Part shown: in pieces, positions 1-64,000 of the stretch
Layout: every line of letters starts with the position of its first letter
How positions within the stretch are numbered: position 1 is the first letter of the stretch
NCBI GenBank assembly: GCA_965223855.1
Contig: CBDCXM010000003.1
Coordinates: forward strand, 1 to 64,000
Length of the DNA: 64,000 nt
Direction of reading: 5' to 3'
Origin: Candidatus Multivoradales bacterium
GTDB taxonomy: Bacteria; Acidobacteriota; Thermoanaerobaculia; Multivoradales; JAHEKO01
Notes under the pieces: model-generated
What the model was told of the DNA's origin: nothing
The model's input: the letters and a program-made list of their open reading frames with translations, nothing else
The model's database searches: none
Translations under genes and position numbers: made by a program

Positions 1-8
1 GAGCCCGT

Positions 9-705
9 TCATGAGTCGTTGGTGGACCTCTGCTGGCGCTCGAGGACCCAGGAATCGAGGTCTTCCCGACGGTAGACGACTCGCCGGCCGAGCTTGGAGA
101 AGACCGGTCCACCGCCGCGAGACCGCATGGTGTCTAGCGTCGCCGGGCTGAGGCCGAGGTACTCGGCAGCGGCCGGCGTGGTCAGGACTCCCGGCTCTGG
201 GACGTAGTACGGCGCCTGCTGTGGCTCGGCGCTGGGCGGAGACGATCGCCGCCGGCGTCTGGAGCGACTTGGTTCTTGGTTCTCGTTCTCACGTGCTAAG
301 CGCCGAGCACTAGAAGGAATCGCGAGGCGCTTTTTGAAGTCCGGCAGAAGACCTAGACGGACGCTTCGCATCTGGTCTTCCAGATCTGAGCGGAGCTTCG
401 CATCGATTTCTTCGAGATCGAGTGTCTCGTCCAAGAGGGTCACCACCGAGTCGAAGCCGGCTCTTAGGTCCTTCGAGATGTTCTCGAGGATGTGGCCCCG
501 GCTCGTCTCGACTTCCACTGCGACCAGTCTGTTCCCTGCCCGATACGAGAGGTCGACTCTCACTCCCGAGCTGTCGTCTTCGATCCTCGGCTTGAGTCCC
601 TGCTCTGTGAGCCACTGGGCGATGGTGTTCACCCACCACTGATGGACGATGCCTCCGCGGCCGAGCCCAGCGGCCGGAGCGACTCCAAACTCGGCGAGGG
701 ATTGC
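9..705 (-). pseudogene. 5'-truncated gene: PD-(D/E)xK-like domain plus C-terminal excisionase-type HTH
   Basis: C-terminus VLTTPAAAEYLGLSPATLDTMRSRGGGPVFSKLGRRVVYRREDLD is an HTH_17/Xis-like motif. VDLSY...VAVEVET is nuclease-like. The ORF beyond ~705 reads as antisense of the plus-strand gene. 5' limit approximate. Confidence 0.65.
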
Positions 706-1148
706 TGGAGAAGTTCGCACCTGGAACTCAGAGGAACCTCCACATCGGTCGAGGAGACCCAGGGACACACCGAGGAACCGGCGCTCAGCTCGCCGCCGTC
801 ACCAACACGACCTTCCGGGAGGCCAACGCCGACGAACTCATGGCAGCGCACGACGCTGCGGGCGGAGGCGCAGCGGGCACCCAGGCGGCTGAAGACCTTC
901 TCGCACAAGGGGAACACATCCTGACCGATGCTGAGATCATCCTCGGGCCGAACGCGGATGGTGAGGACAAGCTTCATGAGGTGGGCCACCTCGAGCAGGC
1001 GCTGAACGACCCCCACGGCTTCATCGCCGACACCGAGGAGGCGGAGAACGCTCCGACCATCCAGGAGTACGAGGAGTCCGACTCTGAGAAATACGCGGAC
1101 GCCTTCGCTGAGTTCGCGAAGAAGAAGGACGACCCGATCAAGGAGTAG
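680..1148 (+). pseudogene. C-terminal fragment with HExxH motif; possible polymorphic/Rhs toxin tip (zincin-like)
   Basis: KLHEVGHLEQ motif in ORF 492..1148. There is no credible start or RBS, and the part upstream of ~680 is antisense to the xis-like gene. Confidence 0.45.
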
Positions 1149-1150
1149 TT

Positions 1151-1711
1151 ATGAACGGATATCGAGCGAGGCTTTGTCTCAACTGCACACTGGCCCTCAT
1201 GGCTGTCGTACCTACAGCAGCGGCCGCGGGCTCAGTAATCCAAGAACAGCTCGCGTGTGTGGAAAGCGTTCGGGTCAGCTTGTCGCTAAGTGGCCTGACA
1301 GGCGATGGGGTGCTCTTGGAGGATCTGAGCGTGGTCGAGCGAGACCTTCAGGACCTCATCGTGAGCAAGCTCGTCGAGAGCGGCCTGAGCGTAGGAAACG
1401 ACGTGTTCCCATTGCTGGCGGTCTCGGTGACCAGCTTGCCGAGTTCGGCGGACCCAAGCATGCTCGGGGTCGTCGCCTTGCTCGAGCTGATCGAGCCGCT
1501 CGCTCGAGAGAGCGAACCCAATCGCGCCATCGAGGCCACCATCTGGTCCTCGTGGGAGGGCGATGTGGTGAGTCTCGCTGAAGCCGAGTCGTCCCTCGAG
1601 AGATCGGTCAGCGCGCTCACAAGCGAGTTTGCCGCAAAGGCCAAGCAGGCGCGTAAGCACGCCCGAAGGGAGAACGGCGACAGGGTCTGTTCAGCTGGCG
1701 CCTCTCGGTAG
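1151..1711 (+). CDS. Secreted hypothetical protein; candidate immunity protein
   Basis: AGGAG RBS and ATG 2 nt after the upstream stop; N-terminal signal peptide (ALMAVVPTAAAA). Confidence 0.65.
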   Translation: MNGYRARLCLNCTLALMAVVPTAAAAGSVIQEQLACVESVRVSLSLSGLTGDGVLLEDLSVVERDLQDLIVSKLVESGLSVGNDVFPLLAVSVTSLPSSADPSMLGVVALLELIEPLARESEPNRAIEATIWSSWEGDVVSLAEAESSLERSVSALTSEFAAKAKQARKHARRENGDRVCSAGASR

Positions 1712-1859
1712 AGCTGTCAAGGCCAAACCCAGACCTGGCGTTCGCATTGAGTTGGGGCAGTTACCGAGAGAGCCGGACCGTGGCGACATCCGGTTCGAGG
1801 GTCTTCTAGCCCCGAGGAGGGGTGCCGGGTCGAGAGTTGAGTAGGGGAATCTGGTGCCA

Positions 1860-1883
1860 TCCGGGTAATCACGGGGTAATCAC
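1860..1883 (+). repeat. 24-bp repeat TCCGGGTAATCACGGGGTAATCAC (tandem GGGTAATCAC), copy 1; probable integrase arm-type site
   Basis: Exact match to 11005-11028, which lies next to attR. Confidence 0.75.
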
Positions 1884-1976
1884 CCGGCACTCAGACCGCG
1901 CGAAAGAAGGCGACTCAAGACCCTCTCGGCATCCTCGAAGAGAGGCAACTCAACCGGCAGCCCCTAGAGCGGACTC

Positions 1977-2243
1977 TCAGTCGGTTCGGACCCACATGTC
2001 ATCGTAGGCGTAGCAGAAGTCACCGTCCTGCCGCCTATGGTCGCTCGCGTTGCAGTAGTCGCAAGACTCCGGCTCTTCGTCCTGGCCATCCCGGTCTGCA
2101 ACGCGACGTGCTCGCTCCTCCGCCGCGAGACGCTCCAGCTCCGCTTCTCCGAGCTTCCTGAGCGCCTTCCAGCCATAGCGAAGGACGAGAAGGCCTACGA
2201 CCCCGACGCCGACAGCAGCAACGATGTCGTCCTTGTCGCTCAT
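1977..2243 (-). CDS. Small hypothetical membrane protein (88 aa) with CxxC
   Basis: N-terminal hydrophobic segment and CDYC...C; lies downstream of the xis remnant on the same strand. Confidence 0.5.
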   Translation of the reverse strand: MSDKDDIVAAVGVGVVGLLVLRYGWKALRKLGEAELERLAAEERARRVADRDGQDEEPESCDYCNASDHRRQDGDFCYAYDDMWVRTD

Positions 2244-2309
2244 CGATCAAAGTCCATCGACAACGAGCTTAGCGAACTGAGAAGGACCGACGGTCAGTAG
2301 CGGCGGTTC

Positions 2310-2375
2310 CTAGTCGTCGCTCGTGGAACGCTGCTGGCGTTCTGCGACCCACTTGTCGAGGTCCTCGCGTCGATA
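2310..2375 (-). pseudogene. 3' remnant of a second excisionase-like HTH gene, cut by IS3
   Basis: Translates YRREDLDKWVAERQQRSTSDD*, a paralogue of YRREDLDSWVLERQQRSTNDS* at the end of the gene at 9-705; abuts the IS3 end. Confidence 0.8.
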
Positions 2376-2423
2376 TGACGTGCTCCCCAGTGTGACCCCA
2401 CGGACTTCTGGAAAATTCTAGCT

Positions 2424-3320
2424 TCATCGCCCTCGCCTCAGCGCTCCCTGGGCGGGCGGGGGAGGCGGGGCGGAGGCCGGCAGAGCCGGCTGGAGCCCCG
2501 CCCCTCGGGCGTACTCCTTCGGAGTGAGATTCCCCAGCGAGCTGTGCGGCCGCTGGTGGTTGTAGTCGAGGCGCCAGGCTTCGATCCGCTTCCTCGCGTC
2601 GTAGAGGTCGAGAAACCAGTGGAGATTGAGGCACTCGTCTCGGAAGCGGCCGTTGAAGCTCTCGACGAAACAGGTCTCGATCGGTTTGCCCGGGCGGATG
2701 AATGCCAGCGTGACGCCGTGCTCGTAGGCCCACTGATCGAGTGCCTTGCTCGTGCACTCCGGGCCGTTGTCGAGCACCAATCGGTCCGGGTAGCTGCCGC
2801 GCTTCTCGGCGATCCTGTCGAGCACGCGGGCTGCCCGCTGACCCGAGAGCGAGGTGTCGACCTCGATCGCCAGGCACTCCCTTGTCGCGTCGTCGACGAC
2901 GTTGAGGGTGCGAAAGACCCGGCCATCGCTGAGCGTGTCCCGCATGAAGTCCATCGACCACTGGAGGTCGGCAGAGATCGGCACGACCCGGGGAAGACGG
3001 TTGGCCTGGGCGACGCGCTTTCGCTTCTTGCGGCGCACCGCCAGGCCGAGCTCACGGTACACGCGGTAGACCCGCTTGCGGTTGATCTCCCAGCCTTCCC
3101 GTAAGAGCATCACGTGCAGCCGCCGGTAGCCGAAGCGTGGGCGCTCGGCAGCCAGCTCGAGCAGGCGCTCGCGCAGCGGCTCGTCCGCTTCAGCTCGAAG
3201 GCTCCGGCGACGAAACGACGACCGGCTGTAGCTCGCCAGCTCGCAGGCGACTCGCTCGCTGTGTCCGCGACGGTCCCGGAAGAATCTCGTCGCCTCGCGC
3301 CGGGCCGCGGGCGTCACCAT
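2424..3320 (-). CDS. IS3 transposase OrfB (rve/DDE)
   Basis: WSMDF, DNGPE and [12 protein letters not shown] motifs; in the -1 frame relative to orfA at AGAAAATGGTGA. Confidence 0.93.
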
Positions 3321-3580
3321 TTTCTCGACAGAGCTTCCTTCAGCGACTGCTCGCGGAGCGTCAGATCGGCCACGGCTCGCTTGAGCCTGCGGTTCTCGAG
3401 CTCGAGCTCCTTCATCCGGCGGGCTTCGTTGACGTCGAGACCACCGTACTTGGCCTTCCAGGCGTAGTAGGAGGCCGTCGAGACCCCGTACTCCCGGCAG
3501 ACCTCCTTCACCGGACGGCCGGACTCGACCTCCTGTAGGACCCGGATGATCTCTTCTTCGCTGTACCGCGTCTTGCGCAT
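3314..3580 (-). CDS. IS3 transposase OrfA (HTH)
   Basis: [12 protein letters not shown]...[21 protein letters not shown]; GGAGGAG RBS. Confidence 0.93.
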
Positions 3581-3646
3581 CGTGCTCCTCCTTCCGCGGT
3601 CCGATTTGCTCGAAGCGTACTGGACCGAGTTACGGGGAGCACGTCA

Positions 3647-4116
3647 CGCCGGCAGCATCCGTCCTGACTCCCGGCTAGCAGGTTCTTGAGCGAGAGCACA
3701 TTCGCCGTGCGCTGGCGTACCAGCCTCATCCGCTGCCGCAAGAGATCCCGCACCGAGCGGTCCTCCTTCGGCTGGATGTAGCCCGTCGGCAGAAGGCCCA
3801 GGCGCATCAGGTGGGCCAGCCACCGCGCGTCGTGACGGTCGTCCTTGTACTTGAGTCCCTTGTACTGCTCGACGGCTGAGGTGTTGACCAGCTTCACCTC
3901 GTAGCCTGCCTCCTCCAGACCATCGACCAGCCAGTACCAGTTGAAGGTCGATTCGACCGCCACCGCCTCGAGCTCCGATCGCAGGCCTTCGAGCACGCGC
4001 AGCGTCGCCCCAACGTCGTTCGGTTGCCGTTTCTCGAGGATCACCCGATCCTTCTCGTCGATCACCACCACCACGTGGTCCCTGGCGTGAAGGTCGATAC
4101 CGCAGTACAGTGCCAT
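3647..4116 (-). pseudogene. IS110-family transposase, N-terminal DEDD domain only; frameshifted near 3675 and truncated by IS3
   Basis: YCGIDLH, VAVESTFNWYWL and KDDRHDA motifs. Frame shifts after LKNLLA (continues RESGRMLPA); the C-terminal Tnp20 domain is absent. Confidence 0.88.
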
Positions 4117-4601
4117 GGCTCCTCCTTTTCAAGGGATTGGCGTTCCTGGCAAGGCTACTCGCCTCGCCGAGGGGGAGCCTCTAGATGATCCTCAGGTGAG
4201 CGGTCGAAAGTCGCCGGTCGTCCGGCCGAAACTGGCACAACAGGCTTCGTGTCACCGCACCCGGTTTGAAACTCAGGCGGTTCACTCGCTTCTCGACCGC
4301 CTAAGCGCAGGCGCAAGGGGCTTCTAGGGCCGCATCGGTGCTTACCTAGGCCTCGAGCACATGGGGGAATCCACGACCCCGAGGAGCCGGGACTCCAGCC
4401 GACCTGCGTCGGCCTCCGTCCCGCCCTCCCCAATCCTTCTCGGTGGAGCCGACGTCGTGCTGAGAAGCGAGAATCCTCTCGTTAGACCTGGTCGCTGCCA
4501 GTAGTCTTCTTTCGCCCGGTAAGTGGGTTCGACCTTCGATCCGTTAGGTAGAGCAGAGTCTCCAATCCCGAGAGATTCGCCTACTTGAAGGGAGAAGAAG
4601 G

Positions 4602-5744
4602 ATGAGCAACAAGGTAGCTGCAATCTACACAGATGCCATGGAAGCCGACTTGGAGCATGAGAGTCTCGTTGAGGCCTTGACAATCATGGGAGGTCCTAGC
4701 AGCGAGGCGAACTACCCGCTGCTCTCCGCCACCGACGAGGTGCCGGTGGAGTTGCGGAACGGCTTGGCCGAAGAGTTGCGCCTCGTGGAGCATCAGATAG
4801 CAAGAGTGGCCTCCGGGCAGGCACCGCAGTGTGGAGTCGAGAGGGTGGTAGCGGAGCTCATGAGGGATCTTGAGATGGAGGATCAGGAGAAGGCTCTTCG
4901 TGTTCGGGAGCGCATGATGTCTTCGTTGGAGGGCAGCCGGACGGTGTCTCTGGATGCGAGGAGCCTGAGAGGCGCCGAGAGCGTGCCCAGCCTCCCCGAC
5001 GTGATTCGCTGGGCCTACCGCACCGAGACACCGGATCCCAGAGCGTCTCGGCTTGCGGCGGAAGCTGTGCCACAGAGGGGGAAAGGGAAGAAAGTTCCCC
5101 CTAAGCAGCAGAAGAAGGCGCCGTTCAAGGGCCTGAGATTGAGACTGTCATCTGTAACAGCCGTCGAGGACACCGACGACTGGTACAAGAGTGACGAGGT
5201 GTATTGCGGCGTTGTCGGCGTCGATGAGACCGGGGAGGTCGGTCAAGGGCCCATCTTCAGGGTTGGAGATTTCTATAGCGGAGACACACGCTTTTATCCG
5301 TACCCCGGCAAGACCCTTCAGTATTTCGACATTCGCGAAGGAGGGGACGTCTTTCCAAAGTACTACACCGTCGTGGTCTCTCTTATGGAGCACGATTTCG
5401 GGAGTGTTTCGAAGTGGTTCTCTCAGCTCTTCGACAAGATCAGAGAGCGGGTGGTGTCCTTTGTCGGGCACTACCTTGGGCTCGCACTTCCTAGCGCCTT
5501 GGGGTTCTTGGGCCGCCTCATAGCCGGTCTCTTTAGTCTTGCCATCAAGTGGCTCTTCTCCAAGATCAAATCGTGGCTCGAGCACGACTACATCGGGACA
5601 CGCAGTATCCGGTTCAAGCTCAATAGCTACACAGGCCTCATGGTGGACTCGGGCAGTCGCTTCTCGAGCACGAATACGGAAGAGCTTCTCGGTCCCGGCC
5701 AGGGGCGCTACCGTGTTTCTTGGCGTTGGGAGCTCGTTCACTAG
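4602..5744 (+). CDS. Hypothetical protein (380 aa) with an amphipathic/hydrophobic hairpin near the C-terminus
   Basis: Long ORF preceded by a purine-rich RBS (GGGAGAAGAAGG); no recognised family. Confidence 0.75.
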   Translation: MSNKVAAIYTDAMEADLEHESLVEALTIMGGPSSEANYPLLSATDEVPVELRNGLAEELRLVEHQIARVASGQAPQCGVERVVAELMRDLEMEDQEKALRVRERMMSSLEGSRTVSLDARSLRGAESVPSLPDVIRWAYRTETPDPRASRLAAEAVPQRGKGKKVPPKQQKKAPFKGLRLRLSSVTAVEDTDDWYKSDEVYCGVVGVDETGEVGQGPIFRVGDFYSGDTRFYPYPGKTLQYFDIREGGDVFPKYYTVVVSLMEHDFGSVSKWFSQLFDKIRERVVSFVGHYLGLALPSALGFLGRLIAGLFSLAIKWLFSKIKSWLEHDYIGTRSIRFKLNSYTGLMVDSGSRFSSTNTEELLGPGQGRYRVSWRWELVH

Positions 5745-5891
5745 GACGGGCGGGAGTCGTACCCCTGTCTGAGGCGGTTGTTCTCCAGGGGTACGACATT
5801 TCTTTCTCGGGGGAGAGGTAGCTAGGCTGCGGCGCTGAAGGAGGTGGTGAGCCCAAGACATCTGCGATTCGACTATGATGAGTAAGCAAGC

Positions 5892-6404
5892 GTGCGAATC
5901 TCGGACACGGACGAAGAATTCCAGGAGTACAGGCGAGTGCTCGAGAGGGCCGTTCGGCGGAGTTGTCCAGCGTGGCTCGCTCAGGACTGGGAGGAGGTCG
6001 TGCAGACTGCACTCCTCCGACTCTTCGAGTACGCCCGGAAGCGGGGAGAAGCCGGCTTCACGAAGGCATACGTTTTCAGGGCGGGTCAGAACGCAGTGAT
6101 CGACGAGTGCCGGCGGCGCATCGTCCGAAACGATCACTTGGAAGCGGAAAGCGCAGACTTCGCCGCGAGTTCTGCGCCTGACCCGGAGAGGCGGGCAGCG
6201 CTGAGCGAGCTTGGCAACTCGCTACGCGAGTGCCTAGCCAAGCTGATTGCCTCTCGCCGCGAGGTCCTGACACTCTGTCTCCTCGGCTGGAAGAACCGAG
6301 AGATCTCTGAGCACCTCTCACTCGGAACCAAGAAGGTGGAGAACTTGCTCTACCGTGCACGGCGGGATCTTGAGGCCTGCCTCGCCGAGAGAGGGGTGGC
6401 CTAG
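5892..6404 (+). CDS. ECF sigma-70 factor
   Basis: Region 2 EEVVQTALLRL...NAVIDECRR; region 4 NREISEHLSLGTKKVENLLYRARRDL. Confidence 0.9.
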   Translation: MRISDTDEEFQEYRRVLERAVRRSCPAWLAQDWEEVVQTALLRLFEYARKRGEAGFTKAYVFRAGQNAVIDECRRRIVRNDHLEAESADFAASSAPDPERRAALSELGNSLRECLAKLIASRREVLTLCLLGWKNREISEHLSLGTKKVENLLYRARRDLEACLAERGVA

Positions 6405-6405
6405 C

Positions 6406-7092
6406 GTGTCCGAGGATCGCCGTCTCGAGGAGCTCAGGCAAGCGTTTTGGGCAGGCGGTGCGCGACCAGCCGGCGACGGGCAGAGTTGTCCAGAGACCGA
6501 CCTCCTTCGGCGCGCAGCCCAAGGAGAGTTGGTGGGCGACGAGCTCAGCGGCGTGCTTGAGCATCTGGCTTCTTGCGGCCTCTGCTCGGATCTTTGGCGG
6601 CTGGCCTACGAAGCGATGCCCCCGGAGTCGACCGAGAATGCGACGGCAGCGCCCTTTCCCCCTTTGGTTGTTACCACGGATACCGTTGCCGTACCTGCCG
6701 GGAGGGTGGCTAGACAGTGGCTAGGGGCTAGCGCTGTACTTGCTGCGGCACTGATGATCGCGGTGGGCCTCGGCCTCCGTCAGGACCCTGGCTTCCGCGA
6801 TGGCGATTCCGCACCTGACGGAGCACCACGGCTACTGCAAGAGACGCTTGCTCTAAGCGCACCTATCGTCCGCTGGTCAGTGGAAACGGGCGCGGTATGC
6901 AGCCTTACGATCACGTCGCCTGAGTTGGAGCTATTGGCCAATCAGAAGGGTCTAACTCAGGCCGAGGTTGAGCTGGACCGAGAGTCCGTCGGCAACGTGC
7001 AACCGGGTGTCGAGCTGCCGTGGATCCTGGAGTGTGTGCTGACCTCCGGAGACACAGTTTCTGCTCGTGGTTTCTTGACGACGACCTTCTAA
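6406..7092 (+). CDS. Zinc-binding (zf-HC2) transmembrane anti-sigma factor
   Basis: HLASCGLC (HxxxCxxC), one TM helix (WLGASAVLAAALMIAVGLGL), GTG start 1 nt after the sigma stop. Confidence 0.8.
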   Translation: MSEDRRLEELRQAFWAGGARPAGDGQSCPETDLLRRAAQGELVGDELSGVLEHLASCGLCSDLWRLAYEAMPPESTENATAAPFPPLVVTTDTVAVPAGRVARQWLGASAVLAAALMIAVGLGLRQDPGFRDGDSAPDGAPRLLQETLALSAPIVRWSVETGAVCSLTITSPELELLANQKGLTQAEVELDRESVGNVQPGVELPWILECVLTSGDTVSARGFLTTTF

Positions 7093-7157
7093 GGATGAGT
7101 GATTCGCAGCGCCGTCGCGTTTCTGATTCTGAACCTACGAATGAAAGGGGGTTAGGA

Positions 7158-8321
7158 ATGAGGAACCAGACCCGAGGTTGGGTGGCTGGAGGCTTCTTGG
7201 TGGGGCTAGTGCTCGCGCTGACCCTGCCGATCCTCGACACAACGCACTACCACTACACCGGGCTCTGGCAGAGACAGGGTCAGGTGAGCGTGACGGAGTA
7301 TGTGCACGAGCTAGATCCAACGGCCGACATTGCCGCCCAAATCAACGACCGAATCGCGTCGGTGCCCGCCGGACCCTCACGCACCCTCAAGGGTTTCGAG
7401 CTCTACTGGCTCGACGGGCTCCGTTTTGCTGGAGTATGGGAGACGGCGACACGGGGATTCTGTCAGGTGGTCGACCTGGGTCCTGATCCAAGAACCAACA
7501 AGGCTAGTCTCTCGACGATTTGGGATCTTGAGCGGATTCCGGACGAAGCCGGTGGAGGGTTTGTCGGGCTAGTCTGCGAAGAGCCATCATCGGCCTCGAT
7601 CATCACGTCTTCTTCGCCTCATCGGTTGAGCGTCGTGGCTGCGGCCATCGCTGCTGAGGGAAGGACTATCGTGGACCTAGAATTTGAAGGAGATTCGGAC
7701 GGCGACCAAGTACTCCTCGTCGTCGCAGAAACGGGGCCGCCGCGATCGGTGATCTACTTTGAGGCCTTCGACGACGACAGAGCTCCCGAAGAGCTGCGCT
7801 GTCGCCTCTTGGGAGCCGCAGGCCAGAGCGACGAGTTCTGCGGTGGCCCTTCGGCTGAGCCCCATGGCAGGCGGGCTCCTGTCGAGATAGAGATGGTGAA
7901 CCTCAAAGAAGGTCCTCAGCGGTGGGTGGTTCTCGCCAAACCCGGCGAGCCCGACGACTGGCTTGCTGTAGGGCCAGCAGAATGTCTGCGGGCAGTGCAT
8001 CAGGAGCTTAACGGTCAGTCTCTCGTCGAACCTTCTCTGTCCTCCCATACCAATGAGTGTTTTGCTACGCCCAACGAAACAGAGGAAGACCCGAACGGGC
8101 ATCAAGACACCTTCGCGCAGCCTACGCCGGCTTGGTCTATGGTCGATCTCGACGTGGTTGCGGCCCCCAAGAAGGTCGGCACCCTTTGGTGCGTGGCCAG
8201 GAGTGAGTCGGGCGGCCCCGATCTGAATCCCTTCAGCCCGTTGTTCCTTACCTGCCCGCCAGGAGACCACTCAGGCTCTCACTGGAACGGTGGTTCTGAC
8301 GCGCCGCCGCCGCCGCCGTGA
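7158..8321 (+). CDS. Secreted/membrane-anchored Cys-rich protein with YxGxW-type repeats
   Basis: N-terminal hydrophobic segment; YTGLWQR and FAGVWE resemble polyglycine-hydrolase-type structural repeats; stop overlaps the CHAT gene start (GTGA). Confidence 0.65.
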   Translation: MRNQTRGWVAGGFLVGLVLALTLPILDTTHYHYTGLWQRQGQVSVTEYVHELDPTADIAAQINDRIASVPAGPSRTLKGFELYWLDGLRFAGVWETATRGFCQVVDLGPDPRTNKASLSTIWDLERIPDEAGGGFVGLVCEEPSSASIITSSSPHRLSVVAAAIAAEGRTIVDLEFEGDSDGDQVLLVVAETGPPRSVIYFEAFDDDRAPEELRCRLLGAAGQSDEFCGGPSAEPHGRRAPVEIEMVNLKEGPQRWVVLAKPGEPDDWLAVGPAECLRAVHQELNGQSLVEPSLSSHTNECFATPNETEEDPNGHQDTFAQPTPAWSMVDLDVVAAPKKVGTLWCVARSESGGPDLNPFSPLFLTCPPGDHSGSHWNGGSDAPPPPP

Positions 8322-10912
8322 GGCGAATCAGCCGGACATCCGCCACAACGGTCTTGGTGTCGCTCCTAGCTTCGGTGATCGGACAGGAGTCGGCGAACGC
8401 AGCCGCTTGCGACGAGGGCACCGCGAGTCGAACGGCCTACTGCCTGTTCCAGCAAGCAGCCAGCGATCCGGCTGCGATCGACGACCTTGCTGCTCTTGCG
8501 CTGCGATCGGACGATGCCTATGCCTGGTTCTACTTGGGTTGCCTACAACTGGACCGGGGGGAGGCCGAATCGACCGCGACGCTGCGGCGAGCCGCTGACG
8601 CTTTTCGGAACGCCACGAACCCGCTGTGGGCGTCGCGCGCTCTCCGCAACCTTGGCAGCTCACTCGTCAGGGCCGACGATTTCGAGGGGGCGGCGATGGC
8701 GTTTGGCAACGCGGAGGAGGAGGTCCCTCAGATCGCGGACCCGCTCGCTCGAGCCGAAGAGCAGCTGCTCGTGCGCTCGTACCGGAACCAGTTGGCCAAG
8801 ATAACAGGCGGCGATCTCGAGCCGCTCTACAAAGAGGTGCAGCGGGACATTGGCGATTTACCTGACGGTCTCCGTCCACGCGTCCGCTTCGAGAGCTTTG
8901 AGCTCGCTGGCAACTTGGCACATGAACTCGGTCGATACGCGGAGGCAACAAGCTGGTACAGCAGGGCGGCCGCGGCGGCGCGAGAGCTTGGAGGGCCTGC
9001 CCTCGAAGCCAACTCGCTACTCAACCTCGCTACGACGAGCCTCGCAGCGCGGGTGGGGAGCCGCTCGGCAATCCGCTCTGAGCTCCACCGCGCAGTTCAA
9101 CTGGCTGAAGAAGTGGCCGACGAACGGGTGGCAATCAAGTCTCTGACGACACTGTCTAGGTTGAGCGCCGGCGAGAAGCGCATTTCTCTCGTCGAGGAAG
9201 CTCTTGCCCGGGCTCGCACGTTGAATGACCGCGAGATTCTCATTGAGGTCCTCGGGCGCGCTGCGACCGCAGTGCTCGACGGCGATCCTAGGCTAGCGAA
9301 CCAGCGCATCGATGAGGCCCTCTCTCTCGTGGAGCATGAGCCTGATCCGCGCGCGGAGGCCTACCTCTGGACCGACCGCCTTCGAGTTCGTTGGGAAACC
9401 TGGGATAAGGACAGAGCGAGGGATGACACGCTGGCCGTTCTCGACTCGCTACTGCGGCAGTCGATGAGCCCACCGACCGAGCTGACGCGGGTACAGCTCG
9501 CGTCGGTATGGCGAGAGGCGAACGAATGGGTGATTGGCCAGCTTCTCCTGGACTACGAGAAGACGGCGGATCTCGAGAACCTGGAAATGGCCCTGAGCGT
9601 GAGTGAGATGGCTCGCGCGAACGAGCTTGAGAAAAGCGTCATCGCACGCGAGTACGGCGCGGTGGCGTCGTCGGTGCCCGTGGAGCTTGCCTCGCTGAAC
9701 CGAACTCTTGGACCTCGTCACGCACTGCTGATTCTGCTCACGGGCCAGTGGGAAGATGCCTATGGGGATTTCGCCGGTGGATCGTGGGCGATCAAGGTCT
9801 CCGCGTCGGGCCCCCTGGTCTTCCGTCTCCCTGACTCGGACACACTGGCAGCGCAGGTCAAGACCTACTTGTCGCTCCTTGACGCTGGCAAGCCAGCTGG
9901 GCCCGCGACGCGCGCGCTTCGCAGGAGCCTGTTCGGACCAGTCCTGGATCAGTCTGCCGTGGATCTTGATCACCTCACTATCGTGGCCGACGGTGCCTTG
10001 TTCGACCTTCCTTTTGCCGCGCTAGCGGCGATTGAGGATAGCCAGTCGCTCCCCGTCTCCATAGCGCCATCTCTCAAACTCTGGAGAACGTGGCGAAGAG
10101 AATCTTCATCGCAGCCTGTTGGTGGAGTTTTGGTGGTCGCTGATCCGCTGTTTGACGCGGCTCGAAGCCGAGTCATCGCAGCACGCCGTGAATGGGCGCC
10201 CGAGGCTCTTGGGCGACTCCCGCACGCACGCAGGGAGGGCAGACGGGTTCTGGGGGCGCTCCAGGGCCATGGAGCAGCTCTTATCGGTGAAAGTGCGACG
10301 GAGGCTGCGACCCGCGACGCGTTGCGCACTCTGCGTCCTCACGTGCTTCATTTCGCCACCCATGCAGTCGCGGACGGCCAGCATCCTGACCGAAGCGCGA
10401 TCGTACTCTCGCCGGTAAGCACGAAGGACGACGGGCTCCTGACTCTGCAGGAGATCGAGAGATGGCCGCAGGGCTCTCCGCCACTCGTCGTGCTCTCTGC
10501 CTGCAAGACCGCGCGTGGTTGGACACCGCGGAGCGAGGGTCCTCTCAGTCTGGCGCGTGCATTTCTCCGCGGAGGTGCCCACACCGTCGTCGCATCCGTG
10601 CTGCCGGTCGAGGACAGGGCCACCGCCGACGTCATGGAGCTGTTCTACGAGGCTCTCGCTGAGGGCAAGGCGGTGTCCGAAAGCCTGGCTGCTGCCCAGA
10701 ATCACTCGCGCGGCAAGGGTGAGCATCCGGCGCGATGGGCTGGGCTTGTCGTTCTGGGAGACGGACTGCACGTGCCCTTCCCCGGGGGTGTAGTCGACCG
10801 GCCAGCCTCCGTCTCCGCGATGCTGGCGGCCCCAGTCGTGGCAGCGCTGTTAGTTGTCGTAGCGTGGGGCCGCCGACGGCTGATGGCGGGTCGACCCAGA
10901 GCGCAGGGCTAA
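8318..10912 (+). CDS. TPR-CHAT (caspase-like, HetF family) protease with signal peptide and C-terminal TM
   Basis: Catalytic motifs VLHFATHA and LVVLSACKT; HPARWAGLVVLGD; N-terminal TPR-like helices; C-terminal TM followed by GRRR. Confidence 0.9.
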   Translation: MRRISRTSATTVLVSLLASVIGQESANAAACDEGTASRTAYCLFQQAASDPAAIDDLAALALRSDDAYAWFYLGCLQLDRGEAESTATLRRAADAFRNATNPLWASRALRNLGSSLVRADDFEGAAMAFGNAEEEVPQIADPLARAEEQLLVRSYRNQLAKITGGDLEPLYKEVQRDIGDLPDGLRPRVRFESFELAGNLAHELGRYAEATSWYSRAAAAARELGGPALEANSLLNLATTSLAARVGSRSAIRSELHRAVQLAEEVADERVAIKSLTTLSRLSAGEKRISLVEEALARARTLNDREILIEVLGRAATAVLDGDPRLANQRIDEALSLVEHEPDPRAEAYLWTDRLRVRWETWDKDRARDDTLAVLDSLLRQSMSPPTELTRVQLASVWREANEWVIGQLLLDYEKTADLENLEMALSVSEMARANELEKSVIAREYGAVASSVPVELASLNRTLGPRHALLILLTGQWEDAYGDFAGGSWAIKVSASGPLVFRLPDSDTLAAQVKTYLSLLDAGKPAGPATRALRRSLFGPVLDQSAVDLDHLTIVADGALFDLPFAALAAIEDSQSLPVSIAPSLKLWRTWRRESSSQPVGGVLVVADPLFDAARSRVIAARREWAPEALGRLPHARREGRRVLGALQGHGAALIGESATEAATRDALRTLRPHVLHFATHAVADGQHPDRSAIVLSPVSTKDDGLLTLQEIERWPQGSPPLVVLSACKTARGWTPRSEGPLSLARAFLRGGAHTVVASVLPVEDRATADVMELFYEALAEGKAVSESLAAAQNHSRGKGEHPARWAGLVVLGDGLHVPFPGGVVDRPASVSAMLAAPVVAALLVVVAWGRRRLMAGRPRAQG

Positions 10913-11004
10913 CCAACCTCTTTGTCGCAGGACTGCCGCTCTCCCGTGGTCCTCGGCGCTTCGTGACGTGCTGTCTCGCGGCTGCTACAGGAGTCAGAAG
11001 GGAG

Positions 11005-11028
11005 TCCGGGTAATCACGGGGTAATCAC
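11005..11028 (+). repeat. 24-bp arm-type repeat, copy 2
   Basis: Identical to 1860-1883; ~105 bp inside the att core. Confidence 0.75.
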
Positions 11029-11133
11029 AGAGACGCAAGCCGTCACAAACTCCAGCTGAGGACGAAGGACGCAAACTGCTGAAAAAGAGAGACTTTTCAA
11101 GTATGCGCATACTAGCGCAAAGCCCTGATCCAG

Positions 11134-11180
11134 GAATGGCATTCAGGAGGTCGTCGGTTCGATCCCGATCGGCTCCACCA
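11134..11180 (+). other. attR: 3' half of tRNA-Ala(GGC)
   Basis: GAATGGCATTCAGGAGGTCGTCGGTTCGATCCCGATCGGCTCCACCA gives the anticodon loop, T-arm and CCA end. The 5' acceptor strand and D-arm are absent. Confidence 0.88.
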
Positions 11181-11310
11181 TGGCTGGCCTCGCACGTGAA
11201 CAGCCGCCAGGGCCGCGAACACCGAGGCTGAACCGGCGCACCGCCGCCGATCGCCAACTACCCGCCCGGGTGGTGCGTGGGTGCCCGCCGACTGCTAGCT
11301 TGATCAGGCG

Positions 11311-13464
11311 ATGCCGGCAGACGCGAAAGACGTGTCGCCCATCAGTCCTCGCACATCTCGCGACGAGGCAGTCGCCGGTTGGAAGAGGCCTCTTGCAGCG
11401 GCGGTGACGGCCCTCCTGCTCCTGGAAGGGGTGTCCGGTCTGTGGATGTATCTCGCCGGCTTCTCCATCTTCGGGCAGATTCTGGTGCTGGCGCATGTCG
11501 GCCTGGGTCTCGCCCTCGTGGTCCTCTACCCTCTGTATCAGTGGCACCATCTGCTGGCGTGGATTCGCCAGCGGGCGACCGCATCGATGATGCTCGGCTT
11601 CGGGCTGATGGCGAGTGTCACCGTCTCGATCGTGAGCGGCGTCGTTCTCGCCTGGCAGGCCGGCTTCGCCTCGCGGATCTCCTACGCCTGGGATCAGATC
11701 CACCTGATCTCCGGTATCGCCGCGCTAGCACTGCTGGGAGCACACGTCGTCGCGGCCCTGGCGAGGCGCCGGACCGCGGCTCGCAAGGATCGAGAGCTGC
11801 GAGCAGCCATGGCCGCCTTCTCCCGCAAGGCACTCTGGGTGTCGGCCACGCTCACCGTGGTCGTGGTCGGGGTAGCGGCTCTGTGGCCGGAGAAGAGTCT
11901 GCGAATGGAGATTCCCGACGACTACACGCTGCCGACCTACGCGCAGCAGTTCGACGAGTACGAAGGAAACCCATTTGCCCCTACCTATGCCCGCACCGAC
12001 GACCTGAGGCTGGTAGAGCCGGGACTCCTGAGCGGCTCACGATCTTGCGGTTCGGCCAACTGCCACGAACAGATCCTCGCCGAGTGGGAGCCCAGCGCGC
12101 ACCGCTTTGCGGCGATGAACCCTCCGTTTCAGGAGGTGCAACGGCGATTCGCCGAGGAGCGTCAGCCTTCCGAGACGCGCTACTGCGCCGGCTGCCATGA
12201 TCCGATCTCTCTGTTCGCGGGAGCGAAGGACCTGCACTCTCAGGATCTGTCCGCCCCGGGGATGGATGAGGGAATCTCCTGTGTTGCCTGCCATGCAATG
12301 TCCGAAGTCGATCAACGGGGCAACGCCGACTACGAACTGACCCCTCCGAGGAAGTACATCGGCGAGGGTGGAGAGGGCGCCGTCAAGTGGGTCTCGGACT
12401 TCCTGATCCGCGCCTACCCTCGTCAGCACCTGGCCGACTACGACCGGAATCTGCTGCGAACTCCCGAGTACTGCGGCGCGTGCCACAAGCAGTTCATCCC
12501 GGAGGCTCTCAATCGCTTCGGTCTGGTCGAAGGGCAGAACCAGTACGACGAGTGGAAGAACAGTCACTGGCACAGTGACGACCCGGATCTCGATCTGACC
12601 TGCTCCGATTGCCATATGAGGCTGGTCGCCGACTCCCGCGATCCGGGCCACGGCGAGGCTTCGGACCATCGCCGTTCGGGCGACGACGGTGCCCATCGGC
12701 ACCACGGTTTCATCGCCACCAACAACTTCATGCCGGCGGTCCTGAAACTCCCTCACTGGGAGGAGCAGGTCCGTCTGACCGAGGAGTGGATGCGAGGCGA
12801 GACGGTCATCCCGGAGATCGATCACCTCTGGCCGCGCGGACCGGTAGCAGGACTGCGGGTGCAAGCTCCGGAGGAGGTGTCGGCGGGCGACTGGATGGAC
12901 ATCCGAATCACCGTCGCGAACCGCAAGGCGGGGCACAACTTCATCACCGGGCCTCTCGACTTCGTTCGATCCTGGATACATCTGCGTGTCGTCGACGAGA
13001 ACGGGCGGGTCCTCGGCGAGTGGGGGACCATCAACCCGGAGACGCGCCGCATCGAGGACGAGCCGGGGAAGCCGCACGAGATCGGGAATCCGAGAGACAG
13101 CGGAACGCTCGTCCTGGAGGCGCTTCCCATCGACGAAGAGGGCAGGGAGCTGCGGCAGCACGAGTTGTGGCGGAAGGCGGGAGGCAAGGGCAAGCGGGTG
13201 ATCTTCCCGACCTATGCGGACGCCCACGCATTCCGGCTGCAGGTCCCGCCTGGCACCGTCGGCGACTTAACGCTCGAGGTGAGACTCAACTACCGCCGCT
13301 ACCGGCAGGAGTTCCTCGACCTTGTCCTGCCCGGTCTGGAGGAAAGAACCGGCACTTATCAGCCGACCGTGACCCAGGCGAGCGTGAGCAAGGTGGTCTC
13401 CATTCGGACCGACGGCCTCTCCGAAATCGACGAGCAGGGTGCCGATGCCGAAGCCGCACCGTAG
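11311..13464 (+). CDS. Membrane-anchored multiheme cytochrome c (c554-like) with N-terminal multi-TM domain
   Basis: Heme motifs CGSANCH, CAGCH, CVACH, CGACH, CSDCH; about 5 N-terminal TM helices with histidines. Confidence 0.88.
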   Translation: MPADAKDVSPISPRTSRDEAVAGWKRPLAAAVTALLLLEGVSGLWMYLAGFSIFGQILVLAHVGLGLALVVLYPLYQWHHLLAWIRQRATASMMLGFGLMASVTVSIVSGVVLAWQAGFASRISYAWDQIHLISGIAALALLGAHVVAALARRRTAARKDRELRAAMAAFSRKALWVSATLTVVVVGVAALWPEKSLRMEIPDDYTLPTYAQQFDEYEGNPFAPTYARTDDLRLVEPGLLSGSRSCGSANCHEQILAEWEPSAHRFAAMNPPFQEVQRRFAEERQPSETRYCAGCHDPISLFAGAKDLHSQDLSAPGMDEGISCVACHAMSEVDQRGNADYELTPPRKYIGEGGEGAVKWVSDFLIRAYPRQHLADYDRNLLRTPEYCGACHKQFIPEALNRFGLVEGQNQYDEWKNSHWHSDDPDLDLTCSDCHMRLVADSRDPGHGEASDHRRSGDDGAHRHHGFIATNNFMPAVLKLPHWEEQVRLTEEWMRGETVIPEIDHLWPRGPVAGLRVQAPEEVSAGDWMDIRITVANRKAGHNFITGPLDFVRSWIHLRVVDENGRVLGEWGTINPETRRIEDEPGKPHEIGNPRDSGTLVLEALPIDEEGRELRQHELWRKAGGKGKRVIFPTYADAHAFRLQVPPGTVGDLTLEVRLNYRRYRQEFLDLVLPGLEERTGTYQPTVTQASVSKVVSIRTDGLSEIDEQGADAEAAP

Positions 13465-15235
13465 GCGGAGCATCAACCGGCGAGAGCGCCGCATCTGGCT
13501 CTCGGTGATCGCCATGGGGGCCGGCCTGATCGCGCTGACGGCCCTGGGATGGCAGGTCGCTCTCCGGCGAGACACGGACAGGGCAAGCCCGAGCGAAGGC
13601 GTCACGGCGCGGTCGACGGAAGAGATCCCCGAAGACGCGCCCCGGTTCCGCTTCGTCGACGTGGCACAGAAGCTCGGAATCCGCATGCGGATGGGCTCGG
13701 GCCACCGTAGCCGAACCCTTCCGGAAGACACCGGTTCCGGTCTCGCCTGGGCCGACTACGACGGGGACGGCGACTTCGATCTCTACCTTGTCAACTTCGA
13801 CGGCTCTCCGGGCGCCGAAGGCCTCCCTGCCGCCAGCCAGCTCCTGCGCAACGACGGTTCGCGGTTCTTCGACGTGACGGCCGCAGCCGAGGTCGGAAAT
13901 CCAGGCGGCTTCGGCATGGGGGCGCGGTTCGCCGACTACGACGGCGACGGAGATCAGGATCTGTACGTGACGAACCGAGGGGCGAACCGTCTCTTCGCCA
14001 ACGAGGGCGACGGGACCTTTTCCGAGATCGCCCAGTCGGTAGGACTCGCCGGAACGAGTTGGTCTGTCGGTTCGGCGTGGGGTGACTTCGACGGCGACGG
14101 TCTCCTCGATCTCTATGTCGGCAACTATGTCGACTTCGACGATGCCATGGTCGACACGGAGCCCGTCGACGACCCCAACTGGACAGGAGTTCCAGTCGCT
14201 CTGAATCCGAACGCCTTTGATCCTCAGCCGAACCGTCTCTATCGCCAGGAACCCGGTGGCCGCTTCTTCGAGGACGGTCTCGCCTCCGGCGTCAGCGATC
14301 CCGGAGGCCGCACGTTGGGCGTCGCCGCAGCAGACCTCAACGCCGATGGAAGGCTCGATCTCTACGTCGCGAACGACGTGTCACCGAACTCGCTGTTCTT
14401 CAACGTATCCCCCGCCGCGGGAGAGTCTGTCTTCGAGGACGCCAGCGCGGCAACGGGAACGGCCGACCCTCGCGGGTCGATGGGCATCTGCATCGGGGAC
14501 CTCGGGCAGGACGCGTTGTCGGGGTTCCCCTCGCTGTTCATCACGCACTGGGTGGCTCAGGAGAACGCTCTCTACCAGCCGACCCTAGGAGCGTCCGGCC
14601 GCCTCGAGTACCGGGATCGCGCCCGGCAACTGCGCCTGGCCGAGGTTTCGATCGATCGGGTCGGCTGGGGCTGCGCCGTTGCGGATCTCGACGCAGACGG
14701 GAGGTCCGACCTGGTCGTCAGCAACGGCAGCACGCTCGAGTTGCCGGAAGACCGGCAACGTCTGATCGCGCAGGAGATCCTGTTGCACTGGAATGCCGGC
14801 GATCGGTTCGTGGACGTCGCCCGAGCGGCGGGCGATCCGTTCGAGGCGACCCACGTCGGGCGAGGGCTCGCGCTCGCCGACTTCGACGGCGACCTCGATC
14901 TGGACCTCGCCGTCGCTCGCAACCAGGCAGCGCCGCTCATGCTCCGCAACGAGACGCCGACCGGCAACAAGCTGGGCGTGCGCCTCGTCGGCCCCGACAG
15001 CCGGACCATCGGCACTCGGCTCGAACTCCGTTCCTCGGACCGCTCCCAACGCGCGTGGTGGAGGTCTGAGTCGTCCTTTGCCTCCGACCACGCCCCGGAG
15101 CACGTCTTCGGGATGGGTCAGGAGCCGGAGGCCGAAGCCGTGTGCCTGGATCCACCGCGTGGCAGCCGGAGATGCCTCTCACGCCCTCCGGCGGGTCGAG
15201 CGCTCGTGCTGCCTTCTTCGCCCTGGATGCTCTAG
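13439..15235 (+). CDS. CRTAC1/ASPIC-UnbV family protein (FG-GAP repeats)
   Basis: Repeated DYDGDGDxDLYV motifs; C-terminal HVFGMG ASPIC-like segment; N-terminal TM. Confidence 0.88.
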   Translation: MPMPKPHRRRSINRRERRIWLSVIAMGAGLIALTALGWQVALRRDTDRASPSEGVTARSTEEIPEDAPRFRFVDVAQKLGIRMRMGSGHRSRTLPEDTGSGLAWADYDGDGDFDLYLVNFDGSPGAEGLPAASQLLRNDGSRFFDVTAAAEVGNPGGFGMGARFADYDGDGDQDLYVTNRGANRLFANEGDGTFSEIAQSVGLAGTSWSVGSAWGDFDGDGLLDLYVGNYVDFDDAMVDTEPVDDPNWTGVPVALNPNAFDPQPNRLYRQEPGGRFFEDGLASGVSDPGGRTLGVAAADLNADGRLDLYVANDVSPNSLFFNVSPAAGESVFEDASAATGTADPRGSMGICIGDLGQDALSGFPSLFITHWVAQENALYQPTLGASGRLEYRDRARQLRLAEVSIDRVGWGCAVADLDADGRSDLVVSNGSTLELPEDRQRLIAQEILLHWNAGDRFVDVARAAGDPFEATHVGRGLALADFDGDLDLDLAVARNQAAPLMLRNETPTGNKLGVRLVGPDSRTIGTRLELRSSDRSQRAWWRSESSFASDHAPEHVFGMGQEPEAEAVCLDPPRGSRRCLSRPPAGRALVLPSSPWML

Positions 15236-16066
15236 GGGGAGGGAACCTGCCACTCGGGCTCGAAGCTCGCACTGAAGTGACGCAGCGTCGAGGGCTGATC
15301 GACGATCCTCACCCCACGCAAGGACTCTCGAGCCGAGAGCACCTGAGCAACCGTTTCGACGACGTAATCGAGCTGGCTCTTGGTATACGTCCTTCGCGGA
15401 ACGGCAAGTCGGACCAGTTCCTTGTCGCTGTAGTCCTCTTCACCGGTGTCGGGATTGCGCCTGCCGAACATGACAGAACCGATCTCTACGGTCCGAACGC
15501 CTCCACGTCGGTAGAGCTCGACCGCCAGCGCCTGCCCCGGGTACCTTTCGCGTGCGATGTGCGGTAGCAAGGCAGCGGCATCGATGAAGACAGCGTGTCC
15601 CCCTGGTGGTTGAACGATCGGTACGCCGAGCGCAGCAATACTCTCACCGAGGTATCTCACCGAGGCATGGCGATAGTGTTGATAGCCTCGAGTGGTGTCG
15701 AAATGAGTGTTGTTGGGGACGATCTGTCCCGGCCGGCATTGCGTGGCCGCAAGAATGCGCTCGGCGGCTCTCCCCTGATGGGTCGGAATCACATGTTCGA
15801 AGCCGAAGATGTCCCGAACGGCCCGTTCGAAGCGCGTGAAGCTCGGGCTCCCTGCGTAGGATTCGTCGCCGTTCATCATCGCCGCCCACTGGCTGGAGCT
15901 CATCGCGCCCGTCCCGCGATCGGTCAGAAGGTCGATGACGATCGACTCCGAGGGAATCTTGAACAGGTTGTAGCGCGCCTTTCAGTGCCGCCTCCCGCTC
16001 CCCGGCGGTGGGCATGAGGATCGGTTCGACGACCTTGACCCGGAACGGCTCGATGATGGTCTTCAT
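15232..16066 (-). pseudogene. tnaA: Tryptophanase/tyrosine phenol-lyase family pseudogene
   Basis: MKTIIEPFRVKVVEPI, then a frameshift near 15973 into YNLF...DLLTD...GDESYAGS...THQGRAAE...HFDTTR, fused at ~15688 directly to the C-terminal part (GGHAVFID, ELVRLAVPRRTY). The PLP-lysine region is missing. Confidence 0.85.
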
Positions 16067-16090
16067 GGCTGCCTCCAGGGTGCTCAGCCG

Positions 16091-17866
16091 CTAGGCCGCA
16101 ACGCGGCTGCTGCCCTGCCGGAGAAGATGGTCCATCGAGAAGGTGCCCGACCCGCGCCACAGCAGGAGCATCAGGGCGAAAAGTACGAAGAGGGCGAACT
16201 GCAGATCCTGGCTGGCCCCGAACAGACCCTGTCCGGCGTGAACGAACGAGGCCGCTCCCAACAGCACCGTGATGTTGAGGAAGGCCGCGACCCGAGTCAC
16301 GAACCCCATGGCGAGGCAAATGCCGCCCACGGCATGGGCCAGCACCACGTACCAGGCGACGACAGTCGGAAAGTGACCGAACCCGGCCCCGAGTTGAGCC
16401 TCCACCTTCGAGGTGTCGAGGATGAAGTAGATCCCCTTGATCGCCAGAGCGATCCCCAGATAGATACGCAGCAGATCCATCGGCCGTAAGCCGCCGAGGA
16501 CATCCGGAAGAGCGGGCCAGCGGATCACCGCAGGTTTCCGCGGCTTCGCCCCTCTGGCTTCGAGCGCCTGTCTCAGCTCGGCTCCTGCGACAGCCTCCTC
16601 GGCGGGACTGAACGTCACCAGCAGAGTAAAGAACGAACAGACGAGAACGAGTCCTCCCAGGATCAGCAGCGCCTGGGGCCACGAAATCGCCTCGGCTCGA
16701 AAGAGGAAGCCTGCGGCGACGGCTCCCATGTTTCCTCCAGCTCCGACGATGCCGGAGACCGATCCGAGAGCCTTCTTGTTGACGAATGGCACGACGGAGA
16801 ACGTCGCGCCTTCGGACATCTGCACGAACAGGCTGAAGACCAGCATCGTTCCGATCGCCACCGGCAGGATGGACATCCGCGAGAAGAGAATCAAGGCGAC
16901 GCTCTCGACCAGCAGCGCAACGAACAGCCAGCGGACGCGGCCCTTCAGGCCCCACCGCGCACCGAACTTGTCTCCGATGATGCCGCCGGTGGTGCGAGCG
17001 AAGATGTTCATGAGGCCGAAGAGCCCCGCGACGAGGCCGGCAGTCTTGAGGCCAAGGCCGAAGAAGTCACGGTAGTAGAGCGCTGCGATGTTGTTGATCG
17101 TCAGCTCGACCCCGAAACAGGCGGCATACACCACGAAGAGGGCCCACACCCGCTTGTCCCGGGCGGCCATCTTGAACGTCCCGCGACTCTCCGAGTTGGA
17201 ACGGATCTCCCCTCTTGCCCTGAGTTCCTTGAAGTTCCCGTCCGGCAGGTCGGTGGTGAAGAAGTAATAGGCGACTCCCGTCAGGAGGCAGACCGCGCCT
17301 GCCAGCATCATCGACAAGCGCCACCCCCAGAACGGCGAGAAGCCGAGCCCGGTGATCGCAGCGAAGACGAGCGGCATGATCATCTGCGTGACCCCCCCTC
17401 CCAGATTGCCCCAGCCGGCCGAGGTCGCGTTCGCCGTGCCCACGACGTTGGGCGCGAACATCACGGAGGTGTGGTACTGCGTGATCACAAAGGCTCCACC
17501 GATGAAGCCGATCCCGAGTCTGAAGAGAAGGAAGGTCTCGTAGGTGTCGGCCAGCCCGATGGACATCACCGGAATCGAGCCGAGAACGAGCAACCAGGTG
17601 TAGGTGAGGCGCGGCCCGATCCGGTCGCAGAGCCAACCGATGAGCAGCCTGGCGAAGATCGTGATCGACACCGAAGCGATGATGGTGTTGCCGATCTGAG
17701 TCTTGGTGAGACCCAGTTCGTCGCGCACGATCGCCATCAGTGGGGCGATCCCGAACCACGAGAAGAAGCACAGGAAGAAGGCGAACCAGGTCATGTGGAA
17801 CGCCCGCATCGGCCTCGTTGCCAGGCTGAAGAGGTCGATTCTCGTGGCCTTGTTCTTGACGTCCAT
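16091..17866 (-). CDS. narK: NarK/NRT2-type nitrate transporter fused to a C-terminal DoxX-like domain
   Basis: MFS NNP motifs GTANATSAGWGNLGGG and GIVGAGGN; extra ~130 aa LLRIYLGIALAIKG...HAVGGICLAMGFVTRVAA...GSGTFSMD of DoxX type. Confidence 0.88.
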   Translation of the reverse strand: MDVKNKATRIDLFSLATRPMRAFHMTWFAFFLCFFSWFGIAPLMAIVRDELGLTKTQIGNTIIASVSITIFARLLIGWLCDRIGPRLTYTWLLVLGSIPVMSIGLADTYETFLLFRLGIGFIGGAFVITQYHTSVMFAPNVVGTANATSAGWGNLGGGVTQMIMPLVFAAITGLGFSPFWGWRLSMMLAGAVCLLTGVAYYFFTTDLPDGNFKELRARGEIRSNSESRGTFKMAARDKRVWALFVVYAACFGVELTINNIAALYYRDFFGLGLKTAGLVAGLFGLMNIFARTTGGIIGDKFGARWGLKGRVRWLFVALLVESVALILFSRMSILPVAIGTMLVFSLFVQMSEGATFSVVPFVNKKALGSVSGIVGAGGNMGAVAAGFLFRAEAISWPQALLILGGLVLVCSFFTLLVTFSPAEEAVAGAELRQALEARGAKPRKPAVIRWPALPDVLGGLRPMDLLRIYLGIALAIKGIYFILDTSKVEAQLGAGFGHFPTVVAWYVVLAHAVGGICLAMGFVTRVAAFLNITVLLGAASFVHAGQGLFGASQDLQFALFVLFALMLLLWRGSGTFSMDHLLRQGSSRVAA

Positions 17867-17936
17867 AGCTGGTTTCCCTACCTGGAGATGACTGGATCCG
17901 GTTCGTTGAGACGCGAGCGCATCGTCGACGCTCGGG

Positions 17937-19109
17937 CTAGCTGTGGTAGTGCAGACTCTCTGCGAGGAACGGGTCGCGCACGGGGGTGAGTGAGTGCCGT
18001 TGGAGCCTCCGGTCGACGATCACCAGCACGGCCGAGAGGGAGATCAGCAGAGAGCCGGTCTCGGCCCACCCGAAAGAGGGCGCCTCACCCGTGACCGGCG
18101 GGTGGATCTGGATCATCAAGTCGAGCCAGTGGGCGACGAGGACGACGGCGCTGATCCGCGCGACGAGACTCGCATTCGACTTCGCCCGGCGGCTCACCAG
18201 ACCGAAGAACGGCACCACCCACTTGAGGACGACGAGAGCGACCATCAGCGGCCCCCACCCGAGGCGCAGCCGATCCGTGTAGTGGACAACCTCCTCCGAG
18301 ACGTTGGCGTACCAGATCAACATCGCCTGGCTGAACCAGATGTACATCCAGAAGGTCGCCATGGCGAAGAGGAGCTTGCTCAGGTCGTGCAGGTGAGATC
18401 CCGAGAGGCGCACTTCCTCCCGCGTGTCGAGCCGGCAGGCAACGAGAAGCAGCGCAGCGAGGCCGGCAACGAACAGGCCGGAGAACTGGTACACGCCCCA
18501 CATGGTGCTGAACCAATGGGGCTCGAGCACCTTGAGCCAGTCCACCGAGGCGAGTGTCAAGGCCACCGAGCCCGTGAGAAGAAAGGCGGCCGACCACGCT
18601 CGGTTGCGGCCGGTCAGGGCCGGGTCGCCCGTCTCGTCCTGCCTCAGCGAGTTTCTTCGGATTGCGAGCGCGAAGAGGCAGAAGACGGCGATGTAGATCG
18701 CCGTCCGCAGGAAGTAGAAGCCGGGGCTGAGCCACACACCCTTGAAACCCGCAAAGTGCTGGTCCGCCGCCATCCACGGGTAGAGGCCGCGACCCCCGCC
18801 GACGAGCGCGACCGCCACCATCACCGAACCGACGGGGACGAGGTCCATCATCGCCTCGGGTATGCGACGGAACGCCGTGGCCCATCCCGCGTTGGCCGCG
18901 TAGTGGATGGCCACGAAGTAGAGCCCCGCCAACCCGATTCCGAGCAGAAAAAAGCCGGTCAGGAGAAGATTGGCCCAGGTTCGGGCAGGGCTCTGCACAA
19001 AGCCGAGCGCCATGCACAGGAGGCCGAGAATCGCCCACGCACGGAGCCAGCTGTTGCTGCTCGAGCTATCGCTGCTCGAGGCGGAGGTCAGAGGGCGGTC
19101 GCTCCTCAT
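17937..19109 (-). CDS. actF: Alternative complex III subunit F
   Basis: About 10 TM; VDWLKVLEPHWFSTMWG, HLHDLSKLLFA and FWMYIWFSQAMLIWYAN motifs. Confidence 0.88.
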   Translation of the reverse strand: MRSDRPLTSASSSDSSSSNSWLRAWAILGLLCMALGFVQSPARTWANLLLTGFFLLGIGLAGLYFVAIHYAANAGWATAFRRIPEAMMDLVPVGSVMVAVALVGGGRGLYPWMAADQHFAGFKGVWLSPGFYFLRTAIYIAVFCLFALAIRRNSLRQDETGDPALTGRNRAWSAAFLLTGSVALTLASVDWLKVLEPHWFSTMWGVYQFSGLFVAGLAALLLVACRLDTREEVRLSGSHLHDLSKLLFAMATFWMYIWFSQAMLIWYANVSEEVVHYTDRLRLGWGPLMVALVVLKWVVPFFGLVSRRAKSNASLVARISAVVLVAHWLDLMIQIHPPVTGEAPSFGWAETGSLLISLSAVLVIVDRRLQRHSLTPVRDPFLAESLHYHS

Positions 19110-20314
19110 TCGAGAGTCTCCTCGCGGCCGGCAATGTTGCCGGGATCGGGATCGGCAGGTGCGCTCGCCTGGAGATGGCGAACCCAGAGGACAGCACGCC
19201 AGCGATCGACCGGGTCGAGCTGCGACCGATGGGCCGGCATGTTCCCCTGCCCCATGCTGATGACGTGGAAGAGCTGCCCGTCGGCCATCGATCTCGCCTC
19301 GGACGCGAGCAGCGACGGCGGCGCCGGAAAGCCACGGCCGGCCACCAACCCGTCCCCCAACCCACCCGCCCCGTGGCAGAGCTGACAGAACGCCGCGTAG
19401 ACCTCTCGGCCCCGGTCGACGTCTGTGTCGGATTCGAGAAGGAGAGGGTTGGTCAGGCGGGCGGCCGCTGTCGCCGCGCCTTCCGGACCCGGTTCCAGCC
19501 GGTACGCGACGGACTCCAGACTTGCCGTCGTCAGCGGATTCCGGCCCCTGGAGATCGTCCCGGCGGGGGGTGCCTGCAGTACCTGGCCGTTCGGCAGCGC
19601 GGTCGTCCCAGCGTAAGACTCTGCCGCCACGGGCTGGATCATCTCGGGCAGGAACTCGGTGCCCCGCTGCTCGCTCCTCGGGACGATCGCGAAGTTCAGG
19701 ACCACCAGCAGGGCAAACAGACCGGCGAGCAAGAGGTTCAGCCGGCCGCGCCGGCCTGCCGGATCATCACTCTCGATGCCTCGGCCCAACCTCGCTTCCG
19801 ACCGGCGCTCGAGGCGGCTTTCGACGGCACGGTGCCGGCGGGCGATCGCCTGAGCGACCTCCGCGTCGAAGTCCGGAGAACTCGCGCTCACCGTCAGCGC
19901 GAAGCGGTCCGAAGTCGTCCGGCTGCTGACCGCCGGAGGCCGCTTGCCCGGGAAGAGACGGCTCGCCACGAAGAAGGCGCCGACGGTCGACAGCCCCGCC
20001 ACCAGAACACCGATCTCGAACGTCACGGGGATGAAGGCCGGGATCGACGCCAACGGCTTGCCCCCGATGTTGAGCGGCCAGTCCACAGCCGAGACCCAGT
20101 ACTGGAAGTAGAGCCCCAGCGCGGCGGCGCTGAGGCCGACAATGCCGCAGAAGTAGCCGAGACGGCTCCGCCGGATGCCGGCGGCGTCGTCGAGGCCATG
20201 CACTGCGTAGGGAGTGAAGGCGTCCTCGATCTCGAAGCCGGAAGCGCGGTACTCACGGACCGCATCCAGGATGTCGTCCTGGTGCTCGAACTCGACGGTG
20301 AAGTGCCGCTTCAC
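19106..20314 (-). CDS. actDE: Fused ActD (DUF3341)-ActE (monoheme cytochrome c)
   Basis: [12 protein letters not shown] and GGKP...IPVTFE (ActD); [11 protein letters not shown] and CQLCH...GNMP (ActE) in one frame. Confidence 0.85.
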
Positions 20315-21714
20315 GATCTCCCCTCCCGACGCCCACCTTCGGGAAGGACGGCCTTGACCTCCGCCATCGCGATCACCGGGAAGAAGCGGCAGAAGATGAG
20401 GAAGCAGGTGAAGAACAGGCCGAAGCTGCCGATGAGAGTGGCGATCTCGATCGAGGTCGGCGCGTAGTCGGCCCAGCTCGAGGGCAGGAAATCACGGTGG
20501 AGCGACGTGACGATGATCACGAAGCGCTCGAACCACATGCCGATGTTGATGAAGATCGTGGCGCAGAAGACGACGAGCAGGTTGCGCCGCATGCGACGGA
20601 ACCAGAAGAGCTGAGGCACGAGGACGTTGCACGAGACCATGATCCAGTAGGACCACGCCATCGGTCCGAGAGCGCGGTTGAGGAAGACGAATCGCTCGTA
20701 CTCGTTCCCCGAGTAGAGGGCGGTGAAGAACTCGGTCCCGTAGGCCAGCATGACGATGCCGGACGTCACGAGAACGAGCTTGGTCATCGCGTCGATGTGG
20801 TTGCGGGTCAGGTACTGCTCGAGGCGCATCGTTCGCCGGGCGATGATCATCAATGTCAGGACCATCGACATGCCGGAGAAGATCGCTCCCGCCACAAAGT
20901 AGGGCGGGAAGATCGTCGTGTGCCAGCCTGGCAGCACGGCGGTGGCGAAGTCGAAGCTGACGATCGAGTGCACCGAGAGGACCAGCGGCGTGGCCAGGCC
21001 GGCCAGCAGCAGGTAGACGAGTTCGTATCGGTGCCAATCCCTCAGCGAGCCGCTCCAGCCGAGACTCAGGTACGAGAACACCCGTTGACGCCAACCCCCG
21101 AGCCGGTCGCGCAGCGTCGCCATGTCCGGAATCAGGCCGAAGTACCAGAAGACGGCCGAAACGATGAAGTAGGTGCTGATGGCGAAGACGTCCCACAACA
21201 GGGGCGATCGGAAATTCACCCACAGAGAGCCGCGGAAGTTCGGATACGGGACCATCCAGAAGGCGAGCCACGGGCGTCCCATGTGGATGATCGGAAAGAT
21301 GCCGGCGCAGATCACCGCGAAGAGCGTCATCGCCTCGGCGGCCCGATTCACTCCGGTTCTCCACCGCTGGCGCAGCAGGAACAGCACCGCAGAGATCAAG
21401 GTGCCGGCATGCCCGATGCCGACCCAGAACACGAAGTTGGTGATGTCGAAGGCCCAGCCGACCGTCTTGTTGAGTCCCCAGGTTCCGATGCCGACCCGGA
21501 TCTGGTAGGTCACTGCCACCACGCCGAGAAACAGCATCGAGGATGACAGTGCCAGGGCGACCCACCACAGCGCGCTCGGCCTGGCCTCGATCGAACGGCT
21601 GATGTCTTCGGTGACCTCGGCCAGGGACTTGTCACCCTCGACGAGCGCCGGTCGCGTGCCGACGTCGGGCCGTGCCAGCTCGGCGGGGGCCGCCTCAGGC
21701 ATGGTGGGGCTCAT
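20311..21714 (-). CDS. actC: Alternative complex III subunit C (NrfD/PsrC family)
   Basis: [51 protein letters not shown]. Start taken at ATG 21714. Confidence 0.92.
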
Positions 21715-24700
21715 GTTCTTCCTCGTCGCGATTGCGGACCACACGCAGGTAGCCGACGGAGGGGAGGATGTTGAGTTCCTCGAAGATCCGGTAGTGTCGC
21801 TGGGAGCGCAGCGCCTTCGAGATCCGGCTTTCGGGATCGGTCGTGTCGCCGAAAACGATGGCGTCCGCGGGGCACGACTGCTCGCACGCCGTCTGGAAGT
21901 CGCCGTCCTCGAGTTCCCGGCCCGCACCGGCCGCTTCGATCTTGGCGCCCTCGATCCGCTGCGCACAGAACGAGCACTTCTCCATCACACCGCGTGATCG
22001 CACCGTGACGTCGGGATTGAGGACGAGCCGCTCCTCCGCATCGGGCCGCGGATACTCGAACCAGTTGAAGCGCCGCACCTTGTACGGGCAGTTGTTCGCG
22101 CAGTAGCGCGTCCCGACGCAGCGGTTGTAGACCTGCTGGTTCAGCCCCTCTTCGCTATGGACGGTCGCCGCAACGGGGCAGACGCTCTCGCATGGGGCGT
22201 TGTCACAGTGGTGGCAAAGCATCGGCTGGTGGAAGACATCGACCCCGTCATCGCGGTGTGAGTAGTAGCGGTCGATCCGCATCCAGTGAAGATCGCGGCG
22301 ACGTCGCACCTCGTCGCGCCCGACGACCGGGATGTTGTTCTCCACCTGACAGGCAATTACGCAGCCCGAGCAGCCGGTGCAGGCCGACAGATCGATCGCC
22401 ATCGCCCAGTGATGTTCACCCTCGGGGTACTCGGACCACAGGTTTCCGTCGAAGTGGTGGCCGTGTGGCTTACCGGCGCTCCGGTCGCGCAGAAAGGCGG
22501 GCAGGACCGTCTCCTGGATCATCGGCCGGCGCTCGCCACCTGCAGGCCTGAACCGTTCCGGAACCTCGAGATCGCCGTAGGTCTGCGAGAAGGCGAGCGG
22601 CTCCCGCCTCCCGGTCGGCCGAATGGAGACCGACTGCCCGTCGGGTCGCAAGTGCCCGTCGTCCCAGCGGAGCCAGTCGTTCGCTCGGCGACCGACGGTG
22701 CCCCCCCGGGCGACGGTCGGCCTTGCCTCCAGCCAGTCGGGACCGACGCCGTGAAACCGGTCGGTCCCTTCACGGCCGTAGCCGAGGGCGACCGCGACGA
22801 CCCCCGGATGTTGCCCCGGTTGCAGATGCGCCGGAAGCTCCAAAGCAACGCCTGCGGCCGAGAGCTCTACCAGATCGCCGTCCTCGACACCGAGCGCGTC
22901 GGCGGTCTCCGGAGCCAGGCTCGCGTAGTTGTCCCACGAAACCTTGGTGATCGGGTCCGGGAGTTCCTGCAGCCAGGCGTTGTGAGCGTGGCTGCCGTCG
23001 AGCATCCCGACCTTCGGATAGAGCAGCAGTGTCGTCGCCACCGGCTGCGGCCTGGCGACCGGCGCAAGCACCCCTTCGAGCGCCGCGAAGTCGAACGGCC
23101 GGAGCTGCGGCGCCCCGGCCTCGACGTCGATCTGACCTCGTCGGACGGCCTCCTCCCAGTTTGCGTCGACTCCGGCGCCCGCCCTAGGCGCCACTTGCGC
23201 CGCCCACACTTCGCAAACCCACTCGAGGCTGGTGGCCGGATGACCCGCCCAAGCGGCGAGCGAGGAGGCGAACGCCCTTGTGTTTCCTCGCGAGTTGATC
23301 AGCGGCTGGGTGACACTCAGGTGGCCGGCGACCGGTTCAGCAATCCGCCAGTCCTCGAGAAAGTGAGGCTCGGGGCACACCCCGCCGACGGCGCCGGCGG
23401 TCTCGTCGACCGAGCGTGCGAAGGAGACCGTCAGCGCCGTCTGTGCGAGCCACCCTTTCCACCGTTCGCCCGTGGGCAGGTCGTAGACCGGATTGACACC
23501 GCGGATCAGGAGGACCTCGACCGCTCCGGCCTCGAGCTCTCGCTCCAGCCCCGCGAGGGCGGCATCGTCGCCGCGTCGCTGGTACGAAGGACGCTCCAGC
23601 GAGAGGGTCGCCCCGTAGTTGCCAAGCAACTCATTGACGAGGCAGCACAGCAGCTGAGCTCGCAGGCTCTGGCTGCCACTGACGACCAGAGATTCGCCAC
23701 GCGCGTCCCACAGACGGTCGGCCAACCTCGCGATCCACTCGGGGCGATTCCCCGAGGGCCTCAGAGCAGCGGCCGCTCGAGGACTCCGATCCGAGCGATC
23801 GGCGACCAGAGCCGCCAGCTCTCTGAGAGCCCATGCCGTCTCCTCTGGATGCAGGAGGACGCGTTCGTCGGCGTTGCTTCCAGTGAGCGAGAGGCGAGCC
23901 TCCGCCTGAAGATGGAAGGAGAGGTCGGGCGCCTCCCCTTCCAGCGAGCGTCCGCTGCCGTACGCGGCGGTGAACTCGACCGGAGAGATCCAGGTGCCCA
24001 GGAAGTCGGCATCGAAGCCGGCGATCACCCGTGCTCGGGCGAAGTCGAGCCGCGGCAGTGTGCGGATTCCGAAGACGGCATCGTGCGCATCGAGCATCGC
24101 CGCACTCGACAGCGGGTCGTACATCACGTGTCGGAAGTCGGTGAACGCTGCAGCAAACCGTTCGATCGCAGCGAGGTCGCTCGGGCTGTGGAGGCTCCCG
24201 GTCAACAGCCGCACGGGCAGCCCCTGCTCGGCCGCTCGCTGCAGCACCACGCCAATCTCGGCGTCGACGGTCGACCAGTCGCTCGACTCCCCGTGCCAGA
24301 TAGGGGATCGCGCAGCTCGAGAGTCGTAGAGCTCCAGCAGGCTCGCCTGACCGACGGCGCACAGACCGCCGCGACTCAAGGGATGCAGGTCGTTCCCCTC
24401 GAGTTTGATCGGCCGCCCGTCACGGCTCTTGCCGAGGACGCCGCACCCCGCCGTACAGGCAGCGCACGTCGAGGCATACCAGGTCGCCGTGCCGGGTACG
24501 CTCTCGGGGTCCGCATGAAGCAGTGGTACGGCGTGCTCCAACGGGCTCCTGCTGCAACCGGTCGCGAATGCCAGGGCGAAGCCGCTCGCCTTGAGGAAGT
24601 CGCGACGATCGAGCGCCAGCCTGGCTCGGACGTCAAGCGCCGATGGACCCCCATCCGTCCGATCCCCGGACGCACTTTCGCCCGGAGACATGAAGTAGAG

Positions 24701-24721
24701 CGGCGGCTTCTTCTGACTCAT
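21695..24721 (-). CDS. actB: Alternative complex III subunit B (Tat-exported molybdopterin-oxidoreductase-like plus Fe-S domain)
   Basis: Tat motif DRRDFLK. C-terminal [42 protein letters not shown]...CEQSCP; WMRIDRYY. Confidence 0.92.
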
Positions 24722-24728
24722 AGATTCC

Positions 24729-25382
24729 TCAGTAGTGGCAAGCGACGCAGTCCGTGGAAGCTGAGGGATCGGCGGCCCTGCCGGCCCTCCCGTGCGGATC
24801 CCGGTGGCAGCTCACGCACCAGCCCATGGACAGGTCCTCGACCTGGCGGACCCGCTCCATCGTCTCCACCGGGCCATGGCACTTCTGGCACTGCACCCCC
24901 GCCGCGACGTGGGGGCGATGATCGAAGGCGACGAAGTCGGGCACCCGGTACACACGGGCCCAGCGCACAGGGGTGGGTTCGGCGGAGGGGTCGGGTTCGA
25001 GATCGTCCCCCAGCCCCAACGCCGCATAGAGCTTGCTCAGCTCGGGCGACACGACCCTCTCAGGGGTCCTACCCTGCTCCTCGGCGGCGAGCTCTTCGGC
25101 CCGGATCTGTGAGCGCGAGGCCGTGATGAACTGGTGACAGTTCATGCAGACGCTGGCGGACGGGATTCCGGCCATCGGACTTCTGGTGACACCCGAGTGG
25201 CAGTACCGGCACTCGATCCCCAGCTCGCCGGCGTGCAGGCGATGCGAGTAGGCGATCGGCTGTTCGGGCTCGAAGCCCGAGTGGTTGCCGGGGAGTCGCA
25301 CTTCGCCGAGCCTGGGCACCAGTGCCAGGCTCGCCAGGGCGATGCCCACCAGAAGCAGCAGGGTCCAGACTCGTGAGCGCAT
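24729..25382 (-). CDS. actA: Alternative complex III pentaheme cytochrome c subunit A
   Basis: N-terminal TM; PEQPIAYSHRLHAG; five CxxCH (CRYCH, CMNCH, CQKCH, CVSCH, CVACH). Confidence 0.92.
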   Translation of the reverse strand: MRSRVWTLLLLVGIALASLALVPRLGEVRLPGNHSGFEPEQPIAYSHRLHAGELGIECRYCHSGVTRSPMAGIPSASVCMNCHQFITASRSQIRAEELAAEEQGRTPERVVSPELSKLYAALGLGDDLEPDPSAEPTPVRWARVYRVPDFVAFDHRPHVAAGVQCQKCHGPVETMERVRQVEDLSMGWCVSCHRDPHGRAGRAADPSASTDCVACHY

Positions 25383-25400
25383 CCGTGACTCGTCCGGGCC

Positions 25401-26111
25401 TCAGCGCAACGACCGGGCTGTTCTGGGGTCACGGTTCCAGCGCACGACCTGACGCTTGCGCCACAGGTACTGGTTGGGCACCACGAGCACGTGAACCAGA
25501 CGAGTGAACGGGAAGAACCCGATGAGGACCCAGGCGTTGAGGATGTGCAGCTTCACCGCCCAGGGCATCGCTTCGATCCAGGTGACATCGGGATTGAGCT
25601 TGACCAGCGACCACAGGTACGGCGCCGCGGACGAGGCGAACCACGAAGATCCCCAGGGATGGAAGACTGCGATGTAGACGCCCGACGCCACCTGAGTGAC
25701 GAGCAACAGGTACAGCATCTTGTCGGCCCGTGAGGTGACGACGCGGAGCTTGGAGCTGTTGGCGCGACGCGACAGGATCGCCAGCAGTCCGACCAGAGAG
25801 ACGATGCCCGCGACCAGTGCCGAGCCTTCGAGAATGTAGAGGCGCAACGGCTTCGCGTTCCAGGCGAGGATGCTTCGCGGTACGAGGAAGGCGACGATGT
25901 GTCCCGCGAGAACGGTGAGGATCCCGTAGTGGAACGGCACCATCCCCCAGAAGTGCTGCCGGTTCTCGAGGAACTGCGACGACAGGCTCGAGTAGGTGAA
26001 GCTCTGAGCCCGGTAGCGGTAGACGGTGCCGAGGAAGAACAGCACGATCGCCACGAACGGCAAGGCCGCGAAGAGAAGCTGATCGAGATAACGCGCAACC
26101 TCCGTGTTCAT
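25401..26111 (-). CDS. narI: Respiratory nitrate reductase gamma subunit (cytochrome b)
   Basis: SSLSSQFLE, PFHYGIL..LAGH, KLHI, FPFTRLVH; the four heme b histidines are present. Confidence 0.93.
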   Translation of the reverse strand: MNTEVARYLDQLLFAALPFVAIVLFFLGTVYRYRAQSFTYSSLSSQFLENRQHFWGMVPFHYGILTVLAGHIVAFLVPRSILAWNAKPLRLYILEGSALVAGIVSLVGLLAILSRRANSSKLRVVTSRADKMLYLLLVTQVASGVYIAVFHPWGSSWFASSAAPYLWSLVKLNPDVTWIEAMPWAVKLHILNAWVLIGFFPFTRLVHVLVVPNQYLWRKRQVVRWNRDPRTARSLR

Positions 26112-26710
26112 GGTGCTGACCTCGCTGGGTTGGGCTTCCTGTTGCCGCCGAGCTGGACCAGATCAGGGCGACGCTGGATCTGCGCGATCGGCAGCTCGCC
26201 GGCTTCGTCCTCGGCCAGGCGCGTAGCAGCCGAGACCAGCCCCCCGAAGGGGCTGTCGCTGTCCTCGAAGGCGGTTCTCATCTCGCGCAGTGCGGGAACC
26301 AGAAAGCGGGCGGCGAACGGCTGCCGATCGACCGGCTCGAGACGCCCGGTCGCCTCGAGCATCAGACTCAGATGGTCCGGTAGCTCGCCGTCCTCCGCGA
26401 TCGACAGATGCTGCAGCAGACTGCGGGTCCGAACGAGGAACCGCCCGCGCTCGTACTGCTCTCCGTAGAGGTGCCAGCCGATTTCGAGGGCGCAGATCGG
26501 GTTCATATCGAAGGTCCGGGTGTAGAGCTCCTCGATCTCCCAGGGCTCCTTATCCGTCAGCGGCCCCTCGACGGCGCGGAGGTCCTCGGCTGCCTCGGGT
26601 GAGGCCTCTTCGACCTCGGGAAGACAGGCCTGGAGGCGGGCGAGATACCCGGCACCCGGGTAGGTGAAGAGCCGGCCGAGACCGGCCCAGAGCTCGGGTG
26701 TGCGGCTCAC
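26108..26710 (-). CDS. narJ: Nitrate reductase molybdenum cofactor chaperone
   Basis: ELYTRTFD...YGEQYERG...ELPDHL; GTG start overlaps the narH stop. Confidence 0.88.
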   Translation of the reverse strand: MSRTPELWAGLGRLFTYPGAGYLARLQACLPEVEEASPEAAEDLRAVEGPLTDKEPWEIEELYTRTFDMNPICALEIGWHLYGEQYERGRFLVRTRSLLQHLSIAEDGELPDHLSLMLEATGRLEPVDRQPFAARFLVPALREMRTAFEDSDSPFGGLVSAATRLAEDEAGELPIAQIQRRPDLVQLGGNRKPNPARSAP

Positions 26711-28197
26711 AGCCCCCTCCTCGGCCCCTCGTTGAAGCCGAAGCCGACGCTCTGCCGATGGCCGTGCGGCTCCTCCATCATCTCGATCGCCTCTTCGCGA
26801 TGCATCGGCGGGATGACGAAGCGCTCCTCGAAGGTGCACAGCGCCGTCAAACGGTAGATGGCGTCGGCTTGCTCAGGGGTGCAATCCGCCTCTTCGAGGG
26901 CGCGCGCCGCCGTCTTGTCGTCGACATCGCCGACGGTCAGGGCACGGCGGTGCAACCGGATCGCTTTCTGCTTGCGCAGCGCATAGCGCACGACCCCTTC
27001 GTTGCCCGAGCCGAGAAGGCGCGCGAGGTACTCGATCGGCACCCGCGACTGGTCGATGTCGTGGAAGAGATTGCCGCTCAGATGGTAGACGCTGTCGCCG
27101 TCCTTGCCTGCCATGACCGGCGAGAGCGGCGGTACGTAGAAGAGCATCGGCAGAGTCCGGTACTCGAGATGCGGGGGCAGAGCGATCCCCCACTCCTTGA
27201 CGAACTTGTAGACCGGCGACTTCTGCGCCGACTCGATGACGTCGTCACCGAGCCCGTTGGCCTTCGCTTCGGCGATCACCTTCGGGTCGAAGGGGTCGAG
27301 GATCATGTTGCGGTGTCCATCGATCAGCTCGTCGTCCGGCAGCTCGGCGACGCGCTCGATCTGCTCCGCGTCGTAGAGAAGGACTCCCAGGTATCGAATC
27401 CGCCCCACGCAGGAGTGGAAGCAAGCGGGCGCCTGGCCGGTCTCGAGCCGCGGGTAACAGAGGATGCACTTCTCCGACTTGCCCGAGTGCCAGTTGTAGT
27501 ACGTCTTCTTGTAGGGGCATGCGGCGATGCACGAGCGCCACGCGCGGCACCGCTTCTGATCGATGAGTACGATCCCGTCCTCACCGCGCTTGTAGAGAGC
27601 CCCGGACGGGCAGGAGGCGACGCAGGACGGGTTGAGGCAGTGGTTGCAGATCCTGGGCAGGTAGAAGAACACGAGCCGCTCGACGGAGGAGAGTTCCTCG
27701 CGCTGTTTCGGAGTCAGGGCCTCGAGGTTCGGGTCGCTGGCCGCGTAGACTTCAGAGCCGCCGAGGTCGTCGTCCCAGTTCGGGCCCGCCTCCACCTCCA
27801 TGTACTCCCCGGTGACTCGCGAGACGGGCCGCGCGACCGGCTGGTCGTCGCCCTCCGGGGCGTTGAACAGCTCCTTGTAGTCGTAGGTCCACGGCTCGTA
27901 GTAGTCGTCCATGCTCGGTTGGTGAGGGTTGTGGAAGATGTTGCCGACCAGCTTCGCGTTGCTGGTCGACTTCAACTTCACCTCCCCGTCCTCGATCTCC
28001 CATCCGCCCTGGTACGCCTCCTGGTTCTCCCACGCCGTCGGGTATCCGGTGCCCGGCTTGGTCTCCACGTTGTTCCACCACATGTAGTCCGTGCCCGGCC
28101 GGTCCGTCCAGACGTTCTTGCAGGCGATCGAGCAGGTGTGGCAGCCGATGCATTTATCCAGGTGGAACACCATCGAAACTTGAGATCTCACATCCAT
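26707..28197 (-). CDS. narH: Respiratory nitrate reductase beta subunit
   Basis: LDKCIGCHTCSIACKNVW, YLPRICNHCLNPSCVASCPSGA, CRAWRSCIAACPYKK. Confidence 0.96.
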   Translation of the reverse strand: MDVRSQVSMVFHLDKCIGCHTCSIACKNVWTDRPGTDYMWWNNVETKPGTGYPTAWENQEAYQGGWEIEDGEVKLKSTSNAKLVGNIFHNPHQPSMDDYYEPWTYDYKELFNAPEGDDQPVARPVSRVTGEYMEVEAGPNWDDDLGGSEVYAASDPNLEALTPKQREELSSVERLVFFYLPRICNHCLNPSCVASCPSGALYKRGEDGIVLIDQKRCRAWRSCIAACPYKKTYYNWHSGKSEKCILCYPRLETGQAPACFHSCVGRIRYLGVLLYDAEQIERVAELPDDELIDGHRNMILDPFDPKVIAEAKANGLGDDVIESAQKSPVYKFVKEWGIALPPHLEYRTLPMLFYVPPLSPVMAGKDGDSVYHLSGNLFHDIDQSRVPIEYLARLLGSGNEGVVRYALRKQKAIRLHRRALTVGDVDDKTAARALEEADCTPEQADAIYRLTALCTFEERFVIPPMHREEAIEMMEEPHGHRQSVGFGFNEGPRRGL

Positions 28198-28225
28198 CGC
28201 CGTGTCTCCTCGTCGCTCGTTTCGA

Positions 28226-31200
28226 CTACCACTCGATCCGCGCCAGCCGGCGAACGAGAATGTGGGTGTCCCGGTTGCAGCCGGTCGGCCCCCAGTAGTT
28301 GAAGTGGTAAGTGAACTGGCCGTAGCCGCCGGCCATCAGGTTGGGCTTGAGTCGGGTTCGGGTCAGGCTGTTGTGCCCTCCGGCCCGCCGGTTGCCTCGC
28401 AACGGCGACCGCGGCACCGAGATGGTCCGCTCGGGGGAGTGGTACTGAATGCAGATGCCGCGCGGGATGCGCGCCGAAACGGCGGCCCGGGTGACGACGA
28501 CTCCGTTGTCGTTGAAGACCTCGACCCAGTCGTTGTCCTCGATCTCCAGCTCAGCAGCGTCGCGGTGGTTGATCCAGAAGGGCTCGCAGCCGCGAGACAA
28601 CACGGTCATGCGCTCGTTGTCGCCGTAGGTCGAGTGAATGTGCCACTTGCCGTGCGGCGTGAGGTAGTTGAGCATCATCGTCTTGCCGGGATCGTCCGAA
28701 AACACCAGATCGGCATACTCGGTCGGCAGCGGCTTCGGCTTGTAAGTCGGGAGGTGCTCGCCGAACTCGAGGTAGAGCTCGTGATCGAGATAGAAGTGCT
28801 GGCGACCCGTCAACGTGCGCCAGGGCACAAGCGTCTCCACGTTGTAGGTGAAGGGCGCGTAGGCGCGGCCGTTCTCGGTCAGGCCGGACCACATGGGACT
28901 GTTGAGGAGTCGGCGCGGCTGGGCCTGCAGGTCCGAGAAACGGGTCCGTACGCTGCGTGACTTCTCGGCCAGGTGGGCCAGGTCGAGCCCTGTCTTCTCC
29001 TCCATGTTGCGGTACGACCGGTAGGCGAGCTCACCGTTGGTGACGGTCGCCAGATGGAGGATGGCGTTGCAGGCCTCGATGTCCTCCCTGATCGACGGAT
29101 AGCCGTGTCCGTTCCATTCACTCGATGGCTGCCGCTTCGCGAGCTCGTCGTAGGCGTCCTCGCAGCGGTAGCTCGTGCCGTGGGCACCCAGGCCGTCGTC
29201 GCGCACCCCTGGGCCCAGAGCGCAGAATCGGGCGTAGAGGTTGGCGTAGTCGCGCTTGACGATCTTCAGGTTGGGCATCGTGACGCCCGGAATCGCCTCG
29301 ACCTCGCCGTTCATCCAGTCGGAGATCTCCCGCTGGGCGATCTCCGCCGGCGAGTCGTGAGCCAGTGGGGCGGCTACCAGGTCCTCGACCGGCTCCGGGA
29401 AGTGTCGCTTTGCCAGCTCGGAGAACTTCTCGGCGATTGCACGGAAAATCTGCCAGTCGCTCTTCGACTCCCACGACGGCGGCACGGCGGGCGCCAACGG
29501 GTGAATGAAGCTGTGCATGTCGGTCGAGTTGAGGTCGGCCTTCTCGTACCACGTCGCCGCCGGGAGGACTATGTCGGAGTAGAGCGCCGAGGTGTCCATC
29601 CGGAAGTTCAGGTCGACGACCAGATCCATCTTGCCGTTGGGCGGCGGGCGCCAGGTCACGTCCTGAACGGAGTCCTCGGCCATGTCTTCCGCCACCGCGT
29701 TGGTGTGCGTTCCGAGGTAGTGCTTCAGGAAGAACTCGTGCCCCTTGGCAGAGGCCATCAGGGCGTTGCCGCGCCAGATGTACCAGACTCGGGGCCAGTT
29801 CTCCTCTGCGTCCGGATCCTCGACCGCAAACTGGAGCTCACGGTTCTTGAGTTGGTCGATGACCCTGTCGATGACGTCCTTGTCGGTCGTCGCGCCCTGC
29901 TCGCGAGCCTCCCGCACGAGTTCGAGTGTGTTGCGATTGAACTGCGGGTAGAACGGCAGCCAGCCGGAGCGGACCGCCCGCACCTGCAGATCCATCGTGT
30001 GCCCCCGGGCGAGTTTCGATTCCGAAGAGGTCGGGACGGTGTGGTAGTCGGTGAACGACTTCTCGTACCGCCACTGGTCGGTGTGGACGTAGTGCCAGCT
30101 CGGGGCGTTTTGCAGCCGGGGAACGGGGCCCCAGTCCTTGCCCAGAGCCAACGCTCCCCACGACTCGCCGGGAGCGAGTTTCTCCTGGCCGACATAGTGC
30201 GCCAGCCCTCCACCGTTGACACCGACACAGCCACAGAACATGAGGGCGTGGATGCCGGCCCGGTACATGAGGTTGGCGTGGTACCAGTGGTTCACCCCGG
30301 CGCCGATGACGATCGTGCAGCGCCCACCGGTCTTCTCGGCCGTGACACCCCATTCGCGCGCGAACTGGACGACCATGTCGCGGCTCATGCCGGTGAAGCG
30401 CTCGGCCCAGGCCGGCGTGTAGGGCATGTCGTCGTCGTAGCTCTCCGGGTAGGCCCCGGGCAGCCCGCGGGGGACGCCGTATTGCGCCATCAGCACGTCG
30501 TAGACGGTGGCGACGGCGACGCGCTCGCCGTCATTCGTCTCGACCCAGCGGACCGGAACGCCGCGAGTCAGCTCTCCCCCTTCGGCAAAGTCATCGAAGG
30601 AGAGCTGCAGAACCTCGTCGTGCCGATCGAGGAAGGTGAGGGTCGGGTCGATCCGTGAGCCATCGACACCGTCCTCCAGCTTCAGGTTCCACTTGCCCTT
30701 CTTCTCTCCCCAGCGGTGTCCGGAACTGCCCATCGGCATCTTCGGCCGATCCTCGGAGGCGTCCCACATGAGGAACTTCCACTCGCCGTGCTCCTCGTCC
30801 CGATACCGGTCGAGCCTCCCAGCCCGAAGCATCTGTCCCGGACGGTTGTCGTCTTCCTCGCGCCTCACCTCGACCAAGAAGCCGGAGTCCGTGTACTGCT
30901 TGACGTAGTCGGCGAAGTAGGGAACCTGCCGGTCGTGGTGGAACTCCTTGAGGAGGACGTGATTCACCGCCATCCACCAGGCGCCGTCCTGGCCGGCATT
31001 GAGCGACACCCACTCGTCCGCGTACTTGGCGACCTGGCTGAAGTCCGGCGAGAACACCCACATCTTGGTGCCGTTGTGCCGTGCCTCGGCGGCGAAGTGG
31101 CAGTCCGGCGTACGGGTCATGTTGAGGTTGGACCCCATCACCGCGAGCAGCTTGGCGTTGAACCAGTCGGCCGACTCGTTGACGTCCGTTTGCTCGCCCC

Positions 31201-31861
31201 AAGTCTCGGGCGAAGCGTTGGGAAGGTCGCAATACCAGTCGTAGAAGGACAGCGAAACGCCGCCCATCAGTTGCAGCATGCGGGAGCCGCTGGCGTAACT
31301 GATCATCGACATGGCGGGGATCGGCGAAAACCCGGTCACGCGATCGGGCCCGTACTTCTTGATGGTGTGGATGTTGGCGGCCGCCATGATCTCCAGCACC
31401 ACATCCCACTCCACTCGTCGGAAGCCGCCTTTGCCACGCGCCTTGTGAAAGCGCGCGCGCCGGGCGGGATCGCTGATCAGGCTCTCCCACGCTTCCACCG
31501 GGTCGTCGAAGCGCGAGCGTGCCTCACGCCACAGATCCATCAGCGCGCCACGGATGTAGGGGTACTTCACCCTCAGGGGGCTGTAGAGGTACCAGGAGTA
31601 GGAGATCCCACGCTGGCACCCGCGCGGCTCGTAGGGCGGCAGGCCCTCTTCGAGCTCCGGGTAGTCGAGCCCCTGCATCTCCCAGGTGACGATGCCGTTC
31701 TTGACGTAGATATCCCAGGTACAGCTGCCCGTGCAGTTGACGCCGTGGGTCGACCGCACGACCTTGTCGTGCTGCCAGCGGTTCCGGTAGAACTCCTCCC
31801 AGCTCCGGCCTTCGGGGTCTACCTCGTCCTTGATCCAGTGAATGGAGTTCTTCGGCTTCAT
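28226..31861 (-). CDS. narG: Respiratory nitrate reductase alpha subunit (cytoplasmic, no Tat signal)
   Basis: [56 protein letters not shown]; ATG 31861 overlaps the upstream stop (ATGA). Confidence 0.96.
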
Positions 31862-32727
31862 CGTTGGCCTTTCACGAGTGCTCGACGAACGCCCCGGAAG
31901 CGTTTGCGCCAAAGGCCGTCGGAGGCCATGAAGCCGAACCCGGCACCTCCGAGGCCGAGAAGCAGAAGCGTCAGGCGCGCGGTGCCCGTGTCCTCGTTCC
32001 TCGTATGTGCTGCGTCCTCGAGGAACGCGACCAGCGGGCCGATCTCCTCGTTGGTCAGGCTGCGCGAGGCGTAGACCGGGCGCATGATCTCCGTCGCCGG
32101 GGCCAGCAGCCACGACGCGAGGTTCTTGCGACCCTGAAGTCGCTCGTAGACCCTGGTCAGGTCCGGCCCGAGCCGGCCTCCACCCAGGCCGGAGAGCCCT
32201 CCGACCGTGTGGCAGGAGAGGCAGGAGGGGCCGCCGTTGGTGAGCCGCGCCTCGCCGGAGAACAGCGCCATCCCGCGCTCGATGTCGGCTCGCGTGAACG
32301 GCTCGTCACCGATATCGAGGCCGGCGAACTGCGACTCGTCCTGCAGCGACTCCGCCGCGATCAGGTCGAGCAGCGCTTCCGCCTGCTTGCGGGTGAGGCC
32401 CGCCGAACGCGGCATGATCACGCCACCCGCCTCGTCCTTGATCTGGAGAGCGTAGGCGTCGCCGCGATCGAAGAACGCCTGCGGGTCGAGCACGAAGCCG
32501 ACCAGCCATTCGCGATCCTTGCGATCGTCGACGTTCTTGAGATCGGGGCCCACGAGCCGTCCGCCACCGACGGTGTGGCAGCTCACGCAGCTCTGGCGGA
32601 AGATCTCCGCGGCCTCCTGCGACCAGAGCGCACCCGTCGACAGCTGGCCCCCGGCCGTGAGGAAGACTGCGACGGCGAGCAGAGGATGTCGAGGTAACGA
32701 GAAGGTCCGAAGCGCAAGATCTAGCAA
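31858..32727 (-). CDS. narC: NarC-like diheme cytochrome c with C-terminal membrane anchor
   Basis: CVSCH...GPDL and CLSCH...GPDL; signal peptide; C-terminal TM; TTG start after GGAGG; position directly before narG as in Thermus narC. Confidence 0.8.
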
Positions 32728-34286
32728 GGCACCTCCGCGCCCTTCCGGGCGTAGTACCACCAGTTGACGACGAGGCAGATGGCGTAGAAAGCGGCGAACC
32801 CCCAGAGTGCGTTCTGCGGCGTTCCGGCGCGGATCTGCTCGCCGAAGATCCTCGGGATCAGGAACGCTCCGTAGGCGGCCACGGCGGAAGTCCAGCCCAG
32901 CACGGGCCCGGCCTGCTCCTTGTCGAACATCACCCCCATCGATCGGAACGTCGAACCGTTGCCGACGCCCGTGGCAGCGAAGAGCAGCAGGAAAAGGGCG
33001 AGGAACGGCACGAAAAACTGCTCGGGAGTCTCTGAGCGGTACGCGAGGTTCATGAAATAGGCGACCGCCAGCGCCGAGCCGATCATCACCAGGGTGACCA
33101 TCTGGGTGACCTTGGCGCCGCCGATCTCGCGATCCGAGATCCAACCGCCGATCGGCCGGATCAACGAGCCGACCAACGGGCCGAGCCAGGCGAAGGTGAA
33201 GGGGTTCGGAGCGTTGGGGTTGACCCCGAGCTCGGCGCCGGTCGGGTCGTGCACGAAGCCGAAGATCACCTTGATCGAGAGCGGGAAGGCGGCCGAGAAG
33301 CCGATGAACGACCCGAACGTCATGGTGTAGATGAGGGTCATCCACCAGGTGTGTTTGTTGCGGAAGATCGAGAACTGTCGGGCGAGGGGTTCGCGCACGT
33401 CGCCCGGGACCATCTTCATGAGCAAGAGCGTGGAGGCGATCACGAGGGGGAGGACGAGCCACTTCGAAACGCCGACGACCAGCATCGCCCAGAGCCCGAC
33501 GGCGGCAGCCGCGAGACCGACCCCCAGGAGGGTGAAGACGCGCAGGAAGGCCACCAGCGAGGACCTGACTCCGGGCGAGACCCACTCCGTGGTGATGTTG
33601 TTCATGCCGAAGAAGGTGGCGAAGCCGAGCACGATGAGAACCGGGATCCAGACGAGGCCGGCGTTCTGGACGTAGCTGACGGTCCCTGACTCCTGCGGTA
33701 GTGGGTGCCCGGCACCGCCAAGGCTTCCGAAGAGAGCGAAGGTCATGACCAGCGGCAGCAGGAACTGCATGACGCTCACGCCGAGATTCCCGAGCCCGGC
33801 GTTGATGCCGAGGGCCGTACCCTGCATACGCTTGGGGAAGAAGAAGCTGACGTTCGACATCGAGGAGGCGAAGTTCCCGCCCCCGAGACCGGAGAGCGCG
33901 GCCAGGCCCCAGAAGACCCAGAGAGGCGTGTCCGGGTTCTGAAGGGCGATGCCGGCCCCGATCGCAGGCACCAGGAGCAAGCTGGTGGTCAAGAAGATCG
34001 TGTTGCGCCCGCCGGCGATCCGAATCAGGAACGAACTCGGAATCCGCAGGGTGGCACCGACGAATCCGGCGATCCCGGCGAGCGTGAAGAGCTCCTCCTT
34101 CGAGAAGGGGAAGCCGAGATTGAGCATCTCGGTCGTGATGATGCTCCAGTAGAGCCAGACGGCGAATCCACACAGCAGGCTCGGGACCGAGATCCACAGA
34201 TTGCGGCGGGCGACGCGTTGCCCGGTCTTCTCCCAGAACTCGGGATCTTCGATCTCCCACCGCTCCAGGTTGACCTCGGGTCTCAC
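32721..34286 (-). CDS. narK: NarK-type nitrate/nitrite antiporter
   Basis: WEIEDPEFWE...RRNLWIS, GGGNFASSMSN..FFFPK, NAGLGNLG, GVGNGSTFR; GTG start after GAAAGG. Confidence 0.92.
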   Translation of the reverse strand: MRPEVNLERWEIEDPEFWEKTGQRVARRNLWISVPSLLCGFAVWLYWSIITTEMLNLGFPFSKEELFTLAGIAGFVGATLRIPSSFLIRIAGGRNTIFLTTSLLLVPAIGAGIALQNPDTPLWVFWGLAALSGLGGGNFASSMSNVSFFFPKRMQGTALGINAGLGNLGVSVMQFLLPLVMTFALFGSLGGAGHPLPQESGTVSYVQNAGLVWIPVLIVLGFATFFGMNNITTEWVSPGVRSSLVAFLRVFTLLGVGLAAAAVGLWAMLVVGVSKWLVLPLVIASTLLLMKMVPGDVREPLARQFSIFRNKHTWWMTLIYTMTFGSFIGFSAAFPLSIKVIFGFVHDPTGAELGVNPNAPNPFTFAWLGPLVGSLIRPIGGWISDREIGGAKVTQMVTLVMIGSALAVAYFMNLAYRSETPEQFFVPFLALFLLLFAATGVGNGSTFRSMGVMFDKEQAGPVLGWTSAVAAYGAFLIPRIFGEQIRAGTPQNALWGFAAFYAICLVVNWWYYARKGAEVPC

Positions 34287-34510
34287 GTCCGATCGCCTTT
34301 CGGTTCGCGGCTCGGGTCGCCCCTGTTCGAGGCCTCCCCACCGCTGGTGACTGTGTGCCTCGCAAGGTAGCGGCTCGCCGGACGAGCGCCAAGCATCCCG
34401 GGGTGGGGCGGAGCCACCCCCAGAGAGGGGGGCGGAAACCCGACTGCGGAGGTGGCGCACGACGCTCTCTCGGATGCCAGCATGGGGGATTGACAAGGAG
34501 AGTTCCCGAC

Positions 34511-35209
34511 ATGCCCGAAGACGACAGACCCTCCCTCATTACCCCGGATTCGACGGTCGGCGCCCTCGCCGCCCGCTACCCGCAGAGCACGCGCGTGTTC
34601 TCGCGACACGGGCTCGACTTCTGCTGCAGCGGGGGCAAGCCGCTCCAGCAGGCCTGCGACGACGCCGGCGCGAATCTCGACACCGTCCTCGCCGAGCTCG
34701 CCTCAGCGATGGAGGCCCGACCCGACGAACACAACTGGTCCGGGGCTCCGCTGGCCGACATCATCGAGCACATCCTCGAACGGTTCCACGCACCGCTGCG
34801 GGAGGAGCTGCCGAGACTCAAGGGCATGGCTCGCAAGGTCGTGGAGGTGCACGGCGACAAGGACCCGCGGCTCGCTCGCATCCTCGAAACGTTCGTGGCA
34901 CTCGAGACCGAGCTGGGGGAGCACATGCTCAAGGAGGAGCGAATCCTCTTTCCTATGATCTTGCGGGGTGAGGGCGCGCTTGCCGGCGGCCCGGTCGCAG
35001 TGATGGAGGACGAGCACGAGTCGGCGGGAGCGGCCCTCAGACAGATGCGCGCCCTTACCTCCGATTTCGTCGCTCCGGAGGGCGCCTGCACGACATGGAA
35101 GGCGCTGTGGCACGGGCTCGAATCGCTGGAGTCGGACATGCACCAGCACATCCACCTCGAGAACAACATCCTGTTTCCGCGCGCACTCGGCAAGGCGGCC
35201 GCCGGCTAG
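34511..35209 (+). CDS. ric: Iron-sulfur cluster repair di-iron protein (Ric/YtfE)
   Basis: GLDFCCSGG, HMLKEERILFP, MEDEH, HIHLENNILFP; AAGGAG RBS; divergent from the nar operon. Confidence 0.93.
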   Translation: MPEDDRPSLITPDSTVGALAARYPQSTRVFSRHGLDFCCSGGKPLQQACDDAGANLDTVLAELASAMEARPDEHNWSGAPLADIIEHILERFHAPLREELPRLKGMARKVVEVHGDKDPRLARILETFVALETELGEHMLKEERILFPMILRGEGALAGGPVAVMEDEHESAGAALRQMRALTSDFVAPEGACTTWKALWHGLESLESDMHQHIHLENNILFPRALGKAAAG

Positions 35210-35259
35210 AAGCGCTCGCGCCGTGGCCTGAGGCGACCGGTCCGCCAACGGTTACGCAA

Positions 35260-35835
35260 CTACGGGTACAGCTTCCGAGCGCTCCACCCTTCCTCTCGTA
35301 GCTCGTAGACCCGTCGATCGTGAAGGCGGAACTTTCCCGCCTCCCAGAACTCGAACCGCCAGGGAGCCACCCGAAAGCCTGACCAGTGCGGAGGCCTGGG
35401 GACCGGCTGCCCGGCGAAGCGGGTGCCGTCGCGCACCACTCTCGATAGAAGCGTAGAGCGATGCGGCAGAGGTTGACTCTGCTTCGACGCCCACGCCCCG
35501 ATCTGACTGCCACGATCGCGGGTGGCGAAGTAGCTGTCGGCCTCCTCGGGACTGACCGGACCGGCCTCTCCCTCGATGCTGACCTGGCGACCGAGTCGCC
35601 GCCAGAGGAAGTGGAGGCTGACGTTGGGATTGCGCTCGATCTGTCGCGCCTTGCGGCTGCCGAGGTTGGTGTAGAAGACAAGGCCCCGCCGATCGAGCGC
35701 TTTGAGCAGCACAGCTCGCGAGCTGGGCCGTCCCCGCTCGTCGACGCTGCACAGGACCATCGCGTTCGAGTCCTGCGTCTCGGTGGCGCCGACGGTCTCG
35801 AGAATCTCCGCGAGGAGCCTGAATGGGTCCTTCAA
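35260..35835 (-). CDS. pdxH: Pyridoxamine 5'-phosphate oxidase
   Basis: SRAVLLK, FYTNLGSRK, RQVSIEG, SQIGAWASKQS, EFW...RLHDR. Confidence 0.92.
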   Translation of the reverse strand: MKDPFRLLAEILETVGATETQDSNAMVLCSVDERGRPSSRAVLLKALDRRGLVFYTNLGSRKARQIERNPNVSLHFLWRRLGRQVSIEGEAGPVSPEEADSYFATRDRGSQIGAWASKQSQPLPHRSTLLSRVVRDGTRFAGQPVPRPPHWSGFRVAPWRFEFWEAGKFRLHDRRVYELREEGWSARKLYP

Positions 35836-35869
35836 CCCGCTCTACTCCTTGCTGAAGGGCAACTTCGCC

Positions 35870-37210
35870 TCACTCGACCCCGGGCCGACCGTGGCCGACC
35901 ACGGCCGCCTGCTCGTCAGAGACCCAGCGAACCGCTCTCGAGCAGGGGCACACCCCTCCGACGCGACGCAGGTTCGGCGTCTGGCGGGCGGCCTCGCCCG
36001 CCGTGAGCTCTCCCGCCACGACCTGCCGCAGCAGCTCGACGTACCCCTTGAAGTCCCTACCCGCGCTGTAGGTCTGCGGGAGGTGACCCTTGAGGTGCCG
36101 GGCGTAGTCGTCCACGTCGTCGAAACTCTCGCCCTGGTGGCCGACCATCGTGAAGGCAGGAACGCCGCGGCGCCGGAAGAACCGCATCGCCGGCATCTGT
36201 AGGAGGTCCTCGGGCTGGACCCCATCGACCGTCTCGCCATCCTCGACCAGCCGCGCGTGGGCCTCGGTCGCCTCGGCGTGGGACAGCTCCGGCAGCCGCG
36301 CACGGAGGTAGCGCATGTTGAGATCGGTGACGAGGCGCGAGACCTCGTCGTAGTACTGCTGCTGCGCCTCGGCGTTGGCCATCGGCTTGAAGCCGTAGCG
36401 CACGTTGGTGGCGCCTCCCTTCTCGTGGCCGAACATCTCGAGGCCTCTGGGGATCCACTTGTTGAGGGTGCGCTGGATCAGGTCCATGGTGACGTAGACC
36501 GAGTCCTTGGCCGCCTGCTCGACCCAGCGGCGTAGCGGCAGCACGCCGGCCGCCAGATGGAACGCCTCCTCGCGGAGCATCTCCGGCATGCTCTCGCCCA
36601 TCGGTGCGTACGCGCTGACCTTCTGCATCGACAGCTGGTACTTGCCGACCCGGTCGATCAGGGCGCAGAAGACGATGTTGTCGACGAACGAGTCGAAGTC
36701 GACGTTGAAGGCTCCCAGCACGTGGGAGCCGGTGCGCATTTCGAGCACCTCTTCGATCATCTCGGCGCTCGAGTCGCTCGACGCGATCGACCAGTCTTCC
36801 TCCGCCAGCAGGTGAAGCATCTGGTAGCCGTGGCGTAGCTCCTCGGCCATCATCCGGAGGATCCAGAACTGGTCCTGCTCGTCCTGGGCGCGGCTCAGGG
36901 TGAGCTGATGCTGCTGGATCGAGCCGAACTCGGTCGACGCCTGGGCACGAATGGCGCCGAGGACCTGGCGCGCCTGATCGGGCTCCATCTCGTCGGGGCG
37001 CACGTACTTGTTCTTCCCCTCGTTCTCGCCGCACTCGATGACGCCGCACATGCCGCACTCGCGGTAGGCGCACAGCTTGAACTTGCGGTCGCGCGGGAAG
37101 AAGCGGCTCCACTGCTCGAGGAGCAGCTCGTAGTCGGGGAGGAAGAGGTCGCGCCACTTCTCCACCGCCTGGTGGTACCTATCCGGCAGCAGGACTTCTC
37201 GAAGGCTCAT
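35870..37210 (-). CDS. BoxB/PaaA-like ferritin-fold diiron protein
   Basis: QASTEFGSIQQ, AEELRHG, LGAFN, IDRVGKYQL, REEAFH: a divergent match to the BoxB motif series. Confidence 0.75.
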   Translation of the reverse strand: MSLREVLLPDRYHQAVEKWRDLFLPDYELLLEQWSRFFPRDRKFKLCAYRECGMCGVIECGENEGKNKYVRPDEMEPDQARQVLGAIRAQASTEFGSIQQHQLTLSRAQDEQDQFWILRMMAEELRHGYQMLHLLAEEDWSIASSDSSAEMIEEVLEMRTGSHVLGAFNVDFDSFVDNIVFCALIDRVGKYQLSMQKVSAYAPMGESMPEMLREEAFHLAAGVLPLRRWVEQAAKDSVYVTMDLIQRTLNKWIPRGLEMFGHEKGGATNVRYGFKPMANAEAQQQYYDEVSRLVTDLNMRYLRARLPELSHAEATEAHARLVEDGETVDGVQPEDLLQMPAMRFFRRRGVPAFTMVGHQGESFDDVDDYARHLKGHLPQTYSAGRDFKGYVELLRQVVAGELTAGEAARQTPNLRRVGGVCPCSRAVRWVSDEQAAVVGHGRPGVE

Positions 37211-37674
37211 GCTTCGCCCTCCTCCACCGCCGGCAGGTCCATGACCAGCGAGACAAGGTTGCCGGTACGGAAGCCGGTCGCCTCGAAGAAGCCGAGGAGG
37301 CCTTTGGCGTCTTCCTCGACGAGGGTTCGTACTCGGGTGGCCCCCAACTCGCGGAACCTCCGGAACAGGCTGTCGGCCAGTCGCTGCGCGATCGAGCGGT
37401 TGCGGAGGTCGGGATCGACACCCAGCACTTCGACCCAGCCGGTCGGCTCCTCGAGGCCGAACTCGCCGGCGCGAACCTCGCCGAAGGCGAAGCCGACGAT
37501 CCGGCCGTCCGCCTCGGCGACGAACGACCCCTCCGGGTCGCGGCGCAGGTAGTACATGATCCGCGATTCCCAGACGTCTGGCTGGTACTCGCCTCGCATC
37601 TTCTCGTCGAGCACGGTGATGCCCTCGACCGAAAGTTCGTCGATCGGTCGGATCGACACTTCAACATCGCTCAT
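37207..37674 (-). CDS. GNAT acetyltransferase
   Basis: SFVAEADGRIVGF...GEFG...VLGVDPDLRNRSIA...FFEATGF; ATGA overlap with the BoxB-like gene. Confidence 0.88.
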   Translation of the reverse strand: MSDVEVSIRPIDELSVEGITVLDEKMRGEYQPDVWESRIMYYLRRDPEGSFVAEADGRIVGFAFGEVRAGEFGLEEPTGWVEVLGVDPDLRNRSIAQRLADSLFRRFRELGATRVRTLVEEDAKGLLGFFEATGFRTGNLVSLVMDLPAVEEGEA

Positions 37675-37971
37675 CTGGAACCCCTTCCGCTCCGTCACCG
37701 GCGTTGTCCGGGTCGATCCCGTCCACGCAGCGACCGCAAGAACTCCTACTGTCGGGTTGCGAGATCGACCTTCCGCAATCTAGCGCCCGAAGCCGACGAG
37801 CGAACCCTCAGAAAGGGTAGAGGCGTGCCGCCTGCCCGGGTGGGCTGCCCGGTTGACCGTCCGAGTGGTTGTTCGCACGCCTCAACGCACCCGCCGTCTC
37901 CGGCGGTTCGGCTCGGGCACAAGACATTCCGCACGACATCGGAATCGCGGCATGGGAGGATCCGTCTCGCT

Positions 37972-38946
37972 ATGAGGCGAGTGTTGCGACATCCGAGGTC
38001 CGGAGCCTGTCTCTGCCTCTTGCTCCTGTTCTCTTCGTCGGTTCGCGCCGAGCGACGGTCGATGGTGCTGACCTTCGACGACCTCCCGGCGCAGCGCGCA
38101 GCGTTGCTTCCCGAGGGGCGGATCCTCGAGATCAACGAGCGGTTGGTCGCGCTCCTCGTCGAGGAGGAGGTACCCGCCGCCGGCTTCGTCAACGAGGACA
38201 AGCTGGAGATCGACGGGGAGGTGGCTCGAGGGCGGGTGGCGTTGCTCGAGAGCTGGCTCGAGGCCGGCCTCGAGCTCGGCAACCACTCGTACAGCCACCC
38301 CGATCTGCACCGGATGGAGCTCGCCCGGTTCCTCGAGGACGTCGAGCGGGGCGAGCGGCTCACGCGGGAGCTGCTCGGTGCCAGGGGAATGGAGCTGCGC
38401 TATTTCCGACACCCCTTCCTGCACACCGGCCTCGACCTCGAGACGAAGCGCCAGGTCGAGGCGTTCCTGGCCGAGCGCAACGTCCGCGTCGCTCCGGTGA
38501 CGATCGACAACTCCGAGTGGATCTTCGCCCGCGCCTTCGACGAGGCGCTCGACCGGGAGGATCGGGAGCTCGAGCAACGGCTCGGCGCAGCCTACGTCGA
38601 CTATATGGTGGCGATGACCGCCTACTACGAGGGGCAGAGCCGAGCGCTCTTCGACCGCGAAATCCCCCAGGTGATGCTCCTCCACGCCAACGCCCTCAAC
38701 GCGCACTTCCTGGGGGAGCTGGTCGCCCGCTTGCGGGAACGCGGGTACCGCTTCGTCGGCCTCGACACCGCGCTCGCCGACCCGGCGTTCGAGAGCCGCG
38801 ACGAGTACACCGGCAGCGGCGGCATCACCTGGCTCCACCGGTGGGCGATCACGCGCGGGGTCGATCGCTCGATGTTCGCCGGCGAGCCCGTGACACCGGA
38901 CTGGGTGGAGGAGATCGCGGGGCTGAGAGAATCGGCGAGGAACTGA
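37972..38946 (+). CDS. Secreted polysaccharide deacetylase (CE4)
   Basis: LTFDDLP, GNHSYSHPD, YFRHPFL, VMLLH; signal peptide. Confidence 0.9.
   Translation: MRRVLRHPRSGACLCLLLLFSSSVRAERRSMVLTFDDLPAQRAALLPEGRILEINERLVALLVEEEVPAAGFVNEDKLEIDGEVARGRVALLESWLEAGLELGNHSYSHPDLHRMELARFLEDVERGERLTRELLGARGMELRYFRHPFLHTGLDLETKRQVEAFLAERNVRVAPVTIDNSEWIFARAFDEALDREDRELEQRLGAAYVDYMVAMTAYYEGQSRALFDREIPQVMLLHANALNAHFLGELVARLRERGYRFVGLDTALADPAFESRDEYTGSGGITWLHRWAITRGVDRSMFAGEPVTPDWVEEIAGLRESARN
38367..38946 (+). repeat. Direct repeat copy 1 (copy 2 at 42488-43067, offset 4121)
   Basis: 38367-38795 appears identical to 42488-42916; the last ~150 bp are diverged but colinear to the stop codon. Confidence 0.9.
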
Positions 38947-38962
38947 AGCGACGCCCCGGAGA

Positions 38963-40396
38963 ATGCTCCTGCGCTATGCGACCGTGGCCGCCGCCACCCT
39001 GCTCGTCCTCGCCTGTCAGCGGGCTGCTCCCGTGCAGCCCGACCTGCTCCTGATCACAGTCGACACGCTCCGGGCGGACCACCTGGGCTGCTACGGCTAT
39101 CCGAGACCGACGACTCCGGAGATCGACCGATGGGCGTCCACGGGAGTGCTCTTCGAGCGAGCCATCGCGAGCTCTTCGACGACCGCCCCTTCACACGCCA
39201 GCCTGCTCACCGGCCTCTACCCGCTGCAGCACGGCATTCGCAAGAATGGCGTCGGGCCGCTGCGCGGCACAATCCCGACCGCCGCCGAACTGCTCGCCGA
39301 GGCGGGGTACAGGACGGCCGCGTTCACGAGCATCCGCGGTCCGTTCGTCGCCGCCGGCCTCGATCGTGGTTTCGAGACGTTCGACGCGCCGCCGTCGGGA
39401 GAGTTCGACGCAGTGGAGACTACGGGCCGGGCTGCGGCGTGGGTCGAGGCCCGGCGGGCGAGCGGGCCGCCCGTCCCCGAGCCGATCTTCCTGTGGGTCC
39501 ATCTCTTCGACCCTCACTCACCCTACGAGCAGCACCCGGCTGGCGCGAGACTCCGGGCCGAACCGCCCAGGCTCGACTTTCTCATCCGCGAGCGCGGCAT
39601 CTCGCTCGCTCCGTTCGGTGGCAGCGAGGAGGCGCTCCTGCGGCTGGTCGACGCCTACGACCACGAGATCGCCCACGTCGACCGCGCGCTCGGAGGGTTT
39701 CTCGAAAGCTGGCAGCGACACCCGTCCGGGCGCGAAGCGATCACGATCCTCACCGCCGACCACGGAGAGGGACTGGGAAGCCACGGCTACCTGCTTCACG
39801 GCAAGCACATCTACAACGAGCAAGTGCGGGTCCCGCTGATCGTGCATTCCTCGGCGGGCCGCTGGCCCGGCAGGAGGATCGGCGAAACCGTCCGGCATGT
39901 GGACCTCTTCGCGACTCTCCTCGAGCTCGCTGGAACGCGGACCGTCGCAGGGCCGGGGCACTCGCTGCTCTCATTGCTCGAGACCGGTAGCGACGAGGGC
40001 GATCCTCGATGGGCGTTCAGCGAACGACGGGAGTTCGCCGCCGCTCCAGCGGTAACCGGCTCTCCCGACCCGGACCGCGGCGACCACGGAGACGACCCTC
40101 TCGACCGTCTGATCCGGGCAGCGGTCGCGGAGAACTTCGAGTCTGGAGACACCTTCAGCCTGCAGGGCGATCGCTTCAAGTACGTCCTCAGGACAGAGCA
40201 TCCCGACGAGTTCTACGACCTCCTCGAAGATCCGATCGAAGCGCGCAATCGGATCGGTGAAGGGCTGGCGGCCGAGAGTCGCCTCCGACGGGAGCTGGAC
40301 GCCATCCTCCGGGAGCTGACCTCCAGCTCACCCGGTCCCCTCGACTTCGACGACTCCGTGCGCGCCGAGCTCGAGGCGTTGGGCTACCTGCCGTGA
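38963..40396 (+). CDS. Sulfatase/alkaline-phosphatase-superfamily lipoprotein
   Basis: LITVDTLRADHL, TAPSHASLLTG, WVHLFDPHSPY, TADHGE, LEALGY; lipobox VLAC. Confidence 0.88.
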   Translation: MLLRYATVAAATLLVLACQRAAPVQPDLLLITVDTLRADHLGCYGYPRPTTPEIDRWASTGVLFERAIASSSTTAPSHASLLTGLYPLQHGIRKNGVGPLRGTIPTAAELLAEAGYRTAAFTSIRGPFVAAGLDRGFETFDAPPSGEFDAVETTGRAAAWVEARRASGPPVPEPIFLWVHLFDPHSPYEQHPAGARLRAEPPRLDFLIRERGISLAPFGGSEEALLRLVDAYDHEIAHVDRALGGFLESWQRHPSGREAITILTADHGEGLGSHGYLLHGKHIYNEQVRVPLIVHSSAGRWPGRRIGETVRHVDLFATLLELAGTRTVAGPGHSLLSLLETGSDEGDPRWAFSERREFAAAPAVTGSPDPDRGDHGDDPLDRLIRAAVAENFESGDTFSLQGDRFKYVLRTEHPDEFYDLLEDPIEARNRIGEGLAAESRLRRELDAILRELTSSSPGPLDFDDSVRAELEALGYLP

Positions 40397-41784
40397 CGCA
40401 AGGGCGCTCGGAGTTGTCGCGACCTCCACGCAGATCGATGCTCCGGTCGCTCCGGACGTTCGTCTCGCTCGCGGCGTCGATGGTCGCGGGATGCGCCGGA
40501 ACAGCGGATGCCCCGCCCGGGGCCGAGCACGTCGTCCTCGTCACCGTCGACACACTGCGGGCAGACCGGTTGGGCGCGTACGGTCACCCCGATGCCCGAA
40601 CCCCCAACATCGACCTGCTGGGGGAAGGGTCCGTCCTCTTCGAGCGCGCCTACGCGCACGCCTCGATGACGCTGCCGTCGATCGCCAGCCTGCTGACGGG
40701 CCTGCTGCCGTCGCAGCACGGCGTGGTCGACAACACCGGGAGCGTCGACGAGTCGCTGCCCATCCTAGCCACTCGGCTCGAGCAGGCCGGCTTTTCGTCC
40801 GCCGCCTTCGTCGGCAACTTCGCACTCCGGCCGGGAACCGGAGTGGAGCGCGGCTTCGGCACCTACACCACGTCGTTTCGGGCTCAGGAAGGGGTCCGCG
40901 AGCACCCGGAGAATCGCGCCGCCGAACTCACCAGCGAGGCGATCTCCTGGCTCCGTGGGCGCAGTGACGAGGAGCGCCTCTTCCTGTGGGTTCACTACCA
41001 GGAGCCGCACGGCGCCTACATGAGCGCACCCGCACCGGGTTCGATCAATCCTGGCGGGCCTGTGCTCCCTCGCAGTGAGTCCGACTCCGGTTTCCGCGCG
41101 ATTCCGAGGTACCAGTGGCTCGGGCATGGCCGGCTCCGCGACTACGAGGCCCGCTATCAGGCCGAGATCCGCCAGGTCGACCGACAGCTCGGTCGCCTGA
41201 AGGACGCGCTCGAGCGAACCGGGCTGCTCGAGCGCAGCGTCCTCGTGTTCGCCTCCGACCATGGCGAGGCCTTCGGGGAGGGAGAACTCTATTGCGCGCA
41301 TGGGGAGGGGCTGGACGAAGCCCTGCTCCGGGTGCCGCTGATGATCCGCCTCCCTCAAGGACGCGGGACGGTTCGCCGAGACCGGGTGCGGCTGCGGGAC
41401 CTGCCCCGGACGCTGCTCGAGCTGGTCACCGTCGATCCGTCGGGGTTCGGCGGTTCGTCGCTTCTGGTCGACGAGGGAGATCGGCAGGTTGTGGCGCAGA
41501 CCCGCGCCCCGTGGTCGCGCAGAGGCGAGCAGTGGCGGGCCTGTCGTGACGGGGGATGGGAGCTGGTGGAGAGTCTCGGCGACCAGAGCACGCTCCGCCG
41601 CGAGCCTGGAACTCCGGGCACCGGAAGTCCGGGCACCGATCGCGAAGATGCCAGGGAACGGGAGAGCGCCGGAAAGCGACTCGGGACCTGCCTCCGGCAA
41701 CGCGCACCGTGGGTCGTCGACCCTTCGCCCCGCACTCTGACGGAAGCCGAGATCGAGGGGCTGAGGGCGCTCGGCTACCTCTAG
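40393..41784 (+). CDS. Sulfatase/alkaline-phosphatase-superfamily lipoprotein
   Basis: VTVDTLRADRL, TLPSIASLLTG, WVHYQEPH, ASDHGE, LRALGY; lipobox VAGC. Confidence 0.88.
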   Translation: MTQGRSELSRPPRRSMLRSLRTFVSLAASMVAGCAGTADAPPGAEHVVLVTVDTLRADRLGAYGHPDARTPNIDLLGEGSVLFERAYAHASMTLPSIASLLTGLLPSQHGVVDNTGSVDESLPILATRLEQAGFSSAAFVGNFALRPGTGVERGFGTYTTSFRAQEGVREHPENRAAELTSEAISWLRGRSDEERLFLWVHYQEPHGAYMSAPAPGSINPGGPVLPRSESDSGFRAIPRYQWLGHGRLRDYEARYQAEIRQVDRQLGRLKDALERTGLLERSVLVFASDHGEAFGEGELYCAHGEGLDEALLRVPLMIRLPQGRGTVRRDRVRLRDLPRTLLELVTVDPSGFGGSSLLVDEGDRQVVAQTRAPWSRRGEQWRACRDGGWELVESLGDQSTLRREPGTPGTGSPGTDREDARERESAGKRLGTCLRQRAPWVVDPSPRTLTEAEIEGLRALGYL

Positions 41785-41794
41785 CGCACGGCCT

Positions 41795-41850
41795 CTGGCG
41801 ACCCGGGTTCCAGCGATCCGGGCTCCAGCGACCCGGGCTCCAGCGACCCG
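41795..41850 (+). repeat. 15-bp tandem repeat (CCAGCGACCCGGGCT), about 3.7 copies
   Basis: Read directly between two convergent stop codons. Confidence 0.8.
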
Positions 41851-41855
41851 ACTTC

Positions 41856-42471
41856 TCAGCCTCCGGTGGCCAACGCGAGCCGCGTCCAGGGGTTGGCCGG
41901 CTGGTCCCGAATGTAGACCCAGTAGCGCTCGCCGCCTGGCTCCAACGTCCCCTCGGCCCAGAATCGCCACCCGGCCCTTACCTGATGGAATGACGCCATG
42001 CTCCACTCTTCCCCCAGCTCTCCCGCGACAATGCGGTTGGCGGCCTCGAGAGAGGTCAGTCTCGTCCCCGCGACGGGCTCGGTGAGGCGCACCTCGCCAC
42101 CGGGCCACGCCCTGGCAGGAAGATCGGACGGCTTCGGCACCGCCGTCCGTCTGAAGGCCAGAATCGGGAGCGACCTCGCGGGCGAAGTGTCTCCGCGATA
42201 GGCGTTCGTGAACTCGTCACGGCCAACGAGCACGAAGCTCCGCCCGTCGAGTTGTCGCGCAGCGAGCGTGGCCCAGGTCATCCCCGGATGGTCGGCCACT
42301 GCTTCGGCCTCATCGATCGGCGCGAGGCCGCCGGGACGCGGCTCCGGCGTTCCCTGCCCGAGTCCACCGACCGTCGACGACGGCACCGACGGCTGCGAAG
42401 GATCGGGAACCAGGCGGGGAACCTGTGCGGAGTGAGGTCTCTCCCGGCTCGACTGCGGCTGATCGAGATTC
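41856..42471 (-). pseudogene. 3' fragment of a gene ending in a conserved-looking unknown domain
   Basis: GMTWA...NAYRGDT...LPIL...GTRLTSL...WSMASFH...GWRFWAEG...YWVYIRDQPANPW, preceded by a Pro-rich linker. The 5' part is replaced by the deacetylase duplicate. Confidence 0.6.
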
Positions 42472-42487
42472 GGAGCTGCTCGGTGCC

Positions 42488-43067
42488 GGAGCTGCTCGGT
42501 GCCAGGGGAATGGAGCTGCGCTATTTCCGACACCCCTTCCTGCACACCGGCCTCGACCTCGAGACGAAGCGCCAGGTCGAGGCGTTCCTGGCCGAGCGCA
42601 ACGTCCGCGTCGCTCCGGTGACGATCGACAACTCCGAGTGGATCTTCGCCCGCGCCTTCGACGAGGCGCTCGACCGGGAGGATCGGGAGCTCGAGCAACG
42701 GCTCGGCGCAGCCTACGTCGACTATATGGTGGCGATGACCGCCTACTACGAGGGGCAGAGCCGAGCGCTCTTCGACCGCGAAATCCCCCAGGTGATGCTC
42801 CTCCACGCCAACGCCCTCAACGCGCACTTCCTGGGGGAGCTGGTCGCCCGCTTGCGGGAACGCGGGTACCGCTTCGTCGGCCTCGACACCGCGCTCGCCG
42901 ACCCGGCGTTCGAGAGTCCGGACGAATACACCGGCAGCGGCGGGATCACCTGGCTGCACCGCTGGGCGATCTCGCGCGGGGTCGATCGCTCGATACTCGC
43001 CGGCGAGCCCCTCACGCCGGAGTGGGTGCAGGAGGTCGCGGGCCTGCAGGAGTCGGCTCGAAACTGA
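42488..43067 (+). pseudogene. 5'-truncated duplicate of the polysaccharide deacetylase
   Basis: Starts at ELLGARG and lacks the TFDD and HSYSH motifs; 16-bp tandem duplication GGAGCTGCTCGGTGCC at the junction (42472-42503). Confidence 0.85.
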
Positions 43068-43138
43068 GTTCCGCCCTGCGATCGATCCCGAGCCCGTCCG
43101 CCAACCTCTTTGGCACGTCCTCCGGTTAGAGTCGAGAG

Positions 43139-44521
43139 ATGAAACGCTCACGTCGTATCGCTTTCGCCCTCGCGCTCGTCGTTGCCGCCTTCTCCTGGAG
43201 CCAGCCCACCGCGGCCGACAACTGGCCGCAGTTTCGCGGCGAAGGCGCCCGCGGTGTCGCCGACGGGGAGTCCCTCGCCTCCGAATGGAACGGCGAGAGC
43301 GGCGAGGGGGTGCTCTGGCGCACGCCGATCCCGGGGCTCGGGCACTCGAGCCCGGTGATCTGGGGAGATCGCCTCTTCGTCACCACCGCGGTGAGCGAGG
43401 CCGACGACGCTGGGATCAAGACGGGGCTCTACGGCGACATCCGGCCGGTGGACGACGATTCGGCACACCGCTACGACGTGTACTGCCTCGACCGCAACAG
43501 CGGTGAGGTGCTGTGGCGGCAGACGGCGGTCGAGACGGTGCCGCAGGTCAAGCGGCACCTCAAGTCGACACACGCCAACCCGAGCGTGGCGACCGACGGC
43601 GAGCACGTGGTCGCGTTCTTCGGCTCGGAAGGGCTCTACGTCTACGACTTCGACGGCAATCTGCAGTGGAAGAAGGACCTCGGCCTCCTCGACTCCGGCT
43701 TCTTCCAGGTGCCGGATGCGCAGTGGGGGTACGCCGCCTCCCCGGTGATCGACAGCGGCCGGATCGTCATCCAGGCGGACGTGCAGGAAAACTCGTTCCT
43801 CGCCGCCCTCGACGCGACGGACGGGACCGAGATCTGGCGCGTCGCGCGCGACGAACTGCCGACCTGGTCGACCCCGACGGTGCACGACGACGGCGAGCGC
43901 AAGCAGGTGATCGTCAACGGCTTCCGCCACATCGGCGGCTACGACTTCGAGACCGGCGCCGAGCTGTGGAAGATGGCCGGCACGGGCGACATCCCCACGC
44001 CGACGCCGTTCGTCGTCGACGACCTGATCTACCTGACGAGCGCTCACGGCCCCGGCAGCCCGATCTACGTCATCCCGACCGACGCCAGCGGCACCCTGAC
44101 GACCGAGAACCTGCGCTGGAGCCAGGAGCGTGGCGGCTCGTACATGCCGACGACGATCGTCTACGACGGCCTCTACTACGTCGGGCGCGACAACGGGGTG
44201 CTCACCGTCTTCGACGCCAAGTCGGGCGAGAAGCACTTCGAGGAGCGTCTCGGCGGCGGGCGCTTCAGCTTCGTCGCGTCACCGGTCGCCGGCGACGGCA
44301 AGGTGTACTTCAATTCCGAGGACGGGGTGACGTTCGTCGTCGAGGCCGGGAAGGAGCCGACCGTGCTCGCGGAGAACGACATCAACGGGCGCATGCTCGC
44401 CTCGCCGGCGATCTCCGGTGGGGTGCTCTACTTCCGGACGCTGGAAGAGATCGTCGCGGTGGGAGGTGACTCGTCTCCGGCCACCGAAGACGAGTCGGCT
44501 ACGGCCGAAGCCGGTCGCTGA
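43139..44521 (+). CDS. Secreted PQQ-binding-like beta-propeller protein (BamB-like family)
   Basis: Signal peptide, [19 protein letters not shown], repeated GxxxW propeller motifs. Confidence 0.9.
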
Positions 44522-44744
44522 AGGCGCGACCGCCCTCGGCTTGCCCGCGCCCGCGGCAACCTCGGAAGCTTCGCCTGCCCGATACCCCCAACGTGGTCGA
44601 TGCAGGGGCGTACGACGTGGAGCACGACGTTGTCATCCACCGTTGTGGCCGGGTCGGCCCACCGCGCGCAGCCGCTCCGCACTCACCGCTGCGGCTGTCG
44701 AAGGAAGGTCGGTCCTGTGCCGCTCGACGACGGATCCTGCAGCT

Positions 44745-46925
44745 CTACTCCTGAGTCCCCCGTCGACCGCTCGACTCCCGCGCTCTCGGCAAGGTGGTGC
44801 CAAGTCCCACCGTGCGAGCCATGAAGGAAAGCTGATCGGCGAAACTCGCCGCCTTGTCGGCCGGGGTCAGCCCGTACGAGTGGCCGGCACCCCAGGCGAC
44901 TCGCAGAAGCGCCGGTTCGGCGCAACCCTCGACACTCTCGAGAGCCGAAGCGAACTTGTAGCCGTGCATCGGCGGTGTCGTCTCGTCCTTCTCACCGGGG
45001 AGGATGAGCATAGGGGGGTAGCAAGCGGTCGGATCGACGTTGTGGACGGGCGAGTATGAGAGCAGGGCCGCCCGCTCCTCGGCGTTCTCGACCGAGCCCA
45101 GCTCTCCTCGCCAGCGTGCGCCGCCGGTGTAGCTCTCGTAGCGCATCAGGTCGAGCAGCGGGAAGCCGAAGATCGCGGCTCCGAAGAGATCGGGCCGCTG
45201 CAGTACGGCCGCTCCGACGAGCGCCGCGCCCGCGCTCTGGGTCTCGGCTGCGAGGGTCCGGGGCGACGCGATCCCCTCGGCGATCAGCCACTCCGCAGCG
45301 GCGATGAAGTCGTCGACGCCGTTCTGGCGATGGACTCCGACACCCGCCCGGTGCCACTCCTCGCCGAACTCCCCTCCACCCCTGAGGGCGGGAAGCGCGA
45401 AGACGCCTCCAAGACGGAAGAACTCCCACATGTGAGCGCGAAACCATGGCCCGGAAGCCCAGGCACCGAAGCCGTAGCCGTACATCATCACCGGTTCGTT
45501 GCCGGTGAGCTTGAGCTCCCGATGGTGGGCGAGGTACATGGGGATCCGCTCACCGGCCGGGCCCGAGTAGAAGACGCGCTTCGTCGCGATGTCACGCGGA
45601 TTCCAAGGCACCTCGGGTTGACGGAAGATCGAGGTCTCCCCGGTCGTGAGGTCGAGGCGGTAGACGGTCCCCGGGTCTGCAAAGCCGCTCACCTGGAAGA
45701 ACGCTTCGGCCGAGCCGTGTCGCCCCATGAAGCCGCTCCACACCGATCCCAGCTCGGGGACCTCGATCTGGTAGAGGTGCCTCCCTTCGAGGTCGAAGAC
45801 ACGCGGCACATAGACGCCTTCCTCACGGTAGCCGACGATGATTCGATCTCCGGCGACGCGAACGGCGACCCAGGTGTCCACGGTGCCGTCGCGCTCCGGA
45901 ATGAGATTCCGCCATTCGTCGGGACGGCCCGCACGTCGCACGTCGGTCATGTCGATGCCGACGATCCTGAAACGCGGCGCGTCCCGGTCGGTCAGAAGGA
46001 AGACCGTCGAGCCCGAGCTGCCGACGAAGGCGGTTCTGGAGTCCGCCTCGGGCGCGAGCGGAACCGGCGTCGGGTCTTCCAGCGAGAGATCGAGGACGAA
46101 GAGACGGTTGGTGATGTCGCGCCCGTCGCGGACCAGCACGCTGAGAAACCTGTGGTCGGAGCTCCCCCTCAGAGTCACGAAGTGGTTGTCGGGGTCCTCG
46201 GGTCGATAGACCACCTTGTCGGCGGCAGCCGGTGTTCCCAATCGATGAAACGCCACCACTTCACCATGCAAAGGGGCAGTCGCGCGCACCTCCGCGGCCG
46301 GTATCTCGTAGCGGTCGTAGTAGAAGCCACCACCGTCGGCCGTCCACCACACCGAAGACAGCGTCCCGACGAGCCCCTCGATTCGATCGGGCAGGGTACG
46401 GCCGCTGTCGACATCGAGCACCCGGAGCGTCGTCCAGCGGGACGCAGGCTCACGGACCGCGTAGGCCACTCGGCGGCCGTCCGGGCTCGGTGCCACGAGA
46501 CGAAACAGCACCTTGCCCTCCTCGGACGCGAGTCGGGCCGCGTCGATCAGGGTGCGCTCGGCGCCGTCGACGCCCTGGCGCATGTGCAGAGAGACTTCGG
46601 CCAGGCCGGGATCGAAAGAAGTGTAGAAGTAGCGGCCTTCCCGCTCGATCGGGGCCATGAAGCGGCGGTAGGTCGAGGCCGAAGCGAGGTTGGCCTCGAG
46701 TTGCCCGCGATCCTCGAAGGCGGCGGCAAAGGCTCGAGCGTGACGGTCCCGCTCCCTGGCCCAGGCGAGGACCTTCGGCGAGTCCATCGCCTCGAGCCAC
46801 TCGAGGTCCGGCCGCTCTGAGCCGGGAACGGACTGTCCTTGCACTCGCTCGATCGGCGAAGCCGCGAGCAGGGTCGGCAGCACGAAGAGCAGGCACGTCA
46901 ACAGGTTCCATCTGGCGAATCGCAT
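44745..46925 (-). CDS. Secreted prolyl oligopeptidase (S9A)
   Basis: MYGYGFG, LRGGGEFGEEWH, Ser in TQSAG, Asp in EKDETT, His in GAGHSYG. Confidence 0.9.
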   Translation of the reverse strand: MRFARWNLLTCLLFVLPTLLAASPIERVQGQSVPGSERPDLEWLEAMDSPKVLAWARERDRHARAFAAAFEDRGQLEANLASASTYRRFMAPIEREGRYFYTSFDPGLAEVSLHMRQGVDGAERTLIDAARLASEEGKVLFRLVAPSPDGRRVAYAVREPASRWTTLRVLDVDSGRTLPDRIEGLVGTLSSVWWTADGGGFYYDRYEIPAAEVRATAPLHGEVVAFHRLGTPAAADKVVYRPEDPDNHFVTLRGSSDHRFLSVLVRDGRDITNRLFVLDLSLEDPTPVPLAPEADSRTAFVGSSGSTVFLLTDRDAPRFRIVGIDMTDVRRAGRPDEWRNLIPERDGTVDTWVAVRVAGDRIIVGYREEGVYVPRVFDLEGRHLYQIEVPELGSVWSGFMGRHGSAEAFFQVSGFADPGTVYRLDLTTGETSIFRQPEVPWNPRDIATKRVFYSGPAGERIPMYLAHHRELKLTGNEPVMMYGYGFGAWASGPWFRAHMWEFFRLGGVFALPALRGGGEFGEEWHRAGVGVHRQNGVDDFIAAAEWLIAEGIASPRTLAAETQSAGAALVGAAVLQRPDLFGAAIFGFPLLDLMRYESYTGGARWRGELGSVENAEERAALLSYSPVHNVDPTACYPPMLILPGEKDETTPPMHGYKFASALESVEGCAEPALLRVAWGAGHSYGLTPADKAASFADQLSFMARTVGLGTTLPRARESSGRRGTQE

Positions 46926-47007
46926 GATGCCTCCTTGTCGAAAGGACGCCGGTTCACTCCGGCACGACGAGCGTGGAGAGGCGGCGAAGGCCGCTCAACA
47001 GAATCCC

Positions 47008-47024
47008 CCTTGAGAACACCTTGA
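47008..47024 (+). promoter_or_regulatory. CCTTGA-N5-CCTTGA direct repeat (11-bp period); candidate OmpR/PhoB-type wHTH operator
   Basis: Lies between the divergent S9 peptidase and wHTH regulator genes. Confidence 0.35.
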
Positions 47025-47115
47025 CTGTGAGGTAACTGCGACCGTGAGAGGACAGGAGACAGGGTTTCGGGTGCTAGCCTGATCCGGCCTCATCACAACG
47101 ATCGAGCAGCGCCCC

Positions 47116-49032
47116 GTGAGCTCCCGCCCCGTCCCCTCGCCTCCGCCCCAGCCCTCCTCTCCCGGTCGCGTCCGGTTCGCCGACTTCGAGGTCGATCTCC
47201 GCGCCCGCGAGCTCTACCGGGGAGGCGAGCGGGTACAGCTCCAGGACCGACCGTTCGAGGTGCTCGCCGCCCTGCTCGAGCGGTCCGGCGAGGTCGTCCT
47301 CAGGAAAGAGCTGCGCGAGCGCCTCTGGCCTGGTCACTTCGTCGAGTTCGACAACAATCTCAACACCGCGGTGACCAAGCTGCGCAGAGCTCTCGACGAC
47401 ACGACCCAGGAGCCGAGAATCGTCGAGACGCTGCCCAAGCGGGGCTACCGGCTGCTGGTACCGGTGGAAGCGGTGGGCGACGGCGACCTGCCTTCAGGGC
47501 GACCTCGGGTGACGGTCCGCCGATGGCGCGCCCTCACCTTCGGCCTCCTCGCCGTTCTGGCCGGCGCACTCGCTCTCGCTCTGATGCGATCGTCACCCGC
47601 TACACCGCCCAAGGGCGACGAATCAGCCGGTGCTCCGCTTCGCACGTCGCTCCTGGTCGTGTTGCCCTTCGCCGCTCTGGAAGGAGAGGGTGCGAGCGTG
47701 GCGCTCGCCGACAGTCTGACCGAAGAGCTAATCGGTCGCCTCGCCGAGCTGCTTCCGTCACAACTCGGTGTGATCGCGCGTACATCGTCCATGCAGTTCC
47801 GGGGCAACGAGGCGGATGTCGCTGCGATCCGTCAACTGCTCGGCGTCGACTACCTGCTCGAGGGCAGTGTCTCGCGCGACACGGAGGGGCTGCGCATACG
47901 GACCCGCTTCGTCCACGCTTCGGACCAGGCACATCTGTGGGCCGAGAGCTACGAGGCGTCGCTCGACGAACTTCCGCGTCTGCAGCGATCGATCGCAGAA
48001 CGCATCGCCACGGCAGTCTCGTCTCAACTGCGCTCGGCCGGGGCCCTGGGTGAGCCGCAATTGATCCCGGCTGCAGCGTGGGAGGCGTACCTCCAGGCGC
48101 GATTCCTGCTCGGCTCCCGGCCCGAGCCGACGGAGGAGACGTCGATCGAAGCGATTGCGCTCCTCGAGCAGGCGGTGTCGGTCGCGCCCCACTTCGCTCT
48201 CGCCTGGTCGGCGCTTGCTGATGCGTCCTACCTCGACCCGGCAGGAGGGCGGGAAAGCCAAGTACGGGCGGAGCAAGCGGCTAGGCGAGCCCTGGCGGCC
48301 GACCCCGGCCTCGCCCGGCCGCGTCATCGGTTGGCGATCCTCGCCCTCTACAGAGACTGGGACTGGGAAGAGGCAGAGCGCCAGTTCGACTGGGCTCTCT
48401 CGCTCGCTCCGCACCTTGCGGTCGGTCACCATTCGAAGGCCGCCTGGTTCTCGACGCAGGGACGTCACGAAGAGGCGCTGCAGTCGATCGAGCGGGCGAT
48501 GCGGCTCGATCCCCTGTCTGTGGTGCTGCACGCCGACGCCGGCTGGTACCTGTTCGTCGCGCGGCGCTACGAGGAAGCGATCGAACGTTGCCGGCAGGCG
48601 CTCGAGCTGGATCCGGATCATCGCGGTGCCAACAGCTATCTGTTCCATTCCCTGAACGCACTCCACAGAAGCTCGGAAGCCGGCGAGGTCGCCCGGAGAC
48701 TGCTCACTATCGAAGGCGCTGGCGACGAGCTCCTTCGGCAAGCGACACAGTCCCCCGAGGCTGCCATCGAGGTGCTGAGACGATTTCGGCTGTCGACGCT
48801 GGAAGAGGAGCTGGAGGCCGGCCGAGCCTCCGCCGGCCAAGTCGCCCTCGCCCACCTCGAGCTGGGCGACGGCGAAAGGGCTCTCGAGTTCCTCGAAACG
48901 GGTCTCGAGGAACGCGAAGGCTGGATCTACCCGTTCCTTGCCGTCTACCCCCTGCTCGACCCACTGCGTGACGACGTCCGGCTCGAGAGGTGGATCGATA
49001 CCGTCGGGATCCCGGTCGCGGCTGCGCGTTGA
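47116..49032 (+). CDS. Transmembrane regulator: OmpR/CadC-type wHTH, TolB-like domain and TPRs
   Basis: FADFEVD...LNTAVTKLRRAL...ETLPKRGYR; TM; VVLPF...VIARTSSMQF; TPR repeats. Confidence 0.9.
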   Translation: MSSRPVPSPPPQPSSPGRVRFADFEVDLRARELYRGGERVQLQDRPFEVLAALLERSGEVVLRKELRERLWPGHFVEFDNNLNTAVTKLRRALDDTTQEPRIVETLPKRGYRLLVPVEAVGDGDLPSGRPRVTVRRWRALTFGLLAVLAGALALALMRSSPATPPKGDESAGAPLRTSLLVVLPFAALEGEGASVALADSLTEELIGRLAELLPSQLGVIARTSSMQFRGNEADVAAIRQLLGVDYLLEGSVSRDTEGLRIRTRFVHASDQAHLWAESYEASLDELPRLQRSIAERIATAVSSQLRSAGALGEPQLIPAAAWEAYLQARFLLGSRPEPTEETSIEAIALLEQAVSVAPHFALAWSALADASYLDPAGGRESQVRAEQAARRALAADPGLARPRHRLAILALYRDWDWEEAERQFDWALSLAPHLAVGHHSKAAWFSTQGRHEEALQSIERAMRLDPLSVVLHADAGWYLFVARRYEEAIERCRQALELDPDHRGANSYLFHSLNALHRSSEAGEVARRLLTIEGAGDELLRQATQSPEAAIEVLRRFRLSTLEEELEAGRASAGQVALAHLELGDGERALEFLETGLEEREGWIYPFLAVYPLLDPLRDDVRLERWIDTVGIPVAAAR

Positions 49033-49053
49033 CGGCCCGGCGCTCGCTCGCGC

Positions 49054-50751
49054 CTACGACGATCGACCTCTTCTGCGACGAGCCTCGAACGCACGTCGAG
49101 TAAAGCCGAGCATCTCTTCCCCCTCCGGATCCAACTCCCAATCGATCCAGGTAGTCTCGTTGTCCTGGCAGTAGGGGTTGTTGTTGCCCCCCTGCGTGCG
49201 GCCGAGCTCGTCGCCGTGCGAGAGCATCGGAACCCCCTCGGTGCGCGCGAGCGTCGCCATCATCGCCTTGCGGACGCCGAGGCGCAGTCGGCGGACCCGC
49301 TGGTCGCTACTCGGGCCGTCGGCTCCCCAGCCGGAACTGTGGTCGTGGTCGGAACCGTCGCGGTTGTCCTCGCCGTTTGCGAGGTTGCGCTTCCGGCGGT
49401 AGGTGACGAGGTCGGCGAGGGTGAAGCCGTCGTGGGCGGTGACGTAGTCGATCGACGTCGTGCGAGGGCGGCCCGGGAACAGGTCGAGGCTGCCGCCGAG
49501 GCGCGCCGGCAGTTCGCGGGCGGCTCCCGCGTCTCCGCGCCAGAAACGGCGGGTGGTGTCGCGGAAGCGGTCGTTCCACTCGCGCCAGCCGTGGGGGAAG
49601 CGGCCGAGGGTGTAGCCGCCAGGGCCGAGATCCCACGGCTCGGCGATGAACTTCGTGTGCGCGAACACCGGATCGGCAGCGAGGCGGCGGAAGAAGCGCG
49701 CCGCCGGATCGAAATCGACCGGGTCACGACCGAGGACGGGGGCCAGATCGAACCGGAAGCCGTCGACGTGCATCTCCTCGACCCAGTACCGGAGGCTCTC
49801 GAGGATCAGCGAGCAGGCGGCATCGCTGGAAGCATCAACGGTGTTGCCGCACCCCGTGAAGTCCAGGCAGCGGCTCCGGTCGTCCGGCCGCGACCGGTAG
49901 TAGGCGGGGTTGTCGAGCCCTCGCAGCGTCACCGTAGCGCCGTCCTCGGCTCCCTCGGCGGTGTGGTTGAAGACGACGTCGAGCAACACTTCGAGGCCGG
50001 CGTCGTGGAGCGCCCGGACCATGATCTTGAACTCCTCGATCTCGCGACCGGGAACCGAGGCGTAGCCGGCGTGAGGCGCGAACCAGGCGAGCGGGTTGTA
50101 GCCCCAGTAGTTGGTGAGGCCCAGCGGCGCGAGGTGACGCTCGCTCGCGTGATGCTGCACCGGGAGGAGCTCCACCGCTGTGACGCCGAGGGCGAGCAGA
50201 TGTTCGATCACCGCATCGTCGGCGAGTCCGAGGTAGCTGCCCCGCCGGGCGGTCGGAACCTCGGGGTGGAGCCGGGTGAGGCCGCGGACGTGCGCCTCGT
50301 AGATCACCGTCTCCTCCCACGGCGTTCGCGGCGGTCGATCGTTCCGCCAGTCGAAGGCGGGATCCACGACGACCGATCGCGGCACGAAGGGAGCGCTGTC
50401 GAGACCGCACCGCTCGCTGCCGTACGGGCCGGCGGCGCCAAAGCCATGGATGGCCGGATCCCAGATGAGCGATCCCTCGACCGAACGCGCCCAGGGATCG
50501 ACCAGCAGCTTCGCCGGGTTGCATCGATGGCCCGCGGCGGGCTCGTAGGGACCGTCGACCCGGTAGCCGTAGCGCTGTCCCGGGCCGGCACCCGGTAAGG
50601 TCCTCGTCCACAAGCCGCGACTCTCCGCCATCGGCAGCCGCTCGGCCTCGCCGCCGTCCGCGTCGAACAGACACAGGTCGATCGCCGTCGCCACGCTCGA
50701 GGGGACGGCGAACTCGACGGCTTCTCCGGTCCAGCGCGCGCCGGGTCGCAA
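49054..50751 (-). CDS. glgX: Glycogen debranching enzyme, apparently lacking the C-terminal domain
   Basis: NYWGYNP, DVVFNHT, DGFRFDLA, AEPWD, AHDGFTL, GNNNPYCQDN. Confidence 0.9.
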   Translation of the reverse strand: MRPGARWTGEAVEFAVPSSVATAIDLCLFDADGGEAERLPMAESRGLWTRTLPGAGPGQRYGYRVDGPYEPAAGHRCNPAKLLVDPWARSVEGSLIWDPAIHGFGAAGPYGSERCGLDSAPFVPRSVVVDPAFDWRNDRPPRTPWEETVIYEAHVRGLTRLHPEVPTARRGSYLGLADDAVIEHLLALGVTAVELLPVQHHASERHLAPLGLTNYWGYNPLAWFAPHAGYASVPGREIEEFKIMVRALHDAGLEVLLDVVFNHTAEGAEDGATVTLRGLDNPAYYRSRPDDRSRCLDFTGCGNTVDASSDAACSLILESLRYWVEEMHVDGFRFDLAPVLGRDPVDFDPAARFFRRLAADPVFAHTKFIAEPWDLGPGGYTLGRFPHGWREWNDRFRDTTRRFWRGDAGAARELPARLGGSLDLFPGRPRTTSIDYVTAHDGFTLADLVTYRRKRNLANGEDNRDGSDHDHSSGWGADGPSSDQRVRRLRLGVRKAMMATLARTEGVPMLSHGDELGRTQGGNNNPYCQDNETTWIDWELDPEGEEMLGFTRRAFEARRRRGRSS

Positions 50752-50765
50752 GGTCCGGGAGTCGC

Positions 50766-52244
50766 TCAGCCCCGCCTCCCCTCCCGACGGCGCCCGCTGT
50801 CGGCAATCCAGCCGCCGAGTCGCTCGAGACTCGCAGCTTCGAGTGTGCGGTCGAGGCGCCAGTTCCAGTTGCCCTCGGTCGTGCCCGGGACGTTCATCCG
50901 CGCCGCATCCTCCAGTCCCAGGACATCCTGGAGCGGTAGGACGACGAGCTCTGCCCTGCTTTCCAGGAGACGTGCGATCAGCCGCTGCGCCAGTTCGTCG
51001 TCGGCCGCGGCGCCGCCGGCGTAGCTCTCGACTCGCACGCGCGTCGCGCTGTCGAGGGTCGCAAGCCAGCCTCGCAGGGTGGCGTTGTCATGGGTACCGC
51101 TGTAGGCGACCGTGTCGCGGCCGTAGCGCTCCGGGTGGTGCTCGCTCTCTTCCTCGTCGAAACCGAACTGCAGCACCCGGGTGCCGGGAAGGCCGAGGTC
51201 ACGGCGCAGCTTGCGCACCGCGGGGGTGATGACCCCGAGATCCTCGGCGATGAACTCGAGACCGCCGAGCTCGGGCTCGACCGCCCGGAAGAGCGCTCGT
51301 CCAGGCCCGCGTTGCCAGCTCCCGCCGCGCGCATCCTCGGCCGGCAACGGTGTCCGCCACCAGGCGAGGAAGCCGCGGAAGTGGTCGAGGCGCAGCAGGT
51401 CGAAACGTCGCGCATGAAGGCGGATCCGCCGCCGCCACCAGAGGAAGTCGCTCTCGCGATGTCGGTCCCAGCGGTAGACCGGGTTGCCCCACAACTGGCC
51501 GTCGTCGGTGAATGCGTCGGGCGGCACTCCCGCGACGGCCACCGGAGCGCCGTCTTCGGCCAGCTCGAAGAGCTCCGGGTGCGCCCACACATCGGCGCTG
51601 TGGTGGGCGGGGTAGATCGGCAGATCGCCCAACAGCCCGACGCCGAGGTTTCCGGCCTCCGCTTGCAACGCGGCGAACTGCCGGTCGAACAGCCACTGGA
51701 GGAATTGCCGATACCCGATCTCGTCGGCGAACTCGCGACGCGCGTGGGCGAGCGCCGAGGGGTCGCGGTGCGCCAGCTCTTCGGGCCAGCGATGCCACGG
51801 ATCGGGGGCGAGCTTCGCGTCGAGGGCGGCGAAGAGCGCCCAGTCGTCGAGCCAGGAGCGCTGCTCCTCGGCAGTGCGGAACGCCTCGAAGGTGTCTCGC
51901 TGCGCGCTCGAGCCGCGAACCACGAACGTCTGCCAGGCGAGCCTCAGCAGGGCGTCGATCGAGTCGTCGCCGGAGCCGCCTCCGGCTTGCCGACGTTCGA
52001 GCAGCCCTTCCTCGACCAGCCTGTCGGGCGAGATCAACCGCGAATCGCCGGCGAAGGCGGAGCGCCCGTCGTAGGGCGATCCGAACGGGCCCGGCACGGT
52101 CAGCGGCAGCATCTGCCAGACGCCGACGCCCGCTCCGGCCAGGGTCTGCAGGAAGCGCGACGCCTCCGGCCCCAGGTCGCCGGTGCCGCGCGGGCCGGGC
52201 AGCGAGGTCGGGTGCAGCAGAATGCCAGTGGCGCGTCCGCGCAT
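50766..52244 (-). CDS. malQ: 4-alpha-glucanotransferase
   Basis: GILLHPTSLPG, GDLPIY, GVPPD, RLDHFRGF, AEDLG, GTHDN, RMNVPG. Confidence 0.95.
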   Translation of the reverse strand: MRGRATGILLHPTSLPGPRGTGDLGPEASRFLQTLAGAGVGVWQMLPLTVPGPFGSPYDGRSAFAGDSRLISPDRLVEEGLLERRQAGGGSGDDSIDALLRLAWQTFVVRGSSAQRDTFEAFRTAEEQRSWLDDWALFAALDAKLAPDPWHRWPEELAHRDPSALAHARREFADEIGYRQFLQWLFDRQFAALQAEAGNLGVGLLGDLPIYPAHHSADVWAHPELFELAEDGAPVAVAGVPPDAFTDDGQLWGNPVYRWDRHRESDFLWWRRRIRLHARRFDLLRLDHFRGFLAWWRTPLPAEDARGGSWQRGPGRALFRAVEPELGGLEFIAEDLGVITPAVRKLRRDLGLPGTRVLQFGFDEEESEHHPERYGRDTVAYSGTHDNATLRGWLATLDSATRVRVESYAGGAAADDELAQRLIARLLESRAELVVLPLQDVLGLEDAARMNVPGTTEGNWNWRLDRTLEAASLERLGGWIADSGRRREGRRG

Positions 52245-52367
52245 CAGCCGGGGATCATATGCTCCGCCCGCGGCGCGGAACGTGGCAAAGTCGCGTTCCG
52301 GGAACACCCGCGCTCGGACACGGCGCACCGCAGCAACGAGGGCAGATCGGCAAGGAGGCAGGGACCA

Positions 52368-54575
52368 GTGTCAGCAGGATCTCCGCGCATCGCGGTCAGT
52401 CAGGCTCACGAGATCCGCATTCCGGCGGCGCTCGACGGCCTCTACGAGCTCGCCCACAACCTCTGGTGGAGCTGGAACTCCGACGCCCAGGCCCTCTTCT
52501 CCTCGCTTCACAGCTGGGCGTGGTCGCACTACCAGAACCCGGTGGAGGTGCTTCACGCCGTCGACGATCAGCGCTGGGAGACCCTGCTCGCCGATGAGAC
52601 CTTCGTGCAGCGGGCGTCGGCCGTGCTCAGGGACTTCGAGAGCTACCTCGCCGGCGAGGGTGACGGCGAGTTCTCCCGCCGCTGGCCGGACTACGACGCC
52701 GGAGCGATCGCCTACTTCTCGATGGAGTACGGCCTTCACCAGAGCCTGCCGCTCTATTCGGGAGGTCTCGGCGTACTGTCGGCCGACCAGCTCAAGAGCG
52801 CCAGCGACCTCGGCCTGCCGTTCGTCGGGCTGGGTCTCCTCTACCGCTCCGGCTACTTCCAGCAGACGATCGACGCCGAAGGGCTGCAGCAGCACTCCTA
52901 CCCGAATTGCGACTACCGGCGGGTCGGCGTCCGCCCGGTCGCCAATCGCAGCGGCGGCGCGCTGGTGGTGGAAGTGCCGTTCCCCGGCCGCAAGGTGGCC
53001 GCCAAGGTGTGGCTGCTCTCGGTGGGCCGCGTGCCGCTGCTGCTGCTCGACACCGACGTGCGGCTGAACGATCCCGCCGACCGGCCGATCTCGTCCGTGC
53101 TCTACGTGCGGGGGCGCGAGATGCGACTGGCGCAGGAGCTGCTGCTCGGTGTCGGTGGTGCGATGGCGCTCGAGGCGCTGGGAATCGAGCCGGCCGTCTG
53201 GCACCTCAACGAGGGGCACAGCTCGCTGCTGCAGCTCGAGCGCTTCCGGCGCCGCACCGGCGGCGACGGCGATCAGCTCGACGAAGCCCTCGCCGACTGC
53301 CGCGAGCGCACCGCTTTCACTCTCCACACTCCGGTTCCCGCCGGCCACGAGACCTTCGACCGCGTCCTCGCCGCCAAGTGCCTGGCACCCTGGTCCGAGC
53401 TGCTGGGGGCCTCGACCGAGCGGCTGCTCGCTCTCGGCGACGCCGATCCGGCGGGCGGCGAAGGGCCGTTCAACCTGACGGCGCTGGCGCTTCGAACCAG
53501 CAGCTTCGTCAACGGCGTCAGTCGGCTCAACGCAGAGGTGAGCGACCCGAACTGGCGTCACATCCGTGCCGAGACCGGCTCTGCGGCTCCGCCCATCCGG
53601 GCGATCACCAACGGCGTCCACCTGCCGACGTGGATGGGGATGGAGATCAGCGATCTGCTGGCGAGGGAACTCGACGCCGACTGGGTGCGCGCCGACGCCG
53701 ACGAGAGGATCGGCGCCGTGGCCTCGCTGCCCGACGCCGAGCTGTGGCGCGCCCACCGGCAGCAGAAGGAGCGTCTCGCCGCCTTCGCGCACGGCCGGCT
53801 TCTCGACCAGTACGCGCGCCATGGCCGTTCTCCGGATCGGCTCCGCTCCCTGCGAGGCCTCGTCGATCCGGAGGTGCTCACCATCGGCTTCGCCCGGCGT
53901 TTCGCCACCTACAAGCGCGCCGACCTCCTGTTCAGCGATCTCGACCGGGTTCGCAAGCTCCTCTGTCACTCCCAGAGGCCGATCCTCGTCATCTTCGCCG
54001 GCAAGGCGCACCCGATGGACCGGCCAGGCCAGCAGCTGATCCAGCGCATCTTCGGCCTCAGCCAGGACGCCGACCTCGGCCGCCGGGTGCTGTTCCTCGA
54101 GAACTACGACCTGCTCGTGGGCGCGCGACTCGTCCAGGGGGTCGACGTGTGGCTCAACACGCCGCGGCGCCCGCTCGAGGCGAGCGGCACCAGCGGCATG
54201 AAGGCGGCGGTCAACGGCGTCCTCAACTGCAGCATCCTCGACGGCTGGTGGCCGGAGGCGTTCGACGGCGCCAACGGCTGGGCGATCGACGGCGGCAGCC
54301 ACGACGACGAGGCGGCGCAGGACACGGCTGACAGCCTGGCGCTCTACGAGACACTCGAAGAGCACGTCGCGCCGCTCTACTACGAGCGTGACGAGGAAGG
54401 GCTGCCGCGGCGCTGGCTGGCGATGATGAAGCGCTCGATCGCCACCGTCGCCCCGGCGTTCTCGTCCGACCGGATGATGCTCGACTACATCGAACAGGCG
54501 TATCTGCCGCTCGTTCCCGCCGACGCCGACTCCGCGGCGGCGACTGCATCCGCCAGCGGCAGCCGGCGGAGCTGA
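52368..54575 (+). CDS. glgP: Alpha-glucan phosphorylase
   Basis: YFSMEYG, YSGGLG, HLNEGH, FARRFATYKR, EASGTSGMKA (PLP lysine); GTG after AAGGAGG. Confidence 0.95.
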   Translation: MSAGSPRIAVSQAHEIRIPAALDGLYELAHNLWWSWNSDAQALFSSLHSWAWSHYQNPVEVLHAVDDQRWETLLADETFVQRASAVLRDFESYLAGEGDGEFSRRWPDYDAGAIAYFSMEYGLHQSLPLYSGGLGVLSADQLKSASDLGLPFVGLGLLYRSGYFQQTIDAEGLQQHSYPNCDYRRVGVRPVANRSGGALVVEVPFPGRKVAAKVWLLSVGRVPLLLLDTDVRLNDPADRPISSVLYVRGREMRLAQELLLGVGGAMALEALGIEPAVWHLNEGHSSLLQLERFRRRTGGDGDQLDEALADCRERTAFTLHTPVPAGHETFDRVLAAKCLAPWSELLGASTERLLALGDADPAGGEGPFNLTALALRTSSFVNGVSRLNAEVSDPNWRHIRAETGSAAPPIRAITNGVHLPTWMGMEISDLLARELDADWVRADADERIGAVASLPDAELWRAHRQQKERLAAFAHGRLLDQYARHGRSPDRLRSLRGLVDPEVLTIGFARRFATYKRADLLFSDLDRVRKLLCHSQRPILVIFAGKAHPMDRPGQQLIQRIFGLSQDADLGRRVLFLENYDLLVGARLVQGVDVWLNTPRRPLEASGTSGMKAAVNGVLNCSILDGWWPEAFDGANGWAIDGGSHDDEAAQDTADSLALYETLEEHVAPLYYERDEEGLPRRWLAMMKRSIATVAPAFSSDRMMLDYIEQAYLPLVPADADSAAATASASGSRRS

Positions 54576-57007
54576 TGCGGCTGCTGAGCCGCGCGGCGAG
54601 GCTCCGGTACGGGCTCGACGAACTCTCCGTCGCCTCGTCCGCCCGGGTGCGGCAGCTGGCGCACGCGATCAACCAGGCGCGCGGGGGCACGCCGTTCGTA
54701 CACGCCGGCGAGCTCGAGGCATTGCGAGTCCTCGAGCAGCTGCTCACCGGCGCACTCGAGCACGGCCTCGACACGGAGCGGGACGCCGCGCTCGATGCAA
54801 CGCTGGCCGCCCTCGAGAAGGAGCTCGGAAGAGAGGGGCTCTCGAGCCTGCTGGCGGGTCTCGAGAAAGAGTTCGACGCGGCTGCGACGGAGTCGATGGA
54901 CTCTGCGGACTCCGCGGACCGGCGACCGCGCGATGCCGCGACCGAACGACGGGCGGTGCTCGAACTCTTCGTGCTGTGGCAGCTCAACCGCAACCCGGCT
55001 CTCGCCGCGGTGCGGGAGCTGATCGACGACCGGGCACTCGCGCCCGATCTCTACGACCGGGCGATGGCGACCGTGGAGCGCCAGCTCCGCACCCGCACGA
55101 GCAGGGGGGTGCCGCTCGCCGGCGATCTGATCGATCTGATGGAGGCGCCCGCGCGTGCGCAACCGGAGTCGATCGCCGGCCAGCTCGCCCTCTACCTCGA
55201 CCAGCCGACCGAAGATCTCGGGGTCGCCCGCGAAGAGCTCGAGCGGGTTCTCGATTCGTTGGCGGAGGAGCGGCCGCGCCTGCCGCCGGGCCCCCCGGGA
55301 CCGCCGCCTGAAAGCGAGCGGTCCGCTCCGGAGCCGGTGGTCTACGCGCGGCCGCCGCGCGAGGAGCCGCGCTGGATGCGGGAGCTGGTGCTGGGGGCGA
55401 GGAACGCCCACGTCTGGCTCGATCAGCTGGCGCGCTCGACCGGGCGCGAGATCGCCCGGCTCGATCAGGTGCCCGAGGCGGAGCTCGCGCGCCTCGCTGA
55501 ACTCGGCCTGACGGCGGTCTGGCTGGTCGGCGTGTGGCAGCGAAGCCCCGCCTCGCGCGCCATCAAGAGACGCTGCGGCAATCCCCGAGCCGAAGCCTCC
55601 GCCTACGCGATTTCCGACTACGGCGTGGCCGAGGACCTCGGCGGCGACGAAGCGCTCGCCGGGCTGCAGGAGCAGGCCCTCGAGCACGGTCTCCACATCG
55701 GCGTCGACGTGATCCCGAATCACTGGGGGCTCGACTCACGCTGGGTCGTCGAGCACCCGGAGCGCTTCCTTTCGACGGACGAGTGCCCGTTCCCCAACTA
55801 CACCTTCGAGGGCGAGGACCTGTCTGCCGACCCGGAGATCGGGATCTACCTCGAGGATCACTACTACGACCGCAGTGACGCCGCCGTCGTCTTCCGGCGG
55901 CTCGATCGGTCGACGGGACGCGAGACCTTCCTCTACCACGGCAACGACGGCACGACGATGCCGTGGAACGACACCGCGCAGCTCGACTACATGCAGCCGG
56001 ACGTGCGCAAGGCGATGACCGACCTCATCGTCGATCTCGCACGCCGCTACCGGATCCTGCGCTTCGACGCCGCCATGACCCTGACCCGGCTCCATTTCCA
56101 GCGACTGTGGTTCCCCGCTCCGGGCGACGGCGGCGCGGTGCCGTCGCGCAGCGAGCACGGCATGAGCAAGCAAGCGTTCGAGCATTCGATGCCGACCGAG
56201 TTCTGGAGCGAGGTCGTCACCCGAGTCGAGCAGGAGGCGCCCGACACGCTGCTCCTCGCCGAAGCGTTCTGGCTGATGGAGCCCTACTTCGTGCGCACCC
56301 TCGGCATGCACCGGGTCTACAACTCGGCGTTCATGCACCTGATGCGTGAGCGCGAGAACCCGCGCTTCCAGGCACTCCTGGCCGACACCCTCGAGCACGA
56401 TCCCGAGCTCGCCCGGCGCTCCCTCAACTTCATGACGACGCCGGACGAAGCGCCCGCGGCCCACGGCTTCGGTCGCGACGACCGCTATTTCGGCACGACG
56501 GCGTTGATGGCGACCCTGCCGGGACCGCCACTCTTCGGTCACGGCCAGTTCGACGGCCTGACCGAGCAGTACGGGATGGACTCCCTGCGACAGCAGTTGG
56601 ACGAAACTCCGGACCCCGCCGTGGCCGAACGCCACCGCCGCGAGGTCGCCCCGCTACTGCGCGAGCGCGCGAGATTCGCCGACGTCTCCCGGCTCGAACG
56701 GCTCGAGTTCGTCGGCCCCGGCGACCACGTCTGGCAGGACGTCTACGCCTTCGCCTCGGGAGCGAGCTCCGAGCTTCGACTGGTGCTCTTCAACAACTCG
56801 GCGGCCGACGTCGCGGGGAGGGTTCGGGCACCCGCAGGCTCGGACCTGGCCGACCTGCTGCCGGTGGAGGGCACCGTGCTCCGGCTGATCGACCCGCGCC
56901 TCGACTTCGATCTCGAGGTTCCCGTGACCGAAGCCGCGGGGCGGGGGCTGCCCATCGAACTCGCCCCGTGGCAGGCGTTGGTCCTCGAGCCCGCGGCCGT
57001 CAGATGA
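54575..57007 (+). CDS. GH13 alpha-amylase-family protein with long helical N-terminus
   Basis: DVIPNH, LRFDAAM, LAEAFW, FMTTPDE catalytic regions. Confidence 0.88.
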   Translation: MRLLSRAARLRYGLDELSVASSARVRQLAHAINQARGGTPFVHAGELEALRVLEQLLTGALEHGLDTERDAALDATLAALEKELGREGLSSLLAGLEKEFDAAATESMDSADSADRRPRDAATERRAVLELFVLWQLNRNPALAAVRELIDDRALAPDLYDRAMATVERQLRTRTSRGVPLAGDLIDLMEAPARAQPESIAGQLALYLDQPTEDLGVAREELERVLDSLAEERPRLPPGPPGPPPESERSAPEPVVYARPPREEPRWMRELVLGARNAHVWLDQLARSTGREIARLDQVPEAELARLAELGLTAVWLVGVWQRSPASRAIKRRCGNPRAEASAYAISDYGVAEDLGGDEALAGLQEQALEHGLHIGVDVIPNHWGLDSRWVVEHPERFLSTDECPFPNYTFEGEDLSADPEIGIYLEDHYYDRSDAAVVFRRLDRSTGRETFLYHGNDGTTMPWNDTAQLDYMQPDVRKAMTDLIVDLARRYRILRFDAAMTLTRLHFQRLWFPAPGDGGAVPSRSEHGMSKQAFEHSMPTEFWSEVVTRVEQEAPDTLLLAEAFWLMEPYFVRTLGMHRVYNSAFMHLMRERENPRFQALLADTLEHDPELARRSLNFMTTPDEAPAAHGFGRDDRYFGTTALMATLPGPPLFGHGQFDGLTEQYGMDSLRQQLDETPDPAVAERHRREVAPLLRERARFADVSRLERLEFVGPGDHVWQDVYAFASGASSELRLVLFNNSAADVAGRVRAPAGSDLADLLPVEGTVLRLIDPRLDFDLEVPVTEAAGRGLPIELAPWQALVLEPAAVR

Positions 57008-58274
57008 CCGTGCCGTCCGGCACCGTCGCATCGCGAGGGATGATGACGATGCCGTCGCGGATGGAGTAATTGTCGCCGTCCGCCTCTTCGACCCCGGCGG
57101 AATTGACGATCCGCACGTCACGACCGATCCGCACCTGCTTGTCGACGATCGCCGTGCGCACGACCGAGCCGCTACCGATGCCGAGCGGCGGCTCGCCCCG
57201 CTCACGACAGCGCGCTCGGTCGGCCGGCGTCTCGTAGTAGTCGTGACCCATCACCAGAGCGCCGTCGAGCACCGCACCGTCAGCGACCCGTGAACGGATA
57301 CCGATGACCGAGTCGGTGATCGTCGCGTTGCCGACGAGGCTTCCTTCCGCGATCAGCGAGTCGACGACCGTGGCGTCGCCGATACAGGTCGGCGAAAGGT
57401 AGCGCGGCCGCGTGTAGAGCGGTTGCTCGGGATGGTAGAGCGAGTACTCGCCGCGCTTCGCCAGCGCGATGTTGGCGCGGTAGAAGGCGGCCATCGTGCC
57501 GATGTCTTCCCAGTAACCGCGGAAGAGATGGACCGCGACCTTGTACTCCTCGAGCGCGCGCGGGATGATCTCGCGCCCGAAGTCGTGCTGCTCCGGGTAC
57601 TTCGTCAGCAGGTGCTGCAGCACGTCGGGCGAGAAGACGTAGATCCCCATCGAGGCTAGGAACGGCGCCCCCGCCGGCTCACCGCCCGCCAGCGGCGCCG
57701 CGGGATCGATCTCCATCGCGTCGAGCGACTCGCCCTTCGGCTTCTCGGCAAACCCGGTGATCCACCCCTCGCTGTCGCAGTGGACGAGGCCGAACGAGGA
57801 GGCGTGCTCACGGGCGATCGGGCAGACCGCGATCGTCACGTCGGCGCCGATCTCCTCGTGGCGGCGAAGGAACGGCCCGTAGTCCATCCGGTAGAGGTGG
57901 TCGCCGGCGAGGATCAACACCTGCCGGGTCCGCCGGTCGAGGACGTGACGCAGGCTGCGGCGCACTGCGTCGGCGGTCCCCTGGAACCAGTCGCGATGCT
58001 CCGGCGTCAGCTCGGCCGCGATCACCTCGACCCCGGTGCCCAGCAGGCCGCCGAAGTTGTAGGTCCTGGCGATGTGGCTGTTGAGGGACGCCGAGTTGAA
58101 CTGCGTCAGAACGTAGATGCGGGTCAGCCCCGAGTTGATGCAGTTCGACAGCGGAATGTCGATCAGGCGGATCTTGCCGCCGACCGGCACTGCCGGTTTC
58201 GCCCGTTCGCGGGTCAGCGGATAGAGCCTCGTCCCCTGGCCGCCTCCCATGATGATCGTCGCGATGTCCTGCAT
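57000..58274 (-). CDS. glgC: Glucose-1-phosphate adenylyltransferase
   Basis: GGGQGTRLYPLT..RAKPAVP, WFQGTADAVR, GDHLYRMDY, ASMGIY, YWEDIGT. Confidence 0.95.
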   Translation of the reverse strand: MQDIATIIMGGGQGTRLYPLTRERAKPAVPVGGKIRLIDIPLSNCINSGLTRIYVLTQFNSASLNSHIARTYNFGGLLGTGVEVIAAELTPEHRDWFQGTADAVRRSLRHVLDRRTRQVLILAGDHLYRMDYGPFLRRHEEIGADVTIAVCPIAREHASSFGLVHCDSEGWITGFAEKPKGESLDAMEIDPAAPLAGGEPAGAPFLASMGIYVFSPDVLQHLLTKYPEQHDFGREIIPRALEEYKVAVHLFRGYWEDIGTMAAFYRANIALAKRGEYSLYHPEQPLYTRPRYLSPTCIGDATVVDSLIAEGSLVGNATITDSVIGIRSRVADGAVLDGALVMGHDYYETPADRARCRERGEPPLGIGSGSVVRTAIVDKQVRIGRDVRIVNSAGVEEADGDNYSIRDGIVIIPRDATVPDGTVI

Positions 58275-58296
58275 GAAAGCTCCCCGGATCCCCTCG

Positions 58297-59523
58297 TCAG
58301 GCCGGGCTCGCATGCACCCTGAGGGTGCGGCCGGCCCACTCCACCATCTCACGCAGCGCGTCATAGTCCGGGTGGCGGATTCGCATCCAGGCGTTGGCCA
58401 TGTAGCCCGCCTCGACCGGCTGGGTCGGCGTTCCATTCGGCGGCAGCCGTGCGTCGAGGATCCACTCGCCGAGCTTCGCCTGCACCTCGTCGGCACCCGT
58501 GTAGCCGACGATCACCCCGTCGCGGTCGGGCCGGAAGTTGACGAGAGCCGCGGAGTAGTTGCGCGACGGCTGCGCGCTCGGGCGGCCGTGGACGATGGCG
58601 TGCGCCCACTCCCGGTAGAGATCGAAGTCGTTGGCCGCGGAGTAGAGATCCCAGGTGAGTACCCCGGGCGGCCGGCAGCCAATCTCGGAGAAGCGGTAGC
58701 CGCGCGGCCCGAAGAACCACTCCTGGTGAGTCGCCGAGGTGCCGATGCCGAGCGCACCGATGATCTTCTTGCCCATCTCCCACACCTCGGCGTAGCTCTC
58801 GGAGTGGAGGCGATTCGTCGTGATGAGGTAGGGCGACACCGAGCGGGTGCGCATCGCCTCGAGGACACCCGGGTAGTAGTGGCAGATGAATGCGCAGGCG
58901 ATCTCGCCGTCGATCGTCAGCGTGTCGAAGAATCCTTCGTGCCCCTCGATGAACTCCTCGAGCGCCGCCGTCCCGCCGGCTCCGACCCGGTGCTCGGCGA
59001 GTGCTCGGCGCAGCTCGTCGTCGCTGTCGACCCGGCTCGTCCCCGCCGCTCCGGCGCCGCCGCGCGGCTTGACGATCAGCGGATAGCCGACATCCTGAGC
59101 GAAGGCGAGCGCCTCGGACGCCTCGTCGACCCCGGTCGAGCGGGCGCATGGCACCCCGACTCGGCGCAGAGCCTCTTTCATCGCCGGCTTGTCGCGGCAC
59201 AGGAAAGCGGTCTCCTCCGTGGTGCCGGGGATGCCGCAGGCGGCTCGCACCCGGGCGGTCGGCAGGATGTGGGCCTCGACCGTCGCCTCGAGCCGATCGA
59301 CCCAGCCACGGGCCTGGACTCTGCGCACCGCCGCCATCAGGGCGCCGACATCGCACACCGAGCCGACCTGCTCGTAGCCGACGAGCCGCTCTTGCACCCG
59401 TCGCGGCAGAAAGTCGAACGGCGCCTCGCCGATGGCGGTCACGGCGGCGCCGACCGAGTGGAGCGCCTCGATGAAGTGCGGCTGGTTGGCCGGGAAGGCC
59501 GGCTCGACGAAGATGACGTGCAC
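58297..59523 (-). CDS. ATP-grasp domain protein
   Basis: RDKPAMK, GYPLIVKPRGGAGA, EEFIEGHE, HQEWF, FSEIGCRPPG. Confidence 0.9.
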   Translation of the reverse strand: MHVIFVEPAFPANQPHFIEALHSVGAAVTAIGEAPFDFLPRRVQERLVGYEQVGSVCDVGALMAAVRRVQARGWVDRLEATVEAHILPTARVRAACGIPGTTEETAFLCRDKPAMKEALRRVGVPCARSTGVDEASEALAFAQDVGYPLIVKPRGGAGAAGTSRVDSDDELRRALAEHRVGAGGTAALEEFIEGHEGFFDTLTIDGEIACAFICHYYPGVLEAMRTRSVSPYLITTNRLHSESYAEVWEMGKKIIGALGIGTSATHQEWFFGPRGYRFSEIGCRPPGVLTWDLYSAANDFDLYREWAHAIVHGRPSAQPSRNYSAALVNFRPDRDGVIVGYTGADEVQAKLGEWILDARLPPNGTPTQPVEAGYMANAWMRIRHPDYDALREMVEWAGRTLRVHASPA

Positions 59524-59553
59524 GACTCGCGACGAATCTACTATAAACACCCG
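59524..59553. promoter_or_regulatory. 30-bp divergent spacer with overlapping -10-like hexamers; possibly leaderless bidirectional promoter
   Basis: AATCTACTATAAA gives TATAAA on + and TATAGT on -; no SD sequence on either side. Confidence 0.4.
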
Positions 59554-60495
59554 ATGCCGCCGATCACCCTGCTGGGGCCGCAACGCGACCGCCCATCGGT
59601 CACCGCCGTCGTTCGCCCGCTCGACGCCCCGGTAGGCCTGATCACCGCCGGCTGGAAAGAGAACGAGAACGACCGGCCTCCACGTGGCCTCGGCAGCAAG
59701 GGGACGAACCTGTCGATCTACGCGCGCTCGGAAAGAGTCTTCGATCTCGATCCTGAGCTCGCGGACGCCCATCGGGAGCGGCAGCTGGTGCTCAAGAGGC
59801 TGCAGCGCCTCTACCGCGTGCGGCTCGACCATGCGCTCGACGCGTGGCGCGAACTCGACGCGCTGGCCGAGGAGCACTCCTCTCCCCTCGCCGCCGGCGA
59901 AGCGGACGCGGCAATGGAAGCCGTCCGCCGGCTCGATCGGCACCATCTCGAGCGGGTAACCGAGGTGCATGCCGAGTTCGCGGCGACGTGGCGACCGGCG
60001 GAGCGCGAAGCGGTCGCGCACCAGCGGCGCGCGATCGAAAGCGAGCTGACGGAGTGCGACGCGGTCGTGATCGCCGGCGGTCACGTCGCGCTGCTGCTCA
60101 ACCGGATGCGACTGTTCGACCTGGTGCCGCTGCTCGCCGGCAAGACGCTCGTCGCCTGGTCGGCGGGGGCGATGGTCGCCGGCTCCCACATCGTCCTCTT
60201 CCACGACCATCCTCCGTGGGGCGCGGGCAACGCCGAGCTGCTCGATCGCGGCCTCGGCCTGTTCCGGGGAGTCCTGCCGCTGCCCGACGCCGGCCGCCGG
60301 CTGAGAAGCTCGGACCCGCGGCGGGTGAAGCTACTGACCCGACGCTTCGCGCCGCTCACGTGTGTCGGTCTCGATCGCGGTTCGAAGCTCGAGGGCCGGG
60401 ACGGGCGCTGGCGAGCGAGCGACGCCCTCCACCTCACCCCCGACGGCGCGACTTCGAGGATCGGCCGCCCGGAGTGGGAGGTGCTCGAAGCGTGA
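59554..60495 (+). CDS. Peptidase E/cyanophycinase-like (S51, class I GATase fold) protein
   Basis: LITAGW, VIAGGHV, VAWSAGAM, GLGL. Confidence 0.75.
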   Translation: MPPITLLGPQRDRPSVTAVVRPLDAPVGLITAGWKENENDRPPRGLGSKGTNLSIYARSERVFDLDPELADAHRERQLVLKRLQRLYRVRLDHALDAWRELDALAEEHSSPLAAGEADAAMEAVRRLDRHHLERVTEVHAEFAATWRPAEREAVAHQRRAIESELTECDAVVIAGGHVALLLNRMRLFDLVPLLAGKTLVAWSAGAMVAGSHIVLFHDHPPWGAGNAELLDRGLGLFRGVLPLPDAGRRLRSSDPRRVKLLTRRFAPLTCVGLDRGSKLEGRDGRWRASDALHLTPDGATSRIGRPEWEVLEA

Positions 60496-61646
60496 CGCCG
60501 GAGACCGCAAAGCTCGACCTTCGGGCGCTCAGGGCCAACCCGCCGACCACCTCGGAGGAGGTCGACGCACTGCTCGCCGGGCACGACTTCCCCCACGTGC
60601 GCGGCACCCGTGCGACGTTCGCCTACCGCGGCGCGGCGGAGTCGGTCCGGCTGCGGCACTGGATCTACGGCCTCCCGGCCTCGCAGCGCTTCGAGCGCCT
60701 CGGCGAGAGCGACCTCTGGCTGCTGACGATCGACGTCCCCCTGCACTCACGGGTCGAGTACAAGATCGAGGTGAGGCGCGACGGCCGCAAAAGGCTGCTC
60801 CGCGATCCTCTCAACCAGCATCTGGCCCACGACCCCTTCGGCGCCAACTCCGTCCTCCAGGGCGACGGCTACGAGCGCCCCGATTGGGTCGAGCCTGCGC
60901 CCGGCGTTCGCGGCGGCTCGACCTTCGAGCTGGAGTTCGCGAGCGAGACCTACGGCGAGTCGCGGACGGTCGAGGTCTACCTTCCCGCCAGCCGGCGGCG
61001 GCGCCGCCGCTACCCGCTCCTGATTGTCCACGACGGGCGCGACTACCTGCGCTTCGCCGCGCTCCAGACGGTGCTCGACAACCTGATCGACGCGCTCGAG
61101 ATCCCGCCGCTCATCGCCGTCTTCACCGACTCTCCCGACCGACTGAACGAGTACGCGGCCGACGAACGCCAGGACGCCTTCCTGGTCGACGAGCTTCTGC
61201 CGCGCCTCGAGCGGGAGCTCCCGGTGATCGCCGAGCCCGCTCAGCGCGGGCTGATGGGCGCGAGCTTCGGCGCCGTCGCCACGCTCTCGGCCGCCTACCG
61301 CCGCCCCGGCGTGTTCGGCCGGCTGTTGCTGCAGTCGGGCTCCTTCGCCTTCTCCGATCTCTTCGAACAGCACGAGCGTGGAGAGGCGTTCGATCCGGTG
61401 GTGCGCTTCGTCAACGCCTTCCGCGACGAGCCGCGCAAGCCGGCGGAGCGGATCTTCGTGTCGTGCGGCGTCTACGAGTCGCTGATCTACGAGAACCGCT
61501 CGCTGGTGCCGGTGCTGCAGCAGGTCGGCGCCGAGGTGCGCTACGTCGAGGCGCGCGACGGCCACAACTGGGAGAACTGGCGCGACCGGCTGCGCGAGGG
61601 GCTGTCGTGGCTCTTCCCGGGGCCGCTGTGGATGTACTACGAGTAG
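60492..61646 (+). CDS. Fes-like alpha/beta esterase with N-terminal Ig/CBM48-like domain
   Basis: RVEYKI...DPLN, VYLP, VHDG, GASFG nucleophile, DGHNW; GTGA overlap. Confidence 0.88.
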   Translation: MTPETAKLDLRALRANPPTTSEEVDALLAGHDFPHVRGTRATFAYRGAAESVRLRHWIYGLPASQRFERLGESDLWLLTIDVPLHSRVEYKIEVRRDGRKRLLRDPLNQHLAHDPFGANSVLQGDGYERPDWVEPAPGVRGGSTFELEFASETYGESRTVEVYLPASRRRRRRYPLLIVHDGRDYLRFAALQTVLDNLIDALEIPPLIAVFTDSPDRLNEYAADERQDAFLVDELLPRLERELPVIAEPAQRGLMGASFGAVATLSAAYRRPGVFGRLLLQSGSFAFSDLFEQHERGEAFDPVVRFVNAFRDEPRKPAERIFVSCGVYESLIYENRSLVPVLQQVGAEVRYVEARDGHNWENWRDRLREGLSWLFPGPLWMYYE

Positions 61647-61719
61647 CCTGAACTTCCTACCAACTTCCTGCTGAGGCTATGCTTGCCGCTCCTCACGGGT
61701 ACGAAGAAAGGTAGCGGGA

Positions 61720-62958
61720 ATGATTCGGAAGATCGGGTTGTCGCTGGGCGCCGACGTCTGCTGGCCGCTGTGCTACGAGGAGCTCATCCGGCAGCTCGAT
61801 CTCGCGCTGCCGATCGGCGACGATGTCGTCAGTTTCGCCGTCGAGCGGGTGATGATCGAGCCGTTCCGCCTCCAGGGACCCTGTCCCTACGACGTGGTGC
61901 TCGACCGGCTCACCCACTGGTACTACCCGAGTCGGGAGTGGATCAAGAAGGCGGTCGTCATGGACGACCTCTACGTCTTCAACAACCCGTGGTCGATCCA
62001 GTCGATGGAGAAACAGACCACCTACTGCGCGATGATGCGCCTCGGTCTGCCGGTGCCCGACACCTGGATGGTGCCCCCCAAGTCGTACGAGCCGAAAGCC
62101 GATCTCGAGCCGACGCTCAGGCGCTACGCCAGGCTGTTCGACCTCGGCGAGGTCGGCGAGCGTCTCGGCTATCCGCTCTTCATGAAGCCCTACGACGGCG
62201 GCGCCTGGGTCGGCGTGCAGAAGATCGACGACGAGGAACAGCTGCGCGCCACCTACGAGGAGAGCGAGACCAAGCTCATGCACCTGCAGGCGGCGGTCGA
62301 GCCGTTCGACCTCTTTGTCCGCGCCCTCGGGATCGGCCCCCAGGTCCGGCTGATGCGCTACGACGCCGGGGCGCCGCTCCACGCCCGCTACGAAGTCGCG
62401 CGCGATTTCGTGGAGCCGGACGAGGCGCGTCTGCTCGAGGACATCGCGCTCACCATCAACACCTTCTTCGGCTGGGACTTCAACTCGTGCGAGACGATGC
62501 GCTCGAACGGCACCTTCCACCCGATCGACTTCGCCAACGCCTGCCCCGACTCGCAGGTGACGAGCCTTCACTACCACTTCCCGTGGCTGATCGGCGCCCT
62601 CTTGCGCTGGAGTCTCTTCTGCGCCGCCACCGACCGGCCGATGCGCAAGACGCTGTCGTGGGAGCCCTACTACGAAGTGGCGGACCGGGGTCTGCCCTAC
62701 CGTGAGCGCCTCGCCGCCTACGGCGCGATCGCCCGCGAGCGACTCGAAGCCGACCGTTTCGAGGAGTTCTGCGCGACCCATCTCGGCCGACTCGACGAGG
62801 TGCTGACCGACTTCTTCGCCACCGACTTCGCGAAGGACGCCGTGCGCCAGAAGGTCGAGGTGCTCTTCCCCGAGCACGAGCATGACGAGTTCACCGACTA
62901 CTTCTGGGAGCGGATCCAGCAGTGGCGGGCCGAGGAAGGAGCGGGAGCCGCATCATGA
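61720..62958 (+). CDS. ATP-grasp (RimK-like) protein
   Basis: VVLDRLTHW, NNP..MEK, GYPLFMKPYDGGAW, FNSCE, IDFANACPD. Confidence 0.88.
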   Translation: MIRKIGLSLGADVCWPLCYEELIRQLDLALPIGDDVVSFAVERVMIEPFRLQGPCPYDVVLDRLTHWYYPSREWIKKAVVMDDLYVFNNPWSIQSMEKQTTYCAMMRLGLPVPDTWMVPPKSYEPKADLEPTLRRYARLFDLGEVGERLGYPLFMKPYDGGAWVGVQKIDDEEQLRATYEESETKLMHLQAAVEPFDLFVRALGIGPQVRLMRYDAGAPLHARYEVARDFVEPDEARLLEDIALTINTFFGWDFNSCETMRSNGTFHPIDFANACPDSQVTSLHYHFPWLIGALLRWSLFCAATDRPMRKTLSWEPYYEVADRGLPYRERLAAYGAIARERLEADRFEEFCATHLGRLDEVLTDFFATDFAKDAVRQKVEVLFPEHEHDEFTDYFWERIQQWRAEEGAGAAS

Positions 62959-63683
62959 AACTGCGCACCGACTGGTACTCGCAGCACCTCCAGCAGACCC
63001 TGGCGATCGTGCGCTGGGGTCACTCCGGCACCCCGGTGCTGCTGTTTCCCACCGCCGGTGGCGACGCCGAGGAGTGTGAGCGCTTCCTGATGATTCAGGT
63101 GCTCTCGCCGCTGCTGGAAGCGGGCCGGATCAAGATCTACTCGTGCGACAGCATCGCCGGCCGCGCCTGGACCTCGCGCGAGGGGACGGGAGCCCACCGC
63201 GCCCGGGTGCAGACCCGCTGGGACCGCTTCATCGCCGACGAGCTCGCCGGCGCGATCCGCAAGGACTGCAACAGCCCGGAGATGGAGATCGTCACCGCCG
63301 GAGCGTCGATCGGCGCGTTCGCCGCGGTCTCGACGCTCTGCCGCCATCCCCACATCTTCAAGACCGCGATCGGGCTCTCCGGCACCTACGACCTCTCCCG
63401 CTGGCTCGACGGCGAGTGGAGCGACGACTTCTACTTCGCCTCACCCCTCCACTACCTTCCCGGCCTCGACGGCGGCCCGCAGCTCGAGAAGCTCCGTGAG
63501 CGCTTCGTGCTGCTGGCGACCGGCGAGGGGCAGTGGGAGGCGCCGGAGGAGAGCTGGCGGATGGCCGGCGTGCTGGGCGACAAGGGAGTCCCCAACCGGG
63601 TCGACGCCTGGGGCCCGGACTACGACCACAACTGGCCGACGTGGCGCGAGATGCTGCCCAAGTACCTCGCCGAGCTCACCTGA
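62955..63683 (+). CDS. Alpha/beta-hydrolase esterase
   Basis: WGHSGTPVLLFPT, GASIG, LSGTYD, DHNWPTWREMLP; ATGA overlap. Confidence 0.9.
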   Translation: MKLRTDWYSQHLQQTLAIVRWGHSGTPVLLFPTAGGDAEECERFLMIQVLSPLLEAGRIKIYSCDSIAGRAWTSREGTGAHRARVQTRWDRFIADELAGAIRKDCNSPEMEIVTAGASIGAFAAVSTLCRHPHIFKTAIGLSGTYDLSRWLDGEWSDDFYFASPLHYLPGLDGGPQLEKLRERFVLLATGEGQWEAPEESWRMAGVLGDKGVPNRVDAWGPDYDHNWPTWREMLPKYLAELT

Positions 63684-64000
63684 GTCGGCTGTAGAGGTCG
63701 AGGTAGAGCGGCCCCTGCCGCTCCCAGGAGAAGTCCTGCGCCATGCCGCGAGCGACGAGCTCGCGCCAGCCGGCCGGATCGGCCCAGGAGTCGAGGGCGT
63801 AGTCGATCGCCCAGCGCAGCCCCTCGGCGTCGAAGCTGTCGAAGACGAAGCCGGTGCCGGTGTTGCGGGAGCGGTCGTAGAGCTCCACCGAATCCGCGAG
63901 ACCGCCGGTCTTGCGCACCACCGGCACGGTTCCGTAGCGCAGCGAGTACATCTGCGTCAGCCCGCACGGCTCGAATCGTGACGGCACGAGGAAAAGGTCG
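63676..64000 (-). CDS. glgA: Glycogen synthase, 3' end (partial)
   Basis: PSRFEPCGLTQMYSLRYGT...TGGLAD, GMAQDFSW. Confidence 0.93.
   Translation of the reverse strand, partial: DLFLVPSRFEPCGLTQMYSLRYGTVPVVRKTGGLADSVELYDRSRNTGTGFVFDSFDAEGLRWAIDYALDSWADPAGWRELVARGMAQDFSWERQGPLYLDLYSRLR

Follow-up and report, generated by a model that had tools for sequence, protein, structure and literature searches.

The DNA analysed here (the window, 64 kb in all) carries a Thermus-type nar operon (narK-narCGHJI ... narK) with its cytochrome c subunit, and a complete, apparently functional Alternative Complex III (ACIII; actA-B-C-DE-F), most probably in the same transcription unit. We are confident that this complex is one of a widespread, phylogenetically distinct class of ACIII whose genes accompany nar instead of oxidase genes. 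The twelve genes, narK, narC, narG, narH, narJ, narI, actA, actB, actC, a fused actD-E, actF and a narK::DoxX fusion, all lie on the minus strand between positions 16091 and 34286, and their content, order and single orientation agree with a preliminary description for all twelve at the coordinates it gave. From the first narK to the second, the junctions measure -7, -4, +28, -4, -4, +18 (narI-actA), +7, -20, -4, -4 and +70 bp (actF-narK), which bears out the tight spacing reported earlier. The 18 bp between narI and actA (25383..25400) were of particular concern because an independent promoter or a terminator there had been named as evidence against a common unit. No terminator-like or promoter-like site is predicted in this gap, which is too short to accommodate a separate promoter and terminator.

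The earlier remark that no haem-copper oxidase follows the act genes extends to the whole 64 kb window, since tblastn searches for COX1, COX2, COX3 and CtaB gave zero matches. The act genes were also described as embedded in the nar operon. This is correct for the window, where they lie between narI and the second narK, but not for most relatives, in which act follows narI or narK at the operon end.

The nar assignments were judged by NCBIfam curated cut-offs, which NarG, NarH, NarJ and NarI all exceed. The catalytic subunit of the respiratory nitrate reductase (narG, 31861..28226) scores 1521 bits with TIGR01580 (cut-off 1084), the Fe-S subunit (narH, 28197..26707) 664 bits with TIGR01660 (cut-off 524), the assembly chaperone (narJ, 26710..26108) 62.5 bits with TIGR00684 (cut-off 59.35; also Pfam Nitrate_red_del), and the dihaem b membrane subunit (narI, 26111..25401) 128 bits with TIGR00351 (cut-off 106), the latter also matching E. 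coli 1Q16_C at E=4.5e-22. NarG shares 63-64% identity with its Thermus counterpart and 47-50% with the NarG/NarZ sequences of proteobacteria and E. coli. Its N-terminus (HGVNCTGSC) has no RR motif and the lack of a Tat signal indicates a cytoplasmic enzyme. In NarI, the histidines that ligate the haems are indeed intact (4/4), in alignment with E. coli H56, H66, H187 and H205, and an Arg occupies the position of E. coli K86. The same four histidines and Arg are found in Thermus NarI. Because the ligands and the basic residue are retained as in Thermus, which has no ACIII in its nar operon, a direct route from quinol to NarI is still to be expected.

The narC gene (32727..31858) encodes a predicted membrane-anchored periplasmic dihaem cytochrome c of 289 aa, with two CxxCH motifs at residues 47 and 169, a hydrophobic N-terminal segment and, at the C-terminus, a hydrophobic helix with a basic tail behind it. 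We chose TTG 32727 as its start, GTG 32760 being the alternative. Over residues 37-236, NarC is 30.6% identical to the c-type cytochrome whose gene immediately precedes narG on plasmids of Thermus thermophilus, and its homologues comprise more than 120 clusters at an identity of at least 48%.

All six conserved subunits, ActA-ActF, of the Rhodothermus marinus (6F0K) and Flavobacterium johnsoniae (6BTM) complexes occur in the operon, and ActB, ActC, ActD, ActE and ActF match the solved chains with E-values from 1e-181 to 4e-16. ActA (25382..24729) is a pentahaem cytochrome c (five CxxCH; Pfam Cytochrome_C7) anchored in the membrane through an N-terminal TM-like segment (residues 5-23); it is 50-64% identical to the ActA of other nar-linked loci, apart from the divergent sequences of L014 (38-39%) and a partial ORF of L010 (57%). 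ActB (24721..21695) is a fusion of a MopB-like domain lacking the Mo cofactor (B1) with an Fe-S domain (B2), recognized by Pfam Fer4 and Molybdop_Fe4S4, and matches 6F0K_B (E=3e-161) and 6BTM_B (1.6e-160). ActC (21714..20311), the NrfD-like quinol-binding membrane subunit, matches the NrfD family, 6BTM_C (E=1.8e-181) and 6F0K_C (6.7e-177). Compared with the R. marinus residue list given in PMC5928083, it keeps P136, H139, L166, D169, S245 and D253, of which H139, D169 and D253 belong to the quinol site. The actDE gene (20314..19106) encodes a two-TM ActD (PF11821, 168 bits; match to 6F0K_D at 1.3e-24), an extra TM helix and a C-terminal monohaem ActE (Cytochrome_CBB3; one CxxCH, at 310; match to 6F0K_E at 3.7e-16), with TM-like segments at 52-121 and 194-212. 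ActF (19109..17937), a second NrfD-like membrane subunit, matches 6BTM_F (E=1.5e-49) and 6F0K_F (1.9e-48) and had zero Pfam matches.

The complex thus resembles its R. marinus and F. johnsoniae counterparts in ActC H139, D169, D253 and S245, in ActD E122 and in the N-terminal Tat motif of ActB, and by alignment it retains the residues published for the quinol site and for coupling. It differs in the fusion of ActD and ActE through the extra membrane helix, in a pentahaem ActA without the sixth haem domain, and in having no oxidase genes after act, whereas the two characterized complexes form supercomplexes with caa3/aa3 oxidases. In F. johnsoniae, the sixth haem domain of ActA replaces the cytochrome c domain of the oxidase, according to the structural account in PMC5928083, which also gives the potential of the R. 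marinus ActE haem as +165 mV.

The pairing is not peculiar to this contig, as the search for narI-actA adjacency in other genomes made clear. Among 80 ACIII loci fetched from other genomes, 13 have nar directly upstream of actA and no cox, and 47 have cox and no nar. The nar-linked carriers belong to at least four phyla and comprise Acidobacteriota, Planctomycetota, a Bacteroidia MAG and Ca. Zhuqueibacter. In protein searches, relatives of ActB, NarI and NarC fell on contigs of exactly matching size (9, 6 and 5 coincidences), several of these contigs being 6-19 kb. NarC was found at all five loci that extend upstream of narG. Oxidase genes occur at none of the nar-linked loci, and cox was absent from 9/9 rows on the nar side for which 9 kb or more of downstream sequence was examined. 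ACIII and a NarC-containing Nar thus form an association that is real, recurrent and specific to one lineage. Its recurrence in several phyla suggests that this complex, as a rule a partner of oxygen respiration, exists in a nitrate-linked form as well.

The ActB and ActC trees proposed in the preliminary description both set the nar-linked complexes apart. In the ActB tree, they make up one of the two sides of a branch with SH-aLRT 99, so that the nar label requires one change over 13 nar-linked and 42 evaluable other rows, and the deepest supported split of the sampled tree lies between the present ACIII and the respiratory type of R. marinus and F. johnsoniae. The ActC tree places 11 of 12 nar-linked rows in one set (support 97), the exception being a long-branch row. 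ActA follows the same division: the nar-linked form is the minimal pentahaem protein in 15/15 cases, whereas the sixth haem domain is present in 56/62 outside the nar-linked side.

The closest characterized relative of the nar part is narCGHJIK(T) of Thermus thermophilus on plasmid pTHTHE1601, which shares the order cytochrome c, narG, narH, narJ, narI and MFS transporter (identity 63% for NarG, 58% for NarH, 39% for NarI and 31% for NarC). Both NarC proteins contain a pair of CxxCH motifs and, at the C-terminus, a membrane helix. No ACIII lies in the Thermus operon or close to it, whereas here the act genes separate narI from the second transporter, and an additional narK precedes narC. The 64 kb window showed neither the regulators nor the Nrc dehydrogenase that PMC7694296 describes for Thermus.

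We tentatively propose that this ACIII serves as the complex III of an anaerobic, nitrate-driven chain rather than an oxygen chain, with NarC as a shared c-type node. With nitrate under anoxia, two menaquinol oxidases would be made from one operon. NarI would oxidize quinol and pass the electrons across the membrane to NarH and NarG in the classical redox loop. ACIII would oxidize quinol at ActC and pass the electrons via FeS1 of ActB and the haem wire of ActA and ActE to periplasmic c-type cytochromes, probably with energy conservation of the kind proposed for other ACIII. NarC, whose Thermus counterpart binds NarI, could be common to both complexes and deliver electrons to cytochrome-c-dependent steps after nitrate reduction, i.e., nitrite, NO or N2O reductases encoded elsewhere. 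As treated in PMC7694296, Thermus NarC is a fourth Nar subunit, which nitrite and NO respiration require while complex III is repressed, and PMC9270275 cites ACIII as feeding N2O reduction in denitrifiers without bc1. There are also points against this proposal. The supposed acceptors are never syntenic with the complex while nar always is: in up to 10 kb after actF at the nar-linked loci there is no nir, nor, nos, nrf or cox, and the genes found there are unrelated. Furthermore, ACIII looks redundant if NarC/NarI already exports electrons, as proposed for Thermus.

The same synteny, always with nar and NarC and never with nir, nor or nos, would suit an arrangement in series, possibly a supercomplex, in which ACIII instead of NarI oxidizes menaquinol. 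Electrons would pass from ActC/ActB through ActA/ActE and NarC to NarI haem bD, then bP, NarH and NarG; nitrate reduction would depend on cytochrome c, and proton translocation by ACIII would add to the charge separation by NarI. The separate clade fits this arrangement, as does the pentahaem ActA, since NarC could take over the bridging part. Loci L012 and L059 (Acidobacteriaceae) retain NarC-like and NarI-like genes beside ACIII although NarGH is absent. This may indicate that NarC/NarI and ACIII are tied together physically more closely than co-regulation would imply, and it also counts against the proposal of two parallel quinol oxidases. The thermodynamic span from menaquinol to nitrate also has room for one more coupling site. 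On the other hand, the conserved NarI histidines and basic residue would let direct quinol oxidation short-circuit the longer path. The haem potentials of E. coli NarI are lower than the +165 mV of R. marinus ActE, so that electron transfer from c-type haems to haem bD would run uphill and oppose the membrane potential, and NarC appears more natural as an electron exit than as an entry. We consider the in-series chain rather unlikely and prefer the reading in which complex III is nitrate-induced and NarC is the shared node.

An ordinary oxygen-chain ACIII that merely sits beside nar on a mobile island, sharing neither electrons nor regulation with it, is improbable. Signs of mobility are present, as IS110 and IS3-family transposase genes lie at 2424-4116, a truncated lyase gene directly follows the second narK, and G+C is 0.60-0.68 in 1-36 kb against 0.67-0.71 in 38-64 kb. 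The nar-linked clade cuts across phyla, which indicates that the nar-act block moves horizontally, and oxidase genes downstream were reported in five instances of the corresponding Planctomycetota cluster (PMC10732223, section 10). However, of 17 listed clusters, 16 have a gap into actA of -14 to +69 bp and L006 has one of 212 bp, in at least four phyla and down to 44% ActB identity, nar-act contiguity is held while the position of narK shifts, and neither the lack of cox downstream in the nine rows with enough sequence nor the short narI-actA gap fits an independent oxygen-linked unit. Operation as a nitrite oxidoreductase, with electrons leaving through NarI/NarC to c-type cytochromes and ACIII running backwards to reduce quinone for NADH at the expense of the proton motive force, is still harder to credit and in our view highly improbable. 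It draws on the cytoplasmic enzyme of Nitrobacter, whose cluster is presented in PMC7694296 as very like the Thermus narC-type one, with the NarC homologue as electron exit. NarG here is indeed nearest the Thermus/NarC-type group and not the E. coli type. Yet no oxidase accompanies the complex in the window or at any nar-linked locus, and the ACIII on the plasmid of the nitrite oxidizer Nitrobacter hamburgensis is followed by SCO, coxB, cox I, cox III and cox IV and is linked to these, not to nxr. Carbon-fixation genes were not seen in the 64 kb window, and we know of no nitrite oxidizers in the carrier groups, i.e., Acidobacteriota, Planctomycetota, Bacteroidia and Zhuqueibacter. Many Phycisphaerae genomes with ACIII and narGH are described in PMC11266412 as having no terminal oxidase.

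The nar-act synteny is not wholly new. Section 10 of PMC10732223 (2023) describes 13 instances, from Planctomycetota MAGs, of a six-gene NrfD-type cluster preceded by Nar genes. The cluster consists of a cytochrome with five haems, a MopB/4Fe-4S fusion protein lacking Mo, NrfD, ActD, a c-type cytochrome and another membrane subunit that binds quinone, an arrangement identical to the present one, and it is not recognized as ACIII in that section. In comparison, our analysis identifies the ACIII subunit by subunit, extends it to other phyla, and adds a distinct ActB clade and the NarC partner; what is new is the breadth of the pairing, together with this clade and the connection to NarC.

Both transporters are NarK-like MFS proteins, as the preliminary description had it, but they score just below the curated TIGR00886 cut-off of 311.7 bits. 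The first (34286..32721, 521 aa from GTG 34286; Pfam MFS_1) reaches 273 bits, and 323 bits with the NarU model. The second (17866..16091) reaches 305 bits and combines MFS_1 with a C-terminal DoxX domain (37.7 bits, cut-off 23.6). This fusion is rare, the DoxX part being covered by 2 of the 150 best representatives. Outside the operon, a divergent plus-strand gene (34355..35209) encodes a ScdA/RIC-type di-iron protein with Pfam ScdA_N and Hemerythrin domains.

The nar and act genes form one continuous head-to-tail series of twelve on the minus strand (34286 to 16091), in the order narK1, narC, narG, narH, narJ, narI, actA, actB, actC, actDE, actF and narK2::DoxX. Successive junctions measure -7, -4, +28, -4, -4, +18, +7, -20, -4, -4 and +70 bp, and the gene coordinates thus confirm the gaps of 18 bp between narI and actA and 70 bp between actF and narK2 that the preliminary description had given. 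The 18-bp gap contains no terminator-like hairpin and no promoter-like site that would divide the single operon described there. In the window as a whole, promoter-like sites numbered zero, which says little for a high-G+C organism whose own promoters are uncharacterised; terminator-like sites numbered 6 against 8.4 +/- 3.0 expected, with none at a coding-strand gene junction, which again says little at high G+C. Rfam at gathering thresholds and a tRNA scan gave no RNA genes in the window.

The four Nar proteins scored above the cut-offs of curated NCBIfam models: NarG with 1521 bits (TIGR01580, cut-off 1084), NarH with 664 bits (TIGR01660, 524), NarJ with 62.5 bits (TIGR00684, 59.35) and NarI with 128 bits (TIGR00351, 106). 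NarG is 63-64% identical to Thermus NarG and 47-50% identical to proteobacterial and E. coli NarG/NarZ. Its N-terminus carries HGVNCTGSC, a motif which we take to be the binder of the FS0 cluster, and has no RR motif or twin-arginine signal; from these features the active site is predicted to be cytoplasmic. The haem histidines of NarI, earlier described as intact, are all conserved at the positions of E. coli H56, H66, H187 and H205, the bD/bP ligands. At the position of E. coli K86, presumably the basic quinol-site lysine, NarI has an arginine, as do Thermus NarI and the NarI proteins of all 13 nar-linked loci discussed below. Since Thermus, without an ACIII there, must oxidise quinol at NarI, the direct route of quinol oxidation is probably intact at the window NarI as well.

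Both narK products are NarK-like MFS proteins that score just under the TIGR00886 cut-off of 311.7 (273 and 305 bits for narK1 and narK2, respectively). The gene narK2::DoxX (16091-17866, minus strand) encodes a NarK-family transporter with a DoxX domain appended at its C-terminus, an extension found in none of the 82 other loci examined. Among the 150 best representatives from a library of 1.84 billion proteins, the DoxX part was covered only by P0361, a full-length relative of 593 aa with 66% identity, and by the fragment P0386.

Directly before narG, narC encodes a protein of 289 residues with two CxxCH motifs, predicted to be membrane-anchored and to face the periplasm. Its N-terminus holds a signal or anchor, and near the C-terminus a hydrophobic helix precedes a basic tail. 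By tblastn, residues 37-236 (200 residues) matched, with 30.6% identity and E=6e-9, the c-type cytochrome whose gene lies immediately before narG on 13 plasmids of Thermus thermophilus, and the annotated Thermus locus has the order cytochrome c, narG, narH, narJ, narI, MFS transporter. Judged by homology and gene order, the nar part of the window is of the Thermus type, with a NarC-type dihaem cytochrome c. According to a Thermus review, NarC is a fourth Nar subunit in that genus, interacts strongly with NarI in two-hybrid assays and is required for growth with nitrite or NO while complex III is repressed; a very similar cluster in Nitrobacter works as a nitrite oxidoreductase (PMC7694296).

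The act products were compared with the solved ACIII structures of Rhodothermus marinus (6F0K) and Flavobacterium johnsoniae (6BTM). ActA has an N-terminal hydrophobic membrane-anchor helix and five CxxCH motifs, which do not vary across 40 aligned ActA sequences. ActB aligns with 6F0K_B over residues 38-999 (E=3e-161), begins with the Tat motif RRDFLK and contains Pfam Fer4 domains and Molybdop_Fe4S4; it is predicted to be exported by the Tat route and to join a MopB-like domain that has no cofactor to an Fe-S domain with four clusters. ActC, an NrfD-like subunit, matched 6BTM_C with E=1.8e-181 and 6F0K_C with 6.7e-177, and ActF, the second NrfD-like subunit, matched 6BTM_F with E=1.5e-49. 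Residues of the quinol pocket and of coupling are named by Sousa et al. (PMC5928083) as ActC P136, H139, L166, D169, S245 and D253 and ActD E122. Alignment to 6F0K_C showed all of these ActC residues conserved, with V250 replaced by I, and E122 aligned to a Glu in the ActD half of ActDE (PF11821, 168 bits; 6F0K_D, 1.3e-24).

In actDE (19106-20314, minus strand), ActD is joined to the ActE half, a monohaem cytochrome c (6F0K_E at 3.7e-16), via an extra third membrane helix at residues 194-212. Topology requires such a helix, as the solved structure places both ActD termini on the cytoplasmic side. The fusion also occurs in two nar-linked loci from other genomes, L014:14128-15363 and L018:14287-15408, and ActE is a separate ORF in 62 other loci. 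By these structural matches, the act genes are assigned to a genuine and apparently intact ACIII inside a Thermus-type nar operon. The Qrc menaquinone reductase (QrcABCD) was considered as another assignment and rejected: it is related, and the act genes are not members, with NCBIfam scores far under the cut-offs (QrcA 59.6 vs 180, QrcB 101.5 vs 440, QrcC 214 vs 400).

The adjacency of nar and act, which the preliminary description had singled out, recurs in other genomes. One genome per species was scanned with an alignment of ActB relatives, and the best 80 of at least 591 stretches were taken as loci. This sample is heavy in Bacteroidota, its best locus has 56% ActB identity, and it is without the ActB relatives of 61-72% identity seen in the protein search. 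As queries against these loci, the window proteins and the loci's own oxidase subunits were used. Nar genes lie directly upstream of actA in 13 of these 80 loci (best 80 of at least 591), which we term nar-linked. Their NarI is 49-68% identical to the window NarI in 12 of the 13, L018 being divergent. NarI and ActA are encoded by abutting genes in L002, L010, L013, L014, L015 and L018; in L001, L003, L006, L007, L009, L011 and L017, their genes are separated by one or two narK genes. With start codons chosen by the analyst, the spacing between actA and the gene before it is -14 to +69 bp among the clusters listed, except for 212 bp in L006. NarC is encoded in each of the five loci whose sequence extends past narG on the upstream side (L002, L006 in part, L013, L014 and L018).

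The search with oxidase subunits found no oxidase genes in any of the 13 nar-linked loci among the best 80 of at least 591. The window is also free of cox genes, in agreement with the earlier statement that no haem-copper oxidase follows act. Another 47 of the best 80 of at least 591 loci, almost all from Bacteroidota, are oxidase-linked, with COX2, COX1, CtaB and COX3 after actF and no nar. Most of the remaining 20 are too short on one side to judge; exceptions with neither nar nor oxidase despite long flanks include L012, L059, L043 and L069. The genes that follow actF in nar-linked loci have no relation to each other or to respiration (esterase, amidohydrolase, GcpE, alginate-export porin, racemase, regulators and, in L009, a hemerythrin protein), and no nir, nor, nos, nrf or cox genes were found in the up to 10 kb examined there. 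The conserved unit thus comprises only nar(C)GHJI, narK and actABCDEF.

A large protein collection gave an independent hint of the breadth of this pairing. The best relatives of ActB, NarI and NarC were found on contigs of equal size nine times for ActB/NarI, six times for ActB/NarC and five times for NarI/NarC, and several of these size-matched contigs are just 5.9-19 kb long; from equal size we infer the same contig. Relatives in these searches were also present on contigs of 3.99, 4.41, 4.55 and 5.22 Mb. In the plasmid collection, the search for nar-type ActB returned 19 records, all at most 39% identical, and the one inspected was not nar-linked.

Trees of ActB and ActC, which the preliminary description had suggested, group the nar-linked rows. 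The ActB tree (80 rows, IQ-TREE quick search, LG+G4; L017 omitted since its ORF is cut) has two sides, separated by a branch with SH-aLRT 99. On the nar side are 17 rows, i.e., the window, 12 nar-linked loci and four loci without upstream sequence; the other side has 63 rows, of which 47 are oxidase-linked and 16 unjudged. The nar label requires a single change on this tree (13 nar-linked rows vs 42 rows whose upstream sequence covers 5 kb or more and is free of nar). In the ActC tree (72 rows, five short or interrupted ORFs omitted), 11 of 12 nar-linked rows form one set with support 97. The ActC of L018 is placed elsewhere on a very long branch, so that two changes are needed there. Taxa on the nar side include Acidobacteriota (Vicinamibacterales, Terriglobales, Solibacteraceae, Thermoanaerobaculia), Planctomycetota, a Bacteroidia MAG, Ca. 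Zhuqueibacter and two unclassified MAGs. Instead of joining the other Bacteroidota, the Bacteroidia row falls on the nar side, which indicates that the block moves horizontally. On the combined evidence of gene order and phylogeny, we regard it as established that the pairing of nar and ACIII is conserved, specific to one ACIII lineage and free of oxidase genes.

Two Acidobacteriaceae loci retain part of this arrangement. In L012 (Terracidiphilus, 7785-16740) and L059 (Ca. Angelobacter, 3648-12639), a gene for a NarC-like dihaem protein and a NarI-like gene immediately precede actABCDEF, and no NarG, NarH or NarJ was found upstream of actB within 10 kb in L012 or 5.9 kb in L059. In their NarI-like proteins, both ligands of the haem on the cytoplasmic side are replaced (H56 to R or Q, H205 to I or T) and both on the periplasmic side are kept, and the NarC-like proteins are without the C-terminal helix. 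Within the non-nar side of the ActB tree, these loci are found close to the base. The retention of a NarC/NarI-type pair with ACIII in the absence of the reductase suggests that the tie between them is closer than shared regulation. A third variant, L018:3113-16487, belongs to the nar side and encodes NarC (53% identity), a NarH-like protein (47%), a NarI-like protein (40%) and no NarJ. Its NarG-like gene is 32-37% identical, with matches split over two reading frames, and may represent a different catalytic subunit, a pseudogene or an assembly error. In L012 and L059, a conserved protein of 940-951 aa with a Big_5 domain is encoded after actF.

The haem content of ActA also follows the division between the loci. 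Five CxxCH motifs are present in all 15 nar-linked or nar-side loci with ActA among the best 80 of at least 591, and 56 of 62 other ActA proteins, mostly from oxidase-linked Bacteroidota, have a sixth in an added N-terminal cytochrome c domain. This added domain shows weak similarity (25-37% over 52-134 residues) to a haem domain of NarC. In F. johnsoniae, the extra ActA domain replaces the cytochrome c domain of the oxidase itself, as stated in PMC5928083. By analogy, NarC may be the hand-over cytochrome of nar-linked ACIII and the counterpart of the added ActA domain.

We tentatively favour a reading, which we place just short of probable, in which ACIII would be the complex III of a nitrate-driven chain. 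ACIII would be made together with Nar, NarC would act as a c-type node contacted by both ACIII and Nar, and electrons would then pass to cytochrome-c-dependent reductases encoded elsewhere. The main rival, in our view rather unlikely, would place the components in series: ACIII would be the quinol oxidase and deliver electrons via NarC and NarI to NarGH, in one NarCGHI-ACIII respiratory assembly with an extra proton-pumping site. If true, nitrate reduction would depend on cytochrome c, and the energy gained per nitrate would exceed that of the textbook NarGHI redox loop. The synteny exclusively with nar agrees with such an assembly, and L012 and L059, where NarC-like and single-haem NarI-like proteins stand beside ACIII without NarGH, would be its remnants; against it stand the probably intact quinol site of NarI and the step from c-type haems to NarI, which would be uphill. 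The quinol-site residue itself is the same as in Thermus and cannot separate serial transfer from the reading with NarC as a shared node. Complex prediction with the soluble parts, each with its own alignment (ActA 30-217 and the ActE domain 215-402, with NarC 35-247 as partner), gave a score of 0.00 and a mark of 0.32, which argues neither for nor against binding.

Mere hitch-hiking of ACIII beside nar is very unlikely in our estimation, given the tight junctions and the recurrence of the pairing. We likewise consider it very unlikely that the enzyme is a nitrite oxidoreductase and ACIII carries reverse electron flow. The Thermus review attributes a NarC-type nitrite oxidoreductase to the nitrite oxidiser Nitrobacter hamburgensis (PMC7694296), but on plasmid 1 of that organism (132176-158389) the genes after a canonical ACIII are SCO, coxB, cox I, cox III and cox IV, and its ACIII is therefore oxidase-linked and not linked to nxr.

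ACIII is usually discussed as the partner of a haem-copper oxidase. A search of freely accessible full texts retrieved a description of the arrangement only in PMC10732223, which reports that the cluster matched no described complex and takes it for a possible new nitrite reductase. A genome survey reports ACIII together with narGH in Phycisphaerae, with any terminal oxidase frequently absent (PMC11266412), and another paper cites ACIII as supplying N2O reduction in denitrifiers without bc1 (PMC9270275). An evolutionary study of the MopB superfamily dates the ActB family on the assumption of a role "exclusively in aerobic respiration" (PMC10100899). A multi-phylum ACIII clade that occurs with nitrate reductase, and never with an oxidase in the sampled loci, argues against this assumption and would give ACIII a defined anaerobic role. 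Metagenome pipelines that use ACIII as an "aerobic" marker would misread carriers of the nar-linked form. The finding also makes testable how much energy Acidobacteriota and Planctomycetota of soil and sediment gain from nitrate, and whether NarC is an exit or an entry for electrons.

Divergent from narK1 lies a gene for a ScdA/RIC-type di-iron (hemerythrin) protein (34355-35209, plus strand), and in L013 an Rrf2 regulator gene precedes narC. Together with the hemerythrin-domain gene of L009, these genes are a weak hint of NO-linked or NO-responsive control of the operon. Some features also hint weakly that the nar-act block is part of acquired DNA: transposase genes of the IS3 (rve) and IS110 families are present at 2424-4116, and a beta-eliminating lyase remnant of 223 aa (15232-15903) directly follows narK2::DoxX. 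G+C ranges over 0.60-0.68 in the first 36 kb and over 0.67-0.71 from 38 to 64 kb, and GC3 is 0.81-0.89 in nar-act and 0.72-0.93 in neighbouring genes, differences too weak to rely on.

Two genes at 11311-15235 (plus strand) converge on the nar-act operon. The first encodes a 717-aa membrane protein that matches c554/MtrC-like proteins weakly and contains four CxxCH motifs and one of CxxxCH type; the gene after it encodes an FG-GAP repeat protein. In the region 5892-10912 (plus strand), the gene of an ECF-type sigma factor precedes two ORFs that belong to no known family and a gene for an 864-aa TPR-CHAT protein. A glycogen/alpha-glucan cluster occupies 49054-58496 and encodes a CBM48/alpha-amylase-family enzyme, a 4-alpha-glucanotransferase, an alpha-glucan phosphorylase with DUF3417, an amylase-family protein and a GlgC-like nucleotidyl transferase.
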